Part shown: positions 1 through 64,000 of the stretch, piece by piece
How the letters are laid out: every line of letters begins with the position of its first letter
How positions within the stretch are numbered: the stretch's first letter is position 1
Assembly: GCA_951406725.2 (NCBI GenBank)
Contig: OX597822.1
Span: forward strand, 28,520,001-28,584,000
Source: Octopus vulgaris
Lineage: Eukaryota
Reading direction: 5' to 3'
DNA length: 64,000 bases
Notes under the pieces: model-generated
The model's input: only the letters and a program-made list of their open reading frames with translations
Told to the model about the DNA's origin: nothing
Database searches by the model: none
Translations under genes and position numbers: made by a program

Positions 1-239
1 ATGTATTTTATTTTTTCGAATTTTAAACCTCTGTAACTTTTATCTCCAATTTTTTCTCCACATCATTCCTTCAAGGCAATAATTTTTCACTTCCTTCTAA
101 AAAATGCATAGTTTGCGAATAAAAAAAATTGGATCCGAACTAAGTGTCATAGATATATAGAAGGGTTATGTATTAATGATCATAGGGGTTTGTATTTGGG
201 TGCTATTCGCGGGGAGTGAGCTTACATTTAGATTTATGA

Positions 240-775
240 AAGAATTTAAAAGTACAGAATTTGTGCTTACATGTAGTGAAGGCCTCGTTGTATTTATTAA
301 GCAATTGTGGTGAGTCGTGGGTTAAAATTTTGAGAGCTTCTTTTAAGCAAAGTTCACAACTGAAGTGTTGTCCCTCTATCATAGCTCAGGAAAGTTTATA
401 CTGTATTTTTCTATTAATTAGTTGGTGTCTGTGGCTGGCTAGTGATGTGAAATTGCTATTCTCCTTATATTTAAACGAGTTTAAATGTGCATAATACCTT
501 TGTTTAAAATGGTGCTAGAACCAATGTTGTAGCTACAGGAATTATTTACCATGTTGTGAAATTGCATCGATATACGACGTTGAATCGTCTGCATTGGGCT
601 TGTAGCGAGCAATCTGTCCCGGATCTACAGTTGCAGTTATTGGTTCTACAGTAGTTAATTCGAGAGAAAGATGGGGTACTGCCGGTAAGGGCTAGGATTG
701 TATTAGTTGAATCGATCGTGATATTGCTGCTTTTATTGCTGTCGTTTCTAGTATCGATATCAATTCTAGCGTTAC

Positions 776-817
<42 letters not shown>

Positions 818-852
818 CGTCATCATCATTATCGGCGTCGCTGTTGTAATAT

Positions 853-922
<70 letters not shown>

Positions 923-925
923 TGT

Positions 926-962
<37 letters not shown>

Positions 963-2065
963 GCGGCGGCAGTAGTGATATCATTAGAAGTAGTATTAGT
1001 ATTAGCGGTGGTAGAGGAGGTGATATTAATGATGTTGTTATTACGGTTATTAATAGTTGCGTTAGTGGTTGGAGTGTTAATAATAGTACAGTTTTCAGTA
1101 ACGGTAATATTGCCGTTGGTATTAGTATTAATATTATTTCCATTCCTACTAGTAGTTGAAGTATATGTATTATTAGTTGTAGTGATTATAATTATTATTG
1201 TTAGTCTCAGTGTGCCTATAAATGTTTGCGTCGGTTTCAGGTGTGCGCCCATTACCCTCATAGGTGTGTATTGTATTATGTATGTTTAAGTTGTTTAAAG
1301 TGGTCGGGCCATAGGTATTAGATATGTTATTGTGATCGGTGTTATTGTTTTCATTGTGTAGGTATGTATTTAGATAATAGGAGGTAAGTTCATGTTTATT
1401 ACATGAGGTGATTATAGATTCTGTATTTGGTGTAGATGAATTGGATAATTTCAAAGTGGATCTGTTAAAGATAGAATGATACTTATGATTACGTGGGAAA
1501 TTGGATTCTACTTTTCTAAAAAAAGCTTTAGTAAGGCCCTTTAAAGCGAATGGAGTGTATACCAGAGAATAGATCACCCGCTACTGTTATTAGGGATGTT
1601 AGAGGAGGTGTAAGTTCTAGTGAGTGTTAGAGAGTTGGAAGGTCTAATATAATCATTAGTGTTCGTAGATCGGCTGTTGAGCGTGCGAGTGCTAAGTGGG
1701 CGAAATTGACTGATCGTAGTAAGAGGGAATGGATTTCTATTAAACTTGAGCGCGTTTGTCCACAGCTAAGTTTCGAGAGGTGTTCCTTAAGTCTAGTGTT
1801 GGGTATAAATCTAATCTTCTGGGAGAAACCACTAGCAACTAGAGCTTGGTTATAGTAGTTTTCATAGTTTTCAAGATTTCTTCATTGGCGGATAGATCGG
1901 ATATTCTGATGGATATGCCTTTGATTATGCTCTCAAAATTAGATTTACGGTGACTAGATTCTGTATTGATGTATCTAAGATATTGATTGGGTTTATGATA
2001 TAGGAAGTATAGTGAAGAGTTTAAATCTAATGTAACATATAGAAAATTTGCTGTCCTATAAGAGT
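240..2065 (-). mobile_element. Degenerate Penelope-like retroelement (RT C-terminus, linker, GIY-YIG endonuclease)
   Basis: Minus-strand peptides NFLYVTLDLN..YHKPNQYLRYINTESSH..ISIRISDLS (RT thumb), FPRNHKYHSIFNRSTLKLS..TPN (linker), and NVVYRC..FKQRYYAH..SLASH..CELCLKEA..LLNKYNE..CKH (GIY-YIG); stops and frameshifts present. Confidence 0.8.
776..975. repeat. Compound trinucleotide microsatellite (ATT)n-(AGT)n-(GCA)n
   Basis: Direct reading; explains the poly-I/T/A/L ORFs. Confidence 0.95.
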
Positions 2066-2949
2066 TTTCGAAACAGCTGTAAGATCTTGAATTTCTTCCC
2101 ATAGTAATATTATATATGACTTGAAATGTTTGCCTTGCCTTAATGTTTGCTGTCCTGTTTAACAATTATATATCTGCTGCATCGGAAATCCATAACTACC
2201 GTCTCGGCTATAATCTTAGAGCCCCAGTAATCCGTTACATCGCTTACCTAGCGTATCTAATCGTTTAGATCACCTCTAAACTAACCACCCCCATACTTTG
2301 CGTGTATGTATGTATGTATGTATATATATATATATAAATTCTTCTCCCTCTTTCTCTCTTTTTCTCACTTGTGTATTTATATATGTAGACATACATACGC
2401 ACAAACACACACATACACGTTCTATACTACTTTATAAAGAGGGTGCGCCACTTCTTATGCATCGTAATATAAGCGACTGTATAATATGTATATTCACAAA
2501 CATATATGTATATACACACATATACATAAACACACTCATAAATATGAAGACATTAAATGAAGTGCTACAGGTGTTTTTTTTTTCAATATAACACTTACTC
2601 ATATAACACAATAACGCACTGATTTCACAACTGAGGGCATTCATTGATTTCCATGAAAATTGTTCTTTGTATACGAATGGATATATCTTAACATTATGAC
2701 TTTTACATTAACGACTGTTTTACACACCTGGTAACCTATATCCACCTAATTGTTTTAATATTTTTAGATGTTATTCATCTTTATTTTGGTTTTTCATGTA
2801 AACCTTTCCAGTGTATTCAATATGTTTTCCTTTTGTTCCCGCTGTTGGTGGTTTTATTGTGCGAAACTTTATATTAAATATTGCTTGTGGTTTTGTTGTG
2901 TTATATTTGATATTAAATATTGGTTCGATGATTAGTTGTGATTAAAAAG

Positions 2950-3780
2950 AAACTCTCTCATGACGTTCGCGAGAATCAAATTGAAAACACGGAAGGAGCG
3001 GTTTTATTATAATGAAGAAAGAACGAGAAAATCACAGCTTCATGACAGTGACGTATTTCGTCTCATAAAATAACAAGAAGGATGATGATCAAAACGTCTC
3101 CGTCATGAGCGATAATATGAAATAAGGTAAGATTGTAGATACGTTTTTTCTAATTCTTTCTCCATCACATTCTACCCAGCGATGCTGTTTTGTAGAGGGA
3201 CTTACTCTATGAACGAGATACCAATGTATCACAAGCGTTCCCACTAAGATCTAATAGTATTTTAGACTTTCTCAGCCTTTAGCCATCACCTTTAATCCTA
3301 CAATATAATATTTATGCATAAACTCTATACTCCTATGATTTCATTTAAACTGTATACCTTCTAATGATTATATACTTTATACTCTATACATATATGGAGC
3401 CAGAATCTAATATATGATCTAATATGCCTTGGTATAATTGCAAAATATTGTGCTTCGGAAAAGAAATTATTTATAAATAAGCAGTCATAATAAAATTGGG
3501 GTATCTTTTATGAAGTACAAATCTGTAAAGTATTAGTGAACGATAAATTTAACATGCCGTTAACGATCACTATAATATAGTATCTATATATAACTATACA
3601 TCTGTTTTATTATTTAACTCAATATATAATCTAGAAGTTATATTTCTTTATATTGTATACATAGACGAAACTAAAACCAAAGGTTTTCTTTCATATCCCA
3701 TGGTATAATTGTAATGTATTTTACTTTGAATAGTGATAATTTATATAAAGGCGAAAATAATAAAATCAGAGTGATCATCT
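2950..3780 (+). repeat. Non-coding block duplicated at about 13780-14460; contains candidate donor AAG|GTAAGA at 3127
   Basis: GCGAGAATCAAATTGAAA..AAAGAACGAGAAAA and CATGGTATAATTGTAAT are shared by both copies. Confidence 0.7.
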
Positions 3781-4203
3781 TTCTTTTCTTTCGGGGCTGT
3801 CCTTAAGACTGAGCGTAACCTACCTACCTCTCTTTTCTATCTTTTCTCTTGTCCAAGAAAATATTTCTCTAGCATTCGCTATTTTACACTCATTCTGGTC
3901 TAACGACCCTCCATGTTTGTTTTCGTTCAGTTTCCTTGCATGTCTCACCTGTCTGGTTTTTGTTCCCAACTTTGGCCCTCCATAAATCCCAAATTTTATT
4001 TTGGTATTTGTGGGAGCGACAGCCTTCGAAGACTCATATTGTCGTTCAATGCTCGAAATAAGGAGTAGATATACAGCCGACAACTGATGAAGGGTCGTTG
4101 TTTATGTTACTTGTCCTGTTTTCCATTAGTTTCTCTTTTTGTTTGCGTATTAAACTTATCTGCTTTTGTATAAGATCTTGTTTACTGTTGGCAGCGTCCT
4201 GTA

Positions 4204-4312
<109 letters not shown>

Positions 4313-4439
4313 GTGTGTACATTATGTATGTATGCATGTATGTAAGTATGTATGTTTGTATATAGATATATTTGTATATAGATATATATTGTTTATTATT
4401 TGATTGAACGCCACGCATCCATTCCAAGTAAGGTTATCT

Positions 4440-5890
4440 TATATAGGGGGGAGTAAGGAGAAAATAAGCGAAAATGGACATTGGAAATCAAAAAAGTAAA
4501 GGCTTTTTATGAAAAGTAACGATAGATATATACAATTAAATGAACTAAGGTAGGAATAAAAGTAAAAAAAGTCATTATTGTGAATTGTTAAAGAGATTCA
4601 AAAGTATACCGGTTTCGTAAAATTACTAATCATTGCTTTGAATACACACCGATTACTGAACGGTGTCAGGTCTACTAGTCCCTGAGTAAAACGATTATGT
4701 CTAAGGTACGTAAGTAGTTCTGGATTTGGTGCAATTAGGGTAGATATAGATCTGTAATGTGAATGGCGTGTGGGATGTATGGGCGTTAGTGGTATTAATT
4801 AAAAGGTTAGTAGTGTTCTGTATTATGTTATGTGTCCATATTGAGTTGTGGAAGATATTTATTGATGAAAGTTGCCTCTTTATTCATTCTTTATTGTACT
4901 GGGGTTTTCTGTGAACATTGACAGAAGGGGAAACATTAGGAAATTAGGAATAAGATTCCTAGCACACTTTTCTATGTGTTCACTGATCTGTATCTGTCTG
5001 TATTGTGGGTTGTGAATTTGTTCTTTGTAGAGAGTGGTTCTTCGATGGAGTGATATTCCTATTTGGCCAATATAATTATTACCACACCCTAAGCATGTAA
5101 TGGCATAGTTTAGATTTTCCGAGGCACAGGTGAAATTTGATTTAATCTTAAATATTTCACCTTGTTTAAAGTGGAACTCTAAACCCTCCAGTGGGTAGGG
5201 ACATGTACCACAGTTAGGTCGACCATATTTTTTACTTTTGGTTCTGTTATTAAGGGATATAGGTCTTGCTCTGGTTAATATTTTTTCAATGATTTAGGTT
5301 GCATTTTGCTTTTGATAATTCTGTGTGAGCCTAACATTTTGTTCATTGTTTTATCTCCTGTGAGGATGGGTAGATTTTAGATGATAATGTTGAAGGCTTC
5401 GTTGTTTCTAGGGTTATGTGTGGAGATGTATGGGAGTTTTTTTAAGTCGGGTTTAGTATTTCGGTTGACTTCCCTTAATGTTCGTATATCTGTTTCCTTA
5501 GCACGTTTAATGCCATCATTTATTAATATTGGGTGATGTCTTTTGATTAGTATTGATCTGAGTTCAAGGAGTCTTCGTTCACGGGTATAGGTATCCGAAA
5601 CTATGGTACAGATTCTTTTCGCTAGATTATAAGGTATATTAATTTTTATGTGATTGGGGTGGCATAAGTTGAATAATAGGTATTGTTTAGAATCTGTGGG
5701 TTTTTAGAAGATGTCTGTTTCGATGGAGTTATTGACCATTTTAATTAGTATGTCAAGAAAAGGGAGTTATTTACTGCTGTGCTCCATGGTGGATTGTATA
5801 TTGCTATTAATATTGTTAAGCATTATTTTGAAATCGAGGAGTTTGTCCATGTTGTCTTTCCAAAGTATAAAGCAATCGTCCAAATACCTC
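4440..5890 (-). mobile_element. Degenerate Penelope-like retroelement (RT with YLDD, GIY-YIG and 3' repeat)
   Basis: Minus-strand RYLDDCFILW..LPFLDILI..PTDSKQYL..HPNHIKINIPYNLAKRICTIVSD, then NNYIGQ..SEHIEKC..KEATFINKYLPQLN; stops present. Confidence 0.85.
4601..4639 (-). ncRNA. Candidate minimal hammerhead ribozyme variant (core AUGAUUA)
   Basis: AAAGCA-ATGATTA-GTAATTTTAC-GAAAC-CG-GTA-TACTTT, in the 3' region of a Penelope-like element. Confidence 0.4.
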
Positions 5891-7269
5891 TTCCTGTTCT
5901 CCTTTAAATAGCAGTGAAATGAGGTGCCATATTTTTGTAGTGACGATTGATATATTTATTTTTAGCTCTATGTAACCCATTACAAGGTTCGCAATCACTG
6001 GAACTGTGCAATCAGGAGCTGTGAGCATATACATGACATCTATTTGACGCCAATGAGCCTCAACACTATCACTTTTCACCTTAGTATGTATGTGTTGTCG
6101 GATTAGAAGACAGAAGTTATTGTTCAACCTCAACTTTTCTGGTTTGATGTTTGTTTAAAGAAATGTGAGCAATACGAGAACCCCTACTGCTTAGAATTCT
6201 TGAGGAGAACGATTTACTTAGAGAAGGCTAAACGTGTGAAAATTATAATGATAATTTTAGGACAAGAAGGAATGTGTGTATTGTACGCAACTCGCAAGCT
6301 CAGAGAAGCGGTTACCGTCTTAGGTTTGGTATAATAGAAAAAAACAAGCATCTATGGGCTACTAGATACAACATGCTAGTGAGTAAGCCATTAACAACTA
6401 TCGAATTGGATCTCATGAGAGATACGGTCTAGGATAATTTAGAAGCATATATCCATTTAGGGACACAGAGTTTCTTTTATAGGGTCTAAAATTGAAGGTT
6501 GCTACGTCTAAGTGATCAGAGGTGAACTATTTTCTCTCTTACATAAAAAGAAGTAAACATTTCACATTTCAAATTTAACATATCGCAGATTGTTACATTC
6601 AGTTAAACTACAATTGAATGTCATCGATATATTAAATATTTAGCAGAATAGGATATTAACTTCTAAAATATTATTCCTAACAATTAAATTTCATTTGCTT
6701 TCGATCTCTGGTCTCTATTTTGAGTCTCTGATCTCTCCTTTGGGTCTCTGGTCTCTTGTCCTACACTATATTTGTGAGACTTGGGGACTGTCCGGGATCC
6801 TTAGTAGTGGCCTGAACCCCTTTTGTACCAGGATGATCAACAGCATGATATGCTACCAACCAGCAACTCTACTCATAAAATGGAACCCGTCATGTTACTC
6901 GTATGATTTGGAAGTGCTAACGCGGACTATTTGGCCATGTTTATTGAATTTCCGATTTAGACACTGCTTATCATGTTCTCTTCACTGAGGATCCGGCTGG
7001 GTTGACGGTTCATGTTGGTCAGCCACAAGCTACAAGGTCACCGAGGATGAGGAAGTATCTCGCGGAGATGGAGACTGACTTGAACTCTACCCGACGGGTT
7101 ATCCAGGAGGGCCCTTAAATAAACCAACAAATGGTGAATGTAGCAAAATGCTGCAACGACGCAGCTCCCCATCAGATCTCACCAGCATATACTGAACACA
7201 TGTACGTGCTCGTGTGCCTGAATTAGTATGGGTGCCTACACATGTGCCTGTCTTTACGATAATGTGTGT

Positions 7270-7293
7270 AATTTTATACTTCTTATGTTACAG
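7270..7293 (+). promoter_or_regulatory. Probable splice acceptor opening the coding exon of receptor 1
   Basis: tacttcttatgttacag|ATAGCC..CATCTTCG, homologous to ttcttttgcag|AT..TATCT(T/A)CG upstream of the other three paralogs. Confidence 0.6.
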
Positions 7294-7551
7294 ATAGCCG
7301 TATCATCTTCGAATACAGAGCTCCATTTAGGAACAAAAACATTTCGTATTGTTTCCATTACAAGAGAGCTGGAATACAAGAGTTATTAACTGTAATCCTG
7401 AATGGCGTTAACATGTAGAATGAAATGTGGAAACCGAAAGATAAGTACTTTCTATCATTCAGGTAACAGTTAAACTTCAAAAATACATATCGGGTCTCTT
7501 GTTTGAATTAAAGAGTCAGTTATTCCAATGTAAATTATATATTTTTAAAAA

Positions 7552-9594
7552 ATGGAAACTTTTATTCTGATGTGCGTGCTTTCTTTTCTATTGTTCTTAA
7601 ATATTGTATCACATGCCACAGACTTCAACAACTGCAGCCCAGGTTTGTGTTCTGATCCTCCTGCATATGGCGTACCTGAACGTTGTTCGTGCCGCCCGGA
7701 CTGCTACCTCTACAATGAATGCTGTTCTGACAAGATTAATAAAACCACTTCTGATCACAAACAACCCTATCCATCAATATATTACAGTTGTAGAAAGCTT
7801 AGTGATTCATATTATTATCAGTTTGATCGTTGTCCACCTAACCATGATATTACAGAGTATGTGAACAAGTGTGAAAATCCTGACTCAGATGACCAACTAC
7901 AAAATATACCCGCTTTTGGTAAAACTAGTAAAAGATTATTTAGGAACCTATATTGTTCTTTGTGTCATGGAGAGGAATTCATTCTTTGGAATCTTTTATA
8001 TGAATGCAACTTCATCCTTTCTCCAAGCATTGAAAATATATCAAATTATGTCAATGATGGAATATGTACACCAACTCTGAAGCTTCCTTCAGAAGATTTA
8101 GAGAAAAATTTGTATTCCTGTATTCCATATATTTCGAATTGTCCTCAAGATAACAATAGTACGGAACAAAGAATCGCATGTGAATCCGAGGCCATGGCAT
8201 TAATATATTTAGATGAGGAAAAATATTTCATACATACTAAATATAAAGATTATTACTTTTACAAAAACAGAGGTTGTGCCACATGCAACGGGGTTTTTGA
8301 AGTACCGTGTAAATTATTTTATTTTGAAATGCTCGCAAGTCATGTTATTCCACCATTAACGATCCTCTTCAATTATCATACAAAATCCATAACGATAACG
8401 GGTGAACACATCGAAACGGAACATACGCTTCTGCAGTTACCATCGTGTCCAAAACACGCAGTCTACGATATGAATACTAAGGAATGTCGACAAGTTATCT
8501 ACAATCCTCAACTAAACTGTACGATAACAAGATTAAATGAATCTGAGTATCATATTACAAGCGATGGTCTCCTGTATATAAATAAAACTCAACGTTTTCT
8601 AAACCAATCAGAATTCACTCGTGATTCTCAAGGTATAATAAGTATCTGTGTAAACAATGGTACCAATAATATATCAAATATCAATGGTGTATCAAAATAC
8701 TCCATTGTTGAGGGCTATATCACTTTAGTAGGACTAGTAATCTCTATTCCAGCTCTAGCAATCACTATTATAGTCTATCTCTGTATACCTGATCTCCGTA
8801 CCTTACCAGGTAAATTACTCATTAGTCTTTTATCAGCATTGTTTGCAGCTGAGCTTCTCTTTCTTATCTCATCACAAGCCACTACATCTACAGCTCTGTG
8901 TACATCTTTAGCTATAGTGATACATTATTCGTTTCTAGCGACTTTCTTCTGGATGAATGTCATGTCATTTGATGCGTGGTACACTTTTTCGGGATTCACA
9001 CAGCTTCGGAGTAAAGGAAAAGGTACCAAGAGACTTGTATTATATTCTTTGTATGGTTGGATCTGTCCACTTGTAATAGTAACAGTATCACTGATATTTG
9101 AGTATATTCCTGGAAATCATGGACTTTCCCCAGAATATGGAAATGGTATTTGCTGGATTAAAAATGGAAAAGGTCTACTGTGGCTCTTTGCAATCCCTGT
9201 AATGATTATTTTATGTCTTAATTTCGTAGCATTTATCCTCACCACTAGAGGGCTTTATATGGCCAGCAAATTATCTTCAAAATATTTATCGAAACATAGC
9301 AGAAATGAATTTTTTATTTGCCTAAAACTATATCTTGTTATGGGACTAACATGGACATTCGCATTTCTGTATACGTTTACAAGAATTGAAGAATTTTCTC
9401 TATTATTTTGTATTTTAAATTCTTTTGTTGGATTATTTATTTGTGTATCGTTTCTATCAACAAAAATTGTTCATCGCAGTATTCTTCGTAATTTGCACAA
9501 AATTGCAAGATTGCCTACAAAAGAATTTACTGATGTTTCTTCTGCTCCTAAGACAATATCAACGGATGTATCAGCTGAAAGGTCAGTTAACTAA
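7552..9594 (+). CDS. Family-B (secretin-class) Methuselah-like GPCR with SMB-like/Cys-rich ectodomain, 680 aa (receptor 1)
   Basis: Uninterrupted ORF; hydrophobic signal peptide; CSCRPDCYLYNECCSD (somatomedin-B-like); Cys-rich ectodomain; seven hydrophobic helices with LRTLPGK, HYSFLATFFWMNVMSFD, YG..ICWI and MGLTW motifs; no GPS motif seen. Confidence 0.93.
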   Translation: METFILMCVLSFLLFLNIVSHATDFNNCSPGLCSDPPAYGVPERCSCRPDCYLYNECCSDKINKTTSDHKQPYPSIYYSCRKLSDSYYYQFDRCPPNHDITEYVNKCENPDSDDQLQNIPAFGKTSKRLFRNLYCSLCHGEEFILWNLLYECNFILSPSIENISNYVNDGICTPTLKLPSEDLEKNLYSCIPYISNCPQDNNSTEQRIACESEAMALIYLDEEKYFIHTKYKDYYFYKNRGCATCNGVFEVPCKLFYFEMLASHVIPPLTILFNYHTKSITITGEHIETEHTLLQLPSCPKHAVYDMNTKECRQVIYNPQLNCTITRLNESEYHITSDGLLYINKTQRFLNQSEFTRDSQGIISICVNNGTNNISNINGVSKYSIVEGYITLVGLVISIPALAITIIVYLCIPDLRTLPGKLLISLLSALFAAELLFLISSQATTSTALCTSLAIVIHYSFLATFFWMNVMSFDAWYTFSGFTQLRSKGKGTKRLVLYSLYGWICPLVIVTVSLIFEYIPGNHGLSPEYGNGICWIKNGKGLLWLFAIPVMIILCLNFVAFILTTRGLYMASKLSSKYLSKHSRNEFFICLKLYLVMGLTWTFAFLYTFTRIEEFSLLFCILNSFVGLFICVSFLSTKIVHRSILRNLHKIARLPTKEFTDVSSAPKTISTDVSAERSVN

Positions 9595-10337
9595 AATCTC
9601 AGATGCCCTGATGGAAAAAAAACCCACATGGAGGATATAGAGGTTCTCCCTCATATCCATTAGTGCTGATAGAAATAACAACGAAATTTTCATGAAGTAA
9701 TACCTTCGTAAAGAGAAGGAAATACGATTTTAAATAAACCATTGTTTGAAAAGAGGTCGGGATGATCAACGTTGGAATACTTGTGGCTGTGGATCCCGCT
9801 CATCGCGCTGAACTGTTGCTAAACGTTAACAACAGTAGCAATCGACTTTAAAAATCCTTAGTGCGAACAGCATTTAATGATATTTCTTTTGCTCCGGTAC
9901 CAATGTCTTTTCACGTATGTCATACATTTTTCAAATGGACAAAAATCAAGAGTATATTTCTCTCAGGAACGTTCAGATATCCTCTCTCAGTCCAACTGGT
10001 CATTGAAGTATTTTGATTTTCATGTTGATGTTTAAATGTTCAACAACTGTTTCTGCAAGATACTTATTGTTCGTCACTTAGCTGTGATTGTTATGTCAAG
10101 CAAGTTAGCTACATCATTTTCCCACTGACCCTGTATTGAAGGAAACATGGAATGTTATGATGACATGTGTATCGTTATGTATATGAATATATATATTTAT
10201 AATATTAAATGTAGATAGATAGATACATACATGACAATTTAAAAATGATAACAGGATCAATAATATAGGTGATTGCAGCCCCCCCCCCCCCCTCCCAACA
10301 AAAAAGCATTAAATAGCTGAATGATTAACATTAATCT

Positions 10338-10624
10338 AAGGACATACTGAGTATGTCTACCTGCTGGAAATAACAGACAAAACTCTTATTTAACTTACCA
10401 AAATACACTGATAATAACTACAAAAATCAACAGTCCGAAGGAAAACGTGCTAAGACAATCTCTCAGCATACATTTAAGTATTTGGACTCACATGGACCAG
10501 TTTCTGGACAGGCGTAATTGCCTTAGGAAGGCTGATTTCTATAGTTATTATCGGTGTATTTTGGCGATTTAACTAAGAGTTTTGACTGTTATTTCCAGCA
10601 GGTAAATATACTTGGTATGTCCTA
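10338..10624. mobile_element. MITE-like element with long terminal inverted repeats (about 85 bp)
   Basis: GGACATAC..TACCTGCTGGAAATAACAG..AAACTCTTA..CCAAAATACAC.GATAATAACTA is mirrored at about 10541-10624. Confidence 0.75.
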
Positions 10625-11654
10625 TGGCGTTATTTGACGTTGTTGAAAAGCTAGTGACTTTGTACCCAGAACAGTGGCCTTTAACCTCCTAAAGCGATAA
10701 AAACTAGAGACGGAGTTCTTTCTGTACCAAAAGCAAGGCGCGCTCGCGCGCACACATACACACATGCACAAACAGAACTATGTGTGTGTGTATGTATGTG
10801 TATGTATCTATCTATATACATATATAGGGATACAGATATTGTTTGCTCACTGTCACTAAGCATCTCAATTATTCAGTTGTAACTAGTTTGTGATCGAGGT
10901 ATTTTATTTTGTAAGGTACTATTTTCTCTTGAATTTATGATTTCAGAGAAAGCTAAGAAATTCTTCATATTTTGCGTCTTTGGCATTTTAACTTTACAAT
11001 TTGAATTGAAGTATTGTCTATCCAATCGAAATATTGCAACAGCCAACAGTGAAATATAGAATTTTTAAAAAGGCTCTTTCTACTGTTATCAAGTCATTGA
11101 GGAACATTTACGTCTATTTTTCAAAAATATATAATTTGAAATAGTTTGCCTTTGTTTTTGACTGAAAATTTTTTGCAATTTAATGTTCTTGAATAAACTT
11201 CATTGCATACAAAAGCTGAGACAAATATACTTCACAGTTGTTATTTTGAAATGCTTGTCTTCTGATATTTGTGATTTCATTCAATAAATATTGAACCCTA
11301 TTAAATATTGTTCTTCCTAAATATGAAATAATACGATAGTTCCAGCCCTAAATAGCTTTTTTAGGACTGTTTCTAATCTCATCTCGTCAGTATATTTACA
11401 TTTTTGTCTATATTTTCAACTGTTGCAATGCATTATACTTCACCCGTTGCTAGTTGTATTCGTCCAAATAAGTTTTTAAAATATATTTCTTTAAATACAA
11501 TAACAATCAATATTTCCTACGAAGATTGAAAAGTTCCTTTGTGATTTCGCATTGTAAATGCATTAAATTGATCATTTATTTATTAATTCGATCTTTTAAC
11601 AAAATTTGCAATTTACCGTATCAGCAGAAAAGTGTCCTTTGCTCCCTTACTACA

Positions 11655-11716
11655 TTAAGAACTGCCACTAAGCATTTTGCCCGGCGTGCTAATGATTCTA
11701 CTAGCTCGCCGTCTTC
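11655..11716 (-). mobile_element. SINE family B, 5' fragment
   Basis: Reverse complement of the GGCGAGCT.G.AGAATC.TTAGCACGCCGGGC head also seen at 21591, 31304 and 31657. Confidence 0.7.
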
Positions 11717-12499
11717 ATTAGGAAACTAATATTGATAATTATAATTCTATAATGTACACGTAACTATGATTTTGCTAAACTGTCTGATACATTAACATAA
11801 ACTTGATCAAATATTCTCTAAGTCTATATCATTTGCAAGAAAGTTAATAAGCCAAAAACATATTTAAGTGCCATTTCACAAATACTTTACGGTTATATTT
11901 TACCTATGCAACCAAATACTATATAGAGCTTCGTATTTGTTAAATGCTACAAACAGTATATTAGAATTATATTCAGGAATATTATTTAAACATTCCTTTA
12001 ATTGTATTTCTTTCCTTTTTATTTTTTTTGCTTTTTTTGGAGTTGACAAAATATTTATTACTTTAATTTCAGAATGTTATTCATTGATGGTTTCGGCAGA
12101 GAAACTTTCTTAATACTGAATTTTAATTCAGATTTTAGAATCTTTTTAGATACTTTATTTTTGTGAATGAAAATTATGAAAGCCAATTTTCAAATTTTAA
12201 CTGTCATGAATGTTGTCATATCAAATTGTAATGTGCAGACATATTTGCAACACAAGTAATAAAAAAATAATAAAACTATTTACAGATATTGTTATTTCTT
12301 TATTTCCTGGAATTTCTCGTTTCGGTTTCATTTTGTCTCGAGCACCAAGCGTAATCTGTTGTTTTATTCCTATTTTCCGTGTCTTGATCATCCATCATGT
12401 ATTTTTCTTTCTATAGGAACGACTTATGATGAAGACTTATAGCGAAAACTTTATAATAGTCTTTTGCTATGTTTTCTAGAATTTTATAGACACAGTCCA

Positions 12500-12660
12500 C
12501 ATATTGATGTCGTAAGGAGATGAAAATGTCAGAAGGGATAAACTTCGCGGAGCAAAACAGCTACAGAACGAGGTCGCTTTTGTGCTTTGCGAAAATATGA
12601 TTAAGAATCGACCTGTCAACAGGGGCATTGCTTTGGTGTAACAGCCATATTTTGTTTGTT
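12500..12660 (-). mobile_element. Highly decayed mariner transposase fragment
   Basis: WLLHQSNAP..FAK..PSDIF resembles the HDNAP..YSPDLAPxDF region. Confidence 0.45.
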
Positions 12661-13099
12661 CATGCTTTAAGACAGTATTTATTTGATTAACACAGAAAGC
12701 AGTTGTGACATACAGACTAATAGATTACGTGATATTCATGAATAATTATTTTACAAGATCTCCTGTTTGTAGTGATTGATATTAAATGTTGCAATAGCGG
12801 GTATATATCTTTGTTACTGGAGAAACTATAACGCTTTGTAATCCAAAATGCTTTCCACAGAAACTACACTGAGCTTCCATAAAAAATTAATGATAGCTTT
12901 GACTTTGATCGTGGAATTTCTTATTTCAGAGATAATATTAGATTATTTGCGAAAATGACTTTGTTTTTGCGCAGCATAATGACCAAATACTCATATTATA
13001 TATTTTTATTATTAGCTTGCCACTATCAGCTCCTACCATTGCAGAGTAACCACCATGTCCCCTAGATACAGCTGTACTTTTTCTAGATCAAAATCAAAT

Positions 13100-13300
13100 T
13101 TTGGAAACTGATGAATGAAGTAAATGACGTTGCTAGAAGTGCAGTTAAAGGAGTCACTGATATGATTGGAACGATGATGGATGCCTGTGAAGGTGGTATC
13201 GTTGGAGAGGTAGGGGCAAGTACGGTAGCGTGGGCGGGAGCAGGGGAACGAGCCAGGTCGGGATGTGGGGTTAGAAAGAAATTGTGGACCTGGAGGTCAC
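13100..13300 (-). mobile_element. Penelope-like GIY-YIG linker fragment
   Basis: PGSFPCSRPRYRTCPYL..FNCTSSNVIY. Confidence 0.7.
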
Positions 13301-13302
13301 GC

Positions 13303-13352
<50 letters not shown>

Positions 13353-13381
13353 TATACATATATATATGTATGTATGTATAC

Positions 13382-13417
<36 letters not shown>

Positions 13418-13779
13418 CTTCTATTTTTTAATTATTATACATCTTCCACTGTGGAGGGAGCCGGTATGGATGTATGTGTGTATGTATGTATGTTTGAAAG
13501 TATCTATATCTAACACAAGAATGTAAGGATTTCACAGTTGAATGTATTGGTTAACATATTGTTATTTTTGCATTAACGAATGTCGTTAGCACCTGATAAC
13601 CTACATCCGCCTAATTATTTCCATATCTCTACATCCTATTCATTTTCATTTTTTTATTGATGAAAATGTTTCTGTTAAGTTGCATATTATGCGTTTTTGT
13701 AATGTTTTCAGTGTTAGCGGCTTCCTTCAGTAATAAAGTATATTAATTATTTGTTCAATGCTTAGTTATGTTTAAATCT

Positions 13780-14460
13780 ACTGATGACATTTGCGAGAAT
13801 CAAATTGAAAACCTATAAGGCGAGGTGTTATTACAATCAACAAAGAACGAGAAAACCACTTCCTATCAATGAAGTCATTGATCACGAAGTCTTTTTAAGT
13901 ATGAATACGGTTATCTTGATCTTATATAAATAATAACGATCAAATTGTCGTCAACAATGAGATAAGTTCAGGTAAATCTCGAAGATGTTTTCCCAGTTCT
14001 TTTTTTCTTTTGTCTCAAATTCTTCCCTCAGATGCTGCTTTTTAATGTGTTTTATTCCAGATAAATCTTCCTACTAATGAACCTGATAAGAATCTATCAC
14101 AAATGTTCCAATTGAGATCGATGCTACTAATTTAAGGTTTCTCAGTCGAAGCCACTCTAATATCTATGTTGCTATCAAACCACTAACTATTACTTTTAAT
14201 TCTATAACAGTATTCTAATATATATAATAATTATACACCTGTTTTATCATTTAACCTAATATATAATCTAGTGCTTATATTTCTTTATATCGTATACATA
14301 GATGGAACCAAAACCTAAAATTTCCTCTAATATCTCATGGTATAATTGTAATATATTGTACCTTGAATAGTAATACTCTACAAATAAGCGATGATAAAAG
14401 CATTAGATTATCTTTTGTAAAGTGCAAATCTGTAGGGTATTAGTGAACGATCAATCAAGC
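13780..14460 (+). repeat. Second copy of the non-coding block at 2950-3780
   Basis: Collinear similarity, including donor-like CAG|GTAAAT near 13971. Confidence 0.7.
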
Positions 14461-14534
14461 ATGGCCAATGGATTAAAACTTTGTCGTTTAGCAAGTTACA
14501 ATAGCAACATTACATTTTATATATGCTTTATCCT

Positions 14535-14680
14535 TCAGGTGTTTTAATCATGAGACTGCGGTCAGAATTTTTAGTCGAATAAATCGATCGCAATACTTTT
14601 CATTTTTTTTTAAGACTGGTACTTATTTTATTGTCTTTTTGCACCGGTTATCAAGCGGGGAAGGGAGGTACACAGAGACA

Positions 14681-14717
<37 letters not shown>

Positions 14718-14887
14718 GCGCACACACATACACACATATATATATTAATAATAGAAGGATAAATATTATTAATTAAATTAATTAATTAATCAATTAATTA
14801 AAACTTTTACCAAGTAGATCGGTACGTTAAAATAACCTTTATAGATAAAATTATCCACATAATTTTAGCTGAAACCTAATTAAATTA

Positions 14888-14924
<37 letters not shown>

Positions 14925-15000
14925 GGCTTCTTTCTGTTTTCGTCTACAAAATCCACTCACAAGGCTTTAGTCGACCCGAGATTGTAGTAGAGGACACTTG
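14535..15000 (-). mobile_element. Degenerate SINE family A with an AT-rich insert in its microsatellite
   Basis: AAATCCACTCACAAGGCTTT..GACACTTG and ACTTATT/GACTGCGG tail segments. Confidence 0.65.
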
Positions 15001-15910
15001 CGAAACACAGCCTCCATTTGTTTGTGTAGCCCTGTATCATTTCTGTCCACAGATAGATGTGTATTCGTAAATGCAATGCATATTACTCGATTGCATGCAG
15101 AACGCAATTTTGTGCTTGCTGTTGCTTTGTGGGAGGTCTCAGATATTTATTTTGAAAAATTGGTGTGATCGTTGGCTTTGCAGCAATGGTGGCCACCTGG
15201 GGAAGGTCTATTATTTATGGCTGCCTTAGGTGGGGGCGTGCATTGCTTAGTTCTAAAGGCTTCCTGTATAAGACTTCCCAGCCACGGTGGTTTCATCCTT
15301 ATTCGAACAACTGGCAATATAAGACTACATAAAACTAAATCCCCTGCGTTTTAACAGTTTTGAGACAGTTTTCTCATTAATTTGTTTGATCATTTTATGG
15401 TGAACTTGTTTATTCACCAAATCCATTTTGTTGACCCTTAGGTGCCCAGTGAGTGGAGATAAGAAAACAACATGTAGATAGACATAGGGATTCGACATTT
15501 CACTTCGCCCTTATTATATCGAGCCAAAGTTACAATCCTAAATTTGTTTTCGTTCTAAATTTCGTTCTTGATGGATTTTAATTTCATTATCTTTTCTATA
15601 GTTTATTCACAATGTCGGAGAAGCTAACCTTTGAAATCAATTCACTAAAACTAATATAAATATAATTAACCATCTGTTATACCAATGAGATGATAGCAGA
15701 AAATATTTTACATACATGAAATACAGAAGACATAACTCTAAATATATCTGGGACTTCATGGGGTTATCGTTGAACATTGACTAATTGTTTTTAGTCAACG
15801 GGAGAATATGTTACCCTACATTCAAATAGAAAGCAAAGTGAAATGAAGATGATATGACGTGTGAATGATACTGAAAAACAGTATATCATATAACTTCTGA
15901 ATCACCCAAT

Positions 15911-16330
15911 ATACAGCAACGTGCAAAAGTCTCTGACCACTTTAAAATACTGTAAATTTCTATTAATTGCCAACTTATTAGTGCATGTTTCGCATTGCGT
16001 TTTTTACAGATGAAACATTGGCCCAGATGACGTCACGTCATTTATATACCTGATCATTATATTTTGTAGTAGGGGTTCTGAATGAGAGGATGAGATGCGA
16101 GACAACCACCCAAAATGGCCGTACAAAATTTTTCGGCCACCTCACATTAACTGGCAAGATACAGTATTTTAAAACAGAAAAATGTCTATAATGAAATTTT
16201 ATTACATAATGTTCATTTCAAGAAGTTACTATACGTTGTTAACATTTCGTGTGGCTTCCCTTAGATTTAATAATCACTTTAATGCGCCTGAGAAGACATG
16301 CATACAAATCCTTCGCCATCTTCACAGGTA
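15911..16330 (-). mobile_element. Tc1-like transposon end (transposase C-terminus and TIR)
   Basis: LYACLLRRIKVIIKSKGSHTKC* resembles Tc1 RRxxAVIxxKGxxTKY; TA-CAGCAACGTGCAAAAGT terminal motif. Confidence 0.65.
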
Positions 16331-16331
16331 G

Positions 16332-16333
<2 letters not shown>

Positions 16334-16384
<51 letters not shown>

Positions 16385-16512
16385 TGTATGTATGCATGTA
16401 TGTATGTATATATATATATATATATACATACACACATACATATACATACATACATACATATATATATATGTGTGTGTGTGTATGTATGTATGTATGTATG
16501 TATGTGTGTATG

Positions 16513-16546
<34 letters not shown>

Positions 16547-16642
16547 AACGTATGTATGTATGTATGTATGTATGTATGTATGTATGTATGTATGTATGTA
16601 TGTATGTATGTATGTATGTATGTATGTATGTATGTATGTATA
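16334..16642. repeat. Compound (TA)/(TG)/(TATG)n microsatellite
   Basis: Direct reading. Confidence 0.95.
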
Positions 16643-16644
16643 CG

Positions 16645-17078
16645 AGTAAATGTAAGAACACGCAAGTTAGACAAGTCGATATACACAAAATATTAAATAA
16701 ATTTAATACAAAAAATGGCCATATAAAAAGTCTGACTTAAACAAAATATAGATGATATCGGGAATTTAAGAGGTTGAGGTTAGGTTTTCTGGGGGCTTGA
16801 GGTGTTGACAAGATCGAATATATAATTCTTTCCTGAATACGGAGGTGGTGTTATCCGATGATGGAGTCAAGTTACTATCATTATTCCGGACCACCAAGCC
16901 TCCAGAAACAGGTGTTAGACTCGTAGAACTCAACTCCTTTAATTCCTGATACTATTTACATTCTGTGTACGTCGAACTTTTTATATACATGCATATGTAT
17001 ATTTTTTGTATTAAATGTATTGTACTTAATATTTTGTGCATATCGATTTGTCTAACTTGCACGTCCTTACACTTATTC
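16645..17078. repeat. Imperfect fold-back (palindromic) element
   Basis: TGTAAG..GCAAGTTAGACAA.TCGATAT.CACAAAATATTAA mirrored at 17027-17078; inner arms about 16755-16780 and 16927-16952. Confidence 0.7.
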
Positions 17079-17729
17079 CTCAGCCTGCTCAAGTTCAAAT
17101 CTCTTGAACCCTACGATGTGAATTCTCTCTCTCTCTATCTCTCTCTCTCTCTCTCTCTCCCTCTCTCTCTCTCTAATATATATAATATTTACACTCACTA
17201 AATTATCCATTATACATGAAAAAAACATTTCCGCACGTAATGCAGTGTTTCTGTCGCCTATTCATCTTTGGCCCTACGGTACTGTTAACTTTAAACTTTT
17301 ATTAGGCGACTGAACTCTCATTACAGAAAAAGTCAAATGAATATCACAGATCTTCTAGTGGATGGCAAAATCTTTATGGTTTTCAGAAGCAAACCAGAAA
17401 AATACATTTTGTATCATCTTCACAGTGTTGTTAAACGACTGGAAGACAGAAATTGAAAGAACTTATTTTCAATAAACACACTTGTATTACTAATTGGTTC
17501 TCGTGACATTGCTTTCCATAGAGAAAACATACTAATAGATTCAAACAAAGTCTTTACAAGTACTACATTGGAATAGAAGAGGTGACTGTAAAATCTTTTG
17601 GAAAATTATTCAGTTAGTCATTTATACTTTAATCCATAAAGAAAACGAACAGATGAAATATTGCAAAGACATTTTAAATTTTATAGTTTTTCCATTAACT
17701 TTCAAAAGATTCTTGATCAGTTAATTATT

Positions 17730-18560
17730 AGGTCATTAAGTATTAAATTTGTAGTAAGGTATATGGTAAACTTTGACACCTACTCATTTTGCGCTATTAT
17801 TATATTTTAACAAACTGTATTTTTTATTAGAAAGCTGACACATCAATTTCTTTATTCTAACTCATTTTGCGCTTTATAAGTATTTATAAATCTTTGTTGC
17901 TATTTATGTTTAAAGATGGATAAGCCGGAAATTCGTACAGTTTTGAAATATGAGTTCTTTCTTGGAAATACAGCATCACAAACAGCTCGGAATATTAATG
18001 GAGCGTTTCATTCTATTGTTATTACACAGCAGACAGTATCAAATTGGCTTATAAAAAATTTCGTTCTAGTAACTGTGACCTCACAAATGAGCAATGCGGT
18101 CAAGCTAAAACAAAGGTTGATAATGACGAACTGAAAGCCATCGTCGAGTCAGATCCATTTCAAAGTGCCCGTGAATTATCGTTGTTGTTTGGTGTTAGCA
18201 AAAAAACAATATTGACTCACCTAGTTCAAATCGGTAAAGTGAAAAAGCTGGATGAGTTCCACATGAACTCAATGAAAATCAGAAATAGCAATGTTTGGAA
18301 TCTCGCATTATGCTACTTTCTTGTCACAAAAATGAATCATTTTTAATCGAATTGTAACATGTGATGAGAAATTGATCCAATACAACAACCGTAAACGTTC
18401 AGCACGATGGTTGGACAAAGACGAGCCACTAAAACAGTCTAAAAAGCAAAATTCATCAAAAGAAGCTGATGTATGTGTTTGGTGGTTTGGCGCAGGAGTA
18501 ACCCGTTATGATTCATTAAATCTGGTTCATCAATCTGGTTCATCAATCACGGCCGAAGTA
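17730..18560 (+). mobile_element. Mariner transposase pseudogene (N-terminal two-thirds)
   Basis: MDKPEIRTVLKYEF..TARNIN..TVSNW / KKFRS..DNDELKAIVESDP..HLVQIGKVKKLD / FLNRIVTCDEK..WW; frameshifted. Confidence 0.9.
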
Positions 18561-18579
18561 TAAGGCATGGACAATCAGA

Positions 18580-18740
18580 ACCTGGATGTCCCACCGCGAC
18601 AGCGCACTTGTTTGCATGTCGCATCTTTTACCTGATTTTTCGCAAACCACAAGAGGTATCTCGTTCTTCAGCAATATTGCTCTCTGGAGATGGCACCAGC
18701 GGACATTTTTTTCCACAAAGTTGAAATTTAGGCCTAAACA
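18580..18740 (+). mobile_element. Decayed mariner catalytic-domain fragment
   Basis: WMSHRDSA..DF..TKLK resembles WxxHxDNA..APxDFFLFPKLK. Confidence 0.45.
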
Positions 18741-20060
18741 ATACCTTGTACATTCTCATGTGTTCTATTTTCGAGAAAATGCTGGAAAATACATTAAAAA
18801 ATTTGTAAACGGTTTCTTCTAAACCAAGATGTCTTGTTTATTCAAAAAAAAAACGAGGTGTAGGATCAAAATTCGCGGAACATTAACCCTTAAACAGCGG
18901 ACATCATTAATTGATATTTCATTGGAGAAAAGCGGACATCATCGATCGATGATTCAAAAATTGTATATAGATACGGGCCTAACCAACAGAAAGTGACCAT
19001 TTTACGACACTTTTCGATAAAGAATTGAAAATTTCTTTGTGTGAGAGACTAACAATTATTTTTGTACCTATTTAAAATGAAAATAACTATAAAAATTATT
19101 GCTTATAGCCACTTTAATTTGATTGTCCTCTAAGGGGCTATGATGCTGCCTTTTAACCCCATGAAGACATTTCCTCTAGCTGGTTTATTCAATGCGTTTC
19201 TTGCACCCAATATTTACTGCAAGCGGGAGATAACTCCTGCAATCCTGATCACGTAGTTTTTATCTGTATTTAATCTCTTCAAGGGTGGGTACCCGTTGTC
19301 AGGCATGGCAGCAGTTTACCTCACTTGAAATATATAGAAAATAAAATATAAGAATTACTCTTAAAAAAATTATATTTTTGATGTTTGCCTGTTTGGCGCA
19401 CACATTCATGTAACTTTTTAACGGTTAATATAACCGAGCATTACATTTGGTATTTCAGAAAAGGTGAATAAGAAATGAAAAACTGCTGAAAATAAAACAA
19501 ATATCTGAAATTACTTGATTTTTTATTATATTTTATTATATGTGTTGCAAATGTAAATTTGTATTACAACTTATTTAATTCAATAAGATAAAAATAATCC
19601 AAGATAAAGCAAATTCAAAACTTAGCTTCAATAATTTTCCTTCAGCAAAGAATAAATACGTCTAATAAGGTTCTAAATCTGACAACATATTACAATTAAT
19701 TCAGGATAGTAATTAGAAGATACCTCGGCTGAAAACATTAATAAATCAGTTTCTCGAATAAAAGTATGCAATATTTATCTAATCAATAAACAGTCTAGAG
19801 AAATACGAAATTTATATCATTCCGTTAATATAATTTTTGAGAGCATGTGTAAAACATAGAATTAAAGTATTATTAAAGGGAAACGTAAATTTGTTGCTTT
19901 CTTATAAATTTTCAGAAAAATAACATAGATTAGGAGACAACTTATATTAGTCAAGGTTATACTAAAGCTTTAGACATTTTAGCAAAATCTATTGTAATTC
20001 ATAGAGATAATTCATATAGCTTAACACTCCAAAACTTACATTGGTAATAGGGAAAGCTTC

Positions 20061-20186
<126 letters not shown>

Positions 20187-20255
20187 TTAATTAATTTTAT
20201 GCATTGGCTTATGTTTTTCATTGTTTGATTTGCCTATTAGTGGTTTTATCTCTAA

Positions 20256-20304
<49 letters not shown>

Positions 20305-20307
<3 letters not shown>

Positions 20308-20593
20308 TGGACATCGCCGTTTGCTTTGCTACTCTTTCACTAAACCTCCTGTGATGTGTGGTATTTGGTGAATGAAGACGTTTAATTTTGCTAATCTCAA
20401 CTGTGATTTTTGCCTTGAAGTAGGTACATCCTGGACTCTTGACAGAAGATCCGGTTTTCTTTTGAAAACGCCTACATCCACGCCATGCAGATCTCTCCGG
20501 CTTTGTGACGGAGATATTGAAGAGTTATAAGCCCTTGAACCCCAAGCTGTTGTAGTAACGGTCCTGTATCCTGATGGTAATGTTTGCAAATTT

Positions 20594-20595
<2 letters not shown>
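20305..20595 (-). mobile_element. 3' end of a CR1/Jockey-like LINE ORF2, between (TA)n tracts
   Basis: QLFNI..RDLHGVDVGVFKRKPDLLSRVQDVPT. Confidence 0.55.
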
Positions 20596-20629
<34 letters not shown>

Positions 20630-21039
20630 TGTATGTATATGCACATATATGCACACATACATACATATGTATATATAAGTATATATAAATATACACACAT
20701 ACTATATATGTGTATGTATGTGTATAAATACATGTATAGAGAAATAAAATATTTACGTGCGCTGTAAAGCATAACATGTATTTTCACTATTGGCTTGTTT
20801 GAATTGATATCACATTTTCGGATGTTCCGATATTCCCTTTAAGTTTAGACGTATATTTGTGCGCACGAATGTGTGCGCACATTGCATGTGTGTATGTGAG
20901 TGTGTTTGAATGTTTGGGTAGACGTGGTTGTGAGTGAGCATGTGTGCGCAGACACTAATGTGCATAAGTGTATGTATATATAAATATAAGTGCATATTCA
21001 TGTGTGTGTGTGTGTGTGCGTGTGTGTGTGTGTGTGTAC

Positions 21040-21740
21040 AAAATCAATTGCAGCGTGGAAGGTGTTTATAAGCCATTGAAAAGCACACAAAAATCGTTAG
21101 ATTCACTTCAGCAATTAAATTTAATTTGCCAAATATTTTCTTCGCTTTGAGACCGCGACCTGCTCACTGACAAAATTCCGTGCGGCACGAAATTTCTTCT
21201 TTTTTTTTACTCGAGGCACAAGGCCCAAAATTTGGGGGAAAAGGGGCCAGGCGATTGGACCGACCCCAGGATGCAACTGGTACTTAATTTATTGACCCCG
21301 AAAGGATGAAAGGCAAAGTCGACCTCGGCGAAATTAGAACTCAGAACGTAACGGCAGAAGAAATCTCTATTTCTTTACTACCCACAAGGGGATAAACGCA
21401 GAGGGGACAAAAAAGGACAGACAAACGGATTAAGTCGATTACATCGACCCCAGTGCGTAACTGGTACTTAATTTATCGACCCCGAAAGGATGAAAGGCAA
21501 AGTCAACCTCGGCGGAATGTGAACGTAACGGCAGACGAAATGCTGCTAAGTATTTCGTCCGGCGTGCTAACGATACTGCCAGCTCGCCGCCTTCCGTGCA
21601 GCACGGACTTTTGTCAATGAACAGATTGCGATCTTAAAGCAACGAAAATATTTGGCAAATTATATTTAAATGTTGAAGTGAATCTAAGAGTTTCTGTGTG
21701 TTTTTAAATGGCTTCTTAACACTTGCTACATCTCCGTAAT
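21040..21740. mobile_element. Palindromic (MITE-like) element split at its apex by a SINE
   Basis: Left arm ..AAGCCATT..CACACA..TTAGATTCACTTCA..TTTGCCAAATATTTTC..TGACAAAA is the reverse complement of 21608-21716; the same family occurs at 36165-36358. Confidence 0.8.
21196..21591 (-). mobile_element. SINE family B (two nested or tandem units) with an imperfect target-site duplication of about 20 bp
   Basis: Head GGCGGCGAGCTGGCAG; core GCCTTTCATCCTTTCGGGGTC.ATAAATTAAGTACCAG present twice; flanks TTCCGTGC(G/A)GCACG..TTT at 21176-21195 and 21592-21611. Confidence 0.85.
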
Positions 21741-22622
21741 ATATATATATATATATATATATAGTTGGAATTTACAAAAAAAACAAAAGATGAAGACAGG
21801 TGTGTAAACAACAAAAAGATGTATTAGTTTAACGCTCGGGAAGTGAGAAAGTCTTTTACGTTTCTTCAGCAGAAAGGAACACAGAAATAAACAGAGAGAA
21901 AAATATTAAAAAAACGTTTAATGGCTAGCGATCAATCATGGCGAATGCCGGAAAGAGGTGGTCAGACAGGAGAGCTAGGAAGAAGGAGAGATAATAAAGT
22001 AGTGATGATCCCAAAATGAAGGTGCACATGCGCGTGTATATATATATATAATACAAATATATGTGTATATATGTAAATACATACGTATGAATGAATATAA
22101 ATCAGATAACTTAACTCCATACAAGTAGCTAGAATAGAAAGTTATTCATTACCCTATCAGTCAGAAAGAGGAACATAAATAGAATAAACACAAATGCCAT
22201 AACAATAGCCCAAATTTCCATCATTCTTTTTAGGTCAACACAAAAAATGTATCATCAGAAATGGTACATGAAAATGACAAACGATATCGGCTTTGTAGCA
22301 ACAATTGAATCCATTCAACAGTTGACGTGGACATGAACATTTTGATATATTGAAGAACAGGAGAACTGGTCATAGATAAACTGGCAAGTTCCTGAAAGAA
22401 ATAGACACACGCTTTTTACACTTATATGATGTATATCTTACATGAACTTGAATAGATCCCAGAAAATGTGATTTTTTTTCTTTCGAATTGGTATCTAAAG
22501 ATTTTCAATCAAAACTGTTGTTAATTGTTCCACTTATTTGACATCAGCTAATTTACAGTCAAAGGCCATCCTGCCATATATTCAGATTTAGTATATAAGT
22601 TGCTGTTCATTACTTCCATCTT

Positions 22623-24719
22623 TCAAGGCTTTGTGGAAGGATTCGCAACAGTTTCTGGCCTTTCAAGTGACGACATTCCACACTGGTTAAATTCATACAA
22701 GTTTCGCTTAACGGCAGAGTTGATTGTAGGTACATCCGTTGATTGTGTTACACGAGCAGAAGTCACATCAACAGACTCTTTTGCGGGCAATTTTATAATT
22801 GTTTGCAAATTCCGCAGAATACTGCGACGAATAGTCTTTGTTGATAGAAACGATACGCAAATAAATATTCCAACGAATGAATTTAAAATACAAAATAACA
22901 GAGAAAATTCTTCAATTCTTGTAAACGTATACAGAAATGCGGATACCCATGTAAGTCCCATGATAAAGAATAGTTTTATGCAAACGATGAACTCATCATT
23001 ATTACGTTTTGACAAATATTTCGAAGAAAGTTTACTGCTCAAATAGAGCCCTCTAGCGGTAAGGATAAATGCTATTATATTAAGACATATAATAAACATT
23101 ACGGGGATTGCAAAAAACCATAGTAGACTTTTTCCATTTGTAATCCAGCAAATACTACTTCCATATTCTGGAGAAAGTCCATGATTTCCAGGTGTGTACT
23201 CAAATATCAGTGATACTGTTACTATTACAAGTGGACAGATCCAAGCATACAAGGAATACAATACAAGTCTCTTGGTGCCTTTGCCTTTACTCCGAAGCTG
23301 TGTGAATCCCGAGAAAGTGTGCCAGGCATCAAATGACATGACATTCATCCAGAAGAAAGTTGTTAAAAAGGAATAATGCATGATAATAGCCAAAGATTTA
23401 CACAGCACTGTAAATTTAGTGACTTGTGATGAGATAAGAAAGAGAAGCTCACCTACAAACAGTGCTGATAAAAGACTAATGAGTAATTTACCTGGTAAGG
23501 TACGAAGATCAGGTATACAGAGATAGACTATAATAGTGATTGCCAGAGCTGGAATAGAGATTACGAGTCCCACTAATGTGATATAGCTCCCAGCTACGGA
23601 ATATTTTGATACACCATTGATATTTGATATATTATTGGTACCATTGTTTACACAGATACTTATACCTTGAGAATCACGAGTGAATTCTGATTGGTTCAGC
23701 AAACGTTGGGTATTATTTAAGTAGAGATGACCATCACTAGTAATGTAATACTCAGATTCATTTAATATTGTTGTTGTACACTTTAGTGGAGGATGGTAGA
23801 TAACTTGTCGACATTCCTTAGTATTCATATCGTAGACTGCGTGTTTTGGACACGATGGTAACTGCAGAAGCGTATGTTCCGTTCCGATGTGTTCACCCGT
23901 TATCGTTATGGATTTTGTATGATAATTGAAGAGGATTGTAAGTGGTATAAATGAACCTACTGAAGGATATATTTTGTATTCTACTTCACACGGAACTTCA
24001 AAAATCCCGTTACATGTAGCACAAGGTTTGTTTTTGTATTGATTTAAATGTTCTTGATTTAAATATATTAATGCCATGGGCTCAGTTTCACACGCCATTC
24101 TTTGTTCTGTGTTATTGTTATCCTGAGGACAATTCGAAATATATGGAATACAGGAATACAAATATTTATCCAGATCTTCTGAAGGAAGCGTCACAGTTGG
24201 TACACATGTTCCATCCTTGACGTAATTTGATATATTTTCAATGCTTGGAGAAAGGAAGGAACTGCATTTATATAAAAGATTCCAAAGAATGAATTCCTCT
24301 CCATGACAGAGAGCGCAATATAGGTTCTTATATAGTTTTTTACTTGTTTTACCAAAAGCAGGAATGGATTGCAGTTGGTCATCTGAGTCGGGATTTTCAC
24401 AGTTGTTCACATACTCTGTAACATCATGGTTAGGTGGACAACGATCAAACTGATAATAATAAGAGTCATCAACCTTTCTACAACTATAATATATTGAAGG
24501 ATAGGGTTGTTTGTGATCAGAAGTGGTGTTCTGATCCATGTCAGAACAACATTCATTATAGAGGTAGCAGTCCGGGCGACACGAACAACGCTCAGGTATG
24601 CCATATATGGCAGGATCAGAACACAAAGCTGGGCTGCAATTGTTGAAGAAGTGTGCAAATGATGCATCTTTTGAGAACATTATAAGAGAAATTACAAGCA
24701 ACTGAAATGATGTTACCAT
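22623..24719 (-). CDS. Family-B Methuselah-like GPCR, 698 aa (receptor 2)
   Basis: Intact paralog of receptor 1; ATG at 24719 chosen by alignment (TTTAAAATG context, signal peptide follows); longer C-tail. Confidence 0.93.
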   Translation of the reverse strand: MVTSFQLLVISLIMFSKDASFAHFFNNCSPALCSDPAIYGIPERCSCRPDCYLYNECCSDMDQNTTSDHKQPYPSIYYSCRKVDDSYYYQFDRCPPNHDVTEYVNNCENPDSDDQLQSIPAFGKTSKKLYKNLYCALCHGEEFILWNLLYKCSSFLSPSIENISNYVKDGTCVPTVTLPSEDLDKYLYSCIPYISNCPQDNNNTEQRMACETEPMALIYLNQEHLNQYKNKPCATCNGIFEVPCEVEYKIYPSVGSFIPLTILFNYHTKSITITGEHIGTEHTLLQLPSCPKHAVYDMNTKECRQVIYHPPLKCTTTILNESEYYITSDGHLYLNNTQRLLNQSEFTRDSQGISICVNNGTNNISNINGVSKYSVAGSYITLVGLVISIPALAITIIVYLCIPDLRTLPGKLLISLLSALFVGELLFLISSQVTKFTVLCKSLAIIMHYSFLTTFFWMNVMSFDAWHTFSGFTQLRSKGKGTKRLVLYSLYAWICPLVIVTVSLIFEYTPGNHGLSPEYGSSICWITNGKSLLWFFAIPVMFIICLNIIAFILTARGLYLSSKLSSKYLSKRNNDEFIVCIKLFFIMGLTWVSAFLYTFTRIEEFSLLFCILNSFVGIFICVSFLSTKTIRRSILRNLQTIIKLPAKESVDVTSARVTQSTDVPTINSAVKRNLYEFNQCGMSSLERPETVANPSTKP

Positions 24720-25136
24720 TTTAAAAGTTATAGTAAACAATGTAATAACTGATCCTAAAAGTCTTGGTTATATATCGACATTTAAAGTCTTCAACATGAA
24801 ACTTTAGCAACACTTAGAAATACAATTATTTGTAATTCTAAATATATGTGTATTTCAAAAGTATTTCTATTGAGAAATGCAAGGAATTATTACTTTAGTC
24901 ATAAAAAGGTATTTATCTTGCTGTAGGCATGCTGCATGTATATATTGGCACTGTTCATTAGTACAATTAACGTCAGATGTATTCAATCCATCTTGTGGTT
25001 TTAGTTGTATAAATTCGCTAATATTTAAAAGTACCTTTGTTCCTACATGGAATGATGAATTAGTTTCAAATTTATTTTGGTTGGTAGTTGGAACACATTA
25101 ATATGAAACGTTGAAAGTTCGCCCACAGGCTATCTG

Positions 25137-25249
<113 letters not shown>

Positions 25250-26228
25250 ATATTATGTATGTATGTAAGTATGTATATATGTATGTATGTATCTATGTGT
25301 GTGTATATGTATGTGTGTGTGTGTATGTGTACTTTCGAAATTTAGCAATGTTTCCTAAAAATATAACTATTACTTTAATCACGGAAAGCAATTGTCTTTC
25401 TGTTTCTACATTTGTTTCTACATCTTGGCACCATGCAAGCGTAAATTTAGCAACTCATGTATTCCAGCCTTATTGTAATGACAGTAACACAATATCGCAA
25501 TTATTTAACACGATTTTTGTTCCTAAATGGAATAATGAAAATATTTTTTCATTAGATTTAGTTAGTTAGATGCCATCGATATTAAATATTGAATCATAGT
25601 ATTTCGGTTGCATATATTCGTAGATAGTACTTGTATCTGCAAAAGAAGAAATATGCCATTACACAAAATATTATTGTAAACACTGCTCACGTACACGTAC
25701 ACACACATATAAACGCACGAACTATCACTCATACACTTGCATTACATATACACACAATTCAGTTCTTAGTAAAGTAATTTACCAATTAAGGTTGTCTTGC
25801 AGTTAAATTTTTTTTAATCTATAGTTTTCTGTTTTTATTTAAATATATTATAGTATATTATACATTTACTTTGAAAAAAAAATTTATTTTCTGCTATTCA
25901 GAAACGTAAAACATTTCCACTTTTCTCATATTCCTACCACTTTAGCGTTGTTGACTTCAAATGTGAACTATGTCCTGTTTACTTGCCCGGGTCTGTGAAG
26001 CTCTGCAATATCCGAGGCATTATCCCTCTGCTCGAAAAATTACACTGAACAATTAGTAATGAGTCCATCACCACAATACCACAATTATTAACTCAGATAC
26101 TTTGCTTCTTCCCGCTGTTCCTTATATTAATCCTAAATGAGGTATCTCCTACTCTGACATAGCAAACTCAGAATGTCTCAAAACCTACAGGACACACATT
26201 GCTTATTGTGTTACCCTTAGTGTTTCTC

Positions 26229-26547
26229 GTTTTTATTTATTTATGCGCCCTTTTCAAGCCTAGCCAGGCTCATGGGCCCGGTTTCCCGGTTTCTATGGCG
26301 TATGTGTTCCCCCCAGTTGGACGGGACGCCAGTCCATCACAGCGTTACTCAAGAAACAGGAAGAAAGACTGAGAGAAAGTTGGGGCGAAAGAGTACAACA
26401 GGGGTCACCACCACTCCCTGCCGGAGCCTCGTGCAGCTTTAGGTGTTTTCACTCAATAAACACACACAACGCCCGGTCTGGGAATCGAAACCACTATCCT
26501 CCGTTCGCGAGTCCGCTGCCCTAACCACTGGGCCATTGCGCCTCCAC
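26229..26547 (-). mobile_element. tRNA-derived SINE family C, full length, 10-bp TSD
   Basis: A/B-box head TGGCCCAGTGGTTAG..GGTTTCGATTCCC; (TAAA)n tail; AGTGTTTCTC at 26219-26228 and 26548-26557. Confidence 0.85.
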
Positions 26548-26835
26548 AGTGTTTCTCATATTAAAGGTTTATTCTCTAGTACTGTAAACTACGAGAATTA
26601 CAGTACCCATAATTTTTGCACAGAAACCAACAAACATATGATGAACGGCAACAGCTTTCTTATCGTCTGTCAACAAATATACACTAAGATGGTAGATGTT
26701 GTCGCATAAATATTGATAACTGAATAATAATGAAAAATAGGAATATATTACCTTCAAATAGTATATGAAATGGATGTTTATGCTCTTCCATTTCTTACTT
26801 AGATTTTGCATTACAAAAGTGCAAAATGAAATTAT

Positions 26836-26836
<1 letters not shown>

Positions 26837-26928
<92 letters not shown>
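26837..26928. repeat. (GATA)n microsatellite
   Basis: Direct reading. Confidence 0.95.
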
Positions 26929-26929
<1 letters not shown>

Positions 26930-26934
26930 ATCAC

Positions 26935-27091
26935 AGACTTCTTTCAGTTTCCGTCTTTCAAATCCACTCATGAGGTTTTGGCTGGCCCGCGGCTATAGTA
27001 GAAAACACTCTCGCAATGTGCCACGTAGTGAGACCGAACCCAAAACCATGAGGTTGAGAAGCAATTTTCTTACCACACAGCCACGCCTGCC
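26935..27091 (-). mobile_element. SINE family A, 5' part
   Basis: GCAGGCGTGGCTGTGTGGTAAG..GAGTGGATTTG..GACGGAAACTGAAAGAAG. Confidence 0.8.
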
Positions 27092-27590
27092 ATACACACA
27101 CACACACACACACGCACACACACACACATGCACACACACACACATGCACACACACACAGATGCACGCACGAACATGCGCGCGCACATACGGTGATGTCTA
27201 GTTCCATTGTTTTGTGTCGGCACCGATTTCACTGAGAAGTCACCGACAATAATTAAATTGATTATGATGAGACCTTAAGGTTTGAAATTAGGTGCTATTG
27301 TTATTTCTTTTCATTTGTCCAGCTCGTAAACATCCAGCGTCTTGCTAATTTGAGAAAACATTTTTCGTGGTAGGACAGTTTGACGTCCATTTTTAGCATA
27401 CAAAAAATCCACTGAGTGGTCTCTCCTCTTTTTTATATTTAAATATAATTCACAGTCCTCGGACGTTTTTCAAGGATGCTGACCACTGGTTCAAATTGGT
27501 ATTGTTAATTAATATTAATATCTACCTTTATTATTTGGTTTTAATTCTATATACATACACACATATGAACACACACACACACACGCACAA

Positions 27591-27628
<38 letters not shown>

Positions 27629-27749
27629 TCACACATACATATATATATATATTAGAGACAAAACCACTATTATGCAAATCAAACAAAGAAAGACTTAAGC
27701 CAATACATAAAATAATTTATATAAATTTAGGAATTTAACAATTATAAAT

Positions 27750-27810
27750 AACCACTACGATCGTTTCATGTCTTATTTCAGCACATCTTTGAGACATTCT
27801 TCAGGTGGTT
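27750..27810 (-). ncRNA. Minimal type I hammerhead ribozyme (Penelope type) with canonical core
   Basis: AACCAC-CTGAAGA-ATGTCT(18 nt)AGACAT-GAAAC-GATC-GTA-GTGGTT: 6-bp stem I, 6-bp stem II, palindromic stem III, GUA triplet. Confidence 0.8.
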
Positions 27811-28788
27811 TCAAAACCTAAAATATAATCAATATTTTTAAGATATAAATAATCTATATAATCTAAATAAAAATTAAATAAAAATTTACTTATAATAAAC
27901 TCTATTATTAAATATGATTATATCGAAATCGACTATAATGTTAAATATCAACTTTAATTTATAAGGTAGAAATCCATATTCTAATCTCCATTTTAGTCTA
28001 TATCTACTTATATAGATATTATAATGCAGCCCTATACTTCTACACATTACTTATGCATACTTGCACACACACACATACAATCACTCATTCATAAACATAT
28101 ACTCTCAGCAATACACTAACACATAGGAGAAATAACATCCAGTAACCGCAGATACTCAACCATTTGAAACCTGAATTATATAAATAGAAATAATTTTCTT
28201 TTGCCCTTGTTTATAAGTTGTTTATAAATATAAATATATATATATGTATGTATATATATATATACAGACATACGCACTTATATATGCATGTGAGAATATA
28301 TATATATACATATGCCAGCGAGTGTGTGGGGTGTATTAAAATTTCATTCCACCAGAGAATACGATTTAACATTTTTGTAATTTTTGCTCCCCTGTAGCCT
28401 TCCTATTTCAGTGATATTGCATGCAGATTTGACTGTATTTATATTAAGCCTCTCTTATTTCCACTGTTCGTCTTGGTCCGATACAGTTTTGTAAATATCA
28501 GAAACAACTGATTCCGTAAAAATCATATTTTCGAATTTCAGGTTTCAAATGAAATTTCTAATTCTGAAATTGGGTCGTGAGATGTGGTGGAAGAATCTAA
28601 CTTGCAAAAGATGTTGGTTTTATTCTAAATAAAACGAATATCACAAACGTGAAAGACTAATTCTTCAAAGAAAACATTTTGATTTTTGCATCAACACGTC
28701 TAGTTTTGTTTCCTCTTCTATTTCATTTAATTTTTCCAATAAACATGTCATTTATAACGGCATAAATATAATTCTTCATCAATTGTAC

Positions 28789-28834
<46 letters not shown>

Positions 28835-28879
28835 CGGGAAACAAAACAAATAAAATTTAAGTTCAGTAGACAACAATGG

Positions 28880-29365
28880 ACCTACATAACAGATTTACAA
28901 TTAAACAAAAAGATAATTATAAAGGAAGCTGACAAAGGAGGTTCAGCTGTTATTATGAGTACAGATTATTAAAAGAATTTTTTTTTTTTGGAATAGGTAC
29001 AAGAAAATATTTACTATGAAAGAAAAACACAACAATTACAAACCTGTGAAAATTATGAAACTATGTTACGTCTTACTGTGCCCATACCAAAATTCTTTAA
29101 CTGATAAACAAATGGATCGCCTTACAAATTTAACATTTAGAACAAACAACTTCTATGGACTACGTAAAATACATAAGAATAAGCAAATTAATGAAACAGT
29201 GAAGGGGTAAATGTAACTGTGTGAATGTCCCAACACGATTAGTTCTCAAACTGAGACCCATGGTAGCAGACCCGTCATTCAAAACACACCGCTTAAGTAA
29301 TTTTCTAGATATTCTATTAAAACCATTTCTCAAGCACATAAAGAGATTTATACGAGATAACAATC
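28880..29365 (+). mobile_element. Penelope-like RT N-terminal fragment
   Basis: IIIKEADKGGSAVIM, FYGLRKIHK, LRPMVA..THRLSNFLDILLKPFLKHIKRFIRD. Confidence 0.85.
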
Positions 29366-29439
29366 GGTTTACTCATATCCCCATAACTTAGCGGTTCGAC
29401 AAAAGAGAACTGATAGGATAAGTACTAGGCTTTAAAAAC

Positions 29440-29743
29440 TATTTTACTTTCATGGGGCCGAAGGGATGATAGTCTGAAGGTGCTAAATTATTCCAGTGAC
29501 ACGGAAGTGAAAACTGTAATGAAGAAGTGGCTCAAAGAACAGTCAGTAGAATTTTATAGGGCAGGGACACATGCTATCTTTCGAAGGTGAAACATTGCTA
29601 TTGAGAGAAACAGTGGTTATGTTGAGGAGTAGGGATGTGATCCACAGAGGAACATCTTCATTTTGATGTATGATACATGTTCCTGTGTTGGTAATTATAC
29701 CTGTCCTAAACAAAATCGCATTACTTATTGACTCACCCTCGTA
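29440..29743 (+). mobile_element. Mariner 3' end with TIR
   Basis: KKWLKEQSVEFYRAG..NIAIERNSGYVEE*, then TTACTTATTGACTCACCCTCG-TA. Confidence 0.8.
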
Positions 29744-30044
29744 TATTCTGTAGATAAGGAATCTGCAAATCCAGTACATGTCAATTATTATTAGAGAAAT
29801 AGGATATGTAGCAACCCACCTGAAGCAAAGTAACGCTGAGCTTTGGTTCTTGGGAAGAAAATGCAAATCGTTGTTTCATATGGTATAAATGGTCTCGATA
29901 TCTGGGACAATAAAAGTCTTCCAGACCTAAAGCTTTAAAAGATGATGAATAAAACAAGATGCTTCCTTCACAACCTGGCTACCATGCAGATAGCCGATCA
30001 AATATATATGAATATATACATACGTGACTATTCGTGCGTATATG

Positions 30045-30091
<47 letters not shown>

Positions 30092-30180
30092 CATTACCAT
30101 TCAAACATTGTTGTTGAGATGAGACATTTGTACAAATACATAAGCTTCTCACATACCATGCACTATATATATGTGTGTGT

Positions 30181-30252
<72 letters not shown>

Positions 30253-31224
30253 CCTTGTACAGTGTCACTAAATCGGCAATTCTAATAAATAAAATAAAAA
30301 TACATAAATGAAATGAAGAAAAGATATTAAATGTGTGAGTATATATTTTAAAGATGAAGTAGGTTACTTGATAAAACTTTGAACTACTCTCGGAAGATAT
30401 CTGATTTATAACTTCCTTCTAACATTATGTTCTGATCCACTCACCGTTTAATATCCCAGTGTTAGCCTAACTGCCAATATGACCCTATGAAAGCACTGTG
30501 TACCACTACATGCAATGCGAGAATTGTGTTTGAAATTGACGTGTTATCAGATACAGTATACATGGAAAGAAAAATGCGATAATAAAATAAAATCAGCATT
30601 ATTAGAGTACGTTTTGTAAAATAATGTGAGTCTATTGATCAAATAGATAATTTTATCAGGGTAACTTGCAACAGGGGAATAAATCTAGGCTCAGCTTCCG
30701 AAGATCGCGATAATTTCTGTCCAGAAATTGCTAAATAAAATACAGAAATTTAAAATATAAAAATGAGACTTACCTGCAACAATGGAAAATATAAAACCCG
30801 AAATTTCTTCGTCGTCTAATACTATGAAATGATAAAGCTGCTGCATTAAGGAATATATATATATATAGCCTAGTAATGGATAGTTAATTAATATGGCATA
30901 CTTCTGTTATAAAAAAAATTTCTGGCAGAAAGCCACAATTAATATCTTTATGTAAAATTATCAATTCTAATAATTGTAACCAAACCACAAAGATATAAAC
31001 TTGTGGCTTTCTGCCAAAATTCAGTATTTGAGTGATACGATATAAATGTCAGAAGGATAGAGTTTGAACTTAAAACGTAAAGAGCAATAAGGTTATTTGT
31101 GCGACAATCAAGTAATTATTAAAATAATACGATGAAAACATCCATACGACTAATTACAGTAATAGAAGTTTTCAGCATTAATAACTTTGTAAACCCTATT
31201 AAATATTAATATTACTCTATACAA

Positions 31225-31820
31225 CGCAACGGAGTGGCAAAATCGTTTGCACGCAAAACAAAATGCTAGGCAGCATTTTGTTCGTCATTACGTTGAGTTC
31301 AGAAGGCGGCGAGCTGGCAGAATTGTTAGCGCGCTAGATGAAATGCTTCTCGGTATTTCGCTCGTCGCTATGTTCTGAGTTCAAATTCCGCCGAGGTCGA
31401 CTTTGCCTTTCATCCTTTCGAGGTCGATTAATTAAGTACCAGTAATTGACTATCTCCCTACCCCAAATTTCAGGCCTTGTGCCTGCAGTTGAAAGGATTC
31501 AAATTCTGCTGAGGTCGAATTTGCCGTTCATCACTTTCAGGGACGATAAAATAAGTACGAGTTGAACATTGGGGTCGCTGTAATCGACTAGTTCCTTTCT
31601 CCTAAACTTCTTTGTCTTAAGCCAAATTTTGAATCAATATAGCTCCATACAGACAAGGCAGCGAGCTGGCAGAATCGTTAGCACGCCGGCCAAAATGTTT
31701 CGGGGCATTTCCTCTGTCTTTAAGTACTAAGATTAGATTCTGCCGAGGTCGACTTTGAAGTTCATCCTTTTGGGATCGATAAGCAAGAACTAATTGAACA
31801 CTAGAGCCGATGTAATGTTG
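31225..31820 (+). mobile_element. Cluster of nested SINE family B copies
   Basis: Repeated GGC.GCGAGCTGGCAGAAT heads and GAGGTCGA.TTTG..TTCATC..TTC cores. Confidence 0.85.
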
Positions 31821-31821
31821 T

Positions 31822-32235
31822 GGCGTAGAAGTGGCTGTGTGGTAAGTAGTTTGCTTACCAACCACATGGTTCCGGGTTCAGTCCCACTGAGTGGCACCTT
31901 GGGTAATTGTCTTCTACTATAGCCTCGGGCCGACCAAAGCCTTGTGAGTGGATTTGGTAGACTGAAACTGAAAGAAGTCCTTCGTATATACGTGTGTATG
32001 TATATATGTGTGTGTGTGTTTGAGTGTCTGTGTTTGTCCCCCTAACATCGCTTGACAACCGATGCTGGTGTATTTATGTCTCCGTGACTTAGCGGTTCGG
32101 CAAAAGAGACCGATAGAATAGATACTAGGCTTACAAAGAATATGTCCTGGGGTCATTTTGCTCGACTAAAGGCGGTGCTCCAGCATGGCCACAGTCAAAT
32201 GACTGAAACAAGTAAAAGAGTAAAAGAGTAAAAAG
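31822..32235 (+). mobile_element. SINE family A, full length, inserted into a family B copy
   Basis: tRNA-like head GTGGCTGTGTGGTAAG..GGGTTCAGTCCC, internal (TG)n, (AGTAAAAG)n tail; family B tail resumes at about 32236. Confidence 0.9.
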
Positions 32236-32423
32236 ACTTAACGCTACCCCGAAATTGCAGGCCTTGTGCCAAAATTTGAAATCAATATTAATCTATCTAT
32301 TGACTTTTTCACATATTCATTTTGTTAGCAATCGATTACTCCCAATATCGATTATTTTGCTTTTGTGTTTTACTCTCCTCATCTCTATATAAGTGTACGT
32401 ATGTGAGTACATACATACATACA

Positions 32424-32454
<31 letters not shown>

Positions 32455-32619
32455 GTATAGGTGTGTGAGTGTGTGTGGCGAATGTGTGTATGTATGTATA
32501 TTCGCAAAAATTCGCAATTATTTCGCCTAAACACTTATACACGTACAAACTCCACCCACTCCACACACACACACACACACATACACACACATAAACACAC
32601 ATACACATACATGTCATTC

Positions 32620-34510
32620 ATGTTAAGGAAGTCTGAAGGATATCTCGCTGCTTCAAAAGGAAACAGAAATCCCAAACCACACATTGTTTCTCTGTAGATG
32701 ACTTGAAACTGTATGCCAAGAATATACATGACATAAAAAAGAACCTTGATCTGATTACAACATTCTCAAAGGATATAGGATTGGAGTTTGGTCAGGAAAA
32801 ATCTTGCTATGTGGTCGTGAAAAGAGACTAGCAATATCTCTATCAGTGACATAACTGTTTCCCCTGTATCTGCTGAGGAATGATACAGGTACACGGGGGT
32901 AAACGAAAGCTTCTTACCATCTTACAATGGTACCTTAACAAGACACGTGTCACTAAAGAAAACATGGATTTCGGAACTTTCTGCATTCAATGAATCAGTG
33001 ATCCACAATGTGTTTGCGGTACCAGTACTCATACCGATATTTGAGCTACTTGATTGAACGTTTAATGAAGTCCGAGCTGTTGATGTAAAAACCCGGAAGT
33101 TATGGACCAGTATACATGATTCCCACATCAAAAGCGACGTAGACCATCTCTACTTAAAATGAAAACTAGAGACAGAGGCTTGACATCGATCCAGACTGCC
33201 TTTCAATGTCATATCATATCCCTTCGGCAACATCTTTTAACTATGAAAGTACATCTCTTGACCAAGTTTGCATACACGAGACGGATAACATCATGAGGCT
33301 TGGAAAGCAGCTCCTTCAGCAACATTCCTTGCCTGATAAACTTGAATACAAAGAAGTCGCACAACTCTACCGCAAGGTATCATCGAATGAAAAGATGAGC
33401 ATACATCAGCAGAAGACCATGCATAATTATGTTAGCAGAAAGCTTCAGGGATGATAGTAACACTGATAATCAAAGCAGTCTATTTTTGACCAACAACCGG
33501 ATAGTATGCGTTTGCAATCCAGGAACAGGAAATATCAACCAAATACCTGGTGCACAGAATGGACAGAGACGCAGGGAAAACACCAAAATGGGATAAGCTA
33601 TGCAAACTTTGTTAACACTGAAGACATCACCCAGTTGTACAAAAATGTCATCGCAATATTATCTACCGATGAGATATGATGTTGTAATGATATTCGTCGG
33701 AAGGATAACCCTAAGGCCAAAGAAATAAGAACCCACAGCATGACAGAGGCCAGTGAAAACCTTAGTAAAATGTAGACATAATAGCCCTGACATAGTACTT
33801 TGAGACCGAGAAGAGAAACTGTGTAGTTTCATTTTCTGCCTAGCAGATACGCTTTACTCTTTTACTTGTGTCAGCCATTTGACTGCGGCCATGCTAGACC
33901 ACCACCTTTAGTCCGAGCAAATCGACCTCAGGACTTATTCTTTGTAAGCCTAATACTTATTCTATCGGTCTCTTTTGCCGAACTGCTAAGTCACGGGGAC
34001 GTAAACACACCAGCATCGGTTGTCAAGCGATGTTGGGGGGACAAACACAGACACACAAGCATATACACACACATACATATATACGACGGGTTTCTTTTCA
34101 GTTTCCGTCTACCAAATCCACTCACAAGGCTGTGATAGGCCCGAGGTTATAGCAGAAGATACTTGTCCAAGGTACCACGCAGTGGGACTGAACCAGGAAC
34201 CATGTGGTTGGTAAGCAAGCTACTTACCACACTGTCACTCCTGTGCTTATACAAATAAAAAATTAGAATAGGAAATAAAAATATAAAGAGAAACGGGAAA
34301 TACATACACTGAACTCTTGAGAAATCTACACTTCCTCTACCCAGATTTCAGGCTCATGTTTATACCTGTAATTATTGCGGAACTGTGACATGTAACATAC
34401 TGCCTAAGTACCAATCTTGAGAAATTAGGCTTCTCCAACCAGAAAAGAGAAAGCTGATTCGAAGCCCTCACTGGAACAGTAAAGATTTGTAAAATTTCCA
34501 AAAGTTCATC
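32620..34510 (+). mobile_element. Decayed R4/Dong-like (restriction-endonuclease-type) non-LTR element interrupted by a SINE
   Basis: VDDLKLYAKN..TTFSKDIGLEFG, HIKSDVDHLYL, AIQEQEISTK, PDIVL; many indels. Confidence 0.75.
33853..34246 (-). mobile_element. SINE family A, full length
   Basis: Reverse complement of 31822-32235. Confidence 0.9.
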
Positions 34511-34738
34511 ATTTAAGTATATATACGCATGTCTAGACATGCAAATATATATATGAGAATGCATCCATAAAGCAGAACACAAATCTGCACATGCACTGAC
34601 TCCAAAAACTGCACATGAACACAAATATAAGCAAAAATACCTTGATGCTGTTGAAATTCCAATGAAGAAACCTGGGTATAGGTTAGAAACCGGGTCTTTC
34701 CCTGTTAGCAAGAAATCTTAAAATAAAACTAAATAACG

Positions 34739-34771
<33 letters not shown>

Positions 34772-34798
34772 CATACATACATACATACATACATACAT

Positions 34799-35323
34799 GG
34801 TGGCTGCCCCCTCGTTATTGAGTATGGTCATTGCACGAAGCTTAATCAATGTTGTTATTGTGCAATGTCTGTGCAAGAAGTTTTTTTTTTAAGTGAGGAA
34901 AGGCTGTGCACTGAGTCAATCCCACTCACTAAGCAACAGCAGCCATAATCCGAAAAGAAGAACAAGTCAACATCATCGGTAACCACTGAGACGCAGTTAT
35001 CCCAGTTACCTGAGTTACCGTCTCCTAGAAGGATGCCCTAACAAAAGCTAGGAGTCCTTCACTCCCAATGGTTTAACCGCGCGATTGGGTATTCAGTCCG
35101 ATTATTTCTATGTCCCCGCACATGATACAGCCTTAAGACATTTATTGGATGGCTGTTGACTCTCAAGAGTTCCTCCGCCCTTTGACGGGTTTTGTTTTTC
35201 ATCCCGCAGGGTGTCCAATAAACACCCTCCTCACCAAGCAAGCTTGGTGGGGTTGCCGGTTTAGTCGCCGACGACACGACCATGCAGCAGGTTGTACTGG
35301 GTTACATGTTACCAGTAGCACTC
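34799..35323 (-). mobile_element. Non-coding GC-richer insertion within a (TACA)n tract, possibly an RTE-derived non-autonomous element
   Basis: Flanked on both sides by (TACA)n; absent from duplication copy B. Confidence 0.45.
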
Positions 35324-36164
35324 GTACATACATACATACATACATACATACATACATACATACATACATACATACATACATACATACATACATACATACA
35401 TACGTACGTACGTACGTACATGCTAAGCATAAAGTTTGACTACATGGAAAATAACACGTGTATTCAATAGTGTCGCTAATAATGGCTGTGTAGAGTTGTT
35501 GCCACGCTCATCAGATATTAGTCGCCCTCACGTCATTTTCTGTTGAAGGAGAATGTGTACTCAATGAAAATCACAGATGTGAACGCATCATGAATGAATG
35601 TACTCAAATTGACGGAAGTGTGGAATTACTCCATTAGCTTTATGTCAATCTCACAAAGCGCATCGAACTCTAATTATGGAAACTATGTTGAAAATGTTAT
35701 TGATTATTGTAGTTGGATAGAATTATTGAAAAATATGCATTTTTGTTTATATATGTAGACTTTACGGCCACCCTGTTCATCCATAAATAAATAATTAATT
35801 AATTAAATCAATAAAAGCTTGATAGAACAAGCAAGAGAAACGTAACTCAGTACATGGATATGTCATCTTTTTATTTTTAATCGTGAGAATGTTACAAAAG
35901 TTACTCGAGGACCGAGAGATTCGTAGGTGGCACATAACACACTGACTTCAAATCAGAGGATTCATTAGATAAAAAGTGTATAATTCATGAAGCCTAATAT
36001 TGGTAGGTTACGTGAAAGCAGTCAATTTTCTAATAAACTGTTCGTTAAACAAAGTAGTTTTGAAAATAAATCATATAAAATACATGCAAAAAGTAACAAA
36101 TTCATAGATACACACAGGTACACACAACACGTACAGGTTGTTCGAACTAAGCTTCACCATTTTT

Positions 36165-36358
36165 ATGTCAAAATATTTTCGTCGCGGTCTTAAAGCGACG
36201 AAAATATTTTGAGAAATTAAACTTAAATGTTGACGTGAATCGAACGGCTTTTGTGTGTTTCTTAAATGGCTTACAAACACCTTCCACGCTGCAATTGTTT
36301 TCGTTTCAGCACACGATCTCAGATCAAATCACTTGCTATGCAAGTACATCTCCGTAAC
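36165..36358. mobile_element. Truncated copy of the palindromic element at 21040-21740
   Basis: Hairpin TCAAAATATTTTCGTCGC..GCGACGAAAATATTTTGA; arm ends in TACATCTCCGTAA. Confidence 0.75.
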
Positions 36359-36478
36359 TTATATTTATATTAGTTCTATTATTTGTATTTAGGCTCCAAC
36401 TAATGACTTCTCTAATTCTCTAAAAAATGTTTGCTGCAATAATTTGGGCAGAACTAATATTCTGCCGATTATGGGAAA

Positions 36479-36730
36479 ATGAATTATACGGGTTTGAGTG
36501 AACACATCTGGACTATAAAGCATGTGGACACTAAATATGACATTAAATGGTCAATTATTAGTAATGATTCACCATATACCGTTGGATATTCGAAATGTGA
36601 TCTCTGCTTAGAAGAATCATTCTATATCCTTACCTGTAATTTCAGATTATTTAATCCCAGAAACAAATTAGCAGCAAAATGCGCACATTTATTTAGAAAA
36701 GTATTTCAGTATTTTCCAAATAAGGAATCT
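36479..36730 (+). mobile_element. Penelope-like GIY-YIG C-terminal fragment (also at about 57385-57575)
   Basis: GLSEHIW..YDIKWSII..KCDLCLEE..FNPRNKLAAKCAH. Confidence 0.8.
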
Positions 36731-38738
36731 TATTTGGAAATCACGTAGATGAAAGGATACATAAGTTTATCTAGTTAACTTCTGTCGCAAATTTACTTAC
36801 GTTTTAACAAATCTGCATTAATCCTAACTATTATATATTTTTGGTAGGGAGGAAATAATGCAAAATATGGTTAGAATGTATATTTACTTCACACAACATA
36901 CATTGATTAGACTTACGTTAAAATTTCACATAATTTACCAAAATCTATTATAATTCAGAGTTGTAACTGAAATGGTATTGATTAATAGCTTTGGTTTCAT
37001 AATAAAGGTTTTGTAGTTTAGATAGTGATGAAAAAAGGGACATTTTATTCTTCATACCAGTTTATATATATTAGTTACATAACTGGAATACATATGGCTT
37101 CAAATGAAGATTAGAACAGCAACGCTATCTGGACATATACAACACGAGCCGAGACATCAGTATTAATATTGATTTGCTTTTGAGTGAGCTCAATTCTGAG
37201 AAGGGTACAGCATGAAATGTTATGTTTTCTCAACAACATTAGCAATATCAGTTCACGTTTACACAGAAACCCAAACCCGCAGTAACGTTACTTAAAATCT
37301 ACTGATAACGTTTATTGAGAAGCTCAAACTATATCGGTAAAATTCATGGAGATAGCTTTGAAATTTCGTTCAGCATTTGAAATAGCAGCAGGCAAGCTAT
37401 GTTAATCGTAATAAAATGTACTTTTGTACTCACGAAGAATTGCTTTTTATATTTTATTTATCTAGTTTAATATTACAGACATAGAGTACGTAAGTTAAAA
37501 TGCTCATCATTAATGACAGGATATTATGATTCATTTAATGCCGTTATTATACAAGGTATTAGACAACAAAAATATGATATATATTGTGGTTTGAATAAGA
37601 CTTACCGTCAGTGAATAAAAACCTTTATATGAAAGTAATATGACAATTAAAAGTAACGTTTAAAACGATTTGATTTTGCTCTTGTCGAAACAAATTATTT
37701 TCTCATGCAAAAAGTTTATATAAGTTACCAGAATACAAAAAGACTTGTTGAGAGTATTATAAAATTAACGAAATGTTATCAGTATTCTTCTTAACACCTT
37801 CTGATCTCTCCGTAGATAATGTGTTACGGAATGGAAGGTAAAAGCACTACAGCATCTTGATTGCTGGACAAATAAGAGCTGATTAGCAGAGAATTAGTTG
37901 GATAATTAAAAGCGATAAAAATAATAATTAATAGAGTTGGGATACAAATGTGATACACGGGTAATAGTCTCTTATCACACGCACCAGTCTCTCTATAGAT
38001 CCAGTTACATGTGACGCAATAAATGTTTTTCAGAACGTTTCCCAAAACGTTTTTCATTTCATAGTTATTCAATAAGTGTGAGGAAGAGACTATATAAGAT
38101 GGGAATAGAACGAGATTATATAAGTTAGGAAACATATCTCCATAGACATTGCTAGATTAGCAAGTTATGCATGACCATGGGGAGATATGAGTGAGCTCAA
38201 ACTTCATAAACAACCCGCATATTCAAAAATGTTCGGTCAACAGAAATTAAATGGGATACAAGGATAAAAAAAAAGGGATACAATAAAATTACTAACTATA
38301 TAGGGTTTGGAACAAAAAGTGAGTCCGTTCAACAGCTCATGTGGACATAAAAAGTTTTAATATATTGAGTACAGGTGACACTGGCCAAAAATAAACGAAC
38401 AAGTTCCTGAAAGAGATAGGCACGTACCCTTCACACTTGCAAGGCGTTTATCTTATACGAATTCAAATAGAATCTAGAAAACATAACTTTTCTTTTTTGT
38501 TTTTTCATTTCTTTTTTTCCGAATCGGCATTTTAGGAATTTCAGTTCAGAATGTTGTTAATTGTTGAACTTGGTAACCTCAGCTGATTCATAGTCTCGAA
38601 GATCTATAGTCAAAGGTATTCTAGTAAGAACCATCATGTCATTTATTCAGATTTAATATATAATTTATTATCCATTATTTCCATCTTCATTCCACTGACG
38701 ATATTGAGTAACCCACATTGGTTAGCTTGACGATACAC

Positions 38739-40652
38739 CTACGGATTTATATTCGTTGATGTTGTTTTATGAGCGAAATTAACATCAACAGATTCTTTTG
38801 TGGATGTTTTTGTAATTTTTTGCAGATTCTGAAAAATACTGCGTCGAGCAATACTTGTTGATAGAAACGATAAACATATAAGTAATCCAACGAATGAGTT
38901 TAAAATACAAAATAATAGAGAAAATTCTTCAATTCTTGTAAACGTATACAGAAATGCGAATGTCCATGTTAGCCCCATGATAAAGAATAGTTTTACACAA
39001 ATGATAAACTCCAATTTCTTATGTTTTGATAAATATTTCGAAGAGAGTTTGCGTGCCAAATAGAGCCCTCTAGCGGTGAGGGTAAACGCTATGATATTAA
39101 GACATAAAATAAACATTACAGGGATTAAAAAAAACCATAGCAGACTTTTTCCATTTTTAATCCAGCAAATATCTTTTCCATACTCTGGGGAAAGTCCATG
39201 ATTTCCAGGAATATACTCAAATACCAGTGATACTGTTACTATTACAAGTGGACAGATCCAAGCATACAAGGAACAAAATACAAATCTCTTGGTATGTTTT
39301 CCTTTACTTCGAAGTTGTGTGAGTCCTGAGAAAGTGTGACAGGCATCAAATTACACTGTAGATTTAGTGATTTGTGATGAGATAAGAAATAGAAGCTCAG
39401 CTACAAACAGTGCTGACAAAAGACTAATGAGTAATTTACCTGGTAAGGTACGGAGATCAGGTATACAGAGATAGACTATAATGGTGATTGCTAGAGCTGG
39501 AATAGAGATTACGAGTCCCACTAATGTGATATAGTCTCAGCTACGGAATATTTTGATATACCATTGATATTTGATATATTATTGGTACCATTGTTTACAC
39601 AGATACTTATTATACCTTGAGAATCACGAGTGAATTCTGATTGGTTCAGCAAACGTTCGGTATTATTTAAGTAAAGAAGATCATCACTAGTAATGTAATA
39701 CTCAGATTCATTTAATCTTGTTGTCGTACAGTTTAGTGGAGGATGGTAGATAACTTGTCGACATTGATCGGTATTGATATCGTAGACAGCGTATCTTTGG
39801 ACAGGAGGGAGACTGCACATGTCTATTTTCCGTTTGGCCTAATTCATTTCTTACCTTTACAGTATTGGTATAATAATCAAAAAGTATTGTTAGAGGAACA
39901 TATCCTACATTTCCACTTATTTCAAGATAATACACTTTACAAATATCACTGGAAAACCCGTTACATTTGGCACAGTCATTATTTTTGTAAAACACCCTAT
40001 TTACATTATCTACATATATTAACGCCATTGGCTCAGACTCACATGCCACCGTTTGTTCTTTATTACTATCTTGTGGACAACTCGAAATAAATGGAATACA
40101 AGAATACAAATATTTCTTCAAATCTTCTGGAGGTTTCACATCTGGCCAACATCTTTCTTCTTGAGATAATTTGATTATATTTTCAAAGCTTACATCAGAG
40201 TGAGTCAGCATTATATAAAAGATTCCAAAGAATAAATTCTTCTCCATGACACAGAGCACAATACAGGTTTCTATAGAGTATTTTACTTGTTTTACCAAAA
40301 GCGGGTATGTTTTGTAGTTGATCATCTGAGTCAGGATTTTCGCAGTTGTTCACATACTCCGTAACATCATGGTTAGGCGGACAACGGTCAAACTGATAAT
40401 AAGTATAATAATCATCACAAACTTGTACAGCTGTAATATAGTGATGGATAGTATGTGATTAGAAGTGCTCTTATTAGCCATGTCAGAACAACATTCCTTG
40501 TAGAGGTAACAGTCCGGACGACACGAACAGCGTTCCGTGTGCGCGGGAGGATCTGAGCACAAAGCTGGGCTACAGTTGTTGAAGTATTGTGCATATGTTA
40601 CAATATTTGAGAACAATAAACGACAAACTACAACCAACAAAACTGTTTCCAT
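38739..40652 (-). pseudogene. Disabled Methuselah-like GPCR paralog (receptor 3)
   Basis: Full-length homology split across frames; indels near 40450, 40420, 40205, 39795 and 39535; 69-nt deletion of TM3 with TAA at 39351-39353. Confidence 0.88.
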
Positions 40653-40960
40653 TTTCAAAGACATAATGAATAATGCATGAATTGACCTTCCAAGTCCCGG
40701 TGATACTTTGATAATTTACTTCACTGCCGTAAATTTAAAGGTATTACTATGTACTTTGAAATTTAGCAATGTTTCCAAGAGATATAATGATCAATACCTT
40801 CACAAAATTTTCATTCCGAAGCGGAACAATGAAATTAATTTCGGTAGATTTAGATTCTTTGATTTTATTGCTATTAAATGTTGAATGTTCGCGACTCGGC
40901 TACTTAGCGTCACATATATGCATGTATGAATATATATAGATCCGAAGATAGTTGAGGCAT

Positions 40961-41305
40961 CTGCAAAAGAACAAATATTTCATTAAACATACTATTATTG
41001 TAAACATTGATACATATTAAAGCACACACGCATATACACAGATAAACACACACGCATAATATATATATATACAACTTATAAACAAGGGCAAAAGAAAAAA
41101 TTCCAATGCCTAATATGCCGAAAATAGACTTAATCGTCAATAACCATATAATTTATCACTATAAGCACGCATCTAGAAAGCAAGCCGATAGAAATTTCTA
41201 ATAAATTTCGTTATTATCGAATCGGCCCCGATTTCTGAGTTAATTCATTTAGAATTTTCTCGTAATCAGCGATAAATACGATAAGAAAATTAATGAGATA
41301 CTTAC
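40961..41305 (-). other. Candidate 5'UTR intron of receptor 3
   Basis: CAA|GTAAGT ... tttgttcttttgcag|ATG. Confidence 0.6.
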
Positions 41306-41446
41306 TTGTACCCACGGAAGAAGTAAACACTAAGTCCTGTGTACACTTAAGTACCCCAAATATATTCAAAATAGAAATTCAACAGCATTCTTCGAGACAC
41401 GTGTGATTCACTTCGGGACTCATTTTCAGTCCGATCACATTTTTTT

Positions 41447-41471
41447 TTATTTATTATTATTATTATTATTG

Positions 41472-41543
<72 letters not shown>
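41447..41543. repeat. (TTA)n microsatellite (paralogous tract at about 62485-62567)
   Basis: Direct reading. Confidence 0.95.
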
Positions 41544-41544
<1 letters not shown>

Positions 41545-43416
41545 TAGTGTTGTTGTTATACATACATACATACATACAAGCATACGTAATGAAAATAATA
41601 ATAAGTGGATGTCAACACATGAACAAAATAAGAATAAACAAAAACAACAATAAAAGCAAATTACACGAACGTATAAAAACAGAAGATACAAATATTACAG
41701 GCATCCCTCCACCACACACACACACTAACTAAACATAGACGCATATAGAGATATAAGCGAGTGCAAATGAAGACATACAATAGAAATACAAAATGGCTGA
41801 CGGTTAGTAAGGAGAGACACAAATAAGAAAGAAGAAAACAAAGGACCACTGATGCGGTCACAGGAGTGTGACGAAAGAACTCTGGCTGAAATTAGATTAA
41901 GATTAATGTACAAAATAAATATCACTGAAGCAAAATAACACCAAATATATAGTGCGTGTGTTTTTATTGGCTAAACTGGCAAAATGACCATTCCGAAATA
42001 TAACAATATCTGTTTTAACACACGGCTTCACGTAAAAAATCTTGCACAACAGATATATAAACGTACAATACTACGGCTGAAACAAAATAAAAGCAGAGAG
42101 GCGCAACGAAGTAGAAGGATAAATGTTGTCAGTGTCTTACCGCTGTGCATAGGAAAACAGTGATATCATTACAAATAATTAATTGCTTAGTTTTTGCATG
42201 ATAAAGAATATTACTCTTACCAATATCCAAATTTCGCTTCGGTGCTCAGACGTCGCAACAACAGTCGTCGTTACCTCCTAAAGTTAGATGTGAATTGAAA
42301 GCAGGATGGGCACAATGTCATTGAAAGTGATAGGAAAAGAAGAGAGAGAGAGTGAATGAGAACGACAGAGATATCGACAATAAAGTGGAATCAAATGACA
42401 AGTAGCAAAGTGGTCAATATGTAGCTGCCGTTCTCCGGAAGCAATCTAAGAACAATAATACAGCTGAGTCAGAGAGAGAAACAAATGAAAGAATACAGTA
42501 ACATTATCACTAAGAGAGAGTTCACAAGGAGGATATAATAAGACGGATATTCATTAAAACTAGGATGGGACAAATGTCGTTAAAAGAGAGAGGGGTTGAC
42601 GGGCATATCTCCAAGAGAGTGTTAACGAAGGAGAGGTACGAAGACTTGCTAGTATGTGGCAGATCTGTTGAGTAGTAAGCAAAGAACAATGATACGGTGG
42701 TGAGAGAAGGAGAAAAAAGGAAGAGAAAACAGTGTGATCCATATCGAGGATAAATTTGTTAATTTACATGCAATCGTCTATAAACAAACAATGATTGAGA
42801 ATTGTGATGTAGCAAAGATTTCCGCCTACGGCAAATTCTATATTTCTACTGAGACCAGGATGGGTCGTATGGCATTAGCAAGGAGGTGGATGGAGAGGAA
42901 GAGAAATGACAGAGATATCCCCAACAGAGTGGCAACGAATGAGGGGACCGAAGGTCTTCAGTATGTGGCAGCAGTATTGAAGAAGAAAATAAAGAATAAT
43001 AAGGAAAAGAAAAGAAAAAGGGAGAAAACAGTAACATTAACACTAAGGAAGAGATGACAAGGGACAAATTTACAATACCTAGGAAATATTTCAGGAAAAG
43101 TTCCTATTTTTACGGGGAACGTATGTATTAATTTGCATGCAGAACAATATTTTTCTTACCGGCAGGAGAGTTCAGAAGTCGGCAGGAGAGTTCTGTCTAC
43201 AGATGTAGTTAGATTGTTAATGAAAAGAGGAGGGGCAGAATATCATCAAGGGAGTAAGGCCAAGAGAATAAGAGAATGTGTGAACAACGAAGATATTACA
43301 AATAGACGAGCAACTTCTATTGGGATGTCGCAGTTGTGTTGAGGAAAAAAAGACAGAGATAGACAGAGAAAGAAAAGGAGAGAAAGCAGTAATATTATCA
43401 GTGAGAAGGGAGTGAC

Positions 43417-43992
43417 GAGGTGGTGGTGCTGGTGGTAGTGGTGGTGCTGGTGCTGGTGGTGGTGGTGGTGCTGGTGCTATTGCTGGTGGTGGTGCTGGTG
43501 GTGCTGGTGCTAGTGGTGGTGGTGGTGGTGGAGGTGCTGGTGGTGCTGGTGCTGGGGGTGGGGTGGTGTGGTGGTAGTGGTGGTGGTGATGGTGGTGCTG
43601 GTGGTGCTGGTGGTGCTGGTGGCGGTGGTGACGGTGGTGGCGGTGGTGGTGGTGATGGTGGCGGTGCTGGTGGTGGCGGTGGTGGTGCTAGTGGTGGTGG
43701 TGGTGGTGGGGCTGCTGGTGGTGGTGGTGGTGGTGGCGGTGGTGGTGCTAGTGTTGGTGGTGGTGGTGGAGGTGCTGGTGGTGGTGGTGCTGGTGGTGGG
43801 GGGTGGTGGGGTGGTACTGTTGGTAGTGGTGGTGGTGATGGTGGTGCTGGTGGTGCTGGTGGTGGTGGTGCTGGTGGTGCTGGTGCTGGTGGTGGTGGTG
43901 GTGGTGGTGGTGGTGGTGGTGGCGGTGCTGGTGGTGCCGGTGCTGGTGCTGGTGCTGGTCGTCGTTGTTGTTGTCGTCGTCGTCGTCGTCGT
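43417..43992. repeat. G-rich (GGT/GCT)n low-complexity array with an internal higher-order duplication
   Basis: About 575 bp of GGT/GCT/GGC triplets ending in (CGT)n; the motif GGGGTGGTG..GGTAGTGGTGGTGGTGATGGTGGTGCT recurs at about 43560 and 43800. Confidence 0.9.
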
Positions 43993-44282
43993 GGAAAATC
44001 TAGAGACTGTGTTGTATAATAGGCCATCAATTGTTCTACTATTGAAGAGTGACTGCCAATGCCGATCATGTTGTCGTTGCAATTGTTTAGTTGTGGTAAG
44101 AGTAAGAGCAGTAGAACGTAATGACAATGATGATGATGGGGATGAAGAGTCATTGTGCTATTTCGAGAGAATGAAATAGCTACACACAGATGGGCTCTTG
44201 ATTGTGGAGTTTCATATTTCCTTAATTGTATCGAGGAGTGGCCGAAGTTTTCGTTGTTTTGTTGCTGTAACATTATTGTTAC

Positions 44283-44318
<36 letters not shown>

Positions 44319-44484
44319 AAACATATATATGTATGTAAAACTTGCATTTAGCATATGATCATGCAATCTAGATCAATACATGTATATTTATACACACACA
44401 CACACACACACATATATGTATATATATATATATATATATATCTGTAAATGTATACATATGTGTAAATGTGTACGTGTATGTACG

Positions 44485-44530
<46 letters not shown>

Positions 44531-45359
44531 CATGTGTGTGCGTGTTGTATTATACTTATATATATATATATATATATGTCTACATATTCATCTATACGCA
44601 TTTGCATTTTTTGTAAGTGTATGAATATATTAGAGTGAATTTGTGTATACATGTACGCGAGCGTATGTTTATATATGTATATCCATACATATATGTATAT
44701 GTGTGTGTATGTGTACATCTATGCATATCCATGTATATAATTACGTATGTGTATACGTCACTGTATTAACACGAGTGTGTCAAACTTTGCACAGACGTCT
44801 GTATCTTGCTTTACGTAAGAATATATGCACATATTTATCTATGCTACGTATGTATATTTATGTATATATACACACGTGTGCACCTGCATATATGAGATCC
44901 TATACACGTATGTGCGTGTATCTAGTTGTATGTTTATACCCATATACTTAGATGTGCGTGTATCAGAGCGTATGTATATGTGCGTATATACATATATATA
45001 TATATATACTGCTATCATGTTCTTAAGAATGAAATTAACCTCTTTACACAGATACATACATACATACATACATGCATACATATATACATACATACATACA
45101 TACATACATACATACATACATACATACATACATACATACATACATACATGCATATATATATATATCTTCATCCATCACCGTCTTGTACTGTCTTATATTC
45201 CTCCCCACCACTACAAACTCAATACCACTATAAAATGGTCAGAACTCCTCACACAGCAACTTAGTTTGATTTGAAAACCCCACTAGAATGGGAGAAAGCG
45301 CTAATACATGATCTAAGTTATATGATATATAAAAAATGTAATATACAAATAAATATATG

Positions 45360-45950
45360 TTAATACAAACCATAAATCCAAAATGTTCATGTTGAATCTC
45401 GTTGGTACGAGCACGAGTTGGGATAGGAAAAATTCATCCATAAATTGAAATAGAGATTCCACTGCGGCTTTGTCTGAAGTGAAACTGTACGCACCAGTTT
45501 TCAGGGTATGAGTAGACCAGTTAATACAGGGGAAATTGAAGTTGCCAATCATTAAAATATTATCAGGATGACATTGTTGAATGACGGACTTGATGTTCGT
45601 GAGGCAGTCCTTGAAGCACAATAGTGGTGCATGAGCTGACCTGTAGAGCCCAATTATTTCTAAATCATTGTTATACAGATTCACAATAGCCCTTGGAAAA
45701 TGTGACATTTCTTTCTGCAGTAAATGAGTCTTGTAGGAAAATGACAACTCCTACCATTTTCTACCTATGCGGTCTGCTCGGATTGTGGTGAAATTCCTTA
45801 CTTTTACTTCAGCTTCCAAGTGGGAGTTGTTAAGGTACGTTTCAGTAAGGAAGAAGAAGGGAATGTGGTGAGTGTGGTCGGTAACCTAATCCTCAATGGA
45901 TTGCATGGAAGGGTGTGCATATGCCTTTGAACATTGGGTAAGAATGTTGA
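45360..45950 (-). mobile_element. CR1/Jockey-like LINE AP-endonuclease fragment
   Basis: FLTETYL..RADR, LYRS, IGNFNFPCINW, QLVLVPTR..NILDL. Confidence 0.8.
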
Positions 45951-46543
45951 GACTGGAGTAGTGGCCTGGTCAAACTTTTTTAGTGGTCATGGTGCAAATC
46001 TATGGGTCAATGACAGTGACGAGGATAGGTTTTGCACTGAGGTAGCGACAGAAGTTGATTCCGTGTGATCGCCATGATATTCTTCTGGATCTCTTTGGGT
46101 CTCTTCTGGATCTCTTTGGATAAAAAATAAGAATTAACCTGGTTAAGGAGAACTCCGTGGCTGGAGTTGTATCTACATTCACAGTTATGTTGATTGCTTC
46201 GGTCCAGATGGAGGATATGTAAACGGAACACTTTTCCTCTTAAATTTCTTTTTTTACGGAAGCCAACGTTTTAGGCTATGGAGATTTCGATTCTACAGGA
46301 AATTTTTCAAAACTCCGCAACTACAATTTCAATTTCCACCCCTCCCCATTTCTTCATTTTGCACTTTTTCCGGAAATTTTTTTTGGAAAAATACGCACAA
46401 AAATACAGAGATTATGAATCTGAAAAATAAAACACTTTGTAAAATTTCAAATTTTTAAAAACAAAAAAAAAATTATCCTCCCCCACAAGCAGGCTATTTA
46501 CATGCTAGAAATAACAGCCAAATTCCAGCATTTATAGAGAGAG

Positions 46544-46595
46544 GGTTTACAGCTGTTTCTAGGATATTAATTAATAATTTCCCTCCATCGGAGAC
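46544..46595 (-). ncRNA. Degenerate hammerhead-like motif (inverted partner of 46936-46987)
   Basis: GTCT-CCGATGG-AGGG..CCT-A-GAAAC-AGCT-GTA. Confidence 0.4.
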
Positions 46596-46935
46596 GGTGT
46601 GAGAGGAAAGTTAAGTCATAGTTAGTTTAGTTGTGATACAAATAGAAAGTGAGGTTTGAGGAAAGAAACTAGATGCAAGATATGTATGGGTATTGAGGTT
46701 GTATATACGTTTTATAGGTATATTGGCATATATGCAATATTCTAGTATCCTTTGAATAAAATCCAAAAGTCTAACAGGGTTTAAAATGAGTCCTTCGAAA
46801 TATAGAGTTTATAAGCAATGTAAGATTCCATTATGATTGAGATCCATCAGATTTTTAAACTTGGTCATTCCCAGTAGGAAATTTATATAGAGTTCTGCAG
46901 ATCAAAGATTTGTGACTTAACTTTCATCTCAGACC

Positions 46936-46987
46936 GTCTCCGATGAAGGGATATTATTAATTAATAACCCAGAAACAGCTGTAAGAC
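46936..46987 (+). ncRNA. Hammerhead-like motif, CCGAUGA core variant
   Basis: GTCT-CCGATGA-AGGG(AT-rich stem)CCCA-GAAAC-AGCT-GTA-AGAC. Confidence 0.6.
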
Positions 46988-47199
46988 CTTGTAGCTATAA
47001 AGGCTCTAATATCTATACAGCCTTGGTTTTTTATCACATTACGCAAAAAGTTCTTATATACACACGCTGACATAGAACCAACGTTGAACACTGTATTCGC
47101 AACATCACCGAATCTGGAACATAACTATGGTCTGTCTATAGCACTTATTCAGCATTACCTGAATGATACCATTACCTCAATGATACCATTATCTCTTAT

Positions 47200-47410
47200 A
47201 TGTGTGTGTGTGTGTGTTTGTTTGTCTGTGTTTGTCTCCTCATCATCGCTAGACAAGAGACGTTGGTGGATTTATGTCCCCGTAACTTAACAGTTCAGCA
47301 AAAGAGACCAATAGAATAAGTACTAGGCTTGCAAAGACTAAGTCCTGGGGTCGATTTGTTCGACTAAAGGCGTTTTCCACCATGACCGCAGTCAAATGAC
47401 TGAAATAAAT
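47200..47410 (+). mobile_element. SINE family A, 3' half
   Basis: GTCCCCGTAACTTA..GCAAAAGAGACC.ATAGAATAAGTACTAGGC..GTCAAATGACTGAAA. Confidence 0.85.
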
Positions 47411-47582
47411 CAAAGAAAACAGAATAAACAAACAAACATACATATATATATATATATATATATAAGTTCAGCAAAATTTAGATTCAGATGAATATGGTAC
47501 CAGAATTTTGTATGGTATTGTCCATATAAATCTGATGGGGTGATTATAATCCATATAAGCAACAAGTATATCCAAGGTAGAG

Positions 47583-47666
47583 TAGTACAATTGTTTCCTG
47601 CTACTTCATTTTATTAAACACTGTAAGTATTACATCAGTTTTAAAATGTCGAACAATCTTCAGCCA
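47583..47666 (-). ncRNA. Hammerhead-like motif with extended stem II
   Basis: TGG-CTGAAGA-TTGTT..CATTTTA..TAAAATG..AGCAG-GAAAC-AATT-GTA-CTA. Confidence 0.5.
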
Positions 47667-48190
47667 GTTATAGAATTTTCAAATCAAACGGACAATACAC
47701 ATTCTTATCTCTATTTCATTTGCCAATATTATAAAGAGGGTAGATATATAGACAGAGAGGTTAATTTCATTCTTAAGAACATGATAGCAGTATATTCACT
47801 CTCTGACTGTAGATCTTATCATTGAGTTCACTTTGTTATTTAGATCTGTCAGTGGGGAGAGGGATTTTATTTTTGGTTGGATGGAGACAAAGAATTTTTT
47901 CTATTTAAAGATATATGAAGGGGTATTATAAATGTCAAAACCATAAACCTATTCCTATTTTGAGGAATTCGGTTTAGATACATTTGAATGTATTAGAGCA
48001 AAAGCTAGTAGGTTGAAGTTAGAGAGGTAGGGGAACATAGGCTTCTAATGCTCTAGAGGTTTTAATGTCCCTTACCATTTAATATCCAGATTCCATATTA
48101 AGAAATTTAAGTAAATATTCTTTAGATAATTTTCTAAAGAATTTCAATAAATTTAGTATCTTATATAGGGATAGAAAATATAGAAATCTT

Positions 48191-48876
<686 letters not shown>

Positions 48877-48999
48877 TCCTATATAGGAGAGTATCAAAAA
48901 AATTCTAATTTCATTATATTCAGATTTATATATATAATTTCTTAGTAATCTATGCAGGTAAAATAAAACTTAGTATGGTATATTCATTTTTTACCAACT

Positions 49000-49950
49000 A
49001 ACATTATCATCTAACAATGAAATTTTTAATTCTCATTCAAATAATTATAATGTTACTTTATCTGGAGCTGGATACGACCAGGAAATCACCTTCCTAGATC
49101 TTGATAATATAAGTCTTTCAAATGGATAAGTGAATGAAAATAGCGGAAATAATATGGAATCTTCTATTTTAAAAAAAGTATAAATCAATTAAAACGAGTA
49201 ACCTAGTATATAAACCTGATACAATAATTAGAAATGGAAAACAGATCATAAAGAGTATAAAAAGTTTAAGCTAGATAAAATAAATATAAATTATAATTTT
49301 AAAAATTCTCTCCCACAGAAAAAAAAACTAATAAACATAAATATAAAACTAAAGAGAATAACGAATCTCTAAAGGGTACAGATAACATTAATCTTCGCAC
49401 CCTTACTCAAATAAAAGAAATTCAAAAGAAAAAATTTTGTATGGTTAAATATCCCCTTCAACTGTTCGATTTCTACGAACCTATACGGCGAATTTAGGTC
49501 TATACTAGAAAACAACTTCCCTGCTTCCCATAAATATTATAAAATAATTTCTAATAAATCAGTAAGAATATCATACTCTACTCTTCCAAATATGGGTACT
49601 ATAAGAGCTAGACTAAATAGAAATAATATCAAGTTAGCTAGAAATGGAATAAATAGTAACAACAACAACAACAACAACAATAATAATAATAATATTAATA
49701 ATAATAACATGATTATTAGCAATAATAATGATAACATCAATGATATAAATGATAAAAATAAAAATGTGGAATGTGAGGAAATTGGGAAAAGATTAATAAC
49801 AAACAACCCTAACTTACATAACAATATAATTATAGATAAGGGAAATAACACTAATGCTAATAACAGCTCTAGTAATGAAAATGAAAATAGCTTGTTCCTA
49901 AATAATACTAATACCAGGAATCATAAAAGCCAATATGGTATATAAAAGCT
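49000..49950 (+). mobile_element. Penelope-like fragment (RT end, linker, Asn-rich tract)
   Basis: EITFLDL; WLNIPFNCSISTNL..NFPASHKYYKII..VRISYSTLPNMGTI, then poly-Asn. Confidence 0.75.
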
Positions 49951-51647
49951 AGTATGGTATATAAATTTTTCATTTGGTTACAAAATATTAGGATTTCAAA
50001 ATTTAGGTATGATCAGAATGTTATTATTTAAAATACTTAAACATACGGGTAGCACAATGTATACAAGATTTCCCTAGTTCGGAACGGTTATTCGATAAGT
50101 TTTTATTATTCCTATGTTTAAATCAGCCGAAACGTTGTGGTAACAACAAACATGATGACACATATCTGTCCAGTGTAAATAATGTAAACACAAGTTTTCT
50201 TCCTTTCTTAAATTGCCTGGAACCCTATTTTGTATATTTTCGATCCAAAAATGCACATCGGCTTCTCCCTATTGAAATTTCTCAAGAAAATTAACAAAGC
50301 TTCTAGACCAAACTACATATTCACAATTTTAGCAGGTTTTTTTCATTATTTTTTGTTTACGTATGAATAAATTACTGGGAATTCAAACTTACATCATATT
50401 TCAAAATATAATCACAAATTCTCATAACAAGCAATATGTTTTAAAATGCTTTAAAATTGATTCTTCTTTCATTGTTTATTCTTCCACTACCGTTTTCAAA
50501 TCTTAGATCACAGGCAGAAGTTATCGAAAATGGAACGGATTTTCACAAAAGTCCATGCATTGAAGATTAACTTGATAAATCTTATTACATATTGATATTA
50601 ATCTATCCGTTAAGGCAACGAGCTGGCAGAACCATTAGCACACAAGGCAAAATACTTCGCAGCATTTCATCCGTCTTTACATTCACAGTTCAAATTCCGT
50701 CACGACCCCTCCTCGGAAATTGTTACCTTTTTGCCAAAATTTGGAATCAATATTACTCTATTGGTTCTTTCATATTTCCTTTCACTTAGCTACCGATTGC
50801 TCCCAATATCGACCATTTTGCATTTGCATTTGACTGTCTTCTTCTGTGTGTATACCAGTGACCGTATGTACGATCATATATGCATGAAAAATACATATAT
50901 GTGTGTGTATGAGTGTGTGAGTGTATTCGTAAAACTTTATGCATACACATCCATACATATTCACTTATAGACCTAAACATCTATACCAACACATACACGC
51001 ACACACACACACACACCAGCACATACATACATACAAAGATACAGGGCAAGCATGAAGTCTATACACAAGGGAAACATGTCTTACTCATTAATATCGCTAA
51101 TAATGATTGTGTAGAGCGGGTTTCGTCGCTCATCAGATATTAGTTCGTTTCACGTCTTTTTCTGACGTATGATGGAGAAGGTGTACTCAGTGAAAATCAC
51201 AGATGAAAATCATGTTGAAAATGTTATTCTTTAATGTAGTTCAATAATATTATTGAATAATATTATTTTCGCTCATGTATGTAGACTTAACGTTCACACT
51301 TTACATGCATACATGAATAAATAAATAAATAAATAAATAAATTTCTGATTGAACAAACAAGAGAAACATAATTCAGTATATGAATATATCATCTTTTTTA
51401 TTTTTAATCGCAAGAATGTTACAAAAGTTACTCAAAGGCCGAGAGCTTCGTAGGCGGCACATAAAACACTGACTTCAAATCAGAGGACTCGTTACATATA
51501 AAGAGAATATTTCGTGAAGCCTAATATTGGTAGGTCACGTGCATATAATGTAATTGTTACAATAATACTTATTAGTATTTACCCTATGCTTGCTAAAAGC
51601 AGAATATCATCTGCTCCGTCTATGGAATTACGTGTCACTCTATGGGT

Positions 51648-52050
51648 ACTCGTTTACTTGTTTCATTCATTTGACTGCGGCCATGCTGGAGCACCGCCTT
51701 TAATCGAGCAACTCGACCCCGGGACTTATTCTTTGTAAGCTCAGTACTTATTCTATCGTTATCTTTTGCCAAACCGCTAAGTTACGGGGACATAAACACA
51801 ACAGCATCGGTTGCCAAGCAATACTACGGGAACAAACAAAGACACAGAAACATACACGCACACATATATATATATATATACATATATACGACGGGCTTCT
51901 TTCAGTTTCCGTCTACCAAATCCACTCTCAAGGCTTTGGTCGGCCCGAAGCTATAATAGAAGACACTTGCCCAGGGTGCCACGCAGTGGGACTGAACCCG
52001 GAACGATGTGGTTGGTAAGCAAGCTACTTACCACACAGCCACTCCTGCGC
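51648..52050 (-). mobile_element. SINE family A, full length
   Basis: GCGCAGGAGTGGCTGTGTGGTAAGTAGCTTGC head through GCAGTCAAATGA tail. Confidence 0.9.
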
Positions 52051-52308
52051 CGGTTATAAACGTTTCGATATAAATTAAATTCGCTGTGCTATTGGATTCC
52101 TTACTCGCTTCCTTTAATTAATGAGTTTCGCCTCAGTAACTTCCCTTACACTAGCTTCCGTAAATTTACCATTGTTTTTCACTATTAGCTCTAACCAAAC
52201 AGAACACAGATCTTCATTATTTCTTTAGAATCATTCATATTATGACGTACCTTATCCGTTTAGTTATCACTTTACAAGTCGTATTTTTATTATTATTATT
52301 ATTATTAT

Positions 52309-55300
52309 CTTTTTTCTTCTTCTTTCAAATTTGCTTCCATTTCTTGCCGAGTGTCTTCCCGACTCCTAGGGCAAAGAAACTCATAGTATACATTGGTAGG
52401 CCATTAAACTAAACTCACTAGTTCGTTCATTTCTTTTTTTTTAAGTTAAATTAAAATACATGGGTAGTAATAGTTATCACATCGACAATGCTCTTCTCAA
52501 TACGTGTGATGTACCAGTTAAGACAATCTTTTGCACTACTTGCAAGGATGGTAAGCCAGGGATCATTCTCATATAATTTTCGGTTCCCTTCTTGATCATT
52601 CCTAGTGCTCCTACGATCACTGGTATTGTAACCGCCTTGAGATACCACATTTTCTCAATTTCAATGAGTAGGTCTTTATATTTTCTGAGCTTGTCAAACT
52701 CTTTCGCTGAGATACTATCATCACAGGGGATGCTCATGTCGATCAATAAGCAAACTTTATTGTTTTGGTCTTTCACAACAATATCTGGTTTATTGGCCTT
52801 GATGGTTCGGTCTGTATGTACTGGAAAGTCCCACAGAATCGTTACATTTTCTCCTTCAGTTACAGCCTCAGGGTGGTGATTGTACCACTTGTCGGCAGTT
52901 CTGACATTGTAATGCCGACTTATTAGCCAGTGTAGATATTGGCCAACTCTGTCATGTCTTAATTTATACTCCTCTGGGGCTAAGACTTTACATCCAGAGA
53001 TTAGGTGGTCCACTGTTTCAATCATGTCGTTGCAGAATCGGCATTTTGGGTTTGTTCAAGTTTTCATCACGTTGGCCTGGTAGTTCCGGGTTATTAGGCT
53101 TTGATCTTGAGCAGCCAGGATGAAACCCTCACTCTCTGCTTTTAGCCCAGAGCTCCGTAGCCACTGATGGGTTTGCTTCTGGTCAACATCAGCTTGTTTG
53201 CTGCGGGCCACATATTTGCCGTGCAGAGGTTTCTCCTCCCACCTATCAGCCAATTGCTCGTGCGCTTTTTTCGTTGCCATTATTTTCACCTTCTTTGCAA
53301 CAATAGTTGCCATACATCCCTCGGGTTGTTCAGTTTCTGTATCCTGCACGAGATCAATAGCAAATGTTTTGCTTTCCTTTATGATAGAATGAAGCTTCTT
53401 TCGTCTCTCGTGATTTTCCAAGAGCTTTAGCATCCAGTCATTCGTTATTTCGAGATATTTGGCCAGTCCAATTATGGTTGTTTTGTAAGCTTGTTCAAAT
53501 TGGATCAGGCCTCGACCTCCTAGGGCTCTGGGAAGGTAAAGGCGATCTACGTCTGCCTTTGGGTGGTGCATCCTATTACAACTCAGCAGCTTGCGTATTT
53601 TCCTATCTATATTCTTTACCTCACTCATATTCCAGTTAAACACATTGTAGCTATAAGTAACAACTGGAATTGCTAAGGAATTTATAGCTAACACCTTGTT
53701 ACGTGCATTTAGTTCAGATTTCAGGACTGCACGAACTCTCCTATAACATTCCTTCCTGATCTTCTCTTTCATGCTTGCATTCTGAATACCAGAGCCTTTA
53801 TTTATCCCTAAATATTTGTATGTTTGTTCTTGCTCAAGCTCTCTTATGACTGTGTCAACATCTAACGCGACTGCATTTGTGGTCTTCCCTTTCCCTTTCT
53901 GGAAAGTGGCCTTGGCACACTTCTTAAGTCCAAACTCAATCCCGATGTCATCGCTGAATGTTTTCACAGTGCGCAATAGGCCTTCAAGTTCATTATTGTC
54001 TTTACCATAGAGTTTTAAGTCATCCATATAAAATAGATGGCTTATTTTTTTATTGGCAATTTTATACCCATACTCTGTTCTGTTTAATTCACTTGTAAGG
54101 GGTATTAGGGCTATGCAGAATATTAAAGGTGAAAGTGAGTCACCTTGAAAAATTACACAGTTGATGTTTATATTTTCTGAGGCAAGTACTCCATTAGAGT
54201 GGTATAATTGGAGATTCGTATTCCACAACGACATATTGTGCTTCAGAAAGTTTGAAATCACAGGGGAAATTTTGAAGATGTCCAGCGATCTCAAGATCCA
54301 TGGATGCGGTATACTGTCGAAGGCCTTTTTATAGTCAATCCATGCGGAGCGAGATTTCTGCGCTTGTTGTGACAGTTCTCCAGGATCATACGATTAATAA
54401 GCAGTTGATCTTTGCATCCGTATGAGCCTCGGCGGCACCCTTTTTATTCAATGGGGAAAATATCGTTCTTCTCCATGAATGCATATGTTTCCTCCGCCAG
54501 GATAGATGTTAGGATTTTATGCGTGGTGGATAGACAGGTTATAGGCCGATAGTTTTTTGGAAGGTTGGTTTCGTTATTCTATGGGAGTAGGTAAGTAATA
54601 CCACTTGCTAACCAATCAGGTGTTTTCTTTGGGTCTCTCATAATTCCATTGAGCAGCTGAACTAGCTTACCGTGTGCACATGGGAGCGATGCGATCCAGA
54701 AATTCGGCACTCTATCTTTACCGGGGAATTTCCAATTATGGGCCTTGATGAGTGCCTTTCTTAGGTCTGCTATTGTGATGTCTTCCCCATGCTTGTTGTC
54801 GTAAATTTTGGTAGGATCCTTCAGTTTGTAAAAACCAGTCTGCATTTATGTTGTACGTCTTCTTGTCACTCCAAATCCATTTCAAAAGTTTTGAACTTCT
54901 TCCATGGGAGGGGGGTCTTTAACGGTTACTTTCTCCTTCCCTATTTCTCTGTAGAATTTTTTGGCATTGGATGTGAACAGCTTATTTTGCTTGTAAAACT
55001 TGTTTCTCTTCTCAAATCTTCGTATTCTTTGGGCTTTTGCTTGGACTTTTTGTTTCAGCGTTTCTTTTATTGATATCAGTTCTTCTCTTGGTGAGGATCC
55101 AAATTTTCTCTGCATCTTTCTTCCTGTTCTGGATCTTACATCATTTCCACATATTAGTTCATTTAATATTGATATTTCCCCTCTCATAAATTCAATCTCT
55201 TTTTCAATTTTACTTCTCCTGGTTTGGTTTTCTTTGTTTTTTCGGGGGCATACAGCTGGTTTCAATTGCCCTAGCAGAAGTGTAAATAATTTCATTTAAC

Positions 55301-56165
55301 TCAGGAAAATCAGGTTTTAATTCTTGTATTATTTCAGTTGCCAATTTGGATTTGTTTTTTATTTTGGTTTGTATTTGAGAGTTTATGAAGTAGTTCTCTA
55401 TCATTCATACTTGTATGTCTTACAACTTCAAGCGTATTCAGGATTTTCTGCCTCATTTCTGCCATAGACTCTCTATGTTCTTCAGCAAATGCGAAATCTT
55501 CAGTTACTGTTGTTTTATCATTTTCCTGGCTATCTTCAACAGGTACAATAGAATTTCTTGTATCTTCAGGCCTTTGCGTACTTTGGTCAGATGGCAGTCT
55601 TTCAATTAAGCCTCGTGGCGGGCTATACTGTTCATCTGATTCTTCATTTCCTTTGTGTCTTATATTTATGTCATTTTCCGTTGCGTGCTTGATCGCGCTT
55701 ATTTCAGTGTTTGTGAGTCTGTTATTTCTAAGGATATCCCTCATCACATTTGCCAATTTGTTCTCGTCCAAATAGGGCCTACTGTCTTGATTCCTTGTTC
55801 TCCATATACTGTAAGAGTTTGCGGTGTGTCTCTCTTGAGATGGCCTACCTAATGCATAGTAATAAGCGTATATTACTTCTTTATACTCTTCTCGGGTCCA
55901 TTTGTTCCGCTTACATTTTCTTTCTGTGGTGGTTGTGGTGGTGAACTTAGAGGGCTCGAGTTGGAGGATTTCCCGTTCAAGTGACCATCCATGTCCGTAT
56001 TCGGAGAAGAGTTTGTGTCAGTTTCGATCCCAGGCTGGCTCTTCCCTGGGGGACGCGCTTCCAGATTAACCATAGGACAAGTGATTTGGTTAGTTTCCAA
56101 AAACATTTTGGTGCGACGATAATGTTATCATTTTTGAGCTTTGATTGGCACGTGGGGAAACGGCC
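52309..56165 (-). mobile_element. Near full-length R4/Dong-clade non-LTR retrotransposon (RT, CCHC, restriction-like endonuclease), inactivated
   Basis: NYRPITCL, WIDYKKAFDSIPH, IFQGDSLSPL, YMDDLKLY, CRFC..ETVDHLISGC, RHD, NKPDIV..ID..K..KY; the ORF is broken into several frames; 3' end abuts (TAA)n. Confidence 0.9.
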
Positions 56166-57212
56166 ATCATTGCTGTTACTATTATAATCGTACCATTATA
56201 GCAGCCGTAGTCGGCTTATTATTGTTATTATCATCACCATTATTATCACTATCATCATTATTATCACCACCATTACCATCATCATTATCATCAACTCCAT
56301 CATCATTATTATCATCAATAATATAGTTTTATGTGTAGTCACAGCAGTATCTTATTATTGTTATTTTTGTTTTTTATCATTATCACCATCACAGTAGTGT
56401 CTGTGTGTCTCGTTGGCTGGCTTGGTGGTTGGCTGGCTGGCTGTCTTCAACGCCAGAGTTCTTGCCTGTCAAATAATACTTTCATATTTGGTTAACATCT
56501 AAAGAGCCGAGGTGAGGTTTGTGTTGGTTGAACTATGTGAGTGTGTGTGTGTGTGTAGATAGATAGATAGATAGATTATCAGCACTATTACTATCATTAT
56601 TATCATCATCACCATCATCACCATCACCATCAGTGATTTTTTTTTTTTTTCAGGTGGGGTCTTATCGGTCAAAAAAAGTTCAAATTTTTACTACTACTTA
56701 AGAAAAATTAAGGAAGGGCTGTTCTGTATTGTTTGTGGATAGAGAAGTTGTGTTCGACCAGAGAGAATCTTAGCATCATTATTTTTTTTTTTCATATGCG
56801 TTTGTGTTATTGCAATAAAAAGTGTTTGTTTATTTCGTGTAAGGTTTATTTATGGAGGTTGAAGTTGACTTTCTAGAGATGTTTGTATGTCCAGTTAGAA
56901 GAACAGGTGTGTTTTTGCAATAAAAATTATATGTTTACATTTATATTTGAATATTCAGGAAGGAAGCAGAGAAAAGTCAGATTTTCAAAGAAAGTTTTAG
57001 TGTTTTGAAAGTCCACAAATAGAAAAGCGTGATGTTTTTAGAGAGAAGAAAAAAAAGGGTGTTTAGAGAGGCAGTTGTGGGTATTAAAGTTTTTGAAGCT
57101 GATCGGATGTATGTTTGAAAGCTGTAGATATGTAACTTTGTAAATATCTTAACTTATTTTGAAGAGAATTTTAAATACTTACAAGATATTGTAGATGTTC
57201 CAGTCTTTCAGA

Positions 57213-57257
<45 letters not shown>

Positions 57258-59651
57258 TATATCAGTTCTATTATATGTGGTTAATAGGCTCCAACTATTG
57301 AATACACTAATTTTTTTTAAACTTGTGTGATGCAATAATTTGGGCTAAACAAATATTCTGCCGATTAGGGTTTAAAAAAAGTAAATTACACGGCTTTGAG
57401 TGGGCTCACTTGGACTTTAAATGATATGGACACTAAACATACCGTTGGGTATTCGAAACGTGATCTCTGCTTGGAAGAATCATTCCATATCCTTACTTGT
57501 ACTTTCAGATTATTTAATCCCAGAAACAAATTAGCAGTAAAATGCGCACAGTTATTTAGAAAAGTTTTCATTATTTCCAAATAAGATTCCTTATTTACAA
57601 ATCACGTAGATGAAAGTACACATAAGTTAACCCAGTTAGCTTATATTGCAAATTTACTTACGTTTTAATAAATTTTCACTAATCCTAACTATTATTTATT
57701 TTTTGGAAGGGGAGAAATAATACAAAATATGGTTAGAATGAATATTTACTTCACACAACATATATTGATTAAGCTTACGTTAACATCTCAGATTGTTTAG
57801 CAAAATCTATTGTAATTCATAGAGCAGTAAATGAAACGGTATTGATTAATTGCTTTGATTTCATAATATTAGCGCAAAGGTTTTGTAATTTAGATAATTA
57901 TAAAAAAAGGGACACTTTTTCCTTCATGCAAATTCATATATATTAGTTACATAAATGGAATAAATGAAGATTGGAACAGCAAGGCTAACTGGAAATATAC
58001 AACACGAGCCGAGCTTTCAGAATTAATATTGACTGGACTCGATTCAGAGAACGGATAAGGCAAGAAATGTTACGCTTTCCCAACAACATTAGCAATATCA
58101 GTTCACGTTTACACAGAAACCTGCAGTAATGTTACTTAAAATCTACTGATAACGTTTACTGAGAAGCTCAAACTATATCGGTAAATTTCATGGAAGATAA
58201 CTTTCAAATTTCGTTCAGCATTTGAAATAGCAGCAGGCAAGCTATGTTAATAGAAAGAATGACTATAACAGAGAGGCTTTTCAGTCTTCATAAACCTATA
58301 GAGGAACATGGATATTCAACACGTAATAAAAAACAAATTTTGTATTTATGAAGTGCTTTTTATTATATTCTCTTTATATAATTTAATATTACAGATATAG
58401 AGTACGTAAGTTAAAATGCTCATCATTAATGACAGGATATTATGATTCATTTAATCCCGTTGTTTTACTATGTATTAGACCATAAGAATAACAGCTAAGG
58501 AGTCGACATCGTCTGATTATTATATGGTATACATATCGTGGTTTGGATATTGTCATTGATTTAACACATTTATATGGAAGTAATACCACAATAAGAAATA
58601 GCGTTTACAATACACTGATTTTGCTCATGGCGAAACAATTATTTTCTTATGCAAAACGACCAAAAGACTTGTTGAAAATATTATAAAACTGGTGCGATAT
58701 TGTCAGCATTCTTTTTAACAACATCAGATCTCTCCGTAGATAACGTTTAACGGACAGAAAGGGAAACGCCCAGCAACATTTTGCTTGCTGGACAAATAAG
58801 AGCTGATTATTAGAGAATTAATTGGATAACTGAAAGCGACGAATAATAATATTTTAATAGAGTTGGCATAGAAATGCGATACATGAGTGGTAGACTATTA
58901 TCACACACACTAGTATCTCTACAAATCCCGTTACATGTGACGTAATAAATGTTTTTCAAAGCGTTTTCCGAAACGTACATCAGGATTATTCCAAATGTGT
59001 GAGGAAGAGATTATATAATATAGGAAGTCAACGAGACTATTTAAAACCATTTAAAATCGTTTGAGCGAACTAAAAGACAGGGAGAGAGACATGAGTGAGC
59101 TCAAACTTCATAAAACCCACATATTCGTAAAATGTTAGGTCAACAGAAAATAAATGGGATACAAAAAAGAATAGAAAAAAAGGATACAATAAAATTACTA
59201 ACTATATGGGATTTTCAGCAAAAAGTGAGTCCGTTCAACAGCTCAGGTGGACATGAAAATTTTAATATATTGAAGAACAGAAGAAATTGCCAAAAATAAA
59301 AGGGCAAGTTACTGAAAGAAATAGGCACGTACCCTTCACACTTGCAAGGCGTTTATCTTATACGAATTCAAATAGAATCTAGAAAACATAACTTTTCTTT
59401 TTTCGTTTTTTTCATTTCTTTTTTCCGAATCGGCATTTTTCCGAATCGGAATTTCAGTTCAGAGTGTTGTTAATTGTTGAACTTGGTAACCTCAGCTGAT
59501 TCATAGTCTCGAAGATCTATAGTCAAAGGTATTCTAGTAACAGCCATCACGTCATTTATTCAGATTTAATATATAATTTATTATCCATTATTTCCATCTT
59601 CATTCCACTGACGATATTGAGTAACCCACATTGGTTAGCTTGACTGCACAA

Positions 59652-61643
59652 CTAAGGAGTTATATTCGTTGATGTTGTTTTATGAGCGAAATTAACATCA
59701 ACAGATTCTTTTGCGGATGTTTTTGTAATTTTTTGCAGATTCTGAAAAATACTACGTCGAGCAATACTTGTTGATAGAAACGATAAACATATAAGTAATC
59801 CAACGAATGAGTTTAAAATACAAAATAATAGAGAAAATTCTTCAATTCTTGTAAACGTATACAGAAATGCGAATGTCCATGTTAGCCCCATGATAAAGAA
59901 TAGTTTTACGCAAATGATAAACTCCAATTTCTTATGTTTTGATAAATATTTCGAAGAGAGTTTGCGTGCCAAATACAGCCCTCTAGCGGTGAGGGTAAAC
60001 GCTATGATATTAAGACATAAAATAAACATTACAGGGATTAAATAAAACCATAGCAGACTTTTTCCATTTTTAATCCAGCAAATATCTTTTCCATACTCTG
60101 GGGAAAGTCCATGATTTCCAGGAATATACTCAAATACCAGTGATACTGTTACTATTACAAGTGGACAGATCCAAGCATACAAGGAACAAAATACAAATCT
60201 CTTGGTATGTTTTCCTTTACTTCGAAGTTGTGTTAGTCCCGAGAAAGTGTACCAAGCATCAAATGACATGACATTCATCCAGAAGAAAGTCGCTAGAAAC
60301 GAATAATGCATTACTACAGCTAAAGATTTACACAGCACTGTAGATGTAGTAACTTGTGATGAGATAAGAAAGAGAAGCTCAGCTGCAAACAGTGCTGATA
60401 AAAGACTAATGAGCAATTTACCTGGTAAGGTACGGAGATCAGGTATACAGAGATAGACTATAATGGTGATTGCTAGAGCTGGAATAGAGATTACGAGTCC
60501 CACTAATGTGATATAGCTCTCAGCTACGGAATATTTTGATATACCATTGATATTTGATATATTATTGGTACCATTGTTTACACAGATACTTATTATACCC
60601 TGAGAATCACGAGTGAATTCTGATTGGTTCAGCAAACGTTGGGTATTATTTAAGTAGAGAAGATCATCATTAGTGACGTAATACTCAGATTCATTTAATT
60701 TTGTTGTCGTACAGTTTAGTGCAGGATGGTAGATGACTTGTCGACATTTCTTAACTCTCAAATCGTAGATAGCGTATTTTGGACAGGAGGGAGACTGCAC
60801 ATGTCTATTTTCCGTTTGGCCTAATTCATTTCTTACCTTTACAGTATTGGTATAATAATCAAAAAGTATTGTTAGAGGAAAAGGTTCTACTCTGTAAGCT
60901 ATTTCACGATAATTCACTTTACAAATATCACTGGAAAACCCGTTGCATATAGCACAACCTTTGTTTTTGTAAACTTTAAGAAATTTATATATGCCATTTA
61001 CAAGGTAGTCTGTGCTAGACTCCATATATATCAATGCCATTGGCTCAGACTCACATGCCATTATTTGTTCCTTATTATTGTTATCTTGAGGACAATTCGA
61101 AATATATGGTGTACAACTATGCAAATATTTGATCAAATATGATTGAAGCTCTACTGTTGGCCTACATCTATCCTTGAGATAATTTGATATATTTTCAAAG
61201 GTTACATTAGAGATTCTGTCGCAGTTATATAAAAGATTGCAGAGAATGAATTCCTCTCCATGACACAGAGCACAATACAGGTTCCTGTAGAGTCTTTTAC
61301 TTGTTTTACCAAAAGCAGGAATGATCTGCAGTTGATCCTCTGAGTCCGGATATTCACAGTTGTTAACATACTCAATAACATCATGGTTATCTGGACAACG
61401 GTCAAACTGATAAGCATAATAATCACCAGCTTTTCGGCAACTCATAGTTGGGTAGTATGTGATAGAAGAGGTCTTATGAATAATGTCAGAACAGCATCCA
61501 TTGTAGAGGTAGCAGTCTGGTTGACACGAACAACGTTCCGATGCGCCATCTGAACACAAAGCTGGGCTACAATTGTTGAAGTATCCTGCATGTGTTATAA
61601 CACTTGAGAACAAAAGAATGCAAACTAAAAACAATGTTTCCAT
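59652..61643 (-). CDS. Family-B Methuselah-like GPCR, 663 aa (receptor 4)
   Basis: Intact paralog; ATG at 61643 (METLFL) aligns with the starts of the other copies; same domain order. Confidence 0.93.
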   Translation of the reverse strand: METLFLVCILLFSSVITHAGYFNNCSPALCSDGASERCSCQPDCYLYNGCCSDIIHKTSSITYYPTMSCRKAGDYYAYQFDRCPDNHDVIEYVNNCEYPDSEDQLQIIPAFGKTSKRLYRNLYCALCHGEEFILCNLLYNCDRISNVTFENISNYLKDRCRPTVELQSYLIKYLHSCTPYISNCPQDNNNKEQIMACESEPMALIYMESSTDYLVNGIYKFLKVYKNKGCAICNGFSSDICKVNYREIAYRVEPFPLTILFDYYTNTVKVRNELGQTENRHVQSPSCPKYAIYDLRVKKCRQVIYHPALNCTTTKLNESEYYVTNDDLLYLNNTQRLLNQSEFTRDSQGIISICVNNGTNNISNINGISKYSVAESYITLVGLVISIPALAITIIVYLCIPDLRTLPGKLLISLLSALFAAELLFLISSQVTTSTVLCKSLAVVMHYSFLATFFWMNVMSFDAWYTFSGLTQLRSKGKHTKRFVFCSLYAWICPLVIVTVSLVFEYIPGNHGLSPEYGKDICWIKNGKSLLWFYLIPVMFILCLNIIAFTLTARGLYLARKLSSKYLSKHKKLEFIICVKLFFIMGLTWTFAFLYTFTRIEEFSLLFCILNSFVGLLICLSFLSTSIARRSIFQNLQKITKTSAKESVDVNFAHKTTSTNITP

Positions 61644-61952
61644 TTTAAAAGATATAATTAATGATGCATGAATTAACCTTTCAAATCCTAATAGTTCTTT
61701 GATATTTTGCTTCACTGCTGTAATTTTACAAGATCTGACAGGTATTTTTAAAATTTTGCAATGTTTCCTGATGATACAATGACTATTACCTTAACAATAT
61801 TTTCATTCCGAAGCGGGGTAATGAAATTAATTTCGGTAGATTTAGATTCTTGGATTTTATTGGTATTAAATGTTGAATGTTCGCGACTCGGCTACTTAGC
61901 GTCACATATATGCATGTATGAATATATATAGATCCGAAGATAATTGAGGCAT

Positions 61953-62050
61953 CTGCAAAAGAACAAATATTTCATTAAACATACTATTATTGTAAACATT
62001 GATACATATTCAAGAACACACGCATATACACAGATAAACACGCACGCATG

Positions 62051-62109
<59 letters not shown>

Positions 62110-62325
62110 ACTTAAAAACAAGGGCAAAGGAAAAAATTCTAATGCCAAATATGCCGAAAATAACCATATAATTTATCACTATAAGCACGCGTCTTGAAAG
62201 CAAGCCGATAGAAATTTCTAAAAAATTTCCTTATTATCGAATCGGCCCCGATTTCTGGGTTAATTCATTTAGAATTTTCTCGTCATCAGCGATAAATACG
62301 ATAAGAAAATTAATGAGATACTTAC
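61953..62325 (-). other. Candidate 5'UTR intron of receptor 4
   Basis: CAA|GTAAGT ... tttgttcttttgcag|ATG, as in receptor 3. Confidence 0.6.
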
Positions 62326-62490
62326 TTGTACCCACGGAAGAAGTAAACACTAAGTCCTGTCTGCACTTAAGTACCCCAAATATATTCAAAATAGAAATTC
62401 AACAGCATTCTTCGAGACACGTGTGATTCACTTCGGGACTCTCTCACTCTATGAGAATTTTCAGTCCGATCACATATTTTTTTTTATTTA

Positions 62491-62567
<77 letters not shown>

Positions 62568-64000
62568 TAGTGTTGTTGTTATACATACATACATACAAGC
62601 ATACGTAATGAAAATAATAATAAGTGGATGTAAACACATGAACAACATACGAATAAACAAAAACAACAATAAAAGCAAATTACACGAACATATATAAACA
62701 GAAGATACAAATATTACAGGCATCCCTCCACCACACACACACTAACTAAACATAGACGCACATAGAGATATAAGCGTGCGCAAATGAAGATATACAATAG
62801 AAATACAAAATGGCTGACGGTTAGTAAGGAGAGACACAAATAAGAAAGAAGAAAACAAAGGACCACTGATGCAGTCACAGGAGTGTGACGAAAGAACTCT
62901 GGCTGAAATTAGATTAAGATTAATGTCCAAAATAAATATCACTGAAGCAAAATAACACCAAATATATAGTGCGTGTGTTTTTATTGGCTAAAACTGGCAA
63001 AATGACCATTCCGAAATATAACAATATCTGTTTTAACACACGATTTCACATAAATAATCTTGCACAACAAATATATAAACGTACAATAATACGGCTGAAA
63101 CAAAATAAAAGCAGAGAGGCGCAACGAAGTAGAAGGATAAATGTTGTCAGTGTCTTACCGCTGTGCAGAGGAAAACAGTGATATCATTACACAGAAAGCA
63201 TTGCTTAAATTTTGCATGGTAAAGAATATTGCTCTTACCAATATCCAAACTTGGTTTCGGTGCTCGGACGTCGCAACAACAGTCGCCGTTACCTCCTATA
63301 GCTAGATGTGAATTGAAAGCAGGATGGGCACAATGTCATTGAAAGTGATAGGAAAAGAAGACAGAGAGAGTGAATGAGAACGACAGAGATATCGACAATA
63401 AAGTGGAATCAAATGACAAGTAGCAAAGTGGTCAATATGTAGCTGCCGTTTTCCGGAAGCAATCTAAGAACAATAATACGGCTGAGTCAGAGAGAGAAAC
63501 AAAAGAAAGAATACAGTAACATTATCACTAAGAGAGAGTTCACAAGGAGGACATATACAGTGTATAGTAAATATTTCGAAATACAGCGATATCTTTATGG
63601 AGAATACATTGGTTAATTTGCATGGAAGCTTATGCTGCTGTTCCTGATATCCAGAGTTTGTCTAAGAACTGAGATTGTGGAAGTATTTGCACCTGCAGCT
63701 GTTAATTGATGTTTAATGAAACCAGAATGGGTAAAATGTCATTAAGAGAGAGAAGGATAAAGATGTTACCGATATAATAAGACGGATTTTCATTAAAACT
63801 AGGATGGGACAAATGTCGTTAAAAGAGAGAGGGGTAGACGAACATATCTCCAAGAGAGTGTTAACGAAGGAGAGGTACGAAGGCTTGCTGGTATGTGGCA
63901 GATCTGTTGAGTAGTAAACAAAGAACAATGAGAGAAGGAGAAAAAAGGAAGAGAAAACAGTGTGATACATATCGTGGATAAATTCGTTAATTTACATGCA

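What the first reader, a model, noticed from the sequence alone, without database searches (positions are those of the whole stretch)
8311..8352. Hypervariable loop 2: fixed 14-aa segment before invariant PLTILF(N/D)Y
Between a conserved Cys and PLTILF each copy has exactly 14 residues sharing only one Tyr: KLFYFEMLASHVIP, EVEYKIYPSVGSFI, KVYYLEISGNVGYV, KVNYREIAYRVEPF. The flanks are nearly identical within pairs (1/2 and 3/4). Constant length with near-complete residue turnover suggests diversifying selection or short-tract replacement on a structurally constrained segment.
Basis: partly seen in the sequence, partly recalled or inferred. Interest (0 to 1): 0.78.

Follow-up and report, generated by a model that had tools for sequence, protein, structure and literature searches.

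The report
Fast-evolving loop in octopus arm receptors
A short segment in the outer part of a known octopus family of tandem Methuselah-like receptors changes far faster than the rest of the protein while the DNA beside it is copied between genes, likely because selection retunes what each receptor recognises; the ligand is unknown.

Summary
The window holds four class B GPCR genes (one broken) of the octopus Methuselah-like cluster published as group 4 (PMC6408891). The segment is the most divergent 14-residue window in three comparisons. Its length is not fixed: 12-18 residues across 26 distinct octopus loops.

Six likely ortholog pairs against O. bimaculoides differ at 41 of 83 loop residues versus 216 of 1650 elsewhere in the ectodomain; neutral expectation is about 23% (p 1e-7 at dS 0.123). 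Copies 3 and 4 show 12 replacement and 1 silent change. The loop-only codon test is not significant (omega 3.35, p 0.12).

The loop follows orthology, while the tract behind it was homogenised by gene conversion. No donor segment was found in the window or among 31 family loops; no whole genome was available.

Best reading: a specificity segment under episodic positive selection, preserved as a divergence peak amid conversion. This is a known evolutionary pattern, but apparently unreported here and at odds with the published 'purifying selection' result. Orthologs are expressed mainly in sucker, skin and arm nerve cord.

The parts
7552..9594 (+). Copy 1 (c1): single-ORF Methuselah-like class B GPCR, 680 aa; signal peptide, SMB-like/DUF8401 Cys-rich ectodomain, 7TM at aa 389-630
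   Evidence: 99% identical to O. sinensis P0023 and 90% to O. bimaculoides P0001
8311..8352 (+). Loop 2 of c1 (aa 254-267), the segment of the finding; coil in the model, between Cys253 and the PLTILF strand
8203..8259 (+). Loop 1 of c1 (aa 218-236), length-variable hairpin tip before the second CxxCNG motif
   Evidence: pLDDT 53 in its middle
8362..8505 (+). Tract homogenised between c1 and c2 (aa 271-318: identical runs of 52 and 89 nt), starting just behind loop 2; holds a second variable patch at aa 280-293 that differs between sub-clades
22623..24719 (-). Copy 2 (c2), intact ORF of about 698 aa
23946..23987 (-). Loop 2 of c2
38739..40652 (-). Copy 3 (c3), broken and mosaic: frameshifting indels near 40450/40418, 40200-40159, 39795 and 39534, 69-nt deletion near 39355; N-terminal part like P0012, aa 248-302 and most of the C-terminal part like the c4 clade
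39897..39938 (-). Loop 2 of c3
59652..61643 (-). Copy 4 (c4), intact ORF of 663 aa
60879..60920 (-). Loop 2 of c4; first three residues strand, the rest coil in the model
36359..42772 (.). Duplicated block around c3, matching 57250-64000 around c4; non-coding parts differ at 345 of 3646 aligned bases
57250..64000 (.). Duplicated block around c4, running off the window end

Best explanation
The segment is the fastest-changing stretch in the ectodomain of a tandem family of octopus Methuselah-like GPCRs, and it likely helps set what each receptor binds, changing under episodic positive selection while gene conversion homogenises the DNA beside it. Shown: the family and cluster; the excess of amino-acid change; vertical inheritance of the c1 and c2 loops; a conversion tract that starts just behind the loop. 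Inferred: that selection rather than loss of constraint drives the excess; that the loop is exposed and contacts a ligand, likely a peptide or protein as for other class B receptors; that conversion across the loop is purged because it would erase a specificity. Unknown: the ligand, and whether loop 1, loop 2 and the patch at aa 280-293 form one surface.
For: Six likely ortholog pairs (vulgaris group vs O. bimaculoides): 41 of 83 loop residues differ vs 216 of 1650 in the rest of the ectodomain (Fisher p 2e-14). Neutral expectation is 0.228 at dS 0.123 (value from PMC10925132; model): p 1e-7, and p 0.0025 at dS 0.2; the three cleanest pairs alone give 17 of 41, p 0.006. Three O. sinensis paralogs over 90% identical differ at 7-11 of 14 loop residues vs 28-42 of about 575 elsewhere. 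c3/c4: 12.3 replacement changes in 31.4 sites vs 0.7 silent in 10.6; background pS 0.03-0.08 in the shared part; non-coding divergence of the duplicated block 3.6-15.4%. Seven of 14 positions hold three or more residues among five c4-clade loops while V2, Y4 and E6 stay fixed. Four-taxon test (c1, c2 and their orthologs): 6 loop sites follow orthology, none the species; 4 of 7 species-pattern sites cluster at aa 281-291 (p 0.0003). Both models put most of the loop in coil. Ten of 13 group-4 genes with data on the O. bimaculoides scaffold peak in sucker, skin or axial nerve cord.
Against: Loop-only codon model on four sequences: omega 3.35, LRT 2.4, p 0.12. Replacement vs silent within the loop: p 0.07 for c3/c4, 0.07-0.09 for c1/c2, 0.014 pooled, on a window picked for its divergence. 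The very strong test with branch lengths shared with the flanks (p 3e-13) is invalid because the flanks are converted. The same segment is a variable linker of 8-34 residues in 61 of 139 distant homologs that matched the pattern, so it is intrinsically tolerant. O. vulgaris-type vs O. sinensis loops are identical in 5 of 7 pairs (4/97 vs 29/2032, p 0.06). Orthology is inferred, shifted registers may inflate some counts (P0010/P0184), and dS is a genome-wide mean, not a local one. The published analysis of this group found omega 0.306 and no selected sites. Read-laying rows inside the loop are uninformative (9 rows, p 0.45). No ligand or exposure data.
Confidence: 0.65

Rival explanations
1. 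The segment is a nearly unconstrained linker that drifts at the neutral rate and looks like a peak only because conversion keeps resetting its flanks and its own divergence blocks conversion across it.
For: Variable in length and sequence across distant homologs; low model confidence in c1 (pLDDT 61); flank conversion shown; loop-only test not significant; c1/c2 loop pS 0.42 vs about 0.21 background.
Against: Between-species ortholog divergence is about twice the neutral expectation, which flank conversion cannot create; c3/c4 loop pS equals background while pN is 0.39; fixed V2/Y4/E6 alternating with multi-state sites.
Confidence: 0.23
2. The loop is swapped as a short cassette from donor paralogs or pseudogenes elsewhere in the genome, as in antigenic-variation systems.
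For: Conversion is active in the cluster, and c3 carries a tract (aa 248-302) containing the loop from a different sub-clade than its N-terminal part.
Against: No second match to any 42-nt loop in the window above 29/42, which is c3 vs c4; identical loops occur only in ortholog pairs among 31; loops follow orthology; c3/c4 differences are scattered point changes.
Confidence: 0.06
3. The excess comes from a local mutation or small-indel hotspot, or from mis-paired orthologs, not from selection.
For: Length changes occur in the loop (c2 vs P0003; P0035 vs P0017); one pair aligns better with a shifted register; only c1 and c2 orthology has gene-order support.
Against: Silent sites in the c3/c4 loop are not raised; five c4-clade loops align without gaps; the three pairs with about 10% background divergence still show the excess.
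Confidence: 0.06

Closest known systems
Octopus-specific GPCR expansion 'group 4', Methuselah-like (Ritschard et al. 2019, PMC6408891)
   Same: Same family and cluster: the closest relatives of c1 and c2 (A0A0L8GFU5, A0A0L8GGP4) and a c4-clade gene (A0A0L8GFV0) are group-4 genes on Scaffold69694, in the same plus-then-minus order.
   Different: That study reported homogeneous omega 0.306 and no selected sites; the passages, methods and supplements read do not describe a variable ectodomain segment or conversion tracts in this cluster.
Divergence peak under gene conversion (human red/green opsin exon 5; reviewed in PMC3924837)
   Same: A short region follows orthology and stays divergent while adjacent sequence is homogenised within species; read as the target of selection.
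   Different: Here the peak also changes quickly between orthologs, in a cluster of 14 or more genes, and no functional difference has been mapped to it.
Drosophila Methuselah (mth) and its ectodomain (PF06652, PDB 1fjr)
   Same: Related 7TM class; peptide ligands and a ligand site in the ectodomain (passages of PMC2288678); adaptive amino-acid divergence reported (passages of PMC3655951); weak structural likeness of the membrane-proximal stalk (Z 3.9 in both models).
   Different: No PF06652 match in 29 members; the octopus ectodomain is about 365 aa with SMB-like and DUF8401 parts; loop 2 lies outside the part that resembles Mth; mth's adaptive changes were placed in signalling regions.

Membership tests
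Class B (secretin-like) GPCR | 7tm_2 domain (PF00002) above the curated cut-off | tested here: met
   109.9 bits vs cut-off 20.6 for c1; 26 of 29 aligned members match
Octopus group 4 Methuselah-like GPCRs | Closest relatives are listed group-4 genes, in tandem with conserved order and orientation | tested here: met
Octopus group 4 Methuselah-like GPCRs | CDD cd15039 (7tmB3 Methuselah-like) signature | not testable with these tools
DUF8401 (PF28443) ectodomain proteins | PF28443 match in the ectodomain | tested here: inconclusive
   Precomputed on the 90%-identical relative P0001 and on 16 of 22 hits; Atlas hits score 0.88-0.89, a lead only; not returned by the local Pfam scan of c1, whose copy may lack the model
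Arthropod Mth-ectodomain receptors | Methuselah_N domain (PF06652; ten Cys, five disulfides) | tested here: not met
   0 of 29 members at E up to 1; PMC4768249 also finds it only in arthropods
Arthropod Mth-ectodomain receptors | Fold likeness to the solved Mth ectodomain | tested here: inconclusive
   1fjr_A Z 3.9, rmsd 2.4 over 54 and 2.0 over 51 residues, stalk only, tied with unrelated rows
Adhesion GPCR | GAIN domain with GPS motif before TM1 | tested here: not met
   No GPS or GAIN family among 23 Pfam families hit by 29 members, although the best PDB sequence matches of the 7TM are adhesion GPCRs
Donor-cassette diversification (templated antigenic variation) | Silent donor copies that carry the variable segment | tested here: inconclusive
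   None in the window or among 31 family loops; whole genome not held
Donor-cassette diversification (templated antigenic variation) | Variable segment reshuffled between loci rather than inherited with its gene | tested here: not met
   Six loop sites follow orthology, none the species; identical loops in 5 of 7 sister-species pairs; c3 is the one case of a longer tract that includes the loop
Divergence peak under gene conversion | Flanks closer between paralogs within a species than between orthologs, peak region following orthology | tested here: met
   for the c1/c2 pair
Positively selected specificity loop | dN/dS significantly above 1 in the segment with local dS | tested here: inconclusive
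   omega 3.35, p 0.12 on four sequences; pooled count test p 0.014; protein-level excess over genome-wide dS p 1e-7
Positively selected specificity loop | Surface-exposed and in contact with the ligand | not testable with these tools
   Models give secondary structure and confidence only; no ligand known

The most novel reading that the evidence does not exclude
This cluster is a diversified recognition repertoire of the octopus arm: sucker-, skin- and nerve-cord-expressed class B GPCRs whose antibody-like variable loops on an unsolved ectodomain fold read fast-evolving protein or peptide cues (skin self-signals, conspecific or prey surfaces, or neuronal identity tags), a second arm recognition system beside the known chemotactile channels and protocadherins (those two recalled as context).
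Probability: 0.17. Interest if true: 0.78.

Novelty: new member of a known kind. Interest (0 to 1): 0.42.

Why it matters
The gene family is published, but as evolving under plain purifying selection with no known function. A short ectodomain segment that changes faster than neutral points to the likely specificity site of orphan receptors enriched in octopus suckers, skin and arm nerve cord. It gives a direct handle for finding ligands (loop swaps, ectodomain pull-downs) and for a first structure of the DUF8401 ectodomain. The evolutionary pattern itself, a selected peak amid gene conversion, is well known from other tandem families, so the surprise is moderate.

Tried and rejected
No whole genome is held for this window, so donors could be sought only in the window and among database proteins. 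Foldseek found no match at E up to 0.001; VIA-align best Z was 4.2 and 4.4, to unrelated beta-sheet proteins; this does not show a new fold. No RNA holder was listed among sequencing runs. Laying four runs on c4 showed only 40 of 133 difference rows: 37 of 40 change the residue (8.4 silent expected, p 0.017), but p is 0.09 without the 10 rows near indels and 0.45 for the 9 loop rows, so this was given little weight. The codon test with flank-shared branch lengths was rejected as confounded by conversion. The sliding codon-model scan (76 windows) had an optimiser failure at the loop window and little power elsewhere (largest LRT 3.3); it was not used. P0028 was first paired with c4 and P0031 with P0013; both were dropped from the ortholog count as probable paralogs. 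Searches for shorter homologs and with c4 as query each added one fragment. Earlier scan notes returned nothing. A stachel-like reading of the PLTILF motif was dropped: it lies 120 residues before TM1 and no GPS was found.

Full report
What the locus is. The window is AT-rich animal DNA with four copies of one gene: c1 7552-9594 (+), c2 22623-24719 (-), c3 38739-40652 (-) and c4 59652-61643 (-). Each intact copy is a single ORF with a signal peptide, a Cys-rich ectodomain of about 365 residues and a secretin-type 7TM domain. All 22 hits of the first protein search are Octopus proteins, several named Mth-like, 16 with PF28443, which the Atlas names DUF8401. c1, c2 and c4 are about 99% identical to O. 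sinensis proteins, so the window is from the O. vulgaris group. The relatives of c1 and c2 are A0A0L8GFU5 and A0A0L8GGP4, which Ritschard et al. 2019 (PMC6408891) list in their octopus-specific group 4: 14 genes on one O. bimaculoides scaffold, these two adjacent and on opposite strands as here. c3 has several frameshifting indels and a 69-nt deletion.

The observation. The four peptides, their length of 14 and the single shared Tyr are as stated. The segment is the top-ranked 14-residue window among four ortholog pairs (0.41), three recent O. sinensis paralogs (0.62) and all pairs of ten paralogs (0.86). Length is not fixed. Of 31 octopus loops that matched the pattern, 26 are distinct; 12 of those have 14 residues and the range is 12-18. 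Truncated members or those lacking the motif were left out (for example P0015, P0018, P0020, P0021, P0022, P0029, P0033, P0183, P0185). In distant homologs from the unnamed library, 61 of 139 matched the pattern and had 8-34 residues, median 17. c3 and c4 share 6 of 14 residues.

Rate against neutrality, proteins. Six likely ortholog pairs between the vulgaris group and O. bimaculoides differ at 5/14, 6/14 (plus one insertion), 3/14, 10/13, 9/13 and 8/15 (plus two gaps) loop residues: 41 of 83, against 216 of 1650 in the rest of the ectodomain (p 2e-14). [quoted passage not shown] A mutation-only model on the window's loop codons then predicts 22.8% changed residues. The observed 49% gives p 1e-7, or 0.0025 if dS were 0.2; the three pairs with about 10% background give 17 of 41, p 0.006. 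With the first three window-linked pairs alone it was not significant (14 of 42, p 0.08). Orthology is inferred from similarity, with gene order only for c1 and c2; two further pairs were dropped as probable paralogs. Between sister species the loop is identical in 5 of 7 pairs: 4 of 97 residues vs 29 of 2032 (p 0.06). So change is episodic, not continuous. Three O. sinensis paralogs over 90% identical differ at 11, 8 and 7 of 14 loop residues against 28-42 of about 575 elsewhere.

Rate against neutrality, DNA. Only the four window copies were available as DNA. c3/c4 differ in the loop by 12.3 replacement changes in 31.4 sites and 0.7 silent in 10.6; pS in their shared downstream part is 0.03-0.08. 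Non-coding parts of the c3/c4 duplicated block differ at 345 of 3646 bases, 3.6-15.4% by segment; 12 of 31 against 0.15 gives p 0.001, or 0.05 after 45 windows. c1/c2 have pN 0.74 and pS 0.42 in the loop, against pS about 0.21 elsewhere (silent excess p 0.15). Within-loop replacement vs silent tests give p 0.07, 0.07-0.09 and 0.014 pooled. A codon model on the loop alone gives omega 3.35, p 0.12. Selection is therefore well supported by proteins plus an outside dS, and only suggested by the DNA in hand.

Gene conversion. In a four-taxon comparison of c1, c2 and their O. bimaculoides orthologs, 50 sites follow orthology (six in the loop), 7 follow species and 2 neither; four of the seven lie at aa 281-291 (clustering p 0.0003). 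c1 and c2 share identical runs of 52 and 89 nt over aa 271-318 although gene-wide dS is 0.23-0.28. This is the divergence-peak pattern described for red/green opsins (PMC3924837, passages). c3 is a mosaic: P0012-like up to about aa 244, c4-clade over aa 248-302, P0012-like again at 304-337, then c4-clade; the +1 frameshift near 39795 sits at the second junction. So tracts of about 160 nt that include the loop can move, but no 42-nt donor was found: the best second match in the window is 29/42, and identical loops occur only in ortholog pairs.

Structure. Two AlphaFold2 models of the ectodomain have mean pLDDT 81 and 83. In c1 the loop is coil (pLDDT 61 over most of it) between Cys253 and the PLTILF strand; in c4 its first three residues form a strand and the rest is coil. 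Loop 1 is a low-confidence hairpin tip. Coordinates were not returned, so burial and the question of one shared surface are untested. No clear fold match exists. The membrane-proximal stalk aligns weakly to the Drosophila Methuselah ectodomain in both models (Z 3.9); the loop is outside that part.

Expression. In the supplement of PMC6408891 the c1 ortholog has 0.79 of its expression in sucker and 0.15 in skin; the c2 ortholog 0.79 and a c4-clade gene 0.83 in axial nerve cord. Ten of 13 genes with data peak in sucker, skin or nerve cord. These are proportions from another species, not absolute levels.

Mechanism. After tandem duplication, copies likely diverge in ligand preference through a tolerant linker held between a conserved Cys and a core strand. 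Replacement changes are fixed in bursts; conversion keeps stalk, 7TM and parts of the ectodomain alike, and conversion across the loop would be removed by selection or blocked by divergence. A peptide or protein ligand is inferred from class B biology and from Mth (PMC2288678, passages). Confidence 0.65. The main rival is a neutral linker made conspicuous by converted flanks (0.23).

Against the literature. Ritschard et al. report omega 0.306, a non-significant branch test and no selected sites for group 4. Their Table S4 shows a significant sites-model LRT against M0 (78.5), which is not a test of omega above 1. The small log-likelihood (-4193 with 119 parameters) suggests a short trimmed alignment that may have lacked the ectodomain; this is my inference, as their Dryad files were not seen. 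Eight searches were run; those on octopus Methuselah-like receptors listed no paper on this loop. The library lacks most subscription journals. What I saw: PMC6408891 passages, methods, supplement 1 whole and rows of supplements 2 and 3; passages only of PMC4768249, PMC10925132, PMC13669787 (no mention of methuselah or GPCR in its main text; supplements not read), PMC2288678, PMC3655951, PMC3924837 and PMC9068888. Schmidt 2000, West 2001 and Teshima and Innan 2008 were seen only as cited in those papers.

Verdict. A real feature of a known family: a new case of a selected variable segment in a tandem receptor cluster under conversion, not a cassette system. Interest 0.42.

Noticed in passing
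window:52477-56017 (-): Broken non-LTR retrotransposon-like ORFs (reverse-transcriptase-like motifs by eye) between c3 and c4; a public O. vulgaris gene model (P0021) fuses a receptor fragment to the ORF at 55334-56017, and several other public models in this cluster are fused or truncated.
   Followed up: partly
window:8389-8430 (+), c1 aa 280-293: A second variable patch on the hairpin after PLTILF ranks second among paralogs (0.78); most displayed read differences there change the residue. It is hidden in the window pairs by conversion.
   Followed up: partly
window:8005-8085 (+), c1 aa about 152-178: A third variable region between Cys152 and just past Cys172 ranks second among ortholog pairs (0.36).
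   Followed up: no
window:39795: The +1 frameshift of c3 coincides with the downstream junction of its c4-clade tract, suggesting the break arose with the exchange.
   Followed up: partly
window:8494-8658 (+), c1 aa 315-369: The stalk aligns weakly to the C-terminal part of the Drosophila Methuselah ectodomain in two models (Z 3.9), although the Mth ectodomain is described as arthropod-specific; worth folding alone.
   Followed up: partly
window:60879-60920, run X3 record 14: A c4-like contig with 6 differences in 203 nt appears, from depth sums, to carry three replacement changes inside the loop, hinting at allelic or sister-species variation; the table was truncated.
   Followed up: no
window:60989-60966 region, loop 1; protein P0003: Loop 1 varies in length from 7 to 21 residues, and in P0003 contains a short tandem duplication.
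   Followed up: no

What the first reader, a model, noticed from the sequence alone, without database searches (positions are those of the whole stretch)
8209..8259. Hypervariable loop 1: length-variable insert between invariant ALIY and YKN..C
Between MALIY and YKNxxCAxCNG the paralogs are unalignable: LDEEKYFIHTKYKDYYF (17 aa, 8209-8259), LNQEHLNQ (8 aa, 24039-24062), VDNVNRVF (8 aa, 39990-40013), MESSTDYLVNGIYKFLKV (18 aa, 60972-61025). All length changes are in frame and the long versions are aromatic-rich. Inference: a CDR-like specificity loop on a disulfide-fixed scaffold.
Basis: partly seen in the sequence, partly recalled or inferred. Interest (0 to 1): 0.8.

Follow-up and report, generated by a model that had tools for sequence, protein, structure and literature searches.

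The report
Variable loop in octopus Methuselah-like receptors
Four neighbouring octopus receptor genes (one broken) differ in the length of a loop, predicted to be a hairpin tip on the outside of the cell, that is inherited unchanged like any other gene sequence and likely helps, together with a faster-changing loop next to it, to give each receptor its own ligand preference.

Summary
They lie in tandem, intronless octopus Methuselah-like (class B) GPCR genes, part of a published octopus-specific expansion (PMC6408891, group 4). The copy at 39990 is a pseudogene. The loop is the predicted tip of a beta-hairpin in the second of two homologous Cys-rich ectodomain repeats, and it has the widest length range of any anchored interval among octopus paralogs.

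'CDR-like' overstates it. The loop is germline and paralog-specific: identical in O. sinensis counterparts of all three intact genes, and gap-free in contigs from two other runs. The two long forms are homologous, not unalignable. Across six ortholog pairs it changes at 23% of residues, like the C-terminal tail (19%); only the g4 group shows an excess.

The strong signal is the next loop (8311-8355), at 48%. Gene conversion homogenises the scaffold around both loops, and two loop-1 types occur with different loop-2 types. Best reading: a tolerant hairpin tip, resized by replication slippage, that likely contributes with loop 2 to paralog-specific ligand recognition. No ligand is known and loop proximity was not measured.

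The parts
7552..9594 (+). g1: intronless Methuselah-like class B GPCR, 680 aa
   Evidence: ORF; PF00002 E=1.6e-31; 98.8% to O. sinensis P0169, 90.3% to O. bimaculoides P0001 = A0A0L8GFU5
7633..7731 (+). Somatomedin-B-like Cys knot (about aa 28-60 of g1), below Pfam cut-off
   Evidence: PF01033 E=0.045, 14.5 bits against cut-off 23.1; same weak or full hit in 11 of 12 distant homologs scanned
7813..8007 (+). Cys-rich repeat 1 (aa 88-152); its hairpin is length-fixed
   Evidence: hhalign to repeat 2 prob 99.1; P120-N132 interval 11 residues in 23 of 23 octopus rows
8113..8319 (+). Cys-rich repeat 2 (aa 188-256), which carries loop 1
   Evidence: repeat-1 profile hits 123 of 124 repeat-2 segments at E<1e-3 against 3 of 124 shuffled
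8209..8259 (+). loop 1 of g1 (aa 220-236, 17 aa): predicted hairpin tip closed by I218-Y219 / F236-Y237
8311..8355 (+). loop 2 of g1 (aa 254-268): the fastest-substituting ectodomain segment tested
   Evidence: 42 of 88 residues changed over six ortholog pairs, against 195 of 1595 scaffold and 55 of 283 C-tail; pLDDT block 62
8362..8496 (+). gene-conversion tract shared by g1 and g2 (aa 271-315), directly after loop 2
   Evidence: runs of 22 and 23 identical polymorphic sites, reached by 0 of 2000 permutations; g1 and g2 group together (85/89) apart from their O. bimaculoides orthologs in this segment but with them in the TM tree
8716..9441 (+). 7TM domain of g1, secretin/adhesion type
   Evidence: PF00002 aa 389-630; Z 28.3, rmsd 2.5, 249 aligned to ADGRG2 7xkd_R
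22623..24719 (-). g2: intact paralog, 698 aa
   Evidence: 99.3% to O. sinensis P0002; ortholog P0003 = A0A0L8GGP4
24039..24062 (-). loop 1 of g2 (8 aa); holds an exact 11-nt direct repeat at 15-nt spacing
   Evidence: p=0.001 against codon shuffles; the O. bimaculoides ortholog has an 11-residue tandem duplication here
38739..40652 (-). g3: pseudogene and patchwork (frameshifts near 40450, 40418, 40200, 40176, 40158, 39795, 39534; 69-nt deletion at 39355)
   Evidence: segment affinities
39990..40013 (-). loop 1 of g3 (8 aa): P0012-type 5-aa loop plus three residues, with an 8-of-9-nt tandem repeat
   Evidence: the repeat alone is not significant, p=0.41 for its exact part
39894..39938 (-). loop 2 of g3: P0006/g4 type, unlike the loop 2 of P0012
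   Evidence: 81% to P0006 over aa 248-268; 12.3 nonsynonymous and 0.7 synonymous differences from g4 between difference-free flanks
59652..61643 (-). g4: intact paralog, 663 aa
   Evidence: 99.4% to O. sinensis P0175
60972..61025 (-). loop 1 of g4 (18 aa): predicted extended hairpin with an Asn-Gly turn
   Evidence: DSSP strands at I205-M207, L214-V215, I218-Y219, K223-Y225; block pLDDT 55
60876..60920 (-). loop 2 of g4
   Evidence: 8 of 15 and 11 of 15 residues differ from P0176 and P0006
60576..60728 (-). membrane-proximal ectodomain part of g4 (aa 306-356) resembling Drosophila Methuselah residues 122-187
   Evidence: top hit of 48,161 chains, 1fjr_A, Z 5.0, rmsd 1.7, 51 aligned; a weak Z

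Best explanation
The insert is a germline, paralog-specific loop in tandem octopus Methuselah-like GPCRs, predicted to be a beta-hairpin tip in the second Cys-rich ectodomain repeat, whose length was likely changed by replication slippage and which likely contributes, with the faster-evolving loop 2, to each paralog's ligand preference. Shown: (a) the genes are an intronless tandem cluster of class B receptors matching the published octopus group 4; (b) loop length falls in a few discrete classes, with the 5-residue form in most octopus paralogs; (c) loop types are stable across orthologs in the g1 and P0180 lineages and diverge fast only in the g4 group; (d) conversion tracts homogenise the scaffold after loop 2 and in the 7TM region; (e) two loop-1 types occur with different loop-2 types. 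Predicted: hairpin-tip geometry. Inferred: one lengthening in the ancestor of the g1 and g4 types (possibly a 12-codon duplication), a deletion in g2, later small duplications in P0003, g2 and g3; conserved flanks serve as exchange points; the ligand is a peptide or protein met in suckers, skin or axial nerve cord, by analogy with Drosophila Methuselah, and signals through a nearly common 7TM core. Loop 1 is most likely a secondary, partly relaxed element; loop 2 is the better candidate for the main specificity site.
For: Family, synteny and expression of the O. bimaculoides counterparts: group 4, Scaffold69694, same order and orientation; sucker 0.79 for the g1 ortholog, axial nerve cord 0.79 and 0.83 for g2 and g4 types. 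Length classes and repeat-1 control. Hairpin in two models. Duplication traces: 11-residue tandem copy in P0003, 11-nt repeat in g2. g4 trio 94-100% identical in the SMB, repeat-1, 190-219, 237-247 and TM segments but 50-78% in loop 1 and 48-67% in loop 2; loop 1 7/18, 4/18, 9/18 against 28/323, 11/324, 31/323. g1-type long loop kept in two paralog lineages and both species with 2/17 and 3/17 changes, which suggests constraint. Conversion tracts. Methuselah ectodomain is the top fold hit for the proximal part and holds a ligand site for peptides (PMC2288678, passage).
Against: Over six ortholog pairs loop 1 changes like the C-tail (23% vs 19%, p=0.5); 9 of its 16 changes come from one pair of uncertain orthology, and the other five give 7 of 52, close to the scaffold's 12%. 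pN/pS on 7-16 codons is 0.7-4.5 and uninformative. In distant homologs other intervals vary more in length (sd 7-8 against 3.0). Loop 1 lies outside the part that resembles Methuselah. The published test found omega 0.306 and no selected sites for group 4. Three named octopus paralogs (P0015, P0018, P0185) lack the repeat-2 motif altogether. The 12-codon duplication is weak (p=0.024, post hoc, related sequences; lag 6 scores higher). One of the two loop re-pairings is in a pseudogene. No ligand, binding or expression data were produced here; loop1-loop2 distance was not measured.
Confidence: 0.52

Rival explanations
1. Relaxed surface loop with no role in specificity: an indel-tolerant hairpin tip in AT-rich DNA drifts in length and sequence, and looks hypervariable only because the flanks are constrained and homogenised by gene conversion.
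For: Ortholog change rate equals the C-tail's; slippage traces explain the lengths; low pLDDT; distant homologs tolerate varied lengths here; conversion tracts flank the region.
Against: g1-type long loop retained with few changes in two lineages and both species; Y-12/K-5 pattern kept across g1 and g4 types; excess in the g4 trio against directly flanking 100%-identical segments; the homologous hairpin of repeat 1 does not vary.
Confidence: 0.33
2. Cell-identity code: the loops serve homophilic or paralog-selective adhesion between neurons or sucker cells, like clustered protocadherins, rather than binding a soluble ligand.
For: Tandem single-exon genes with divergent N-terminal ectodomain and converted C-terminal part, the pattern described for fugu protocadherins (PMC1852091 passages); axial nerve cord expression of counterparts; 7TM closest to adhesion GPCRs among solved structures.
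Against: Only a few tens of paralogs at most; no cadherin, Ig, GAIN or GPS Pfam hit; no binding test.
Confidence: 0.09
3. True CDR-like diversification: the loop is diversified somatically or is highly polymorphic within species, as an immune-type repertoire.
For: Discrete long and short forms; fast change in the g4 trio; one minor contig with a 2-nt insertion in the loop (depth 5.7 of 23.5, run X12).
Against: Loops identical to O. sinensis counterparts in 3 of 3 intact genes; single gap-free contigs span the g1 loop in 2 of the 4 runs laid (2 and 24 other letters; the other two runs did not cover it); intronless genes with no segment or recombination-signal structure seen.
Confidence: 0.04
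4. Assembly artefact: the length differences and the g3 patchwork come from mis-assembly of near-identical repeats.
For: g3 carries many small indels and switches affinity along its length.
Against: All three intact loop types recur exactly in an independent annotation and the g1 loop in independent contigs. Only the g3 patchwork lacks independent confirmation.
Confidence: 0.02

Closest known systems
Octopus-specific Methuselah-like GPCR expansion, group 4 of Ritschard et al. 2019 (PMC6408891)
   Same: The O. bimaculoides counterparts of g1, g2 and g4 types are listed as group 4 on Scaffold69694 (14 genes), in the same order and orientation.
   Different: That paper reports omega 0.306 and no selected sites from trimmed alignments; in the parts read it does not discuss ectodomain loops or show conversion tracts.
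Somatomedin-B-bearing Mth/Mthl receptors outside arthropods (de Mendoza et al. 2016, PMC4768249); ectodomain family PF28443/DUF8401
   Same: SMB-like knot, Cys-rich ectodomain and class B 7TM; homologs carry PF28443.
   Different: The 17-19 residue hairpin forms mark one octopus subclade; most octopus paralogs and the median distant homolog have a short turn. The residue range of PF28443 was not seen.
Drosophila Methuselah (PDB 1FJR; PF06652)
   Same: Class B 7TM; proximal ectodomain part superposes on Mth 122-187 (Z 5.0, rmsd 1.7, 51 residues).
   Different: No PF06652 hit at E up to 1; the SMB knot and both repeats, including loop 1, found no match in Mth.
Clustered protocadherins (regional gene conversion, PMC1852091)
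   Same: Tandem paralogs with a homogenised C-terminal part and a divergent N-terminal recognition part.
   Different: Unrelated fold; a GPCR; no shared constant exons; tracts here are short and sit within one domain.
Antibody / TCR complementarity-determining regions (recalled)
   Same: Length-variable hairpin loop between fixed anchors on a disulfide-bearing scaffold.
   Different: No Ig fold, no gene segments, no somatic diversification seen; variation is between germline paralogs.

Membership tests
Mth/Mthl GPCR family (7TM-defined) | secretin/adhesion-type 7TM (PF00002) | tested here: met
   E=1.6e-31, 6e-30, 1.4e-28 for g1, g2, g4
Mth/Mthl GPCR family (7TM-defined) | 7TM groups with the Mth/Mthl clade in a metazoan tree | not tested
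   No tree with insect Mthl was built; orthologs are placed there by PMC6408891 and carry Mth-like names
Octopus group 4 expansion | orthology to listed group-4 genes in tandem on Scaffold69694 | tested here: met
   TM tree pairs g1 with A0A0L8GFU5 (99/97) and g2 with A0A0L8GGP4 (89/90); g4-type pairing weaker (83/62); order and orientation agree
Arthropod Mth-ectodomain receptors | Methuselah_N domain (PF06652, ten cysteines) | tested here: not met
   No PF06652 hit at E up to 1; only 51 residues superpose on 1FJR; 24 ectodomain cysteines counted in g1 (sequence)
SMB-bearing Mthl receptors | N-terminal Somatomedin-B domain | tested here: inconclusive
   E=0.045, below the gathering score; CxC-x3-C-x5-CC pattern conserved
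Adhesion GPCRs | GAIN domain with GPS cleavage motif before TM1 | tested here: inconclusive
   No GPS or GAIN Pfam hit and none among the listed fold hits of the ectodomain; absence from a fold list does not exclude
CDR-type variable loops | immunoglobulin fold | tested here: not met
   Predicted topology is small Cys-rich alpha/beta repeats; no Ig Pfam hit
CDR-type variable loops | somatic diversification within an individual | not testable with these tools
   Only assembled contigs were laid
CDR-type variable loops | variation far above relaxed sequence between close relatives | tested here: not met
   Loop 1: 16/69 against C-tail 55/283, p=0.5; 0 changes to O. sinensis counterparts; elevated only in the g4 group
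CDR-type variable loops | several variable loops clustered into one binding surface | not testable with these tools
   Model coordinates are not returned
CDR-type variable loops | loop determines ligand specificity | not testable with these tools
   Needs ligand and chimeras

The most novel reading that the evidence does not exclude
Octopods keep a combinatorial receptor repertoire in their arms and suckers: orphan Methuselah-like GPCRs whose two adjacent ectodomain loops form one binding site under diversifying selection and are re-paired between tandem genes by gene conversion across the conserved CxxCNG joint, all signalling through a homogenised 7TM core. This would be a germline, GPCR-based recognition code for prey, microbes or self, missed by the published whole-gene selection test.
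Probability: 0.2. Interest if true: 0.72.

Novelty: new variant of a known kind. Interest (0 to 1): 0.38.

Why it matters
The gene family and cluster are published, but they are orphan receptors whose O. bimaculoides counterparts are expressed mainly in suckers, skin and axial nerve cord, and were reported to be under uniform purifying selection. Locating the change in two short ectodomain loops between converted scaffold gives concrete positions for chimeras and ligand screens, and suggests the earlier trimmed, whole-gene test missed a local signal (mainly loop 2). For loop 1 alone the result is modest: variable hairpin tips in expanded receptor families are common.

Tried and rejected
No whole genome is held for this window, so further paralogs came from protein databases. 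Codon tests were limited to the four window copies; loop 1 gave 7-16 codons a pair and no usable pN/pS; loop 2 of g4/g3 gave Fisher p=0.066. The g3/g4 flank control (upstream 100/1845 = 5.4%, downstream 206/1279 = 16%, loop 1 9/24 plus a 30-nt indel) was set aside as a neutral yardstick because g3 is a patchwork. Neutral expectations use assumed distances (0.07-0.2), not measured dS. No RNA holder was listed, so expression and RNA editing were not tested. Runs X2 and X6 did not cover the loop. Sequence search of PDB: the 60 best of 173 matches shown were all GPCRs, matched almost entirely over the 7TM. Foldseek gave no E<=0.001 hit for the ectodomain; no fold match was listed for the two repeats at Z>=5, which does not show a new fold. 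Atlas hits scored under 0.9 and serve only to name PF28443. A GPS/tethered-agonist reading of the LTILF motif was dropped: it lies about 120 residues before TM1. P0012 was considered as the same locus as g3 and rejected (67% identity over aa 23-92). The 12-codon duplication origin of the long loop is kept only as a lead. No complex prediction was run, as no partner is known. Earlier scan notes held nothing. The Methuselah structure paper was not available, so its binding-site position is not used.

Full report
OBSERVATION. The motif pair occurs four times in the window and the four inserts translate exactly as stated. Three copies lie in intact single-exon ORFs: g1 7552-9594 (+, 680 aa), g2 22623-24719 (-, 698 aa), g4 59652-61643 (-, 663 aa). 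The fourth, g3 (about 38739-40652, -), is split over several frames, has at least seven frameshifting indels against g2 and a 69-nt deletion, and stops after 100 codons.

WHAT THE GENES ARE. All three intact proteins carry the secretin-family 7TM (PF00002). All 22 ectodomain homologs in the first search are Octopus proteins, many named Mth-like, most with PF28443, which the Atlas names DUF8401. g1, g2 and g4 are 98.8, 99.3 and 99.4% identical to O. sinensis proteins. The O. bimaculoides counterparts A0A0L8GFU5, A0A0L8GGP4 and A0A0L8GFV0 are group 4 of Ritschard et al. 2019, an octopus-specific Methuselah-like expansion of 45 sequences in two species (PMC6408891; main text parts 1-4 of 6 read). 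Its supplementary table puts them among 14 group-4 genes on one scaffold in the same order and orientation as here, with 0.79 of expression in suckers for the g1 ortholog and 0.79 and 0.83 in axial nerve cord for the g2 and g4 types (file 2 part 1 and searched rows, file 3 searched rows; file 1 was only term-searched and may bear on the selection tests). The paper found omega 0.306 and no selected sites for this group, on trimmed alignments. De Mendoza et al. 2016 (PMC4768249, parts 1-2 of 3) describe non-arthropod Mthl receptors as lacking the Mth ectodomain, some with Somatomedin-B domains.

ANATOMY. The ectodomain has a weak SMB-like knot, then two homologous Cys-rich repeats, aa 88-152 and 188-256 (hhalign 99.1%; 123 of 124 segments against 3 of 124 shuffled), then a small sheet and a proximal part whose best fold match among 48,161 chains is the Drosophila Methuselah ectodomain (Z 5.0, rmsd 1.7, 51 residues; weak). 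Two AlphaFold models (g1 aa 23-645, pLDDT 85.7, pTM 0.58; g4 ectodomain, 85.8, pTM 0.80) close the insert with short strands at IY and at the residues before KN. It is therefore a predicted hairpin tip, with block pLDDT 55 in both; in g4 the long form extends the hairpin around an Asn-Gly turn. Loop 2 (aa 254-268, after C253) is the next low-confidence stretch (62 and 64). Coordinates were not returned, so exposure and loop-loop distance are unmeasured.

LENGTH VARIATION. Among 24 octopus rows (including near-identical counterparts) the Y219-N239 interval is 7, 10, 19, 20 or 21 residues, the widest range of 24 intervals; the same hairpin in repeat 1 is 11 in 23 of 23. In 95 distant rows its sd is 3.0, less than several linkers (7-8), so it is not the family's most variable interval outside octopus. 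Most octopus paralogs have the short form. Long forms of g1 type and g4 type are homologous (p=0.002), which points to one lengthening and a later loss in g2 (inferred; the trees do not resolve the order). Slippage traces: an 11-residue tandem copy in P0003, an exact 11-nt repeat in g2 (p=0.001), and an 8-of-9-nt repeat in g3 that matches its three extra residues over P0012 but is not significant alone. A 12-codon duplication as the origin of the long form is only suggestive (p=0.024, post hoc).

SEQUENCE VARIATION. Loop 1 is identical to the O. sinensis counterpart in 3 of 3 intact genes. I laid 4 of the 24 listed runs on g1: in two, one gap-free contig spans both loops (X3, 362 nt, 2 other letters; X12, 315 nt, 24 other letters); X2 and X6 did not cover it; X12 also has one minor contig with a 2-nt insertion; contigs drop rare variants. 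Over six ortholog pairs (window or O. sinensis against O. bimaculoides; gap columns not counted) changes are loop 1 16/69, loop 2 42/88, ectodomain scaffold 195/1595, TM 124/1488, C-tail 55/283. Loop 1 exceeds scaffold (p=0.01) but not the C-tail (p=0.5); loop 2 exceeds both (p=5e-15, 6e-7) and loop 1 (p=0.002). Nine of the 16 loop-1 changes come from g4/P0174, whose orthology is weakly supported; the other five pairs give 7 of 52. Among the three recent g4-type paralogs loop 1 differs at 7, 4 and 9 of 18 and loop 2 at 8, 11 and 7 of 15, against 3-10% in the rest of the ectodomain; this comparison is with constrained scaffold, not neutral sites. DNA tests on loop 1 are uninformative. Between g4 and g3, loop 2 has 12.3 nonsynonymous and 0.7 synonymous differences between difference-free flanks (p=0.066).

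GENE CONVERSION. Runs of identity at 508 polymorphic columns exceed permutation for g1/g2 at aa 271-288 and 291-315 and g4/g3 at 267-303 (0 of 2000 each), and g4/g3 at 484-545 and 591-641 (1 of 2000). In the 269-388 tree g1 and g2 join each other (85/89), whereas in the TM tree each joins its O. bimaculoides ortholog. g3 matches P0012 at 84-100% in the segments around loop 1 (153-219, 237-247) and P0006 at 81% in loop 2, switching at CNG; the g1-type loop 1 occurs with two unrelated loop-2 types (g1/P0001 and P0004/P0016). The same pattern, a converted C-terminal and a divergent N-terminal part, is described for fugu protocadherins (PMC1852091, passages).

MECHANISM. Shown: tandem class B receptors, discrete germline loop classes, local excess of change, conversion tracts. 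Predicted: hairpin tip. Inferred: slippage resizes the tip, conserved flanks serve as exchange points, and loops 1 and 2 tune recognition of a peptide or protein ligand, as the Drosophila Mth ectodomain holds a ligand site and binds peptides (PMC2288678, passages), while a near-common 7TM signals. I give this 0.52, pure relaxation 0.33, an adhesion code 0.09, somatic or allelic CDR-like diversity 0.04, artefact 0.02.

NOVELTY. The family and cluster are known. Eight literature searches (open-access library only, listings seen, four papers opened) showed no description of these loops or of conversion tracts in the cluster. The antibody comparison is from recall.

Noticed in passing
window 8311-8355 (g1), 60876-60920 (g4), 39894-39938 (g3): Loop 2 changes at 48% of residues between orthologs, also in paralogs whose loop 1 is short (10/14 and 9/14); a stronger candidate for positive selection than loop 1.
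   Followed up: partly
window 36362-42772 and 57254-64000: Segmental duplication holding g3 and g4; upstream flanks only 5.4% divergent while the N-terminal ectodomain is 17.5% and TM3-end 1.3%.
   Followed up: partly
window 39355: 69-nt deletion in g3 TM2-3, followed by a stop; downstream of it g3 is 98-99% identical to g4, possibly a recombination junction.
   Followed up: partly
window about 8650-8730 (g1 stalk): A 6-residue Asn-rich insertion marks this subclade (C366-G394 interval 27 against 21 residues) and is near-identical among all four copies.
   Followed up: no
window 53056-54294 (-): Reverse-transcriptase fragment (PF00078, E=6.6e-14), probably a decayed LINE.
   Followed up: no
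window 31822-32222, 33855-34246, 51647-52051, shorter copies at 14895, 26909, 47197: Dispersed repeat of about 400 bp, 83-87% identical, SINE-like or MITE-like.
   Followed up: no
window 10339-10623 and 48367-48876: Self-inverted repeats; the second also scores as a 246-nt tandem pair beside an (AT)n run.
   Followed up: no
window 43419-43959: Long GGT-type microsatellite that produces several spurious ORFs.
   Followed up: no
P0015, P0018, P0185: Octopus paralogs that have lost the repeat-2 motif, and so the whole hairpin; P0185 (A0A0L8GFC5) is listed as mainly skin-expressed.
   Followed up: no
P0007, P0023, P0171, P0183: Database models with doubled ectodomain parts, probably fusions of neighbouring tandem genes by the annotation.
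   Followed up: no

Follow-up and report, generated by a model that had tools for sequence, protein, structure and literature searches.

The window, that is, the whole 64,000-nucleotide stretch of Octopus vulgaris DNA analysed here, carries four of the 35 copies of a tandem array of Methuselah-like family-B GPCRs. The reading that we favour, with moderate confidence, is that these copies are mosaics, likely produced by gene conversion, that the protein or peptide bound by each receptor is likely determined by a 15-residue loop of the ectodomain, and that the ligands are most likely fast-evolving proteins met by the skin, suckers and nerves of the arm. The family itself has already been published by Ritschard et al. 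(2019, PMC6408891) as 'group 4', an octopus-specific set of Methuselah-like receptors, whose genes, in the parts of that study covered here, lie in tandem on two scaffolds and diverge from one another in tissue expression. The orthologues of the window's genes A and B are both assigned to group 4 in Table S2 of that paper, and 13 of the 22 group 4 entries of O. bimaculoides were matched here by accession.

Three of the four copies are intact family-B GPCR genes, each with a single coding exon: gene A (7552..9594, forward strand, Methuselah-like, 680 aa), gene B (22623..24719, reverse strand, 698 aa) and gene D (59652..61643, reverse strand, 663 aa), with 70-78% mutual identity. The fourth, pseudogene C (38739..40652, ends approximate, reverse strand), is broken and chimeric: its reading frame shifts about five times and meets an in-frame stop, and TM3 has lost about 23 codons. 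The earlier note, which had listed three intact paralogues and a dead one, is confirmed in this respect. Its statement that one of them is inverted does not hold for A, since the cluster is mostly on the forward strand and it is B, C and D that belong to a 10-copy reverse-strand block, the boundary of which is also visible in O. bimaculoides. The claim of a single coding exon stands for the coding region and is refined by the spliced leader of gene A, a non-coding exon located here by its 3' part (3063..3126, forward strand, GT donor at 3127, 5' end not mapped) and followed by a 4.2 kb GT-AG intron in the 5' UTR (3127..7293, forward strand). The leader is joined to position 7294 in a single contig of a putative RNA run, with an exact 30-nt match at 3095-3124. 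A single leader serving the whole array was considered and rejected, as leader homologues sit upstream of A, L009 and L012.

The cluster extends over C9 28.19-28.89 Mb (0.7 Mb), and its 35 copies, a count to be read as a floor, comprise 20 intact copies, 12 broken ones and 3 fragments. The broken copies, some of which may be assembly errors, amount to 12 of the 32 full-length ones. Many copies have stable one-to-one orthologues across three Octopus species. In a quick tree supported by SH-aLRT only, A groups with A0A0L8GFU5 (99) and B with A0A0L8GGP4 (98); their O. bimaculoides orthologues are Ocbimv22034325m and Ocbimv22034326m, respectively. The orthologue of D is O. sinensis P0050, which differs at 4 of 663 residues, P0001 having been dropped from this role. 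Database matches above 40% identity all come from Octopus, the next being abalone at 28%, with squid representation in the database uncertain. The lineage-specific tandem expansion with birth and death proposed in the earlier note is borne out.

With regard to expression, the A orthologue is found mainly in sucker (79%) and skin (15%) and the B orthologue in the axial nerve cord (79%), according to the parts of PMC6408891 covered, these values being bulk-tissue proportions in which cross-mapping among paralogues is possible. Data exist for 21 O. bimaculoides group 4 genes, of which 10 are highest in the axial nerve cord, 4 in sucker, 2 in skin and 5 in another tissue; the tissues tabulated for this species include neither haemocytes nor white body. 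The orthologues support an arm-tissue bias, in sucker and skin for A and in the arm nerve cord for B, and the expected transcription is seen both in the splicing of A and in the published orthologue expression. The earlier note had set few copies with one-to-one orthologues across molluscs, uniform housekeeping expression, or absent transcription against its own proposal; none of these was found.

The only Pfam match of A, B and D is to 7tm_2 (E 1.6e-31 to 8e-29), and seven helices are present in the structural model. Each protein has 33-35 Cys and 9-11 N-glycosylation sequons, concentrated ahead of TM1. In D, a putative SMB-like N-terminal motif (61491..61571, reverse strand, residues 25-51) precedes two Cys-rich repeats (60921..61403, reverse strand, residues about 81-241) of the form CP...C...YxNxxCAxC, which are homologous to each other (hhalign probability 95.6%). 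The family-B 7TM (59769..60533, reverse strand, residues 371-625) follows further on. The SMB-like motif that had been noticed earlier is real; nonetheless, it falls below the Pfam cut-off for PF01033, with 15 of 24 ectodomains matching at E<=10 (best 8.6e-4), PDB SMB domains match the ectodomain only at E 0.85-8.5, and the motif has 7 Cys, while the somatomedin B pattern has 8. The reported lack of a GPS motif was corroborated: there is no Pfam match, a regular expression found it in 0 of 20 intact copies, and 0 of 63 genome-wide GPS matches fall within the cluster. The ectodomain carries Pfam DUF8401 (PF28443), and its membrane-proximal Cys module may resemble the last subdomain of the Methuselah ectodomain. 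A Foldseek search with the ectodomain model (pLDDT 56, low-confidence) gave no match at E<=0.001, and a PDB profile search with the ectodomain nothing better than E 0.07. The combination of an SMB-like motif and two DUF8401-type repeats is found also in annelids, scallop, abalone and cockroach, and an SMB-like plus DUF8401-type ectodomain is common to thousands of invertebrate sequence clusters. The ectodomain design is ancient, and the expansion alone appears to be octopus-specific.

Along their length, the copies differ in synonymous divergence. Pooled dS is higher in the ectodomain than in the 7TM, at 1.21 versus 0.62 in the 20 intact copies, and 0.53 versus 0.31 in 8 close copies. The ectodomain dS is also the larger one in 39 of 48 (non-independent) pairs, such as D and L003 (0.545 versus 0.127), the ectodomain values being possibly inflated by an indel-rich alignment. 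In AU tests, 11 of 12 cross-partition trees were rejected at p<0.05, the use of partition ML trees biasing this test toward rejection. Moreover, pseudogene C is itself a chimera, of L003 type over its N-terminal ~220 codons and of D type around codons 226-275; within the ectodomain it is first 89-100% L003-like and then 87-89% D-like. Among the reverse-block copies, the 7TM is 95-100% identical in most segments compared. An apparent 7TM swap involving L011 and O. sinensis P0005 (55 of 255 differences) was discounted, as the isoform concerned is a prediction and may be a chimera. As judged from these sequence patterns, the cluster copies are mosaics in which gene conversion likely keeps stalk and 7TM alike, and the 'constant 7TM' owes much to homogenisation between paralogues. 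This bears on a further reading, in which the proteins would be odorant-receptor-like chemoreceptors that hold small molecules in a 7TM pocket. Such a role would suit clustered genes with a single coding exon and the sucker or skin bias of 6 of the 21 genes, but a 7TM that is homogenised to this degree and under purifying selection (omega 0.25-0.31) has pockets that scarcely diverge, and we consider it highly improbable.

The hypervariable loop of D (60876..60920, reverse strand, residues 242-256, 15 aa) lies between the Cys that follows the second CxxCN motif and a conserved PLTILFD strand. Its surface position is putative, as the ectodomain model stands at pLDDT 56; pLDDT is low at D 242-253, and both models place little confidence in the loop. 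With codon models implemented in in-house code rather than PAML, the comparison of M8 with M8a gave 2dL=29.5 and placed the sites at D 240-253, and the signal was gone once the loop had been removed (M2a versus M1a 1.5). The observed M2a/M1a statistic of 31 exceeded all 24 null simulations, the maximum being 12.8 with recombination, and none of the 14 simulations that included recombination reached it. The 7TM site L573 (2dL 15.3) was discounted, as it lies near that recombination null. In three young pairs, 28 of 96 replacement sites of the loop had changed versus 1 of 30 silent sites (Fisher p=0.002; ML p=0.002-0.005), in comparison with a 7TM omega of about 0.25; the loop boundaries were set post hoc, after the data had been seen, the L014/L015 loop alignment requires a 2-codon gap, and leaving out the pair with a stop-bearing copy gives p=0.06. 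When local dS was left free in 9 older copies, loop omega was 1.4-3.1 and not significantly above 1, probably because of saturation. Additionally, five D-type copies have five distinct loops, all gap-free, and three full-length D-type paralogues of O. sinensis show 7-11 differences in the 15 loop residues versus 0-3 in 49 of the SMB region. This excess of replacement change suggests that the loop is under diversifying selection, and the choice of protein recognised by each receptor likely depends on it. Outside the loop the ectodomain is conserved or near neutral (ectodomain omega overall about 0.36-0.42), with the signal of positive selection limited to the loop. Of the variable ectodomain on a constant module described in the earlier note, one fast loop is upheld, whereas the contrast is partly due to gene conversion and purifying selection acts on most of the ectodomain.

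The same data can be read as neutral birth and death with expression subfunctionalisation, as in Ritschard et al., the loop being merely unconstrained and the signal a product of recombination, alignment or post-hoc choice. The homogeneous purifying selection published for group 4 (omega 0.306, selected sites none, in the parts of PMC6408891 covered) speaks for this account, as do the low omega of the ectodomain as a whole, the non-significant free-dS test and a loop that varies in all relatives. Distant relatives do vary in loop sequence and length (19-42 residues in 67 of 137), and the loop is therefore structurally tolerant. However, a neutral or distantly converted loop should carry silent changes, of which the young pairs have a single one, and recombination failed to reproduce the observed statistic in simulation; we thus hold this account to be unlikely.

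Between species the loop is quiet: D and P0050 have 0 of 15 loop differences, and over residues 207-286 A and B differ from their orthologues at 1 of 79 and 0 of 70 positions. Stable one-to-one orthologues and an identical D loop fit a history in which copies diverged once duplicated better than they fit an unceasing arms race of the immune kind. The unchanged orthologue loops are also what would be expected of receptors for the animal's own diversifying peptides, cytokines or cell-surface proteins, serving arm wound, stress or neuronal signalling, with a loop that co-evolves with duplicated ligands. The known Mthl ligand is endogenous, fly Mthl10 being bound by a peptide cytokine, growth-blocking peptide (PMC6439351, in the parts covered), and 10 of the 21 genes peak in the axial nerve cord. 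Against this stand the almost complete replacement of the loop in very young duplicates and the loss of 12 of 32 full-length copies. Hormone receptors are usually slower than this array in both loop replacement and copy loss. This makes an own-ligand role possible, yet not the one that we would choose.

Under the favoured reading of fast-evolving ligands, unequal crossing-over would create and destroy copies, conversion would homogenise the signalling half of the receptors, and new copies would be retained once their loop had acquired a new specificity. Binding of a ligand to the ectodomain would then switch on a common G-protein pathway. More weakly, foreign or damage-associated proteins may be the ligands, as opposed to stable hormones. 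A stronger version is offered tentatively, in which a germline repertoire in octopus arms would sense foreign proteins via the selected loop, conversion would redistribute the loop between copies built on one signalling chassis, and splicing from a common leader would pick some of the coding exons.

In its boldest form, to which we give very little credence, the loop would be a protease bait in a GAIN-less tripwire GPCR, cut by foreign or wound proteases to free the next strand as a Stachel-like tethered agonist. The low-confidence loop does lie directly ahead of a conserved strand, whose consensus x-[S/P]-[F/L]-S-I-L-[L/F]-D occurs in 124 of 137 distant homologues. When ectodomain 9-mers are scored with a matrix trained on Stachel sequences, this strand takes first place in 36 of these 124 and one of the first three places in 62; the Hydra Stachel scores within the best 0.09% when the family matrix is used, and the 7TM is nearest to those of adhesion GPCRs. 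Conversely, none of the five cluster genes that were scored has the strand in its top 3, Leu stands in place of the key Phe, TM1 lies about 115 residues and two Cys modules beyond the strand, and the His-Leu-Thr/Ser site is absent. Furthermore, the motif is also found in P0065, which has no 7tm_2 match, and is distant from TM1 in L035, which points to a structural role for the strand.

With mosaic copies and a single selected loop of 15 residues, the published picture of uniform purifying selection is reversed. The loop provides a named site in this family of orphan receptors, which octopus arms express, and deorphanising a single receptor would inform a large, little-studied GPCR branch with this ectodomain. 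In literature searches that left most subscription journals outside their scope, no paper was found on a Methuselah-like GPCR with somatomedin B or joining Methuselah, tethered agonist, adhesion GPCR and GPS, and the on-topic octopus or cephalopod study was PMC6408891, next to an insect paper and a review.

Among known systems, the adhesion GPCRs ADGRL3, ADGRD1 and ADGRG2 have the nearest solved 7TM, both by profile (E 5e-36) and by fold, but the octopus copies have a single coding exon and no GPS or GAIN. The assignment of the 7TM to the Mth/Mthl clade (CDD cd15039) is taken from PMC6408891, where the parts of the supplement covered hold a cd15039 row for A0A0L8H6V6 (P0009 here). Drosophila Mth and Mthl10 share the 7TM family (per the parts of PMC6408891 and PMC4768249 covered), tandem expansion and a Cys-rich ectodomain, while the octopus ectodomains differ in having no match to Methuselah_N (0 of 24 at E<=10), an ectodomain restricted to an arthropod subclade according to the same parts of PMC4768249. 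The non-arthropod Methuselah and Methuselah-like receptors (de Mendoza et al. 2016, PMC4768249) are alike in their family-B 7TM without the Mth ectodomain, their repeated lineage-specific expansions and the SMB domains of some members; the DUF8401 double-repeat ectodomain and octopus do not appear in the parts of that paper covered. Compared with the group 4 study, which in the parts covered does not describe the ectodomain architecture, the two scaffolds here form one cluster, and what goes beyond its account of purifying selection only is the mosaic make-up of the copies together with the selected loop.

Three intact family-B GPCR genes were identified in the window by ORF reading, A at 7552-9594 (+), B at 24719-22623 (-) and D at 61643-59652 (-), together with a pseudogene relative, C (about 40652-38739, -), in which the frame shifts about five times, a stop interrupts the reading and about 23 codons are deleted. 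This agrees with the earlier note, which had counted three intact paralogs and a dead one. A, B and D share 70-78% identity with each other, 7tm_2 is the sole Pfam match in each, and seven helices are predicted in D. The claimed lack of a GPS motif is also borne out, with no Pfam match, no regex hit in 20 intact copies and none of the 63 matches of a genome-wide search inside the cluster. The SMB-like motif is seen in 15 of 24 ectodomains, but falls below the Pfam threshold. The remaining ectodomain comprises two mutually homologous Cys-rich repeats (hhalign 95.6%), and database relatives bear PF28443 (DUF8401 in the Atlas). A fold search with the predicted ectodomain model (pLDDT 56) returned no match. 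Between C and D lies a degenerate, stop-broken non-LTR retrotransposon (52477-56017, -; RVT_1 match, E 1.4e-21). A stop-to-stop frame of 176 aa at 49415-49945 (+) may be similar to the C-terminal end of Penelope-like elements, and a 540 bp GGT-rich microsatellite (43419-43959) is the source of several spurious long ORFs.

The cluster containing the window spans 28.19-28.89 Mb of contig C9. At least 35 copies were classed (20 intact, 12 broken and 3 fragments), a lower bound given the stricter settings of this initial search. A ten-copy reverse-strand block begins with B, C and D, while the remaining copies are mostly on the forward strand. One copy, L025, is a 99-100% identical duplicate of L021 with one frameshift, either duplicated very recently or misassembled. 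Outside the cluster, four distant single-ORF paralogues on C3 and C9 (L031-L034; 610-721 aa) share 25-31% identity with D, and a fifth, larger one (L035, C17:64793000-64798500; 884-aa ORF) carries an insert of ~250 residues between the Cys modules that may be SEA-like.

The closest database relatives are all Octopus proteins, with abalone next (28%). Thirteen close relatives were matched by accession to the 22 O. bimaculoides genes of group 4. Ritschard et al. 2019 (PMC6408891) describe this group as an octopus-specific Methuselah-like (Mthl) expansion of 45 tandemly duplicated sequences from two species, in which they found no site under selection (omega 0.306). Scaffold40771 is there assigned to group 4 in the text of results section (e), but to group 3 in Table S2. 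A quick tree of 47 rows (SH-aLRT support only) places A with Ocbimv22034325m and B with Ocbimv22034326m, and the +/- strand boundary is the same in O. bimaculoides for these orthologues. According to PMC6408891, the A orthologue is expressed in sucker (79%) and skin (15%) and the B orthologue in axial nerve cord (79%); of the 21 O. bimaculoides group 4 genes with data there, 10 peak in axial nerve cord, 4 in sucker, 2 in skin and 5 elsewhere. The ectodomain profile matched 2,934 clusters (E<=0.001), with 7tm_2 also present in 26 of 27 sampled matches, and the species named for 4 of the 10 matches looked up were Capitella, Paralvinella, Argopecten and Blattella, so the architecture is old.

As to the proposed variable ectodomain on a constant module, 20 intact copies (L009, which has a stop, was excluded) have a mean protein identity of 0.48 for the ectodomain against 0.71 for the 7TM. 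However, silent divergence differs likewise (1.21 versus 0.62), and omega is nearly equal (0.36 versus 0.30). Eight close copies present a dS of 0.53 in the ectodomain versus 0.31 in the 7TM, and dS is higher in the ectodomain for 39 of 48 non-independent within-group pairs, the reverse holding in 9. Of 12 AU comparisons among the trees of four partitions, 11 ended in rejection, an outcome toward which the test is biased. C matches L003 at 89-100% identity across the first ~200 codons; beyond them, its identity is 87-89% with D and 61% with L003. From these sequences we infer gene conversion and unequal crossing-over, strongest in the stalk and 7TM, which would account for much of the module's constancy.

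Selection was examined by fitting our own GY94 site models to each partition of 9 close intact copies, after gapped columns had been dropped. Residues 25-135 and 287-370 gave no signal, whereas residues 136-286 yielded a 2dL of 31.3 (M2a/M1a) and 29.5 (M8/M8a), with sites at D 240-253; without the hypervariable loop (242-256), the 2dL drops to 1.5. Null simulations reached at most 2.0 without recombination (10 runs); adding recombination and using a deeper segment raised the maximum to 12.8 (14 runs, of which 3 exceeded 5.99). With free local dS, loop omega was 1.4-3.1, not significant. Across three young pairs that do not overlap (D/L002, L003/L005 and L014/L015), the loop had changed at 28 of 96 replacement sites versus 1 of 30 silent ones (Fisher p=0.002; ML p=0.002-0.005 in four settings), its limits being set post hoc and L014/L015 lying outside the choosing set, yet needing a small alignment gap; minus the stop-containing pair, p=0.06. 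In these pairs, omega is 1.2-1.5 for residues 20-241, not significant, and about 0.25 for the 7TM. Among three full-length O. sinensis D-type paralogues, 7-11 of the 15 loop residues differ, and the loop is identical between D and its O. sinensis orthologue. Since our 7TM omega (0.31) agrees with the 0.306 given in the consulted part of PMC6408891, the published test appears to be dominated by the 7TM. The conserved strand following the loop (PLTILFD in D) might act in a Stachel-like manner once a protease cuts the loop, making the receptor a protease tripwire: it resembles the adhesion-GPCR Stachel in distant homologues, ranking first in 36 of 124, and is nearer the consensus in L031-L034 than in cluster genes. 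We nevertheless consider this very improbable, because none of the five cluster genes scored shows the likeness and the strand is far from TM1.

A contig from one putative RNA run splices a leader exon of A (end 3126) to an acceptor at 7293 across a GT-AG intron, and contigs of all 4 runs partly cover its coding region, at low depth and with 0-1 differences. A short upstream ORF (3095-3126, +) ends just 5' of the donor. Homologues of this leader are located upstream of A, L009 and L012. The sequence at 13740-13859 (+), a 78% copy of that immediately 5' of the leader exon, has no forward-strand coding exon downstream in the window and may be what remains of a lost copy. Two intact genes outside the window, L019 and L024, start 0.6 kb and 1.7 kb past the preceding gene's stop, leaving little space for leaders of their own. 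One O. bimaculoides gene model extends across the adjacent coding exon, and O. sinensis isoforms X1 and X2, with consecutive accessions, are two different coding exons. At C9 28.872-28.883 Mb (L020, L019, L018) and 28.436-28.442 Mb (L013, L024), the duplication of intact coding exons took along only ~100-250 nt of intron end; these exons could be alternative cassettes on a shared leader, and shared-leader splicing in sub-clusters is plausible.

Duplication would generate receptor copies, conversion would hold the signalling half uniform, post-duplication selection would rewrite a single loop, and separate leaders, such as those of A, L009 and L012, would permit tissue-specific use. The large Cys-rich ectodomain, the selected loop and the homogenised 7TM together point to proteins or peptides, rather than small odorants, as putative ligands. 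Our best guess is that these would be foreign. They might instead be endogenous, by analogy with fly Mthl10, whose ligand is growth-blocking peptide according to the consulted part of PMC6439351. Repeated expansions and SMB domains are described for non-arthropod Mthl receptors in the portions seen of de Mendoza et al. 2016 (PMC4768249). The array is real and the family itself already known; no earlier description of conversion-driven mosaicism or of a selected loop was found in the literature searched, and these two features are what the sequence comparisons would add to the known family.

Follow-up and report, generated by a model that had tools for sequence, protein, structure and literature searches.

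The receptor cluster and its family

The window, i.e., the whole 64-kb stretch of AT-rich animal DNA that was analyzed, contains four paralogous single-ORF receptor genes, here designated R1 to R4, and one retroelement:

7552-9594, forward strand: R1, intact paralog, ortholog of O. sinensis LOC118765180
22623-24719, reverse strand: R2, intact paralog, 99.3% identical to an O. sinensis Mth2-like protein
38739-40652, reverse strand: R3, broken single-ORF 7tm_2 receptor gene, a mosaic of paralog lineages A and B
52477-56017, reverse strand: decayed LINE-type retroelement with an RVT_1 ORF at 53056-54393
59652-61643, reverse strand: R4, intact 663-aa receptor of lineage B, 99% identical to O. sinensis LOC115216262

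A Pfam scan of R1, R2, and R4 identified the 7tm_2 domain (PF00002) with E-values of 1.6e-31, 6.1e-30, and 8e-29, respectively, and no other family at E≤0.1. By this domain, the genes of the cluster are class B (secretin-like) GPCRs; R3 lacks most of TM3. Among the relatives, the 28 best of 32 were Octopus proteins, many of them named Mth-like, and the closest named matches are Mth-like or Mth2 according to NCBI. One named O. vulgaris model agrees with two stretches of the window at 141/141 and 55/55 positions. R1 has the opposite orientation to R2-R4 and is homologous to them in its coding region only.

An octopus-specific tandem expansion of Methuselah-like receptors under purifying selection is described as group 4 in the accessible text of Ritschard et al. 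2019 (PMC6408891), and the cluster probably belongs to it. Like the present genes, group 4 comprises tandem Octopus 7tm_2 receptors under purifying selection, with an omega of 0.306 compared with 0.2-0.65 for most pairs here. The same text links expression in the arm nerve cord, sucker, and skin to orphan octopus receptors; this accessible portion has a single mention of gene conversion, raised in general terms as possible in other groups, and does not report mosaic genes. A literature search that mostly left subscription papers aside listed no work on mosaic genes in the octopus Mth-like family, nor any paper in which DUF8401 is named.

Outside arthropods, the Mth/Mthl family is portrayed in the accessible text of PMC4768249 in terms that fit the genes seen here: it is defined by the 7TM region, lacks the arthropod Mth ectodomain, and in some members carries somatomedin-B domains. 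The absence of a Pfam match to the arthropod ectodomain (PF06652, 10 cysteines, compared with 25 here) at E≤0.1 in R1, R2, and R4 was therefore expected. Unlike in that description, Pfam Somatomedin_B was not matched at E≤0.1, and the relatives carry DUF8401 (PF28443), which is precomputed on several of them, including LOC115216263. The corresponding Atlas matches (0.78-0.81) lie under the Atlas line of 0.9, and the Pfam scan of R1, R2, and R4 did not return PF28443. R4 contains what we take to be a somatomedin-B-like cysteine motif. No Pfam match to the GPS/GAIN domains of adhesion GPCRs was obtained for R1, R2, and R4, and typical GPS sequence patterns were also absent; the best PDB matches to the 7TM are adhesion GPCRs. 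For all 55 PDB matches, the best stretch lies in or beside the 7TM.

Stepwise divergence between R3 and R4

The regions 36.3-42.8 kb and 57.2-64 kb were aligned and segmented by likelihood, with divergence expressed as mismatches per ungapped column. The resulting profile is not flat. It steps from 3.6% (68/1898) at 40828-42772 to 19.7% (178/903) at 39899-40827 and back to 3.6% (54/1482) at 38416-39898, followed by 14.3% at 38182-38415 and, beyond a 58-base unalignable patch, 15.4% (255/1659) at 36362-38123. A lighter penalty adds a diverged 49-base patch at 39739-39787 and a similar 186-base patch at 37231-37416; the segment 38416-39738 holds 41 mismatches in 1323 columns.

The first-pass annotation had described 39880-40800, the ectodomain, as more diverged than the non-coding DNA around it. 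With 173/895 mismatches (19.3%), this interval indeed stands apart from the upstream DNA at 40831-42772 (68/1895, 3.6%; Fisher p=4e-40) and from TM4-7 with the tail (11/602, 1.8%; p=6e-29), and the proximal 3' non-coding DNA is likewise near identical between the two genes (14/309, 4.5%), as the annotation had said. The peptides that it quoted for the differing N-terminal half are present in the sequence. The wider comparison holds for the two nearest blocks only: the distal 3' non-coding flank at 36400-38410 is about as diverged (313/1888, 16.6%; no difference from the ectodomain distinguishable, p=0.078), and the diverged block takes in about 175 bases 5' of the ATG, where divergence reaches 24.1% (40/166). 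The similar 3' block also covers more than TM4-7 and the proximal 3'UTR; it begins at 39898, within the ectodomain, and spans the stalk (3/140 mismatches), TM1-3 (9/200), and TM4-7. The divergence contrast is thus real, and the block edges ignore coding status.

Farther downstream, homology between the R3 and R4 flanks picks up again at 35330-36014 and 50947-51541 (72-83%). The LINE-type element at 52477-56017 lies between R3 and R4, where their downstream flanks lose homology. A stretch of 221 bases in the R4 upstream block (63550-63770) is missing from that of R3 at 42531. Across the stalk and TM1 (39450-39700 and counterparts), R2, R3, and R4 are 2-4% apart, compared with 10-30% for R2 elsewhere.

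R3 combines two paralog lineages

Lineage B is represented in O. sinensis by LOC115216262, LOC115216263, and an Mth-like gene, and R4 belongs to it; lineage A is represented there by LOC118765232, a partial model. The R3 unit falls into the following blocks:

40828-42772, reverse strand: upstream block, near identical to 61820-64000 of R4, which reaches the window end
39953-40827, reverse strand: E1, lineage A by tree and AU test; about 175 bases of 5' flank, the signal peptide, and the N-terminal ectodomain
39798-39952, reverse strand: lineage B island within the ectodomain, 15/15 diagnostic residues of type B
39680-39793, reverse strand: E2, second lineage A patch, 34/36 residues shared with the A gene and 26/36 with R4
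38416-39679, reverse strand: lineage B stalk, 7TM, tail, and proximal 3' non-coding DNA, near identical to the R4 unit
36362-38415, no strand assigned: distal 3' flank, anciently homologous to 57254-59320, with 14-17% divergence

For tree building, R3 was read through with X at the breaks. The ectodomain tree (19 rows) grouped R3 with LOC118765232 at a support of 100/99, and the 7TM tree (18 rows, LOC118765232 being too short to include) placed it within the B clade, also at 100/99. Forcing R3 together with lineage B in E1 was rejected (p-AU 0.00096). Diagnostic residues follow the same division, with A/B/other counts of 34/9/5 in E1, 0/15/0 in the island, 6/1/1 in E2, 0/7/0 in the stalk, and 0/4/0 in the TM region. 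Ectodomain and 7TM are therefore discordant for R3, and of the explanations offered in the first-pass annotation, the trees and diagnostic residues support derivation of the ectodomain from another paralog lineage.

Residue identities agree with this assignment. E1 shares 143/164 residues with LOC118765232 and 153/215 with R4; the island shares 44/50 with LOC115216263, 42/50 with R4, and 15/49 with the A gene, its part at 39899-39952 being a patch that is variable among B paralogs. The block 38416-39679 shares 109/110 residues with LOC115216263 and 199/203 with LOC115216262, and in its 3'UTR and upstream DNA, R3 agrees with the unit of the B gene R4. R3 is thus an A-B-A-B mosaic of two long-diverged paralog lineages, and silent sites show the same pattern.

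From the island onward, 31 sites separate LOC115216263 from LOC115216262, the ortholog of R4; R3 follows the former at 16, the latter at 14, and neither at one. R4 was accordingly rejected as the only source of the similar blocks. A search for further lineage A proteins yielded, among eight matches, only LOC118765232 itself and part of one O. vulgaris model. A 50% representative search returned 114 matches, and one of the five examined (P0044) contained an A-like island fragment.

Breaks in R3 and contigs of other sequencing runs

Seven frame changes occur in R3, near 40452, 40420, 40205, 40175, 40158, 39795, and 39534, the last being the loss of one base; in addition, 69 bases of TM3 are missing at 39354, followed by a stop. 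Five of these eight breaks lie inside the diverged block. The in-frame pieces contain no nonsense codon besides the one at the TM3 loss. In the B segments, a single residue of 363 is absent from all four B genes, yet three indels are present, and by this private-residue count no neutral decay was detected there. The O. sinensis lineage A model (P0017) is itself out of frame at residues 84-106, near the ectodomain patch of the second R3 break, and ends early, after TM4.

Contigs of four public runs (X1, X2, X4, and X8) were placed on 38150-41040 at 90% likeness. The results given here concern the entries that were listed, which for pieces number 32 of 786, for substitutions 40 of 207, for indels 12 of 37, and for loose ends 24 of 98; holes in contig cover at 39799-39895 (X2, X8) and 39508-39604 (X1) were kept out of the evidence. 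Every part of R3 exists in other animals, and the listed pieces are free of its internal junctions and breaks. The R3-type ectodomain is found in X1 and X4 contigs with 12/525, 8/383, and 2/182 other letters (about 2%); one X1 piece exceeds the window there by 26 letters, a difference that by frame arithmetic would give an unbroken frame, and X1 contains at least three A-type variants across 40130-40211. The R3 distal flank occurs in all four runs with 0-1 differences, and an R3-type 3' end and proximal upstream distinct from R4 is matched with no other letters in 315 (X2), 173 (X4), and 159 (X1). In one X4 piece, the R3 distal flank runs on into the shared 3' block for 30 letters without a difference, one letter below the 31-letter threshold.

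None of the 32 of 786 pieces listed for the four runs contains an A-to-B junction inside the gene, and the 12 of 37 indel rows listed include none of the R3 lesions. At 39953, A-type contigs in X1, X2, and X8 run on with other sequence, and at the X1 loose end this sequence encodes the residues that come next in the A gene itself. The R3 letters at 39899-39925 were not matched in X1 or X4; across 39796-39955, these two runs show 13 other letters, and all 12 that are listed are those of R4. In X2, a piece with an A ectodomain (92% alike) continues into the shared proximal upstream and departs from the window sequence at 41006. An upstream class stopping at the same position is also present in X1 and X4; it carries 9 other letters across a stretch in which 3 positions separate R3 from R4. 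In these two runs, the contig depth ratio is 4.4-4.6 at the shared 3' end, compared with 3.4 over the A ectodomain and 1.8 over the R4-type island; depth is not copy number, and the ratios give a weak hint that A genes also carry the shared 3' end.

Exchange between tandem paralogs or a blended assembly

We lean, if cautiously, toward gene conversion or unequal crossing-over between tandem Methuselah-like copies as the origin of the R3 patchwork. Strand exchange would begin and end in stretches alike in all copies, such as the proximal upstream, the CxxCNG and SCPK motifs, and the stalk; bounded in this way, it would therefore leave variable ectodomains between shared flanks. The 20% gap would then represent old A-versus-B divergence built up under purifying selection and not new change. 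The abrupt 3.6%/19.7%/3.6% steps, which include silent and non-coding sites, support exchange, as do the discordant trees, the diagnostic residues, the R3-type ectodomain in X1 and X4, and the X4 piece that reaches from the distal flank into the shared 3' block.

Evidence apart from R3 comes from R1 and R2, where a tract at 8422-8496 and 23876-23802 is near identical amid 20-30% divergence and contains 23 shared polymorphic sites in a run (permutation p=0.0002). The two tracts agree at 50/52 positions within the window and 49/52 within O. sinensis, compared with 45/52 and 42/52 to the O. bimaculoides orthologs; the O. bimaculoides R1-R2 pair itself agrees at 45/52, so the margin is modest. Judged from these alignments, the tract looks like a real conversion tract.

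Two directions of exchange are conceivable: an A cassette may have entered a B locus, or an A locus may have been overwritten by B on both sides. The former is favored by the residues in common with LOC115216263 and by the X2 upstream link, the latter by a distal flank as diverged as the ectodomain and by the depth ratios. The annotation had set cassette replacement beside conversion that spares the ectodomain; the lineage A origin fits the data, and the two processes are indistinguishable here.

Several observations count against exchange and bring in the main alternative, namely that R3 is a product of assembly. In that case, reads of A and B genes, from collapsed tandem copies or two alleles, would have been piled together, the consensus would switch between them with frameshifts where they disagree, and the animal would carry intact A and B genes and no chimera. 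We regard this as a serious possibility, albeit one to which we do not lean. The X2 A ectodomain is joined to a different upstream past 41006, A-type contigs stay A past 39953, and the junctions are absent among the listed pieces; contigs drop rare variants and few rows are listed, so this absence is no proof. Several R3 breaks mix the letters of two paralogs within about 10 bases, a pattern that conversion does not readily make and that a mixed-read consensus would give. R3 has the exact 5-base gap of R4 at 40452 without R4's compensating 1-base gap, and an X4 contig end runs through this position without a gap. Near 40175, where an extra base is found, relatives have either letter and R3 has both (T in LOC118765232 and S in R4, the codon being deduced from the proteins). 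The base lost at 39534 falls in a codon at which LOC115216263 (I) and R4 (S) would differ, again judging from the proteins, and at 39795 the extra base coincides with a change between A and B. Letters of R4 also appear in R3 at 40405-40407, 40145, and 40152-40153, where A-type contigs differ.

The scarcity of private residues points the same way. Given three indels, neutral decay of the B segments would be expected to yield 9-23 replacements under assumed indel-to-substitution ratios of 0.10-0.25, and the probability of observing at most one is no higher than 0.001; the converse estimate, the chance of three indels, is less telling (P 0.0003-0.20). The lack of nonsense codons outside the TM3 loss and the at least three A-type variants in X1 are also consistent with blending, and even the best DNA run contains no more than 0.55 of the sampled words. 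No RNA data set was listed for the stretch, which carries no information on expression. Long-read assemblies often contain collapsed genes and frameshift errors (PMC9668749); a blending signature is not described in the accessible text of that paper.

Other features resist this explanation. R1, R2, and R4 have open frames and differ very little from their O. sinensis orthologs (99% identity for R2 and R4), so the base quality nearby is good. The 3' end and proximal upstream of R3 are real sequence distinct from R4, being matched exactly in X1, X2, and X4. Base-calling errors are typically not as large as the 69-base loss in TM3, which is atypical for them. Exchange between tandem copies thus remains our preferred account, and even in a genuine mosaic, consensus errors probably explain some of the small R3 frameshifts.

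A broader version of exchange would treat the array as modular, with a uniform promoter and 7TM half, and with whole cysteine-rich ectodomains and short hypervariable patches swapped between copies. Ectodomain-backbone combinations would then segregate in the Octopus vulgaris complex, R3 being one of them and possibly intact in the animal. We consider this extension unlikely.

Selection on the ectodomain

The first-pass annotation had also proposed positive selection. A scenario in which R3 and R4 stem from one recent duplication and selection pushed their ectodomains apart is, in our view, highly improbable. Substitution rates were estimated on 173 ectodomain codons, leaving out nine stretches near breaks or of poor alignment. 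For R3 and R4, dS was 0.378 and dN 0.160, i.e., a dN/dS of 0.42 (bootstrap CI 0.26-0.67). In the 7TM and tail (257 codons), dS was 0.060, so that dS itself rises into the ectodomain and dN/dS stays below 1; dN is also greater there than in the 7TM (0.014), as selection would have it. A six-fold rise in dS is beyond what selection at the amino-acid level can produce, and positive selection drops out as a cause. In the ectodomain, 12/42 four-fold sites differ, compared with 7/116 in the 7TM, and both the silent sites and the 5' non-coding DNA, the latter at 24%, share in the divergence of the block. The R3-R4 ectodomain dS lies within the range of the other five pairs (0.28-0.58), and the R4 ectodomain is identical to that of its O. 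sinensis ortholog LOC115216262 at 233/235 residues.

A local signal compatible with selection is found at 39899-39960, where about 12 replacement differences and one silent difference fall in 21 codons; the excess is not significant (Fisher p=0.26). This patch overlaps a cluster in which the three O. sinensis B paralogs vary, residues 241-256 holding 11 such sites in 15 (permutation p=0.0004); it offers a lead and does not account for the block. Short ectodomain patches in which the O. sinensis B paralogs vary correspond to R4 residues 207-222, 241-256, and 271-285 (about 60790-61025) and are candidate ligand-contact loops.

Less probable still is R3 as a dead recent copy of R4 whose ectodomain decayed faster: five of the eight breaks do sit in the diverged block, but this account is rejected, since decay cannot yield 34 residues matching a separate lineage A, the ectodomain dN/dS is well under 1, and the R3 end branch in the E1 tree is just 0.031.

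Relation to known systems

Partial gene conversion is known from mammalian TLR1/TLR6, according to the accessible text of PMC2077338. As in R3, these are tandem paralogs whose membrane-proximal and transmembrane part is homogenized and whose N-terminal ectodomain is lineage-specific. In the mammalian case, both genes are intact and the pattern recurs in nine species, in contrast to R3, which is broken, shares its upstream DNA too, has a B island in the ectodomain, and has junctions known from the assembly only. R3 would add one more case to an established process; the copy concerned is broken and possibly in part an artefact.

If the mosaic is real, it implies ectodomain exchange among orphan octopus receptors, and whole-gene trees and dN/dS tests would be confounded for the octopus Mth-like family. 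If it is an assembly blend, the locus is collapsed, with a wrong receptor count and wrong pseudogene calls. Either way, the pattern does not reflect adaptive change of the ectodomain, and other receptor clusters already provide examples of the process.

The O. vulgaris model P0030 joins an A-type receptor piece, a second LINE copy (91% alike), the R4 upstream DNA, and the LINE copy of the window, a layout that hints at an A-type gene past 64000 and a mis-built gene model.
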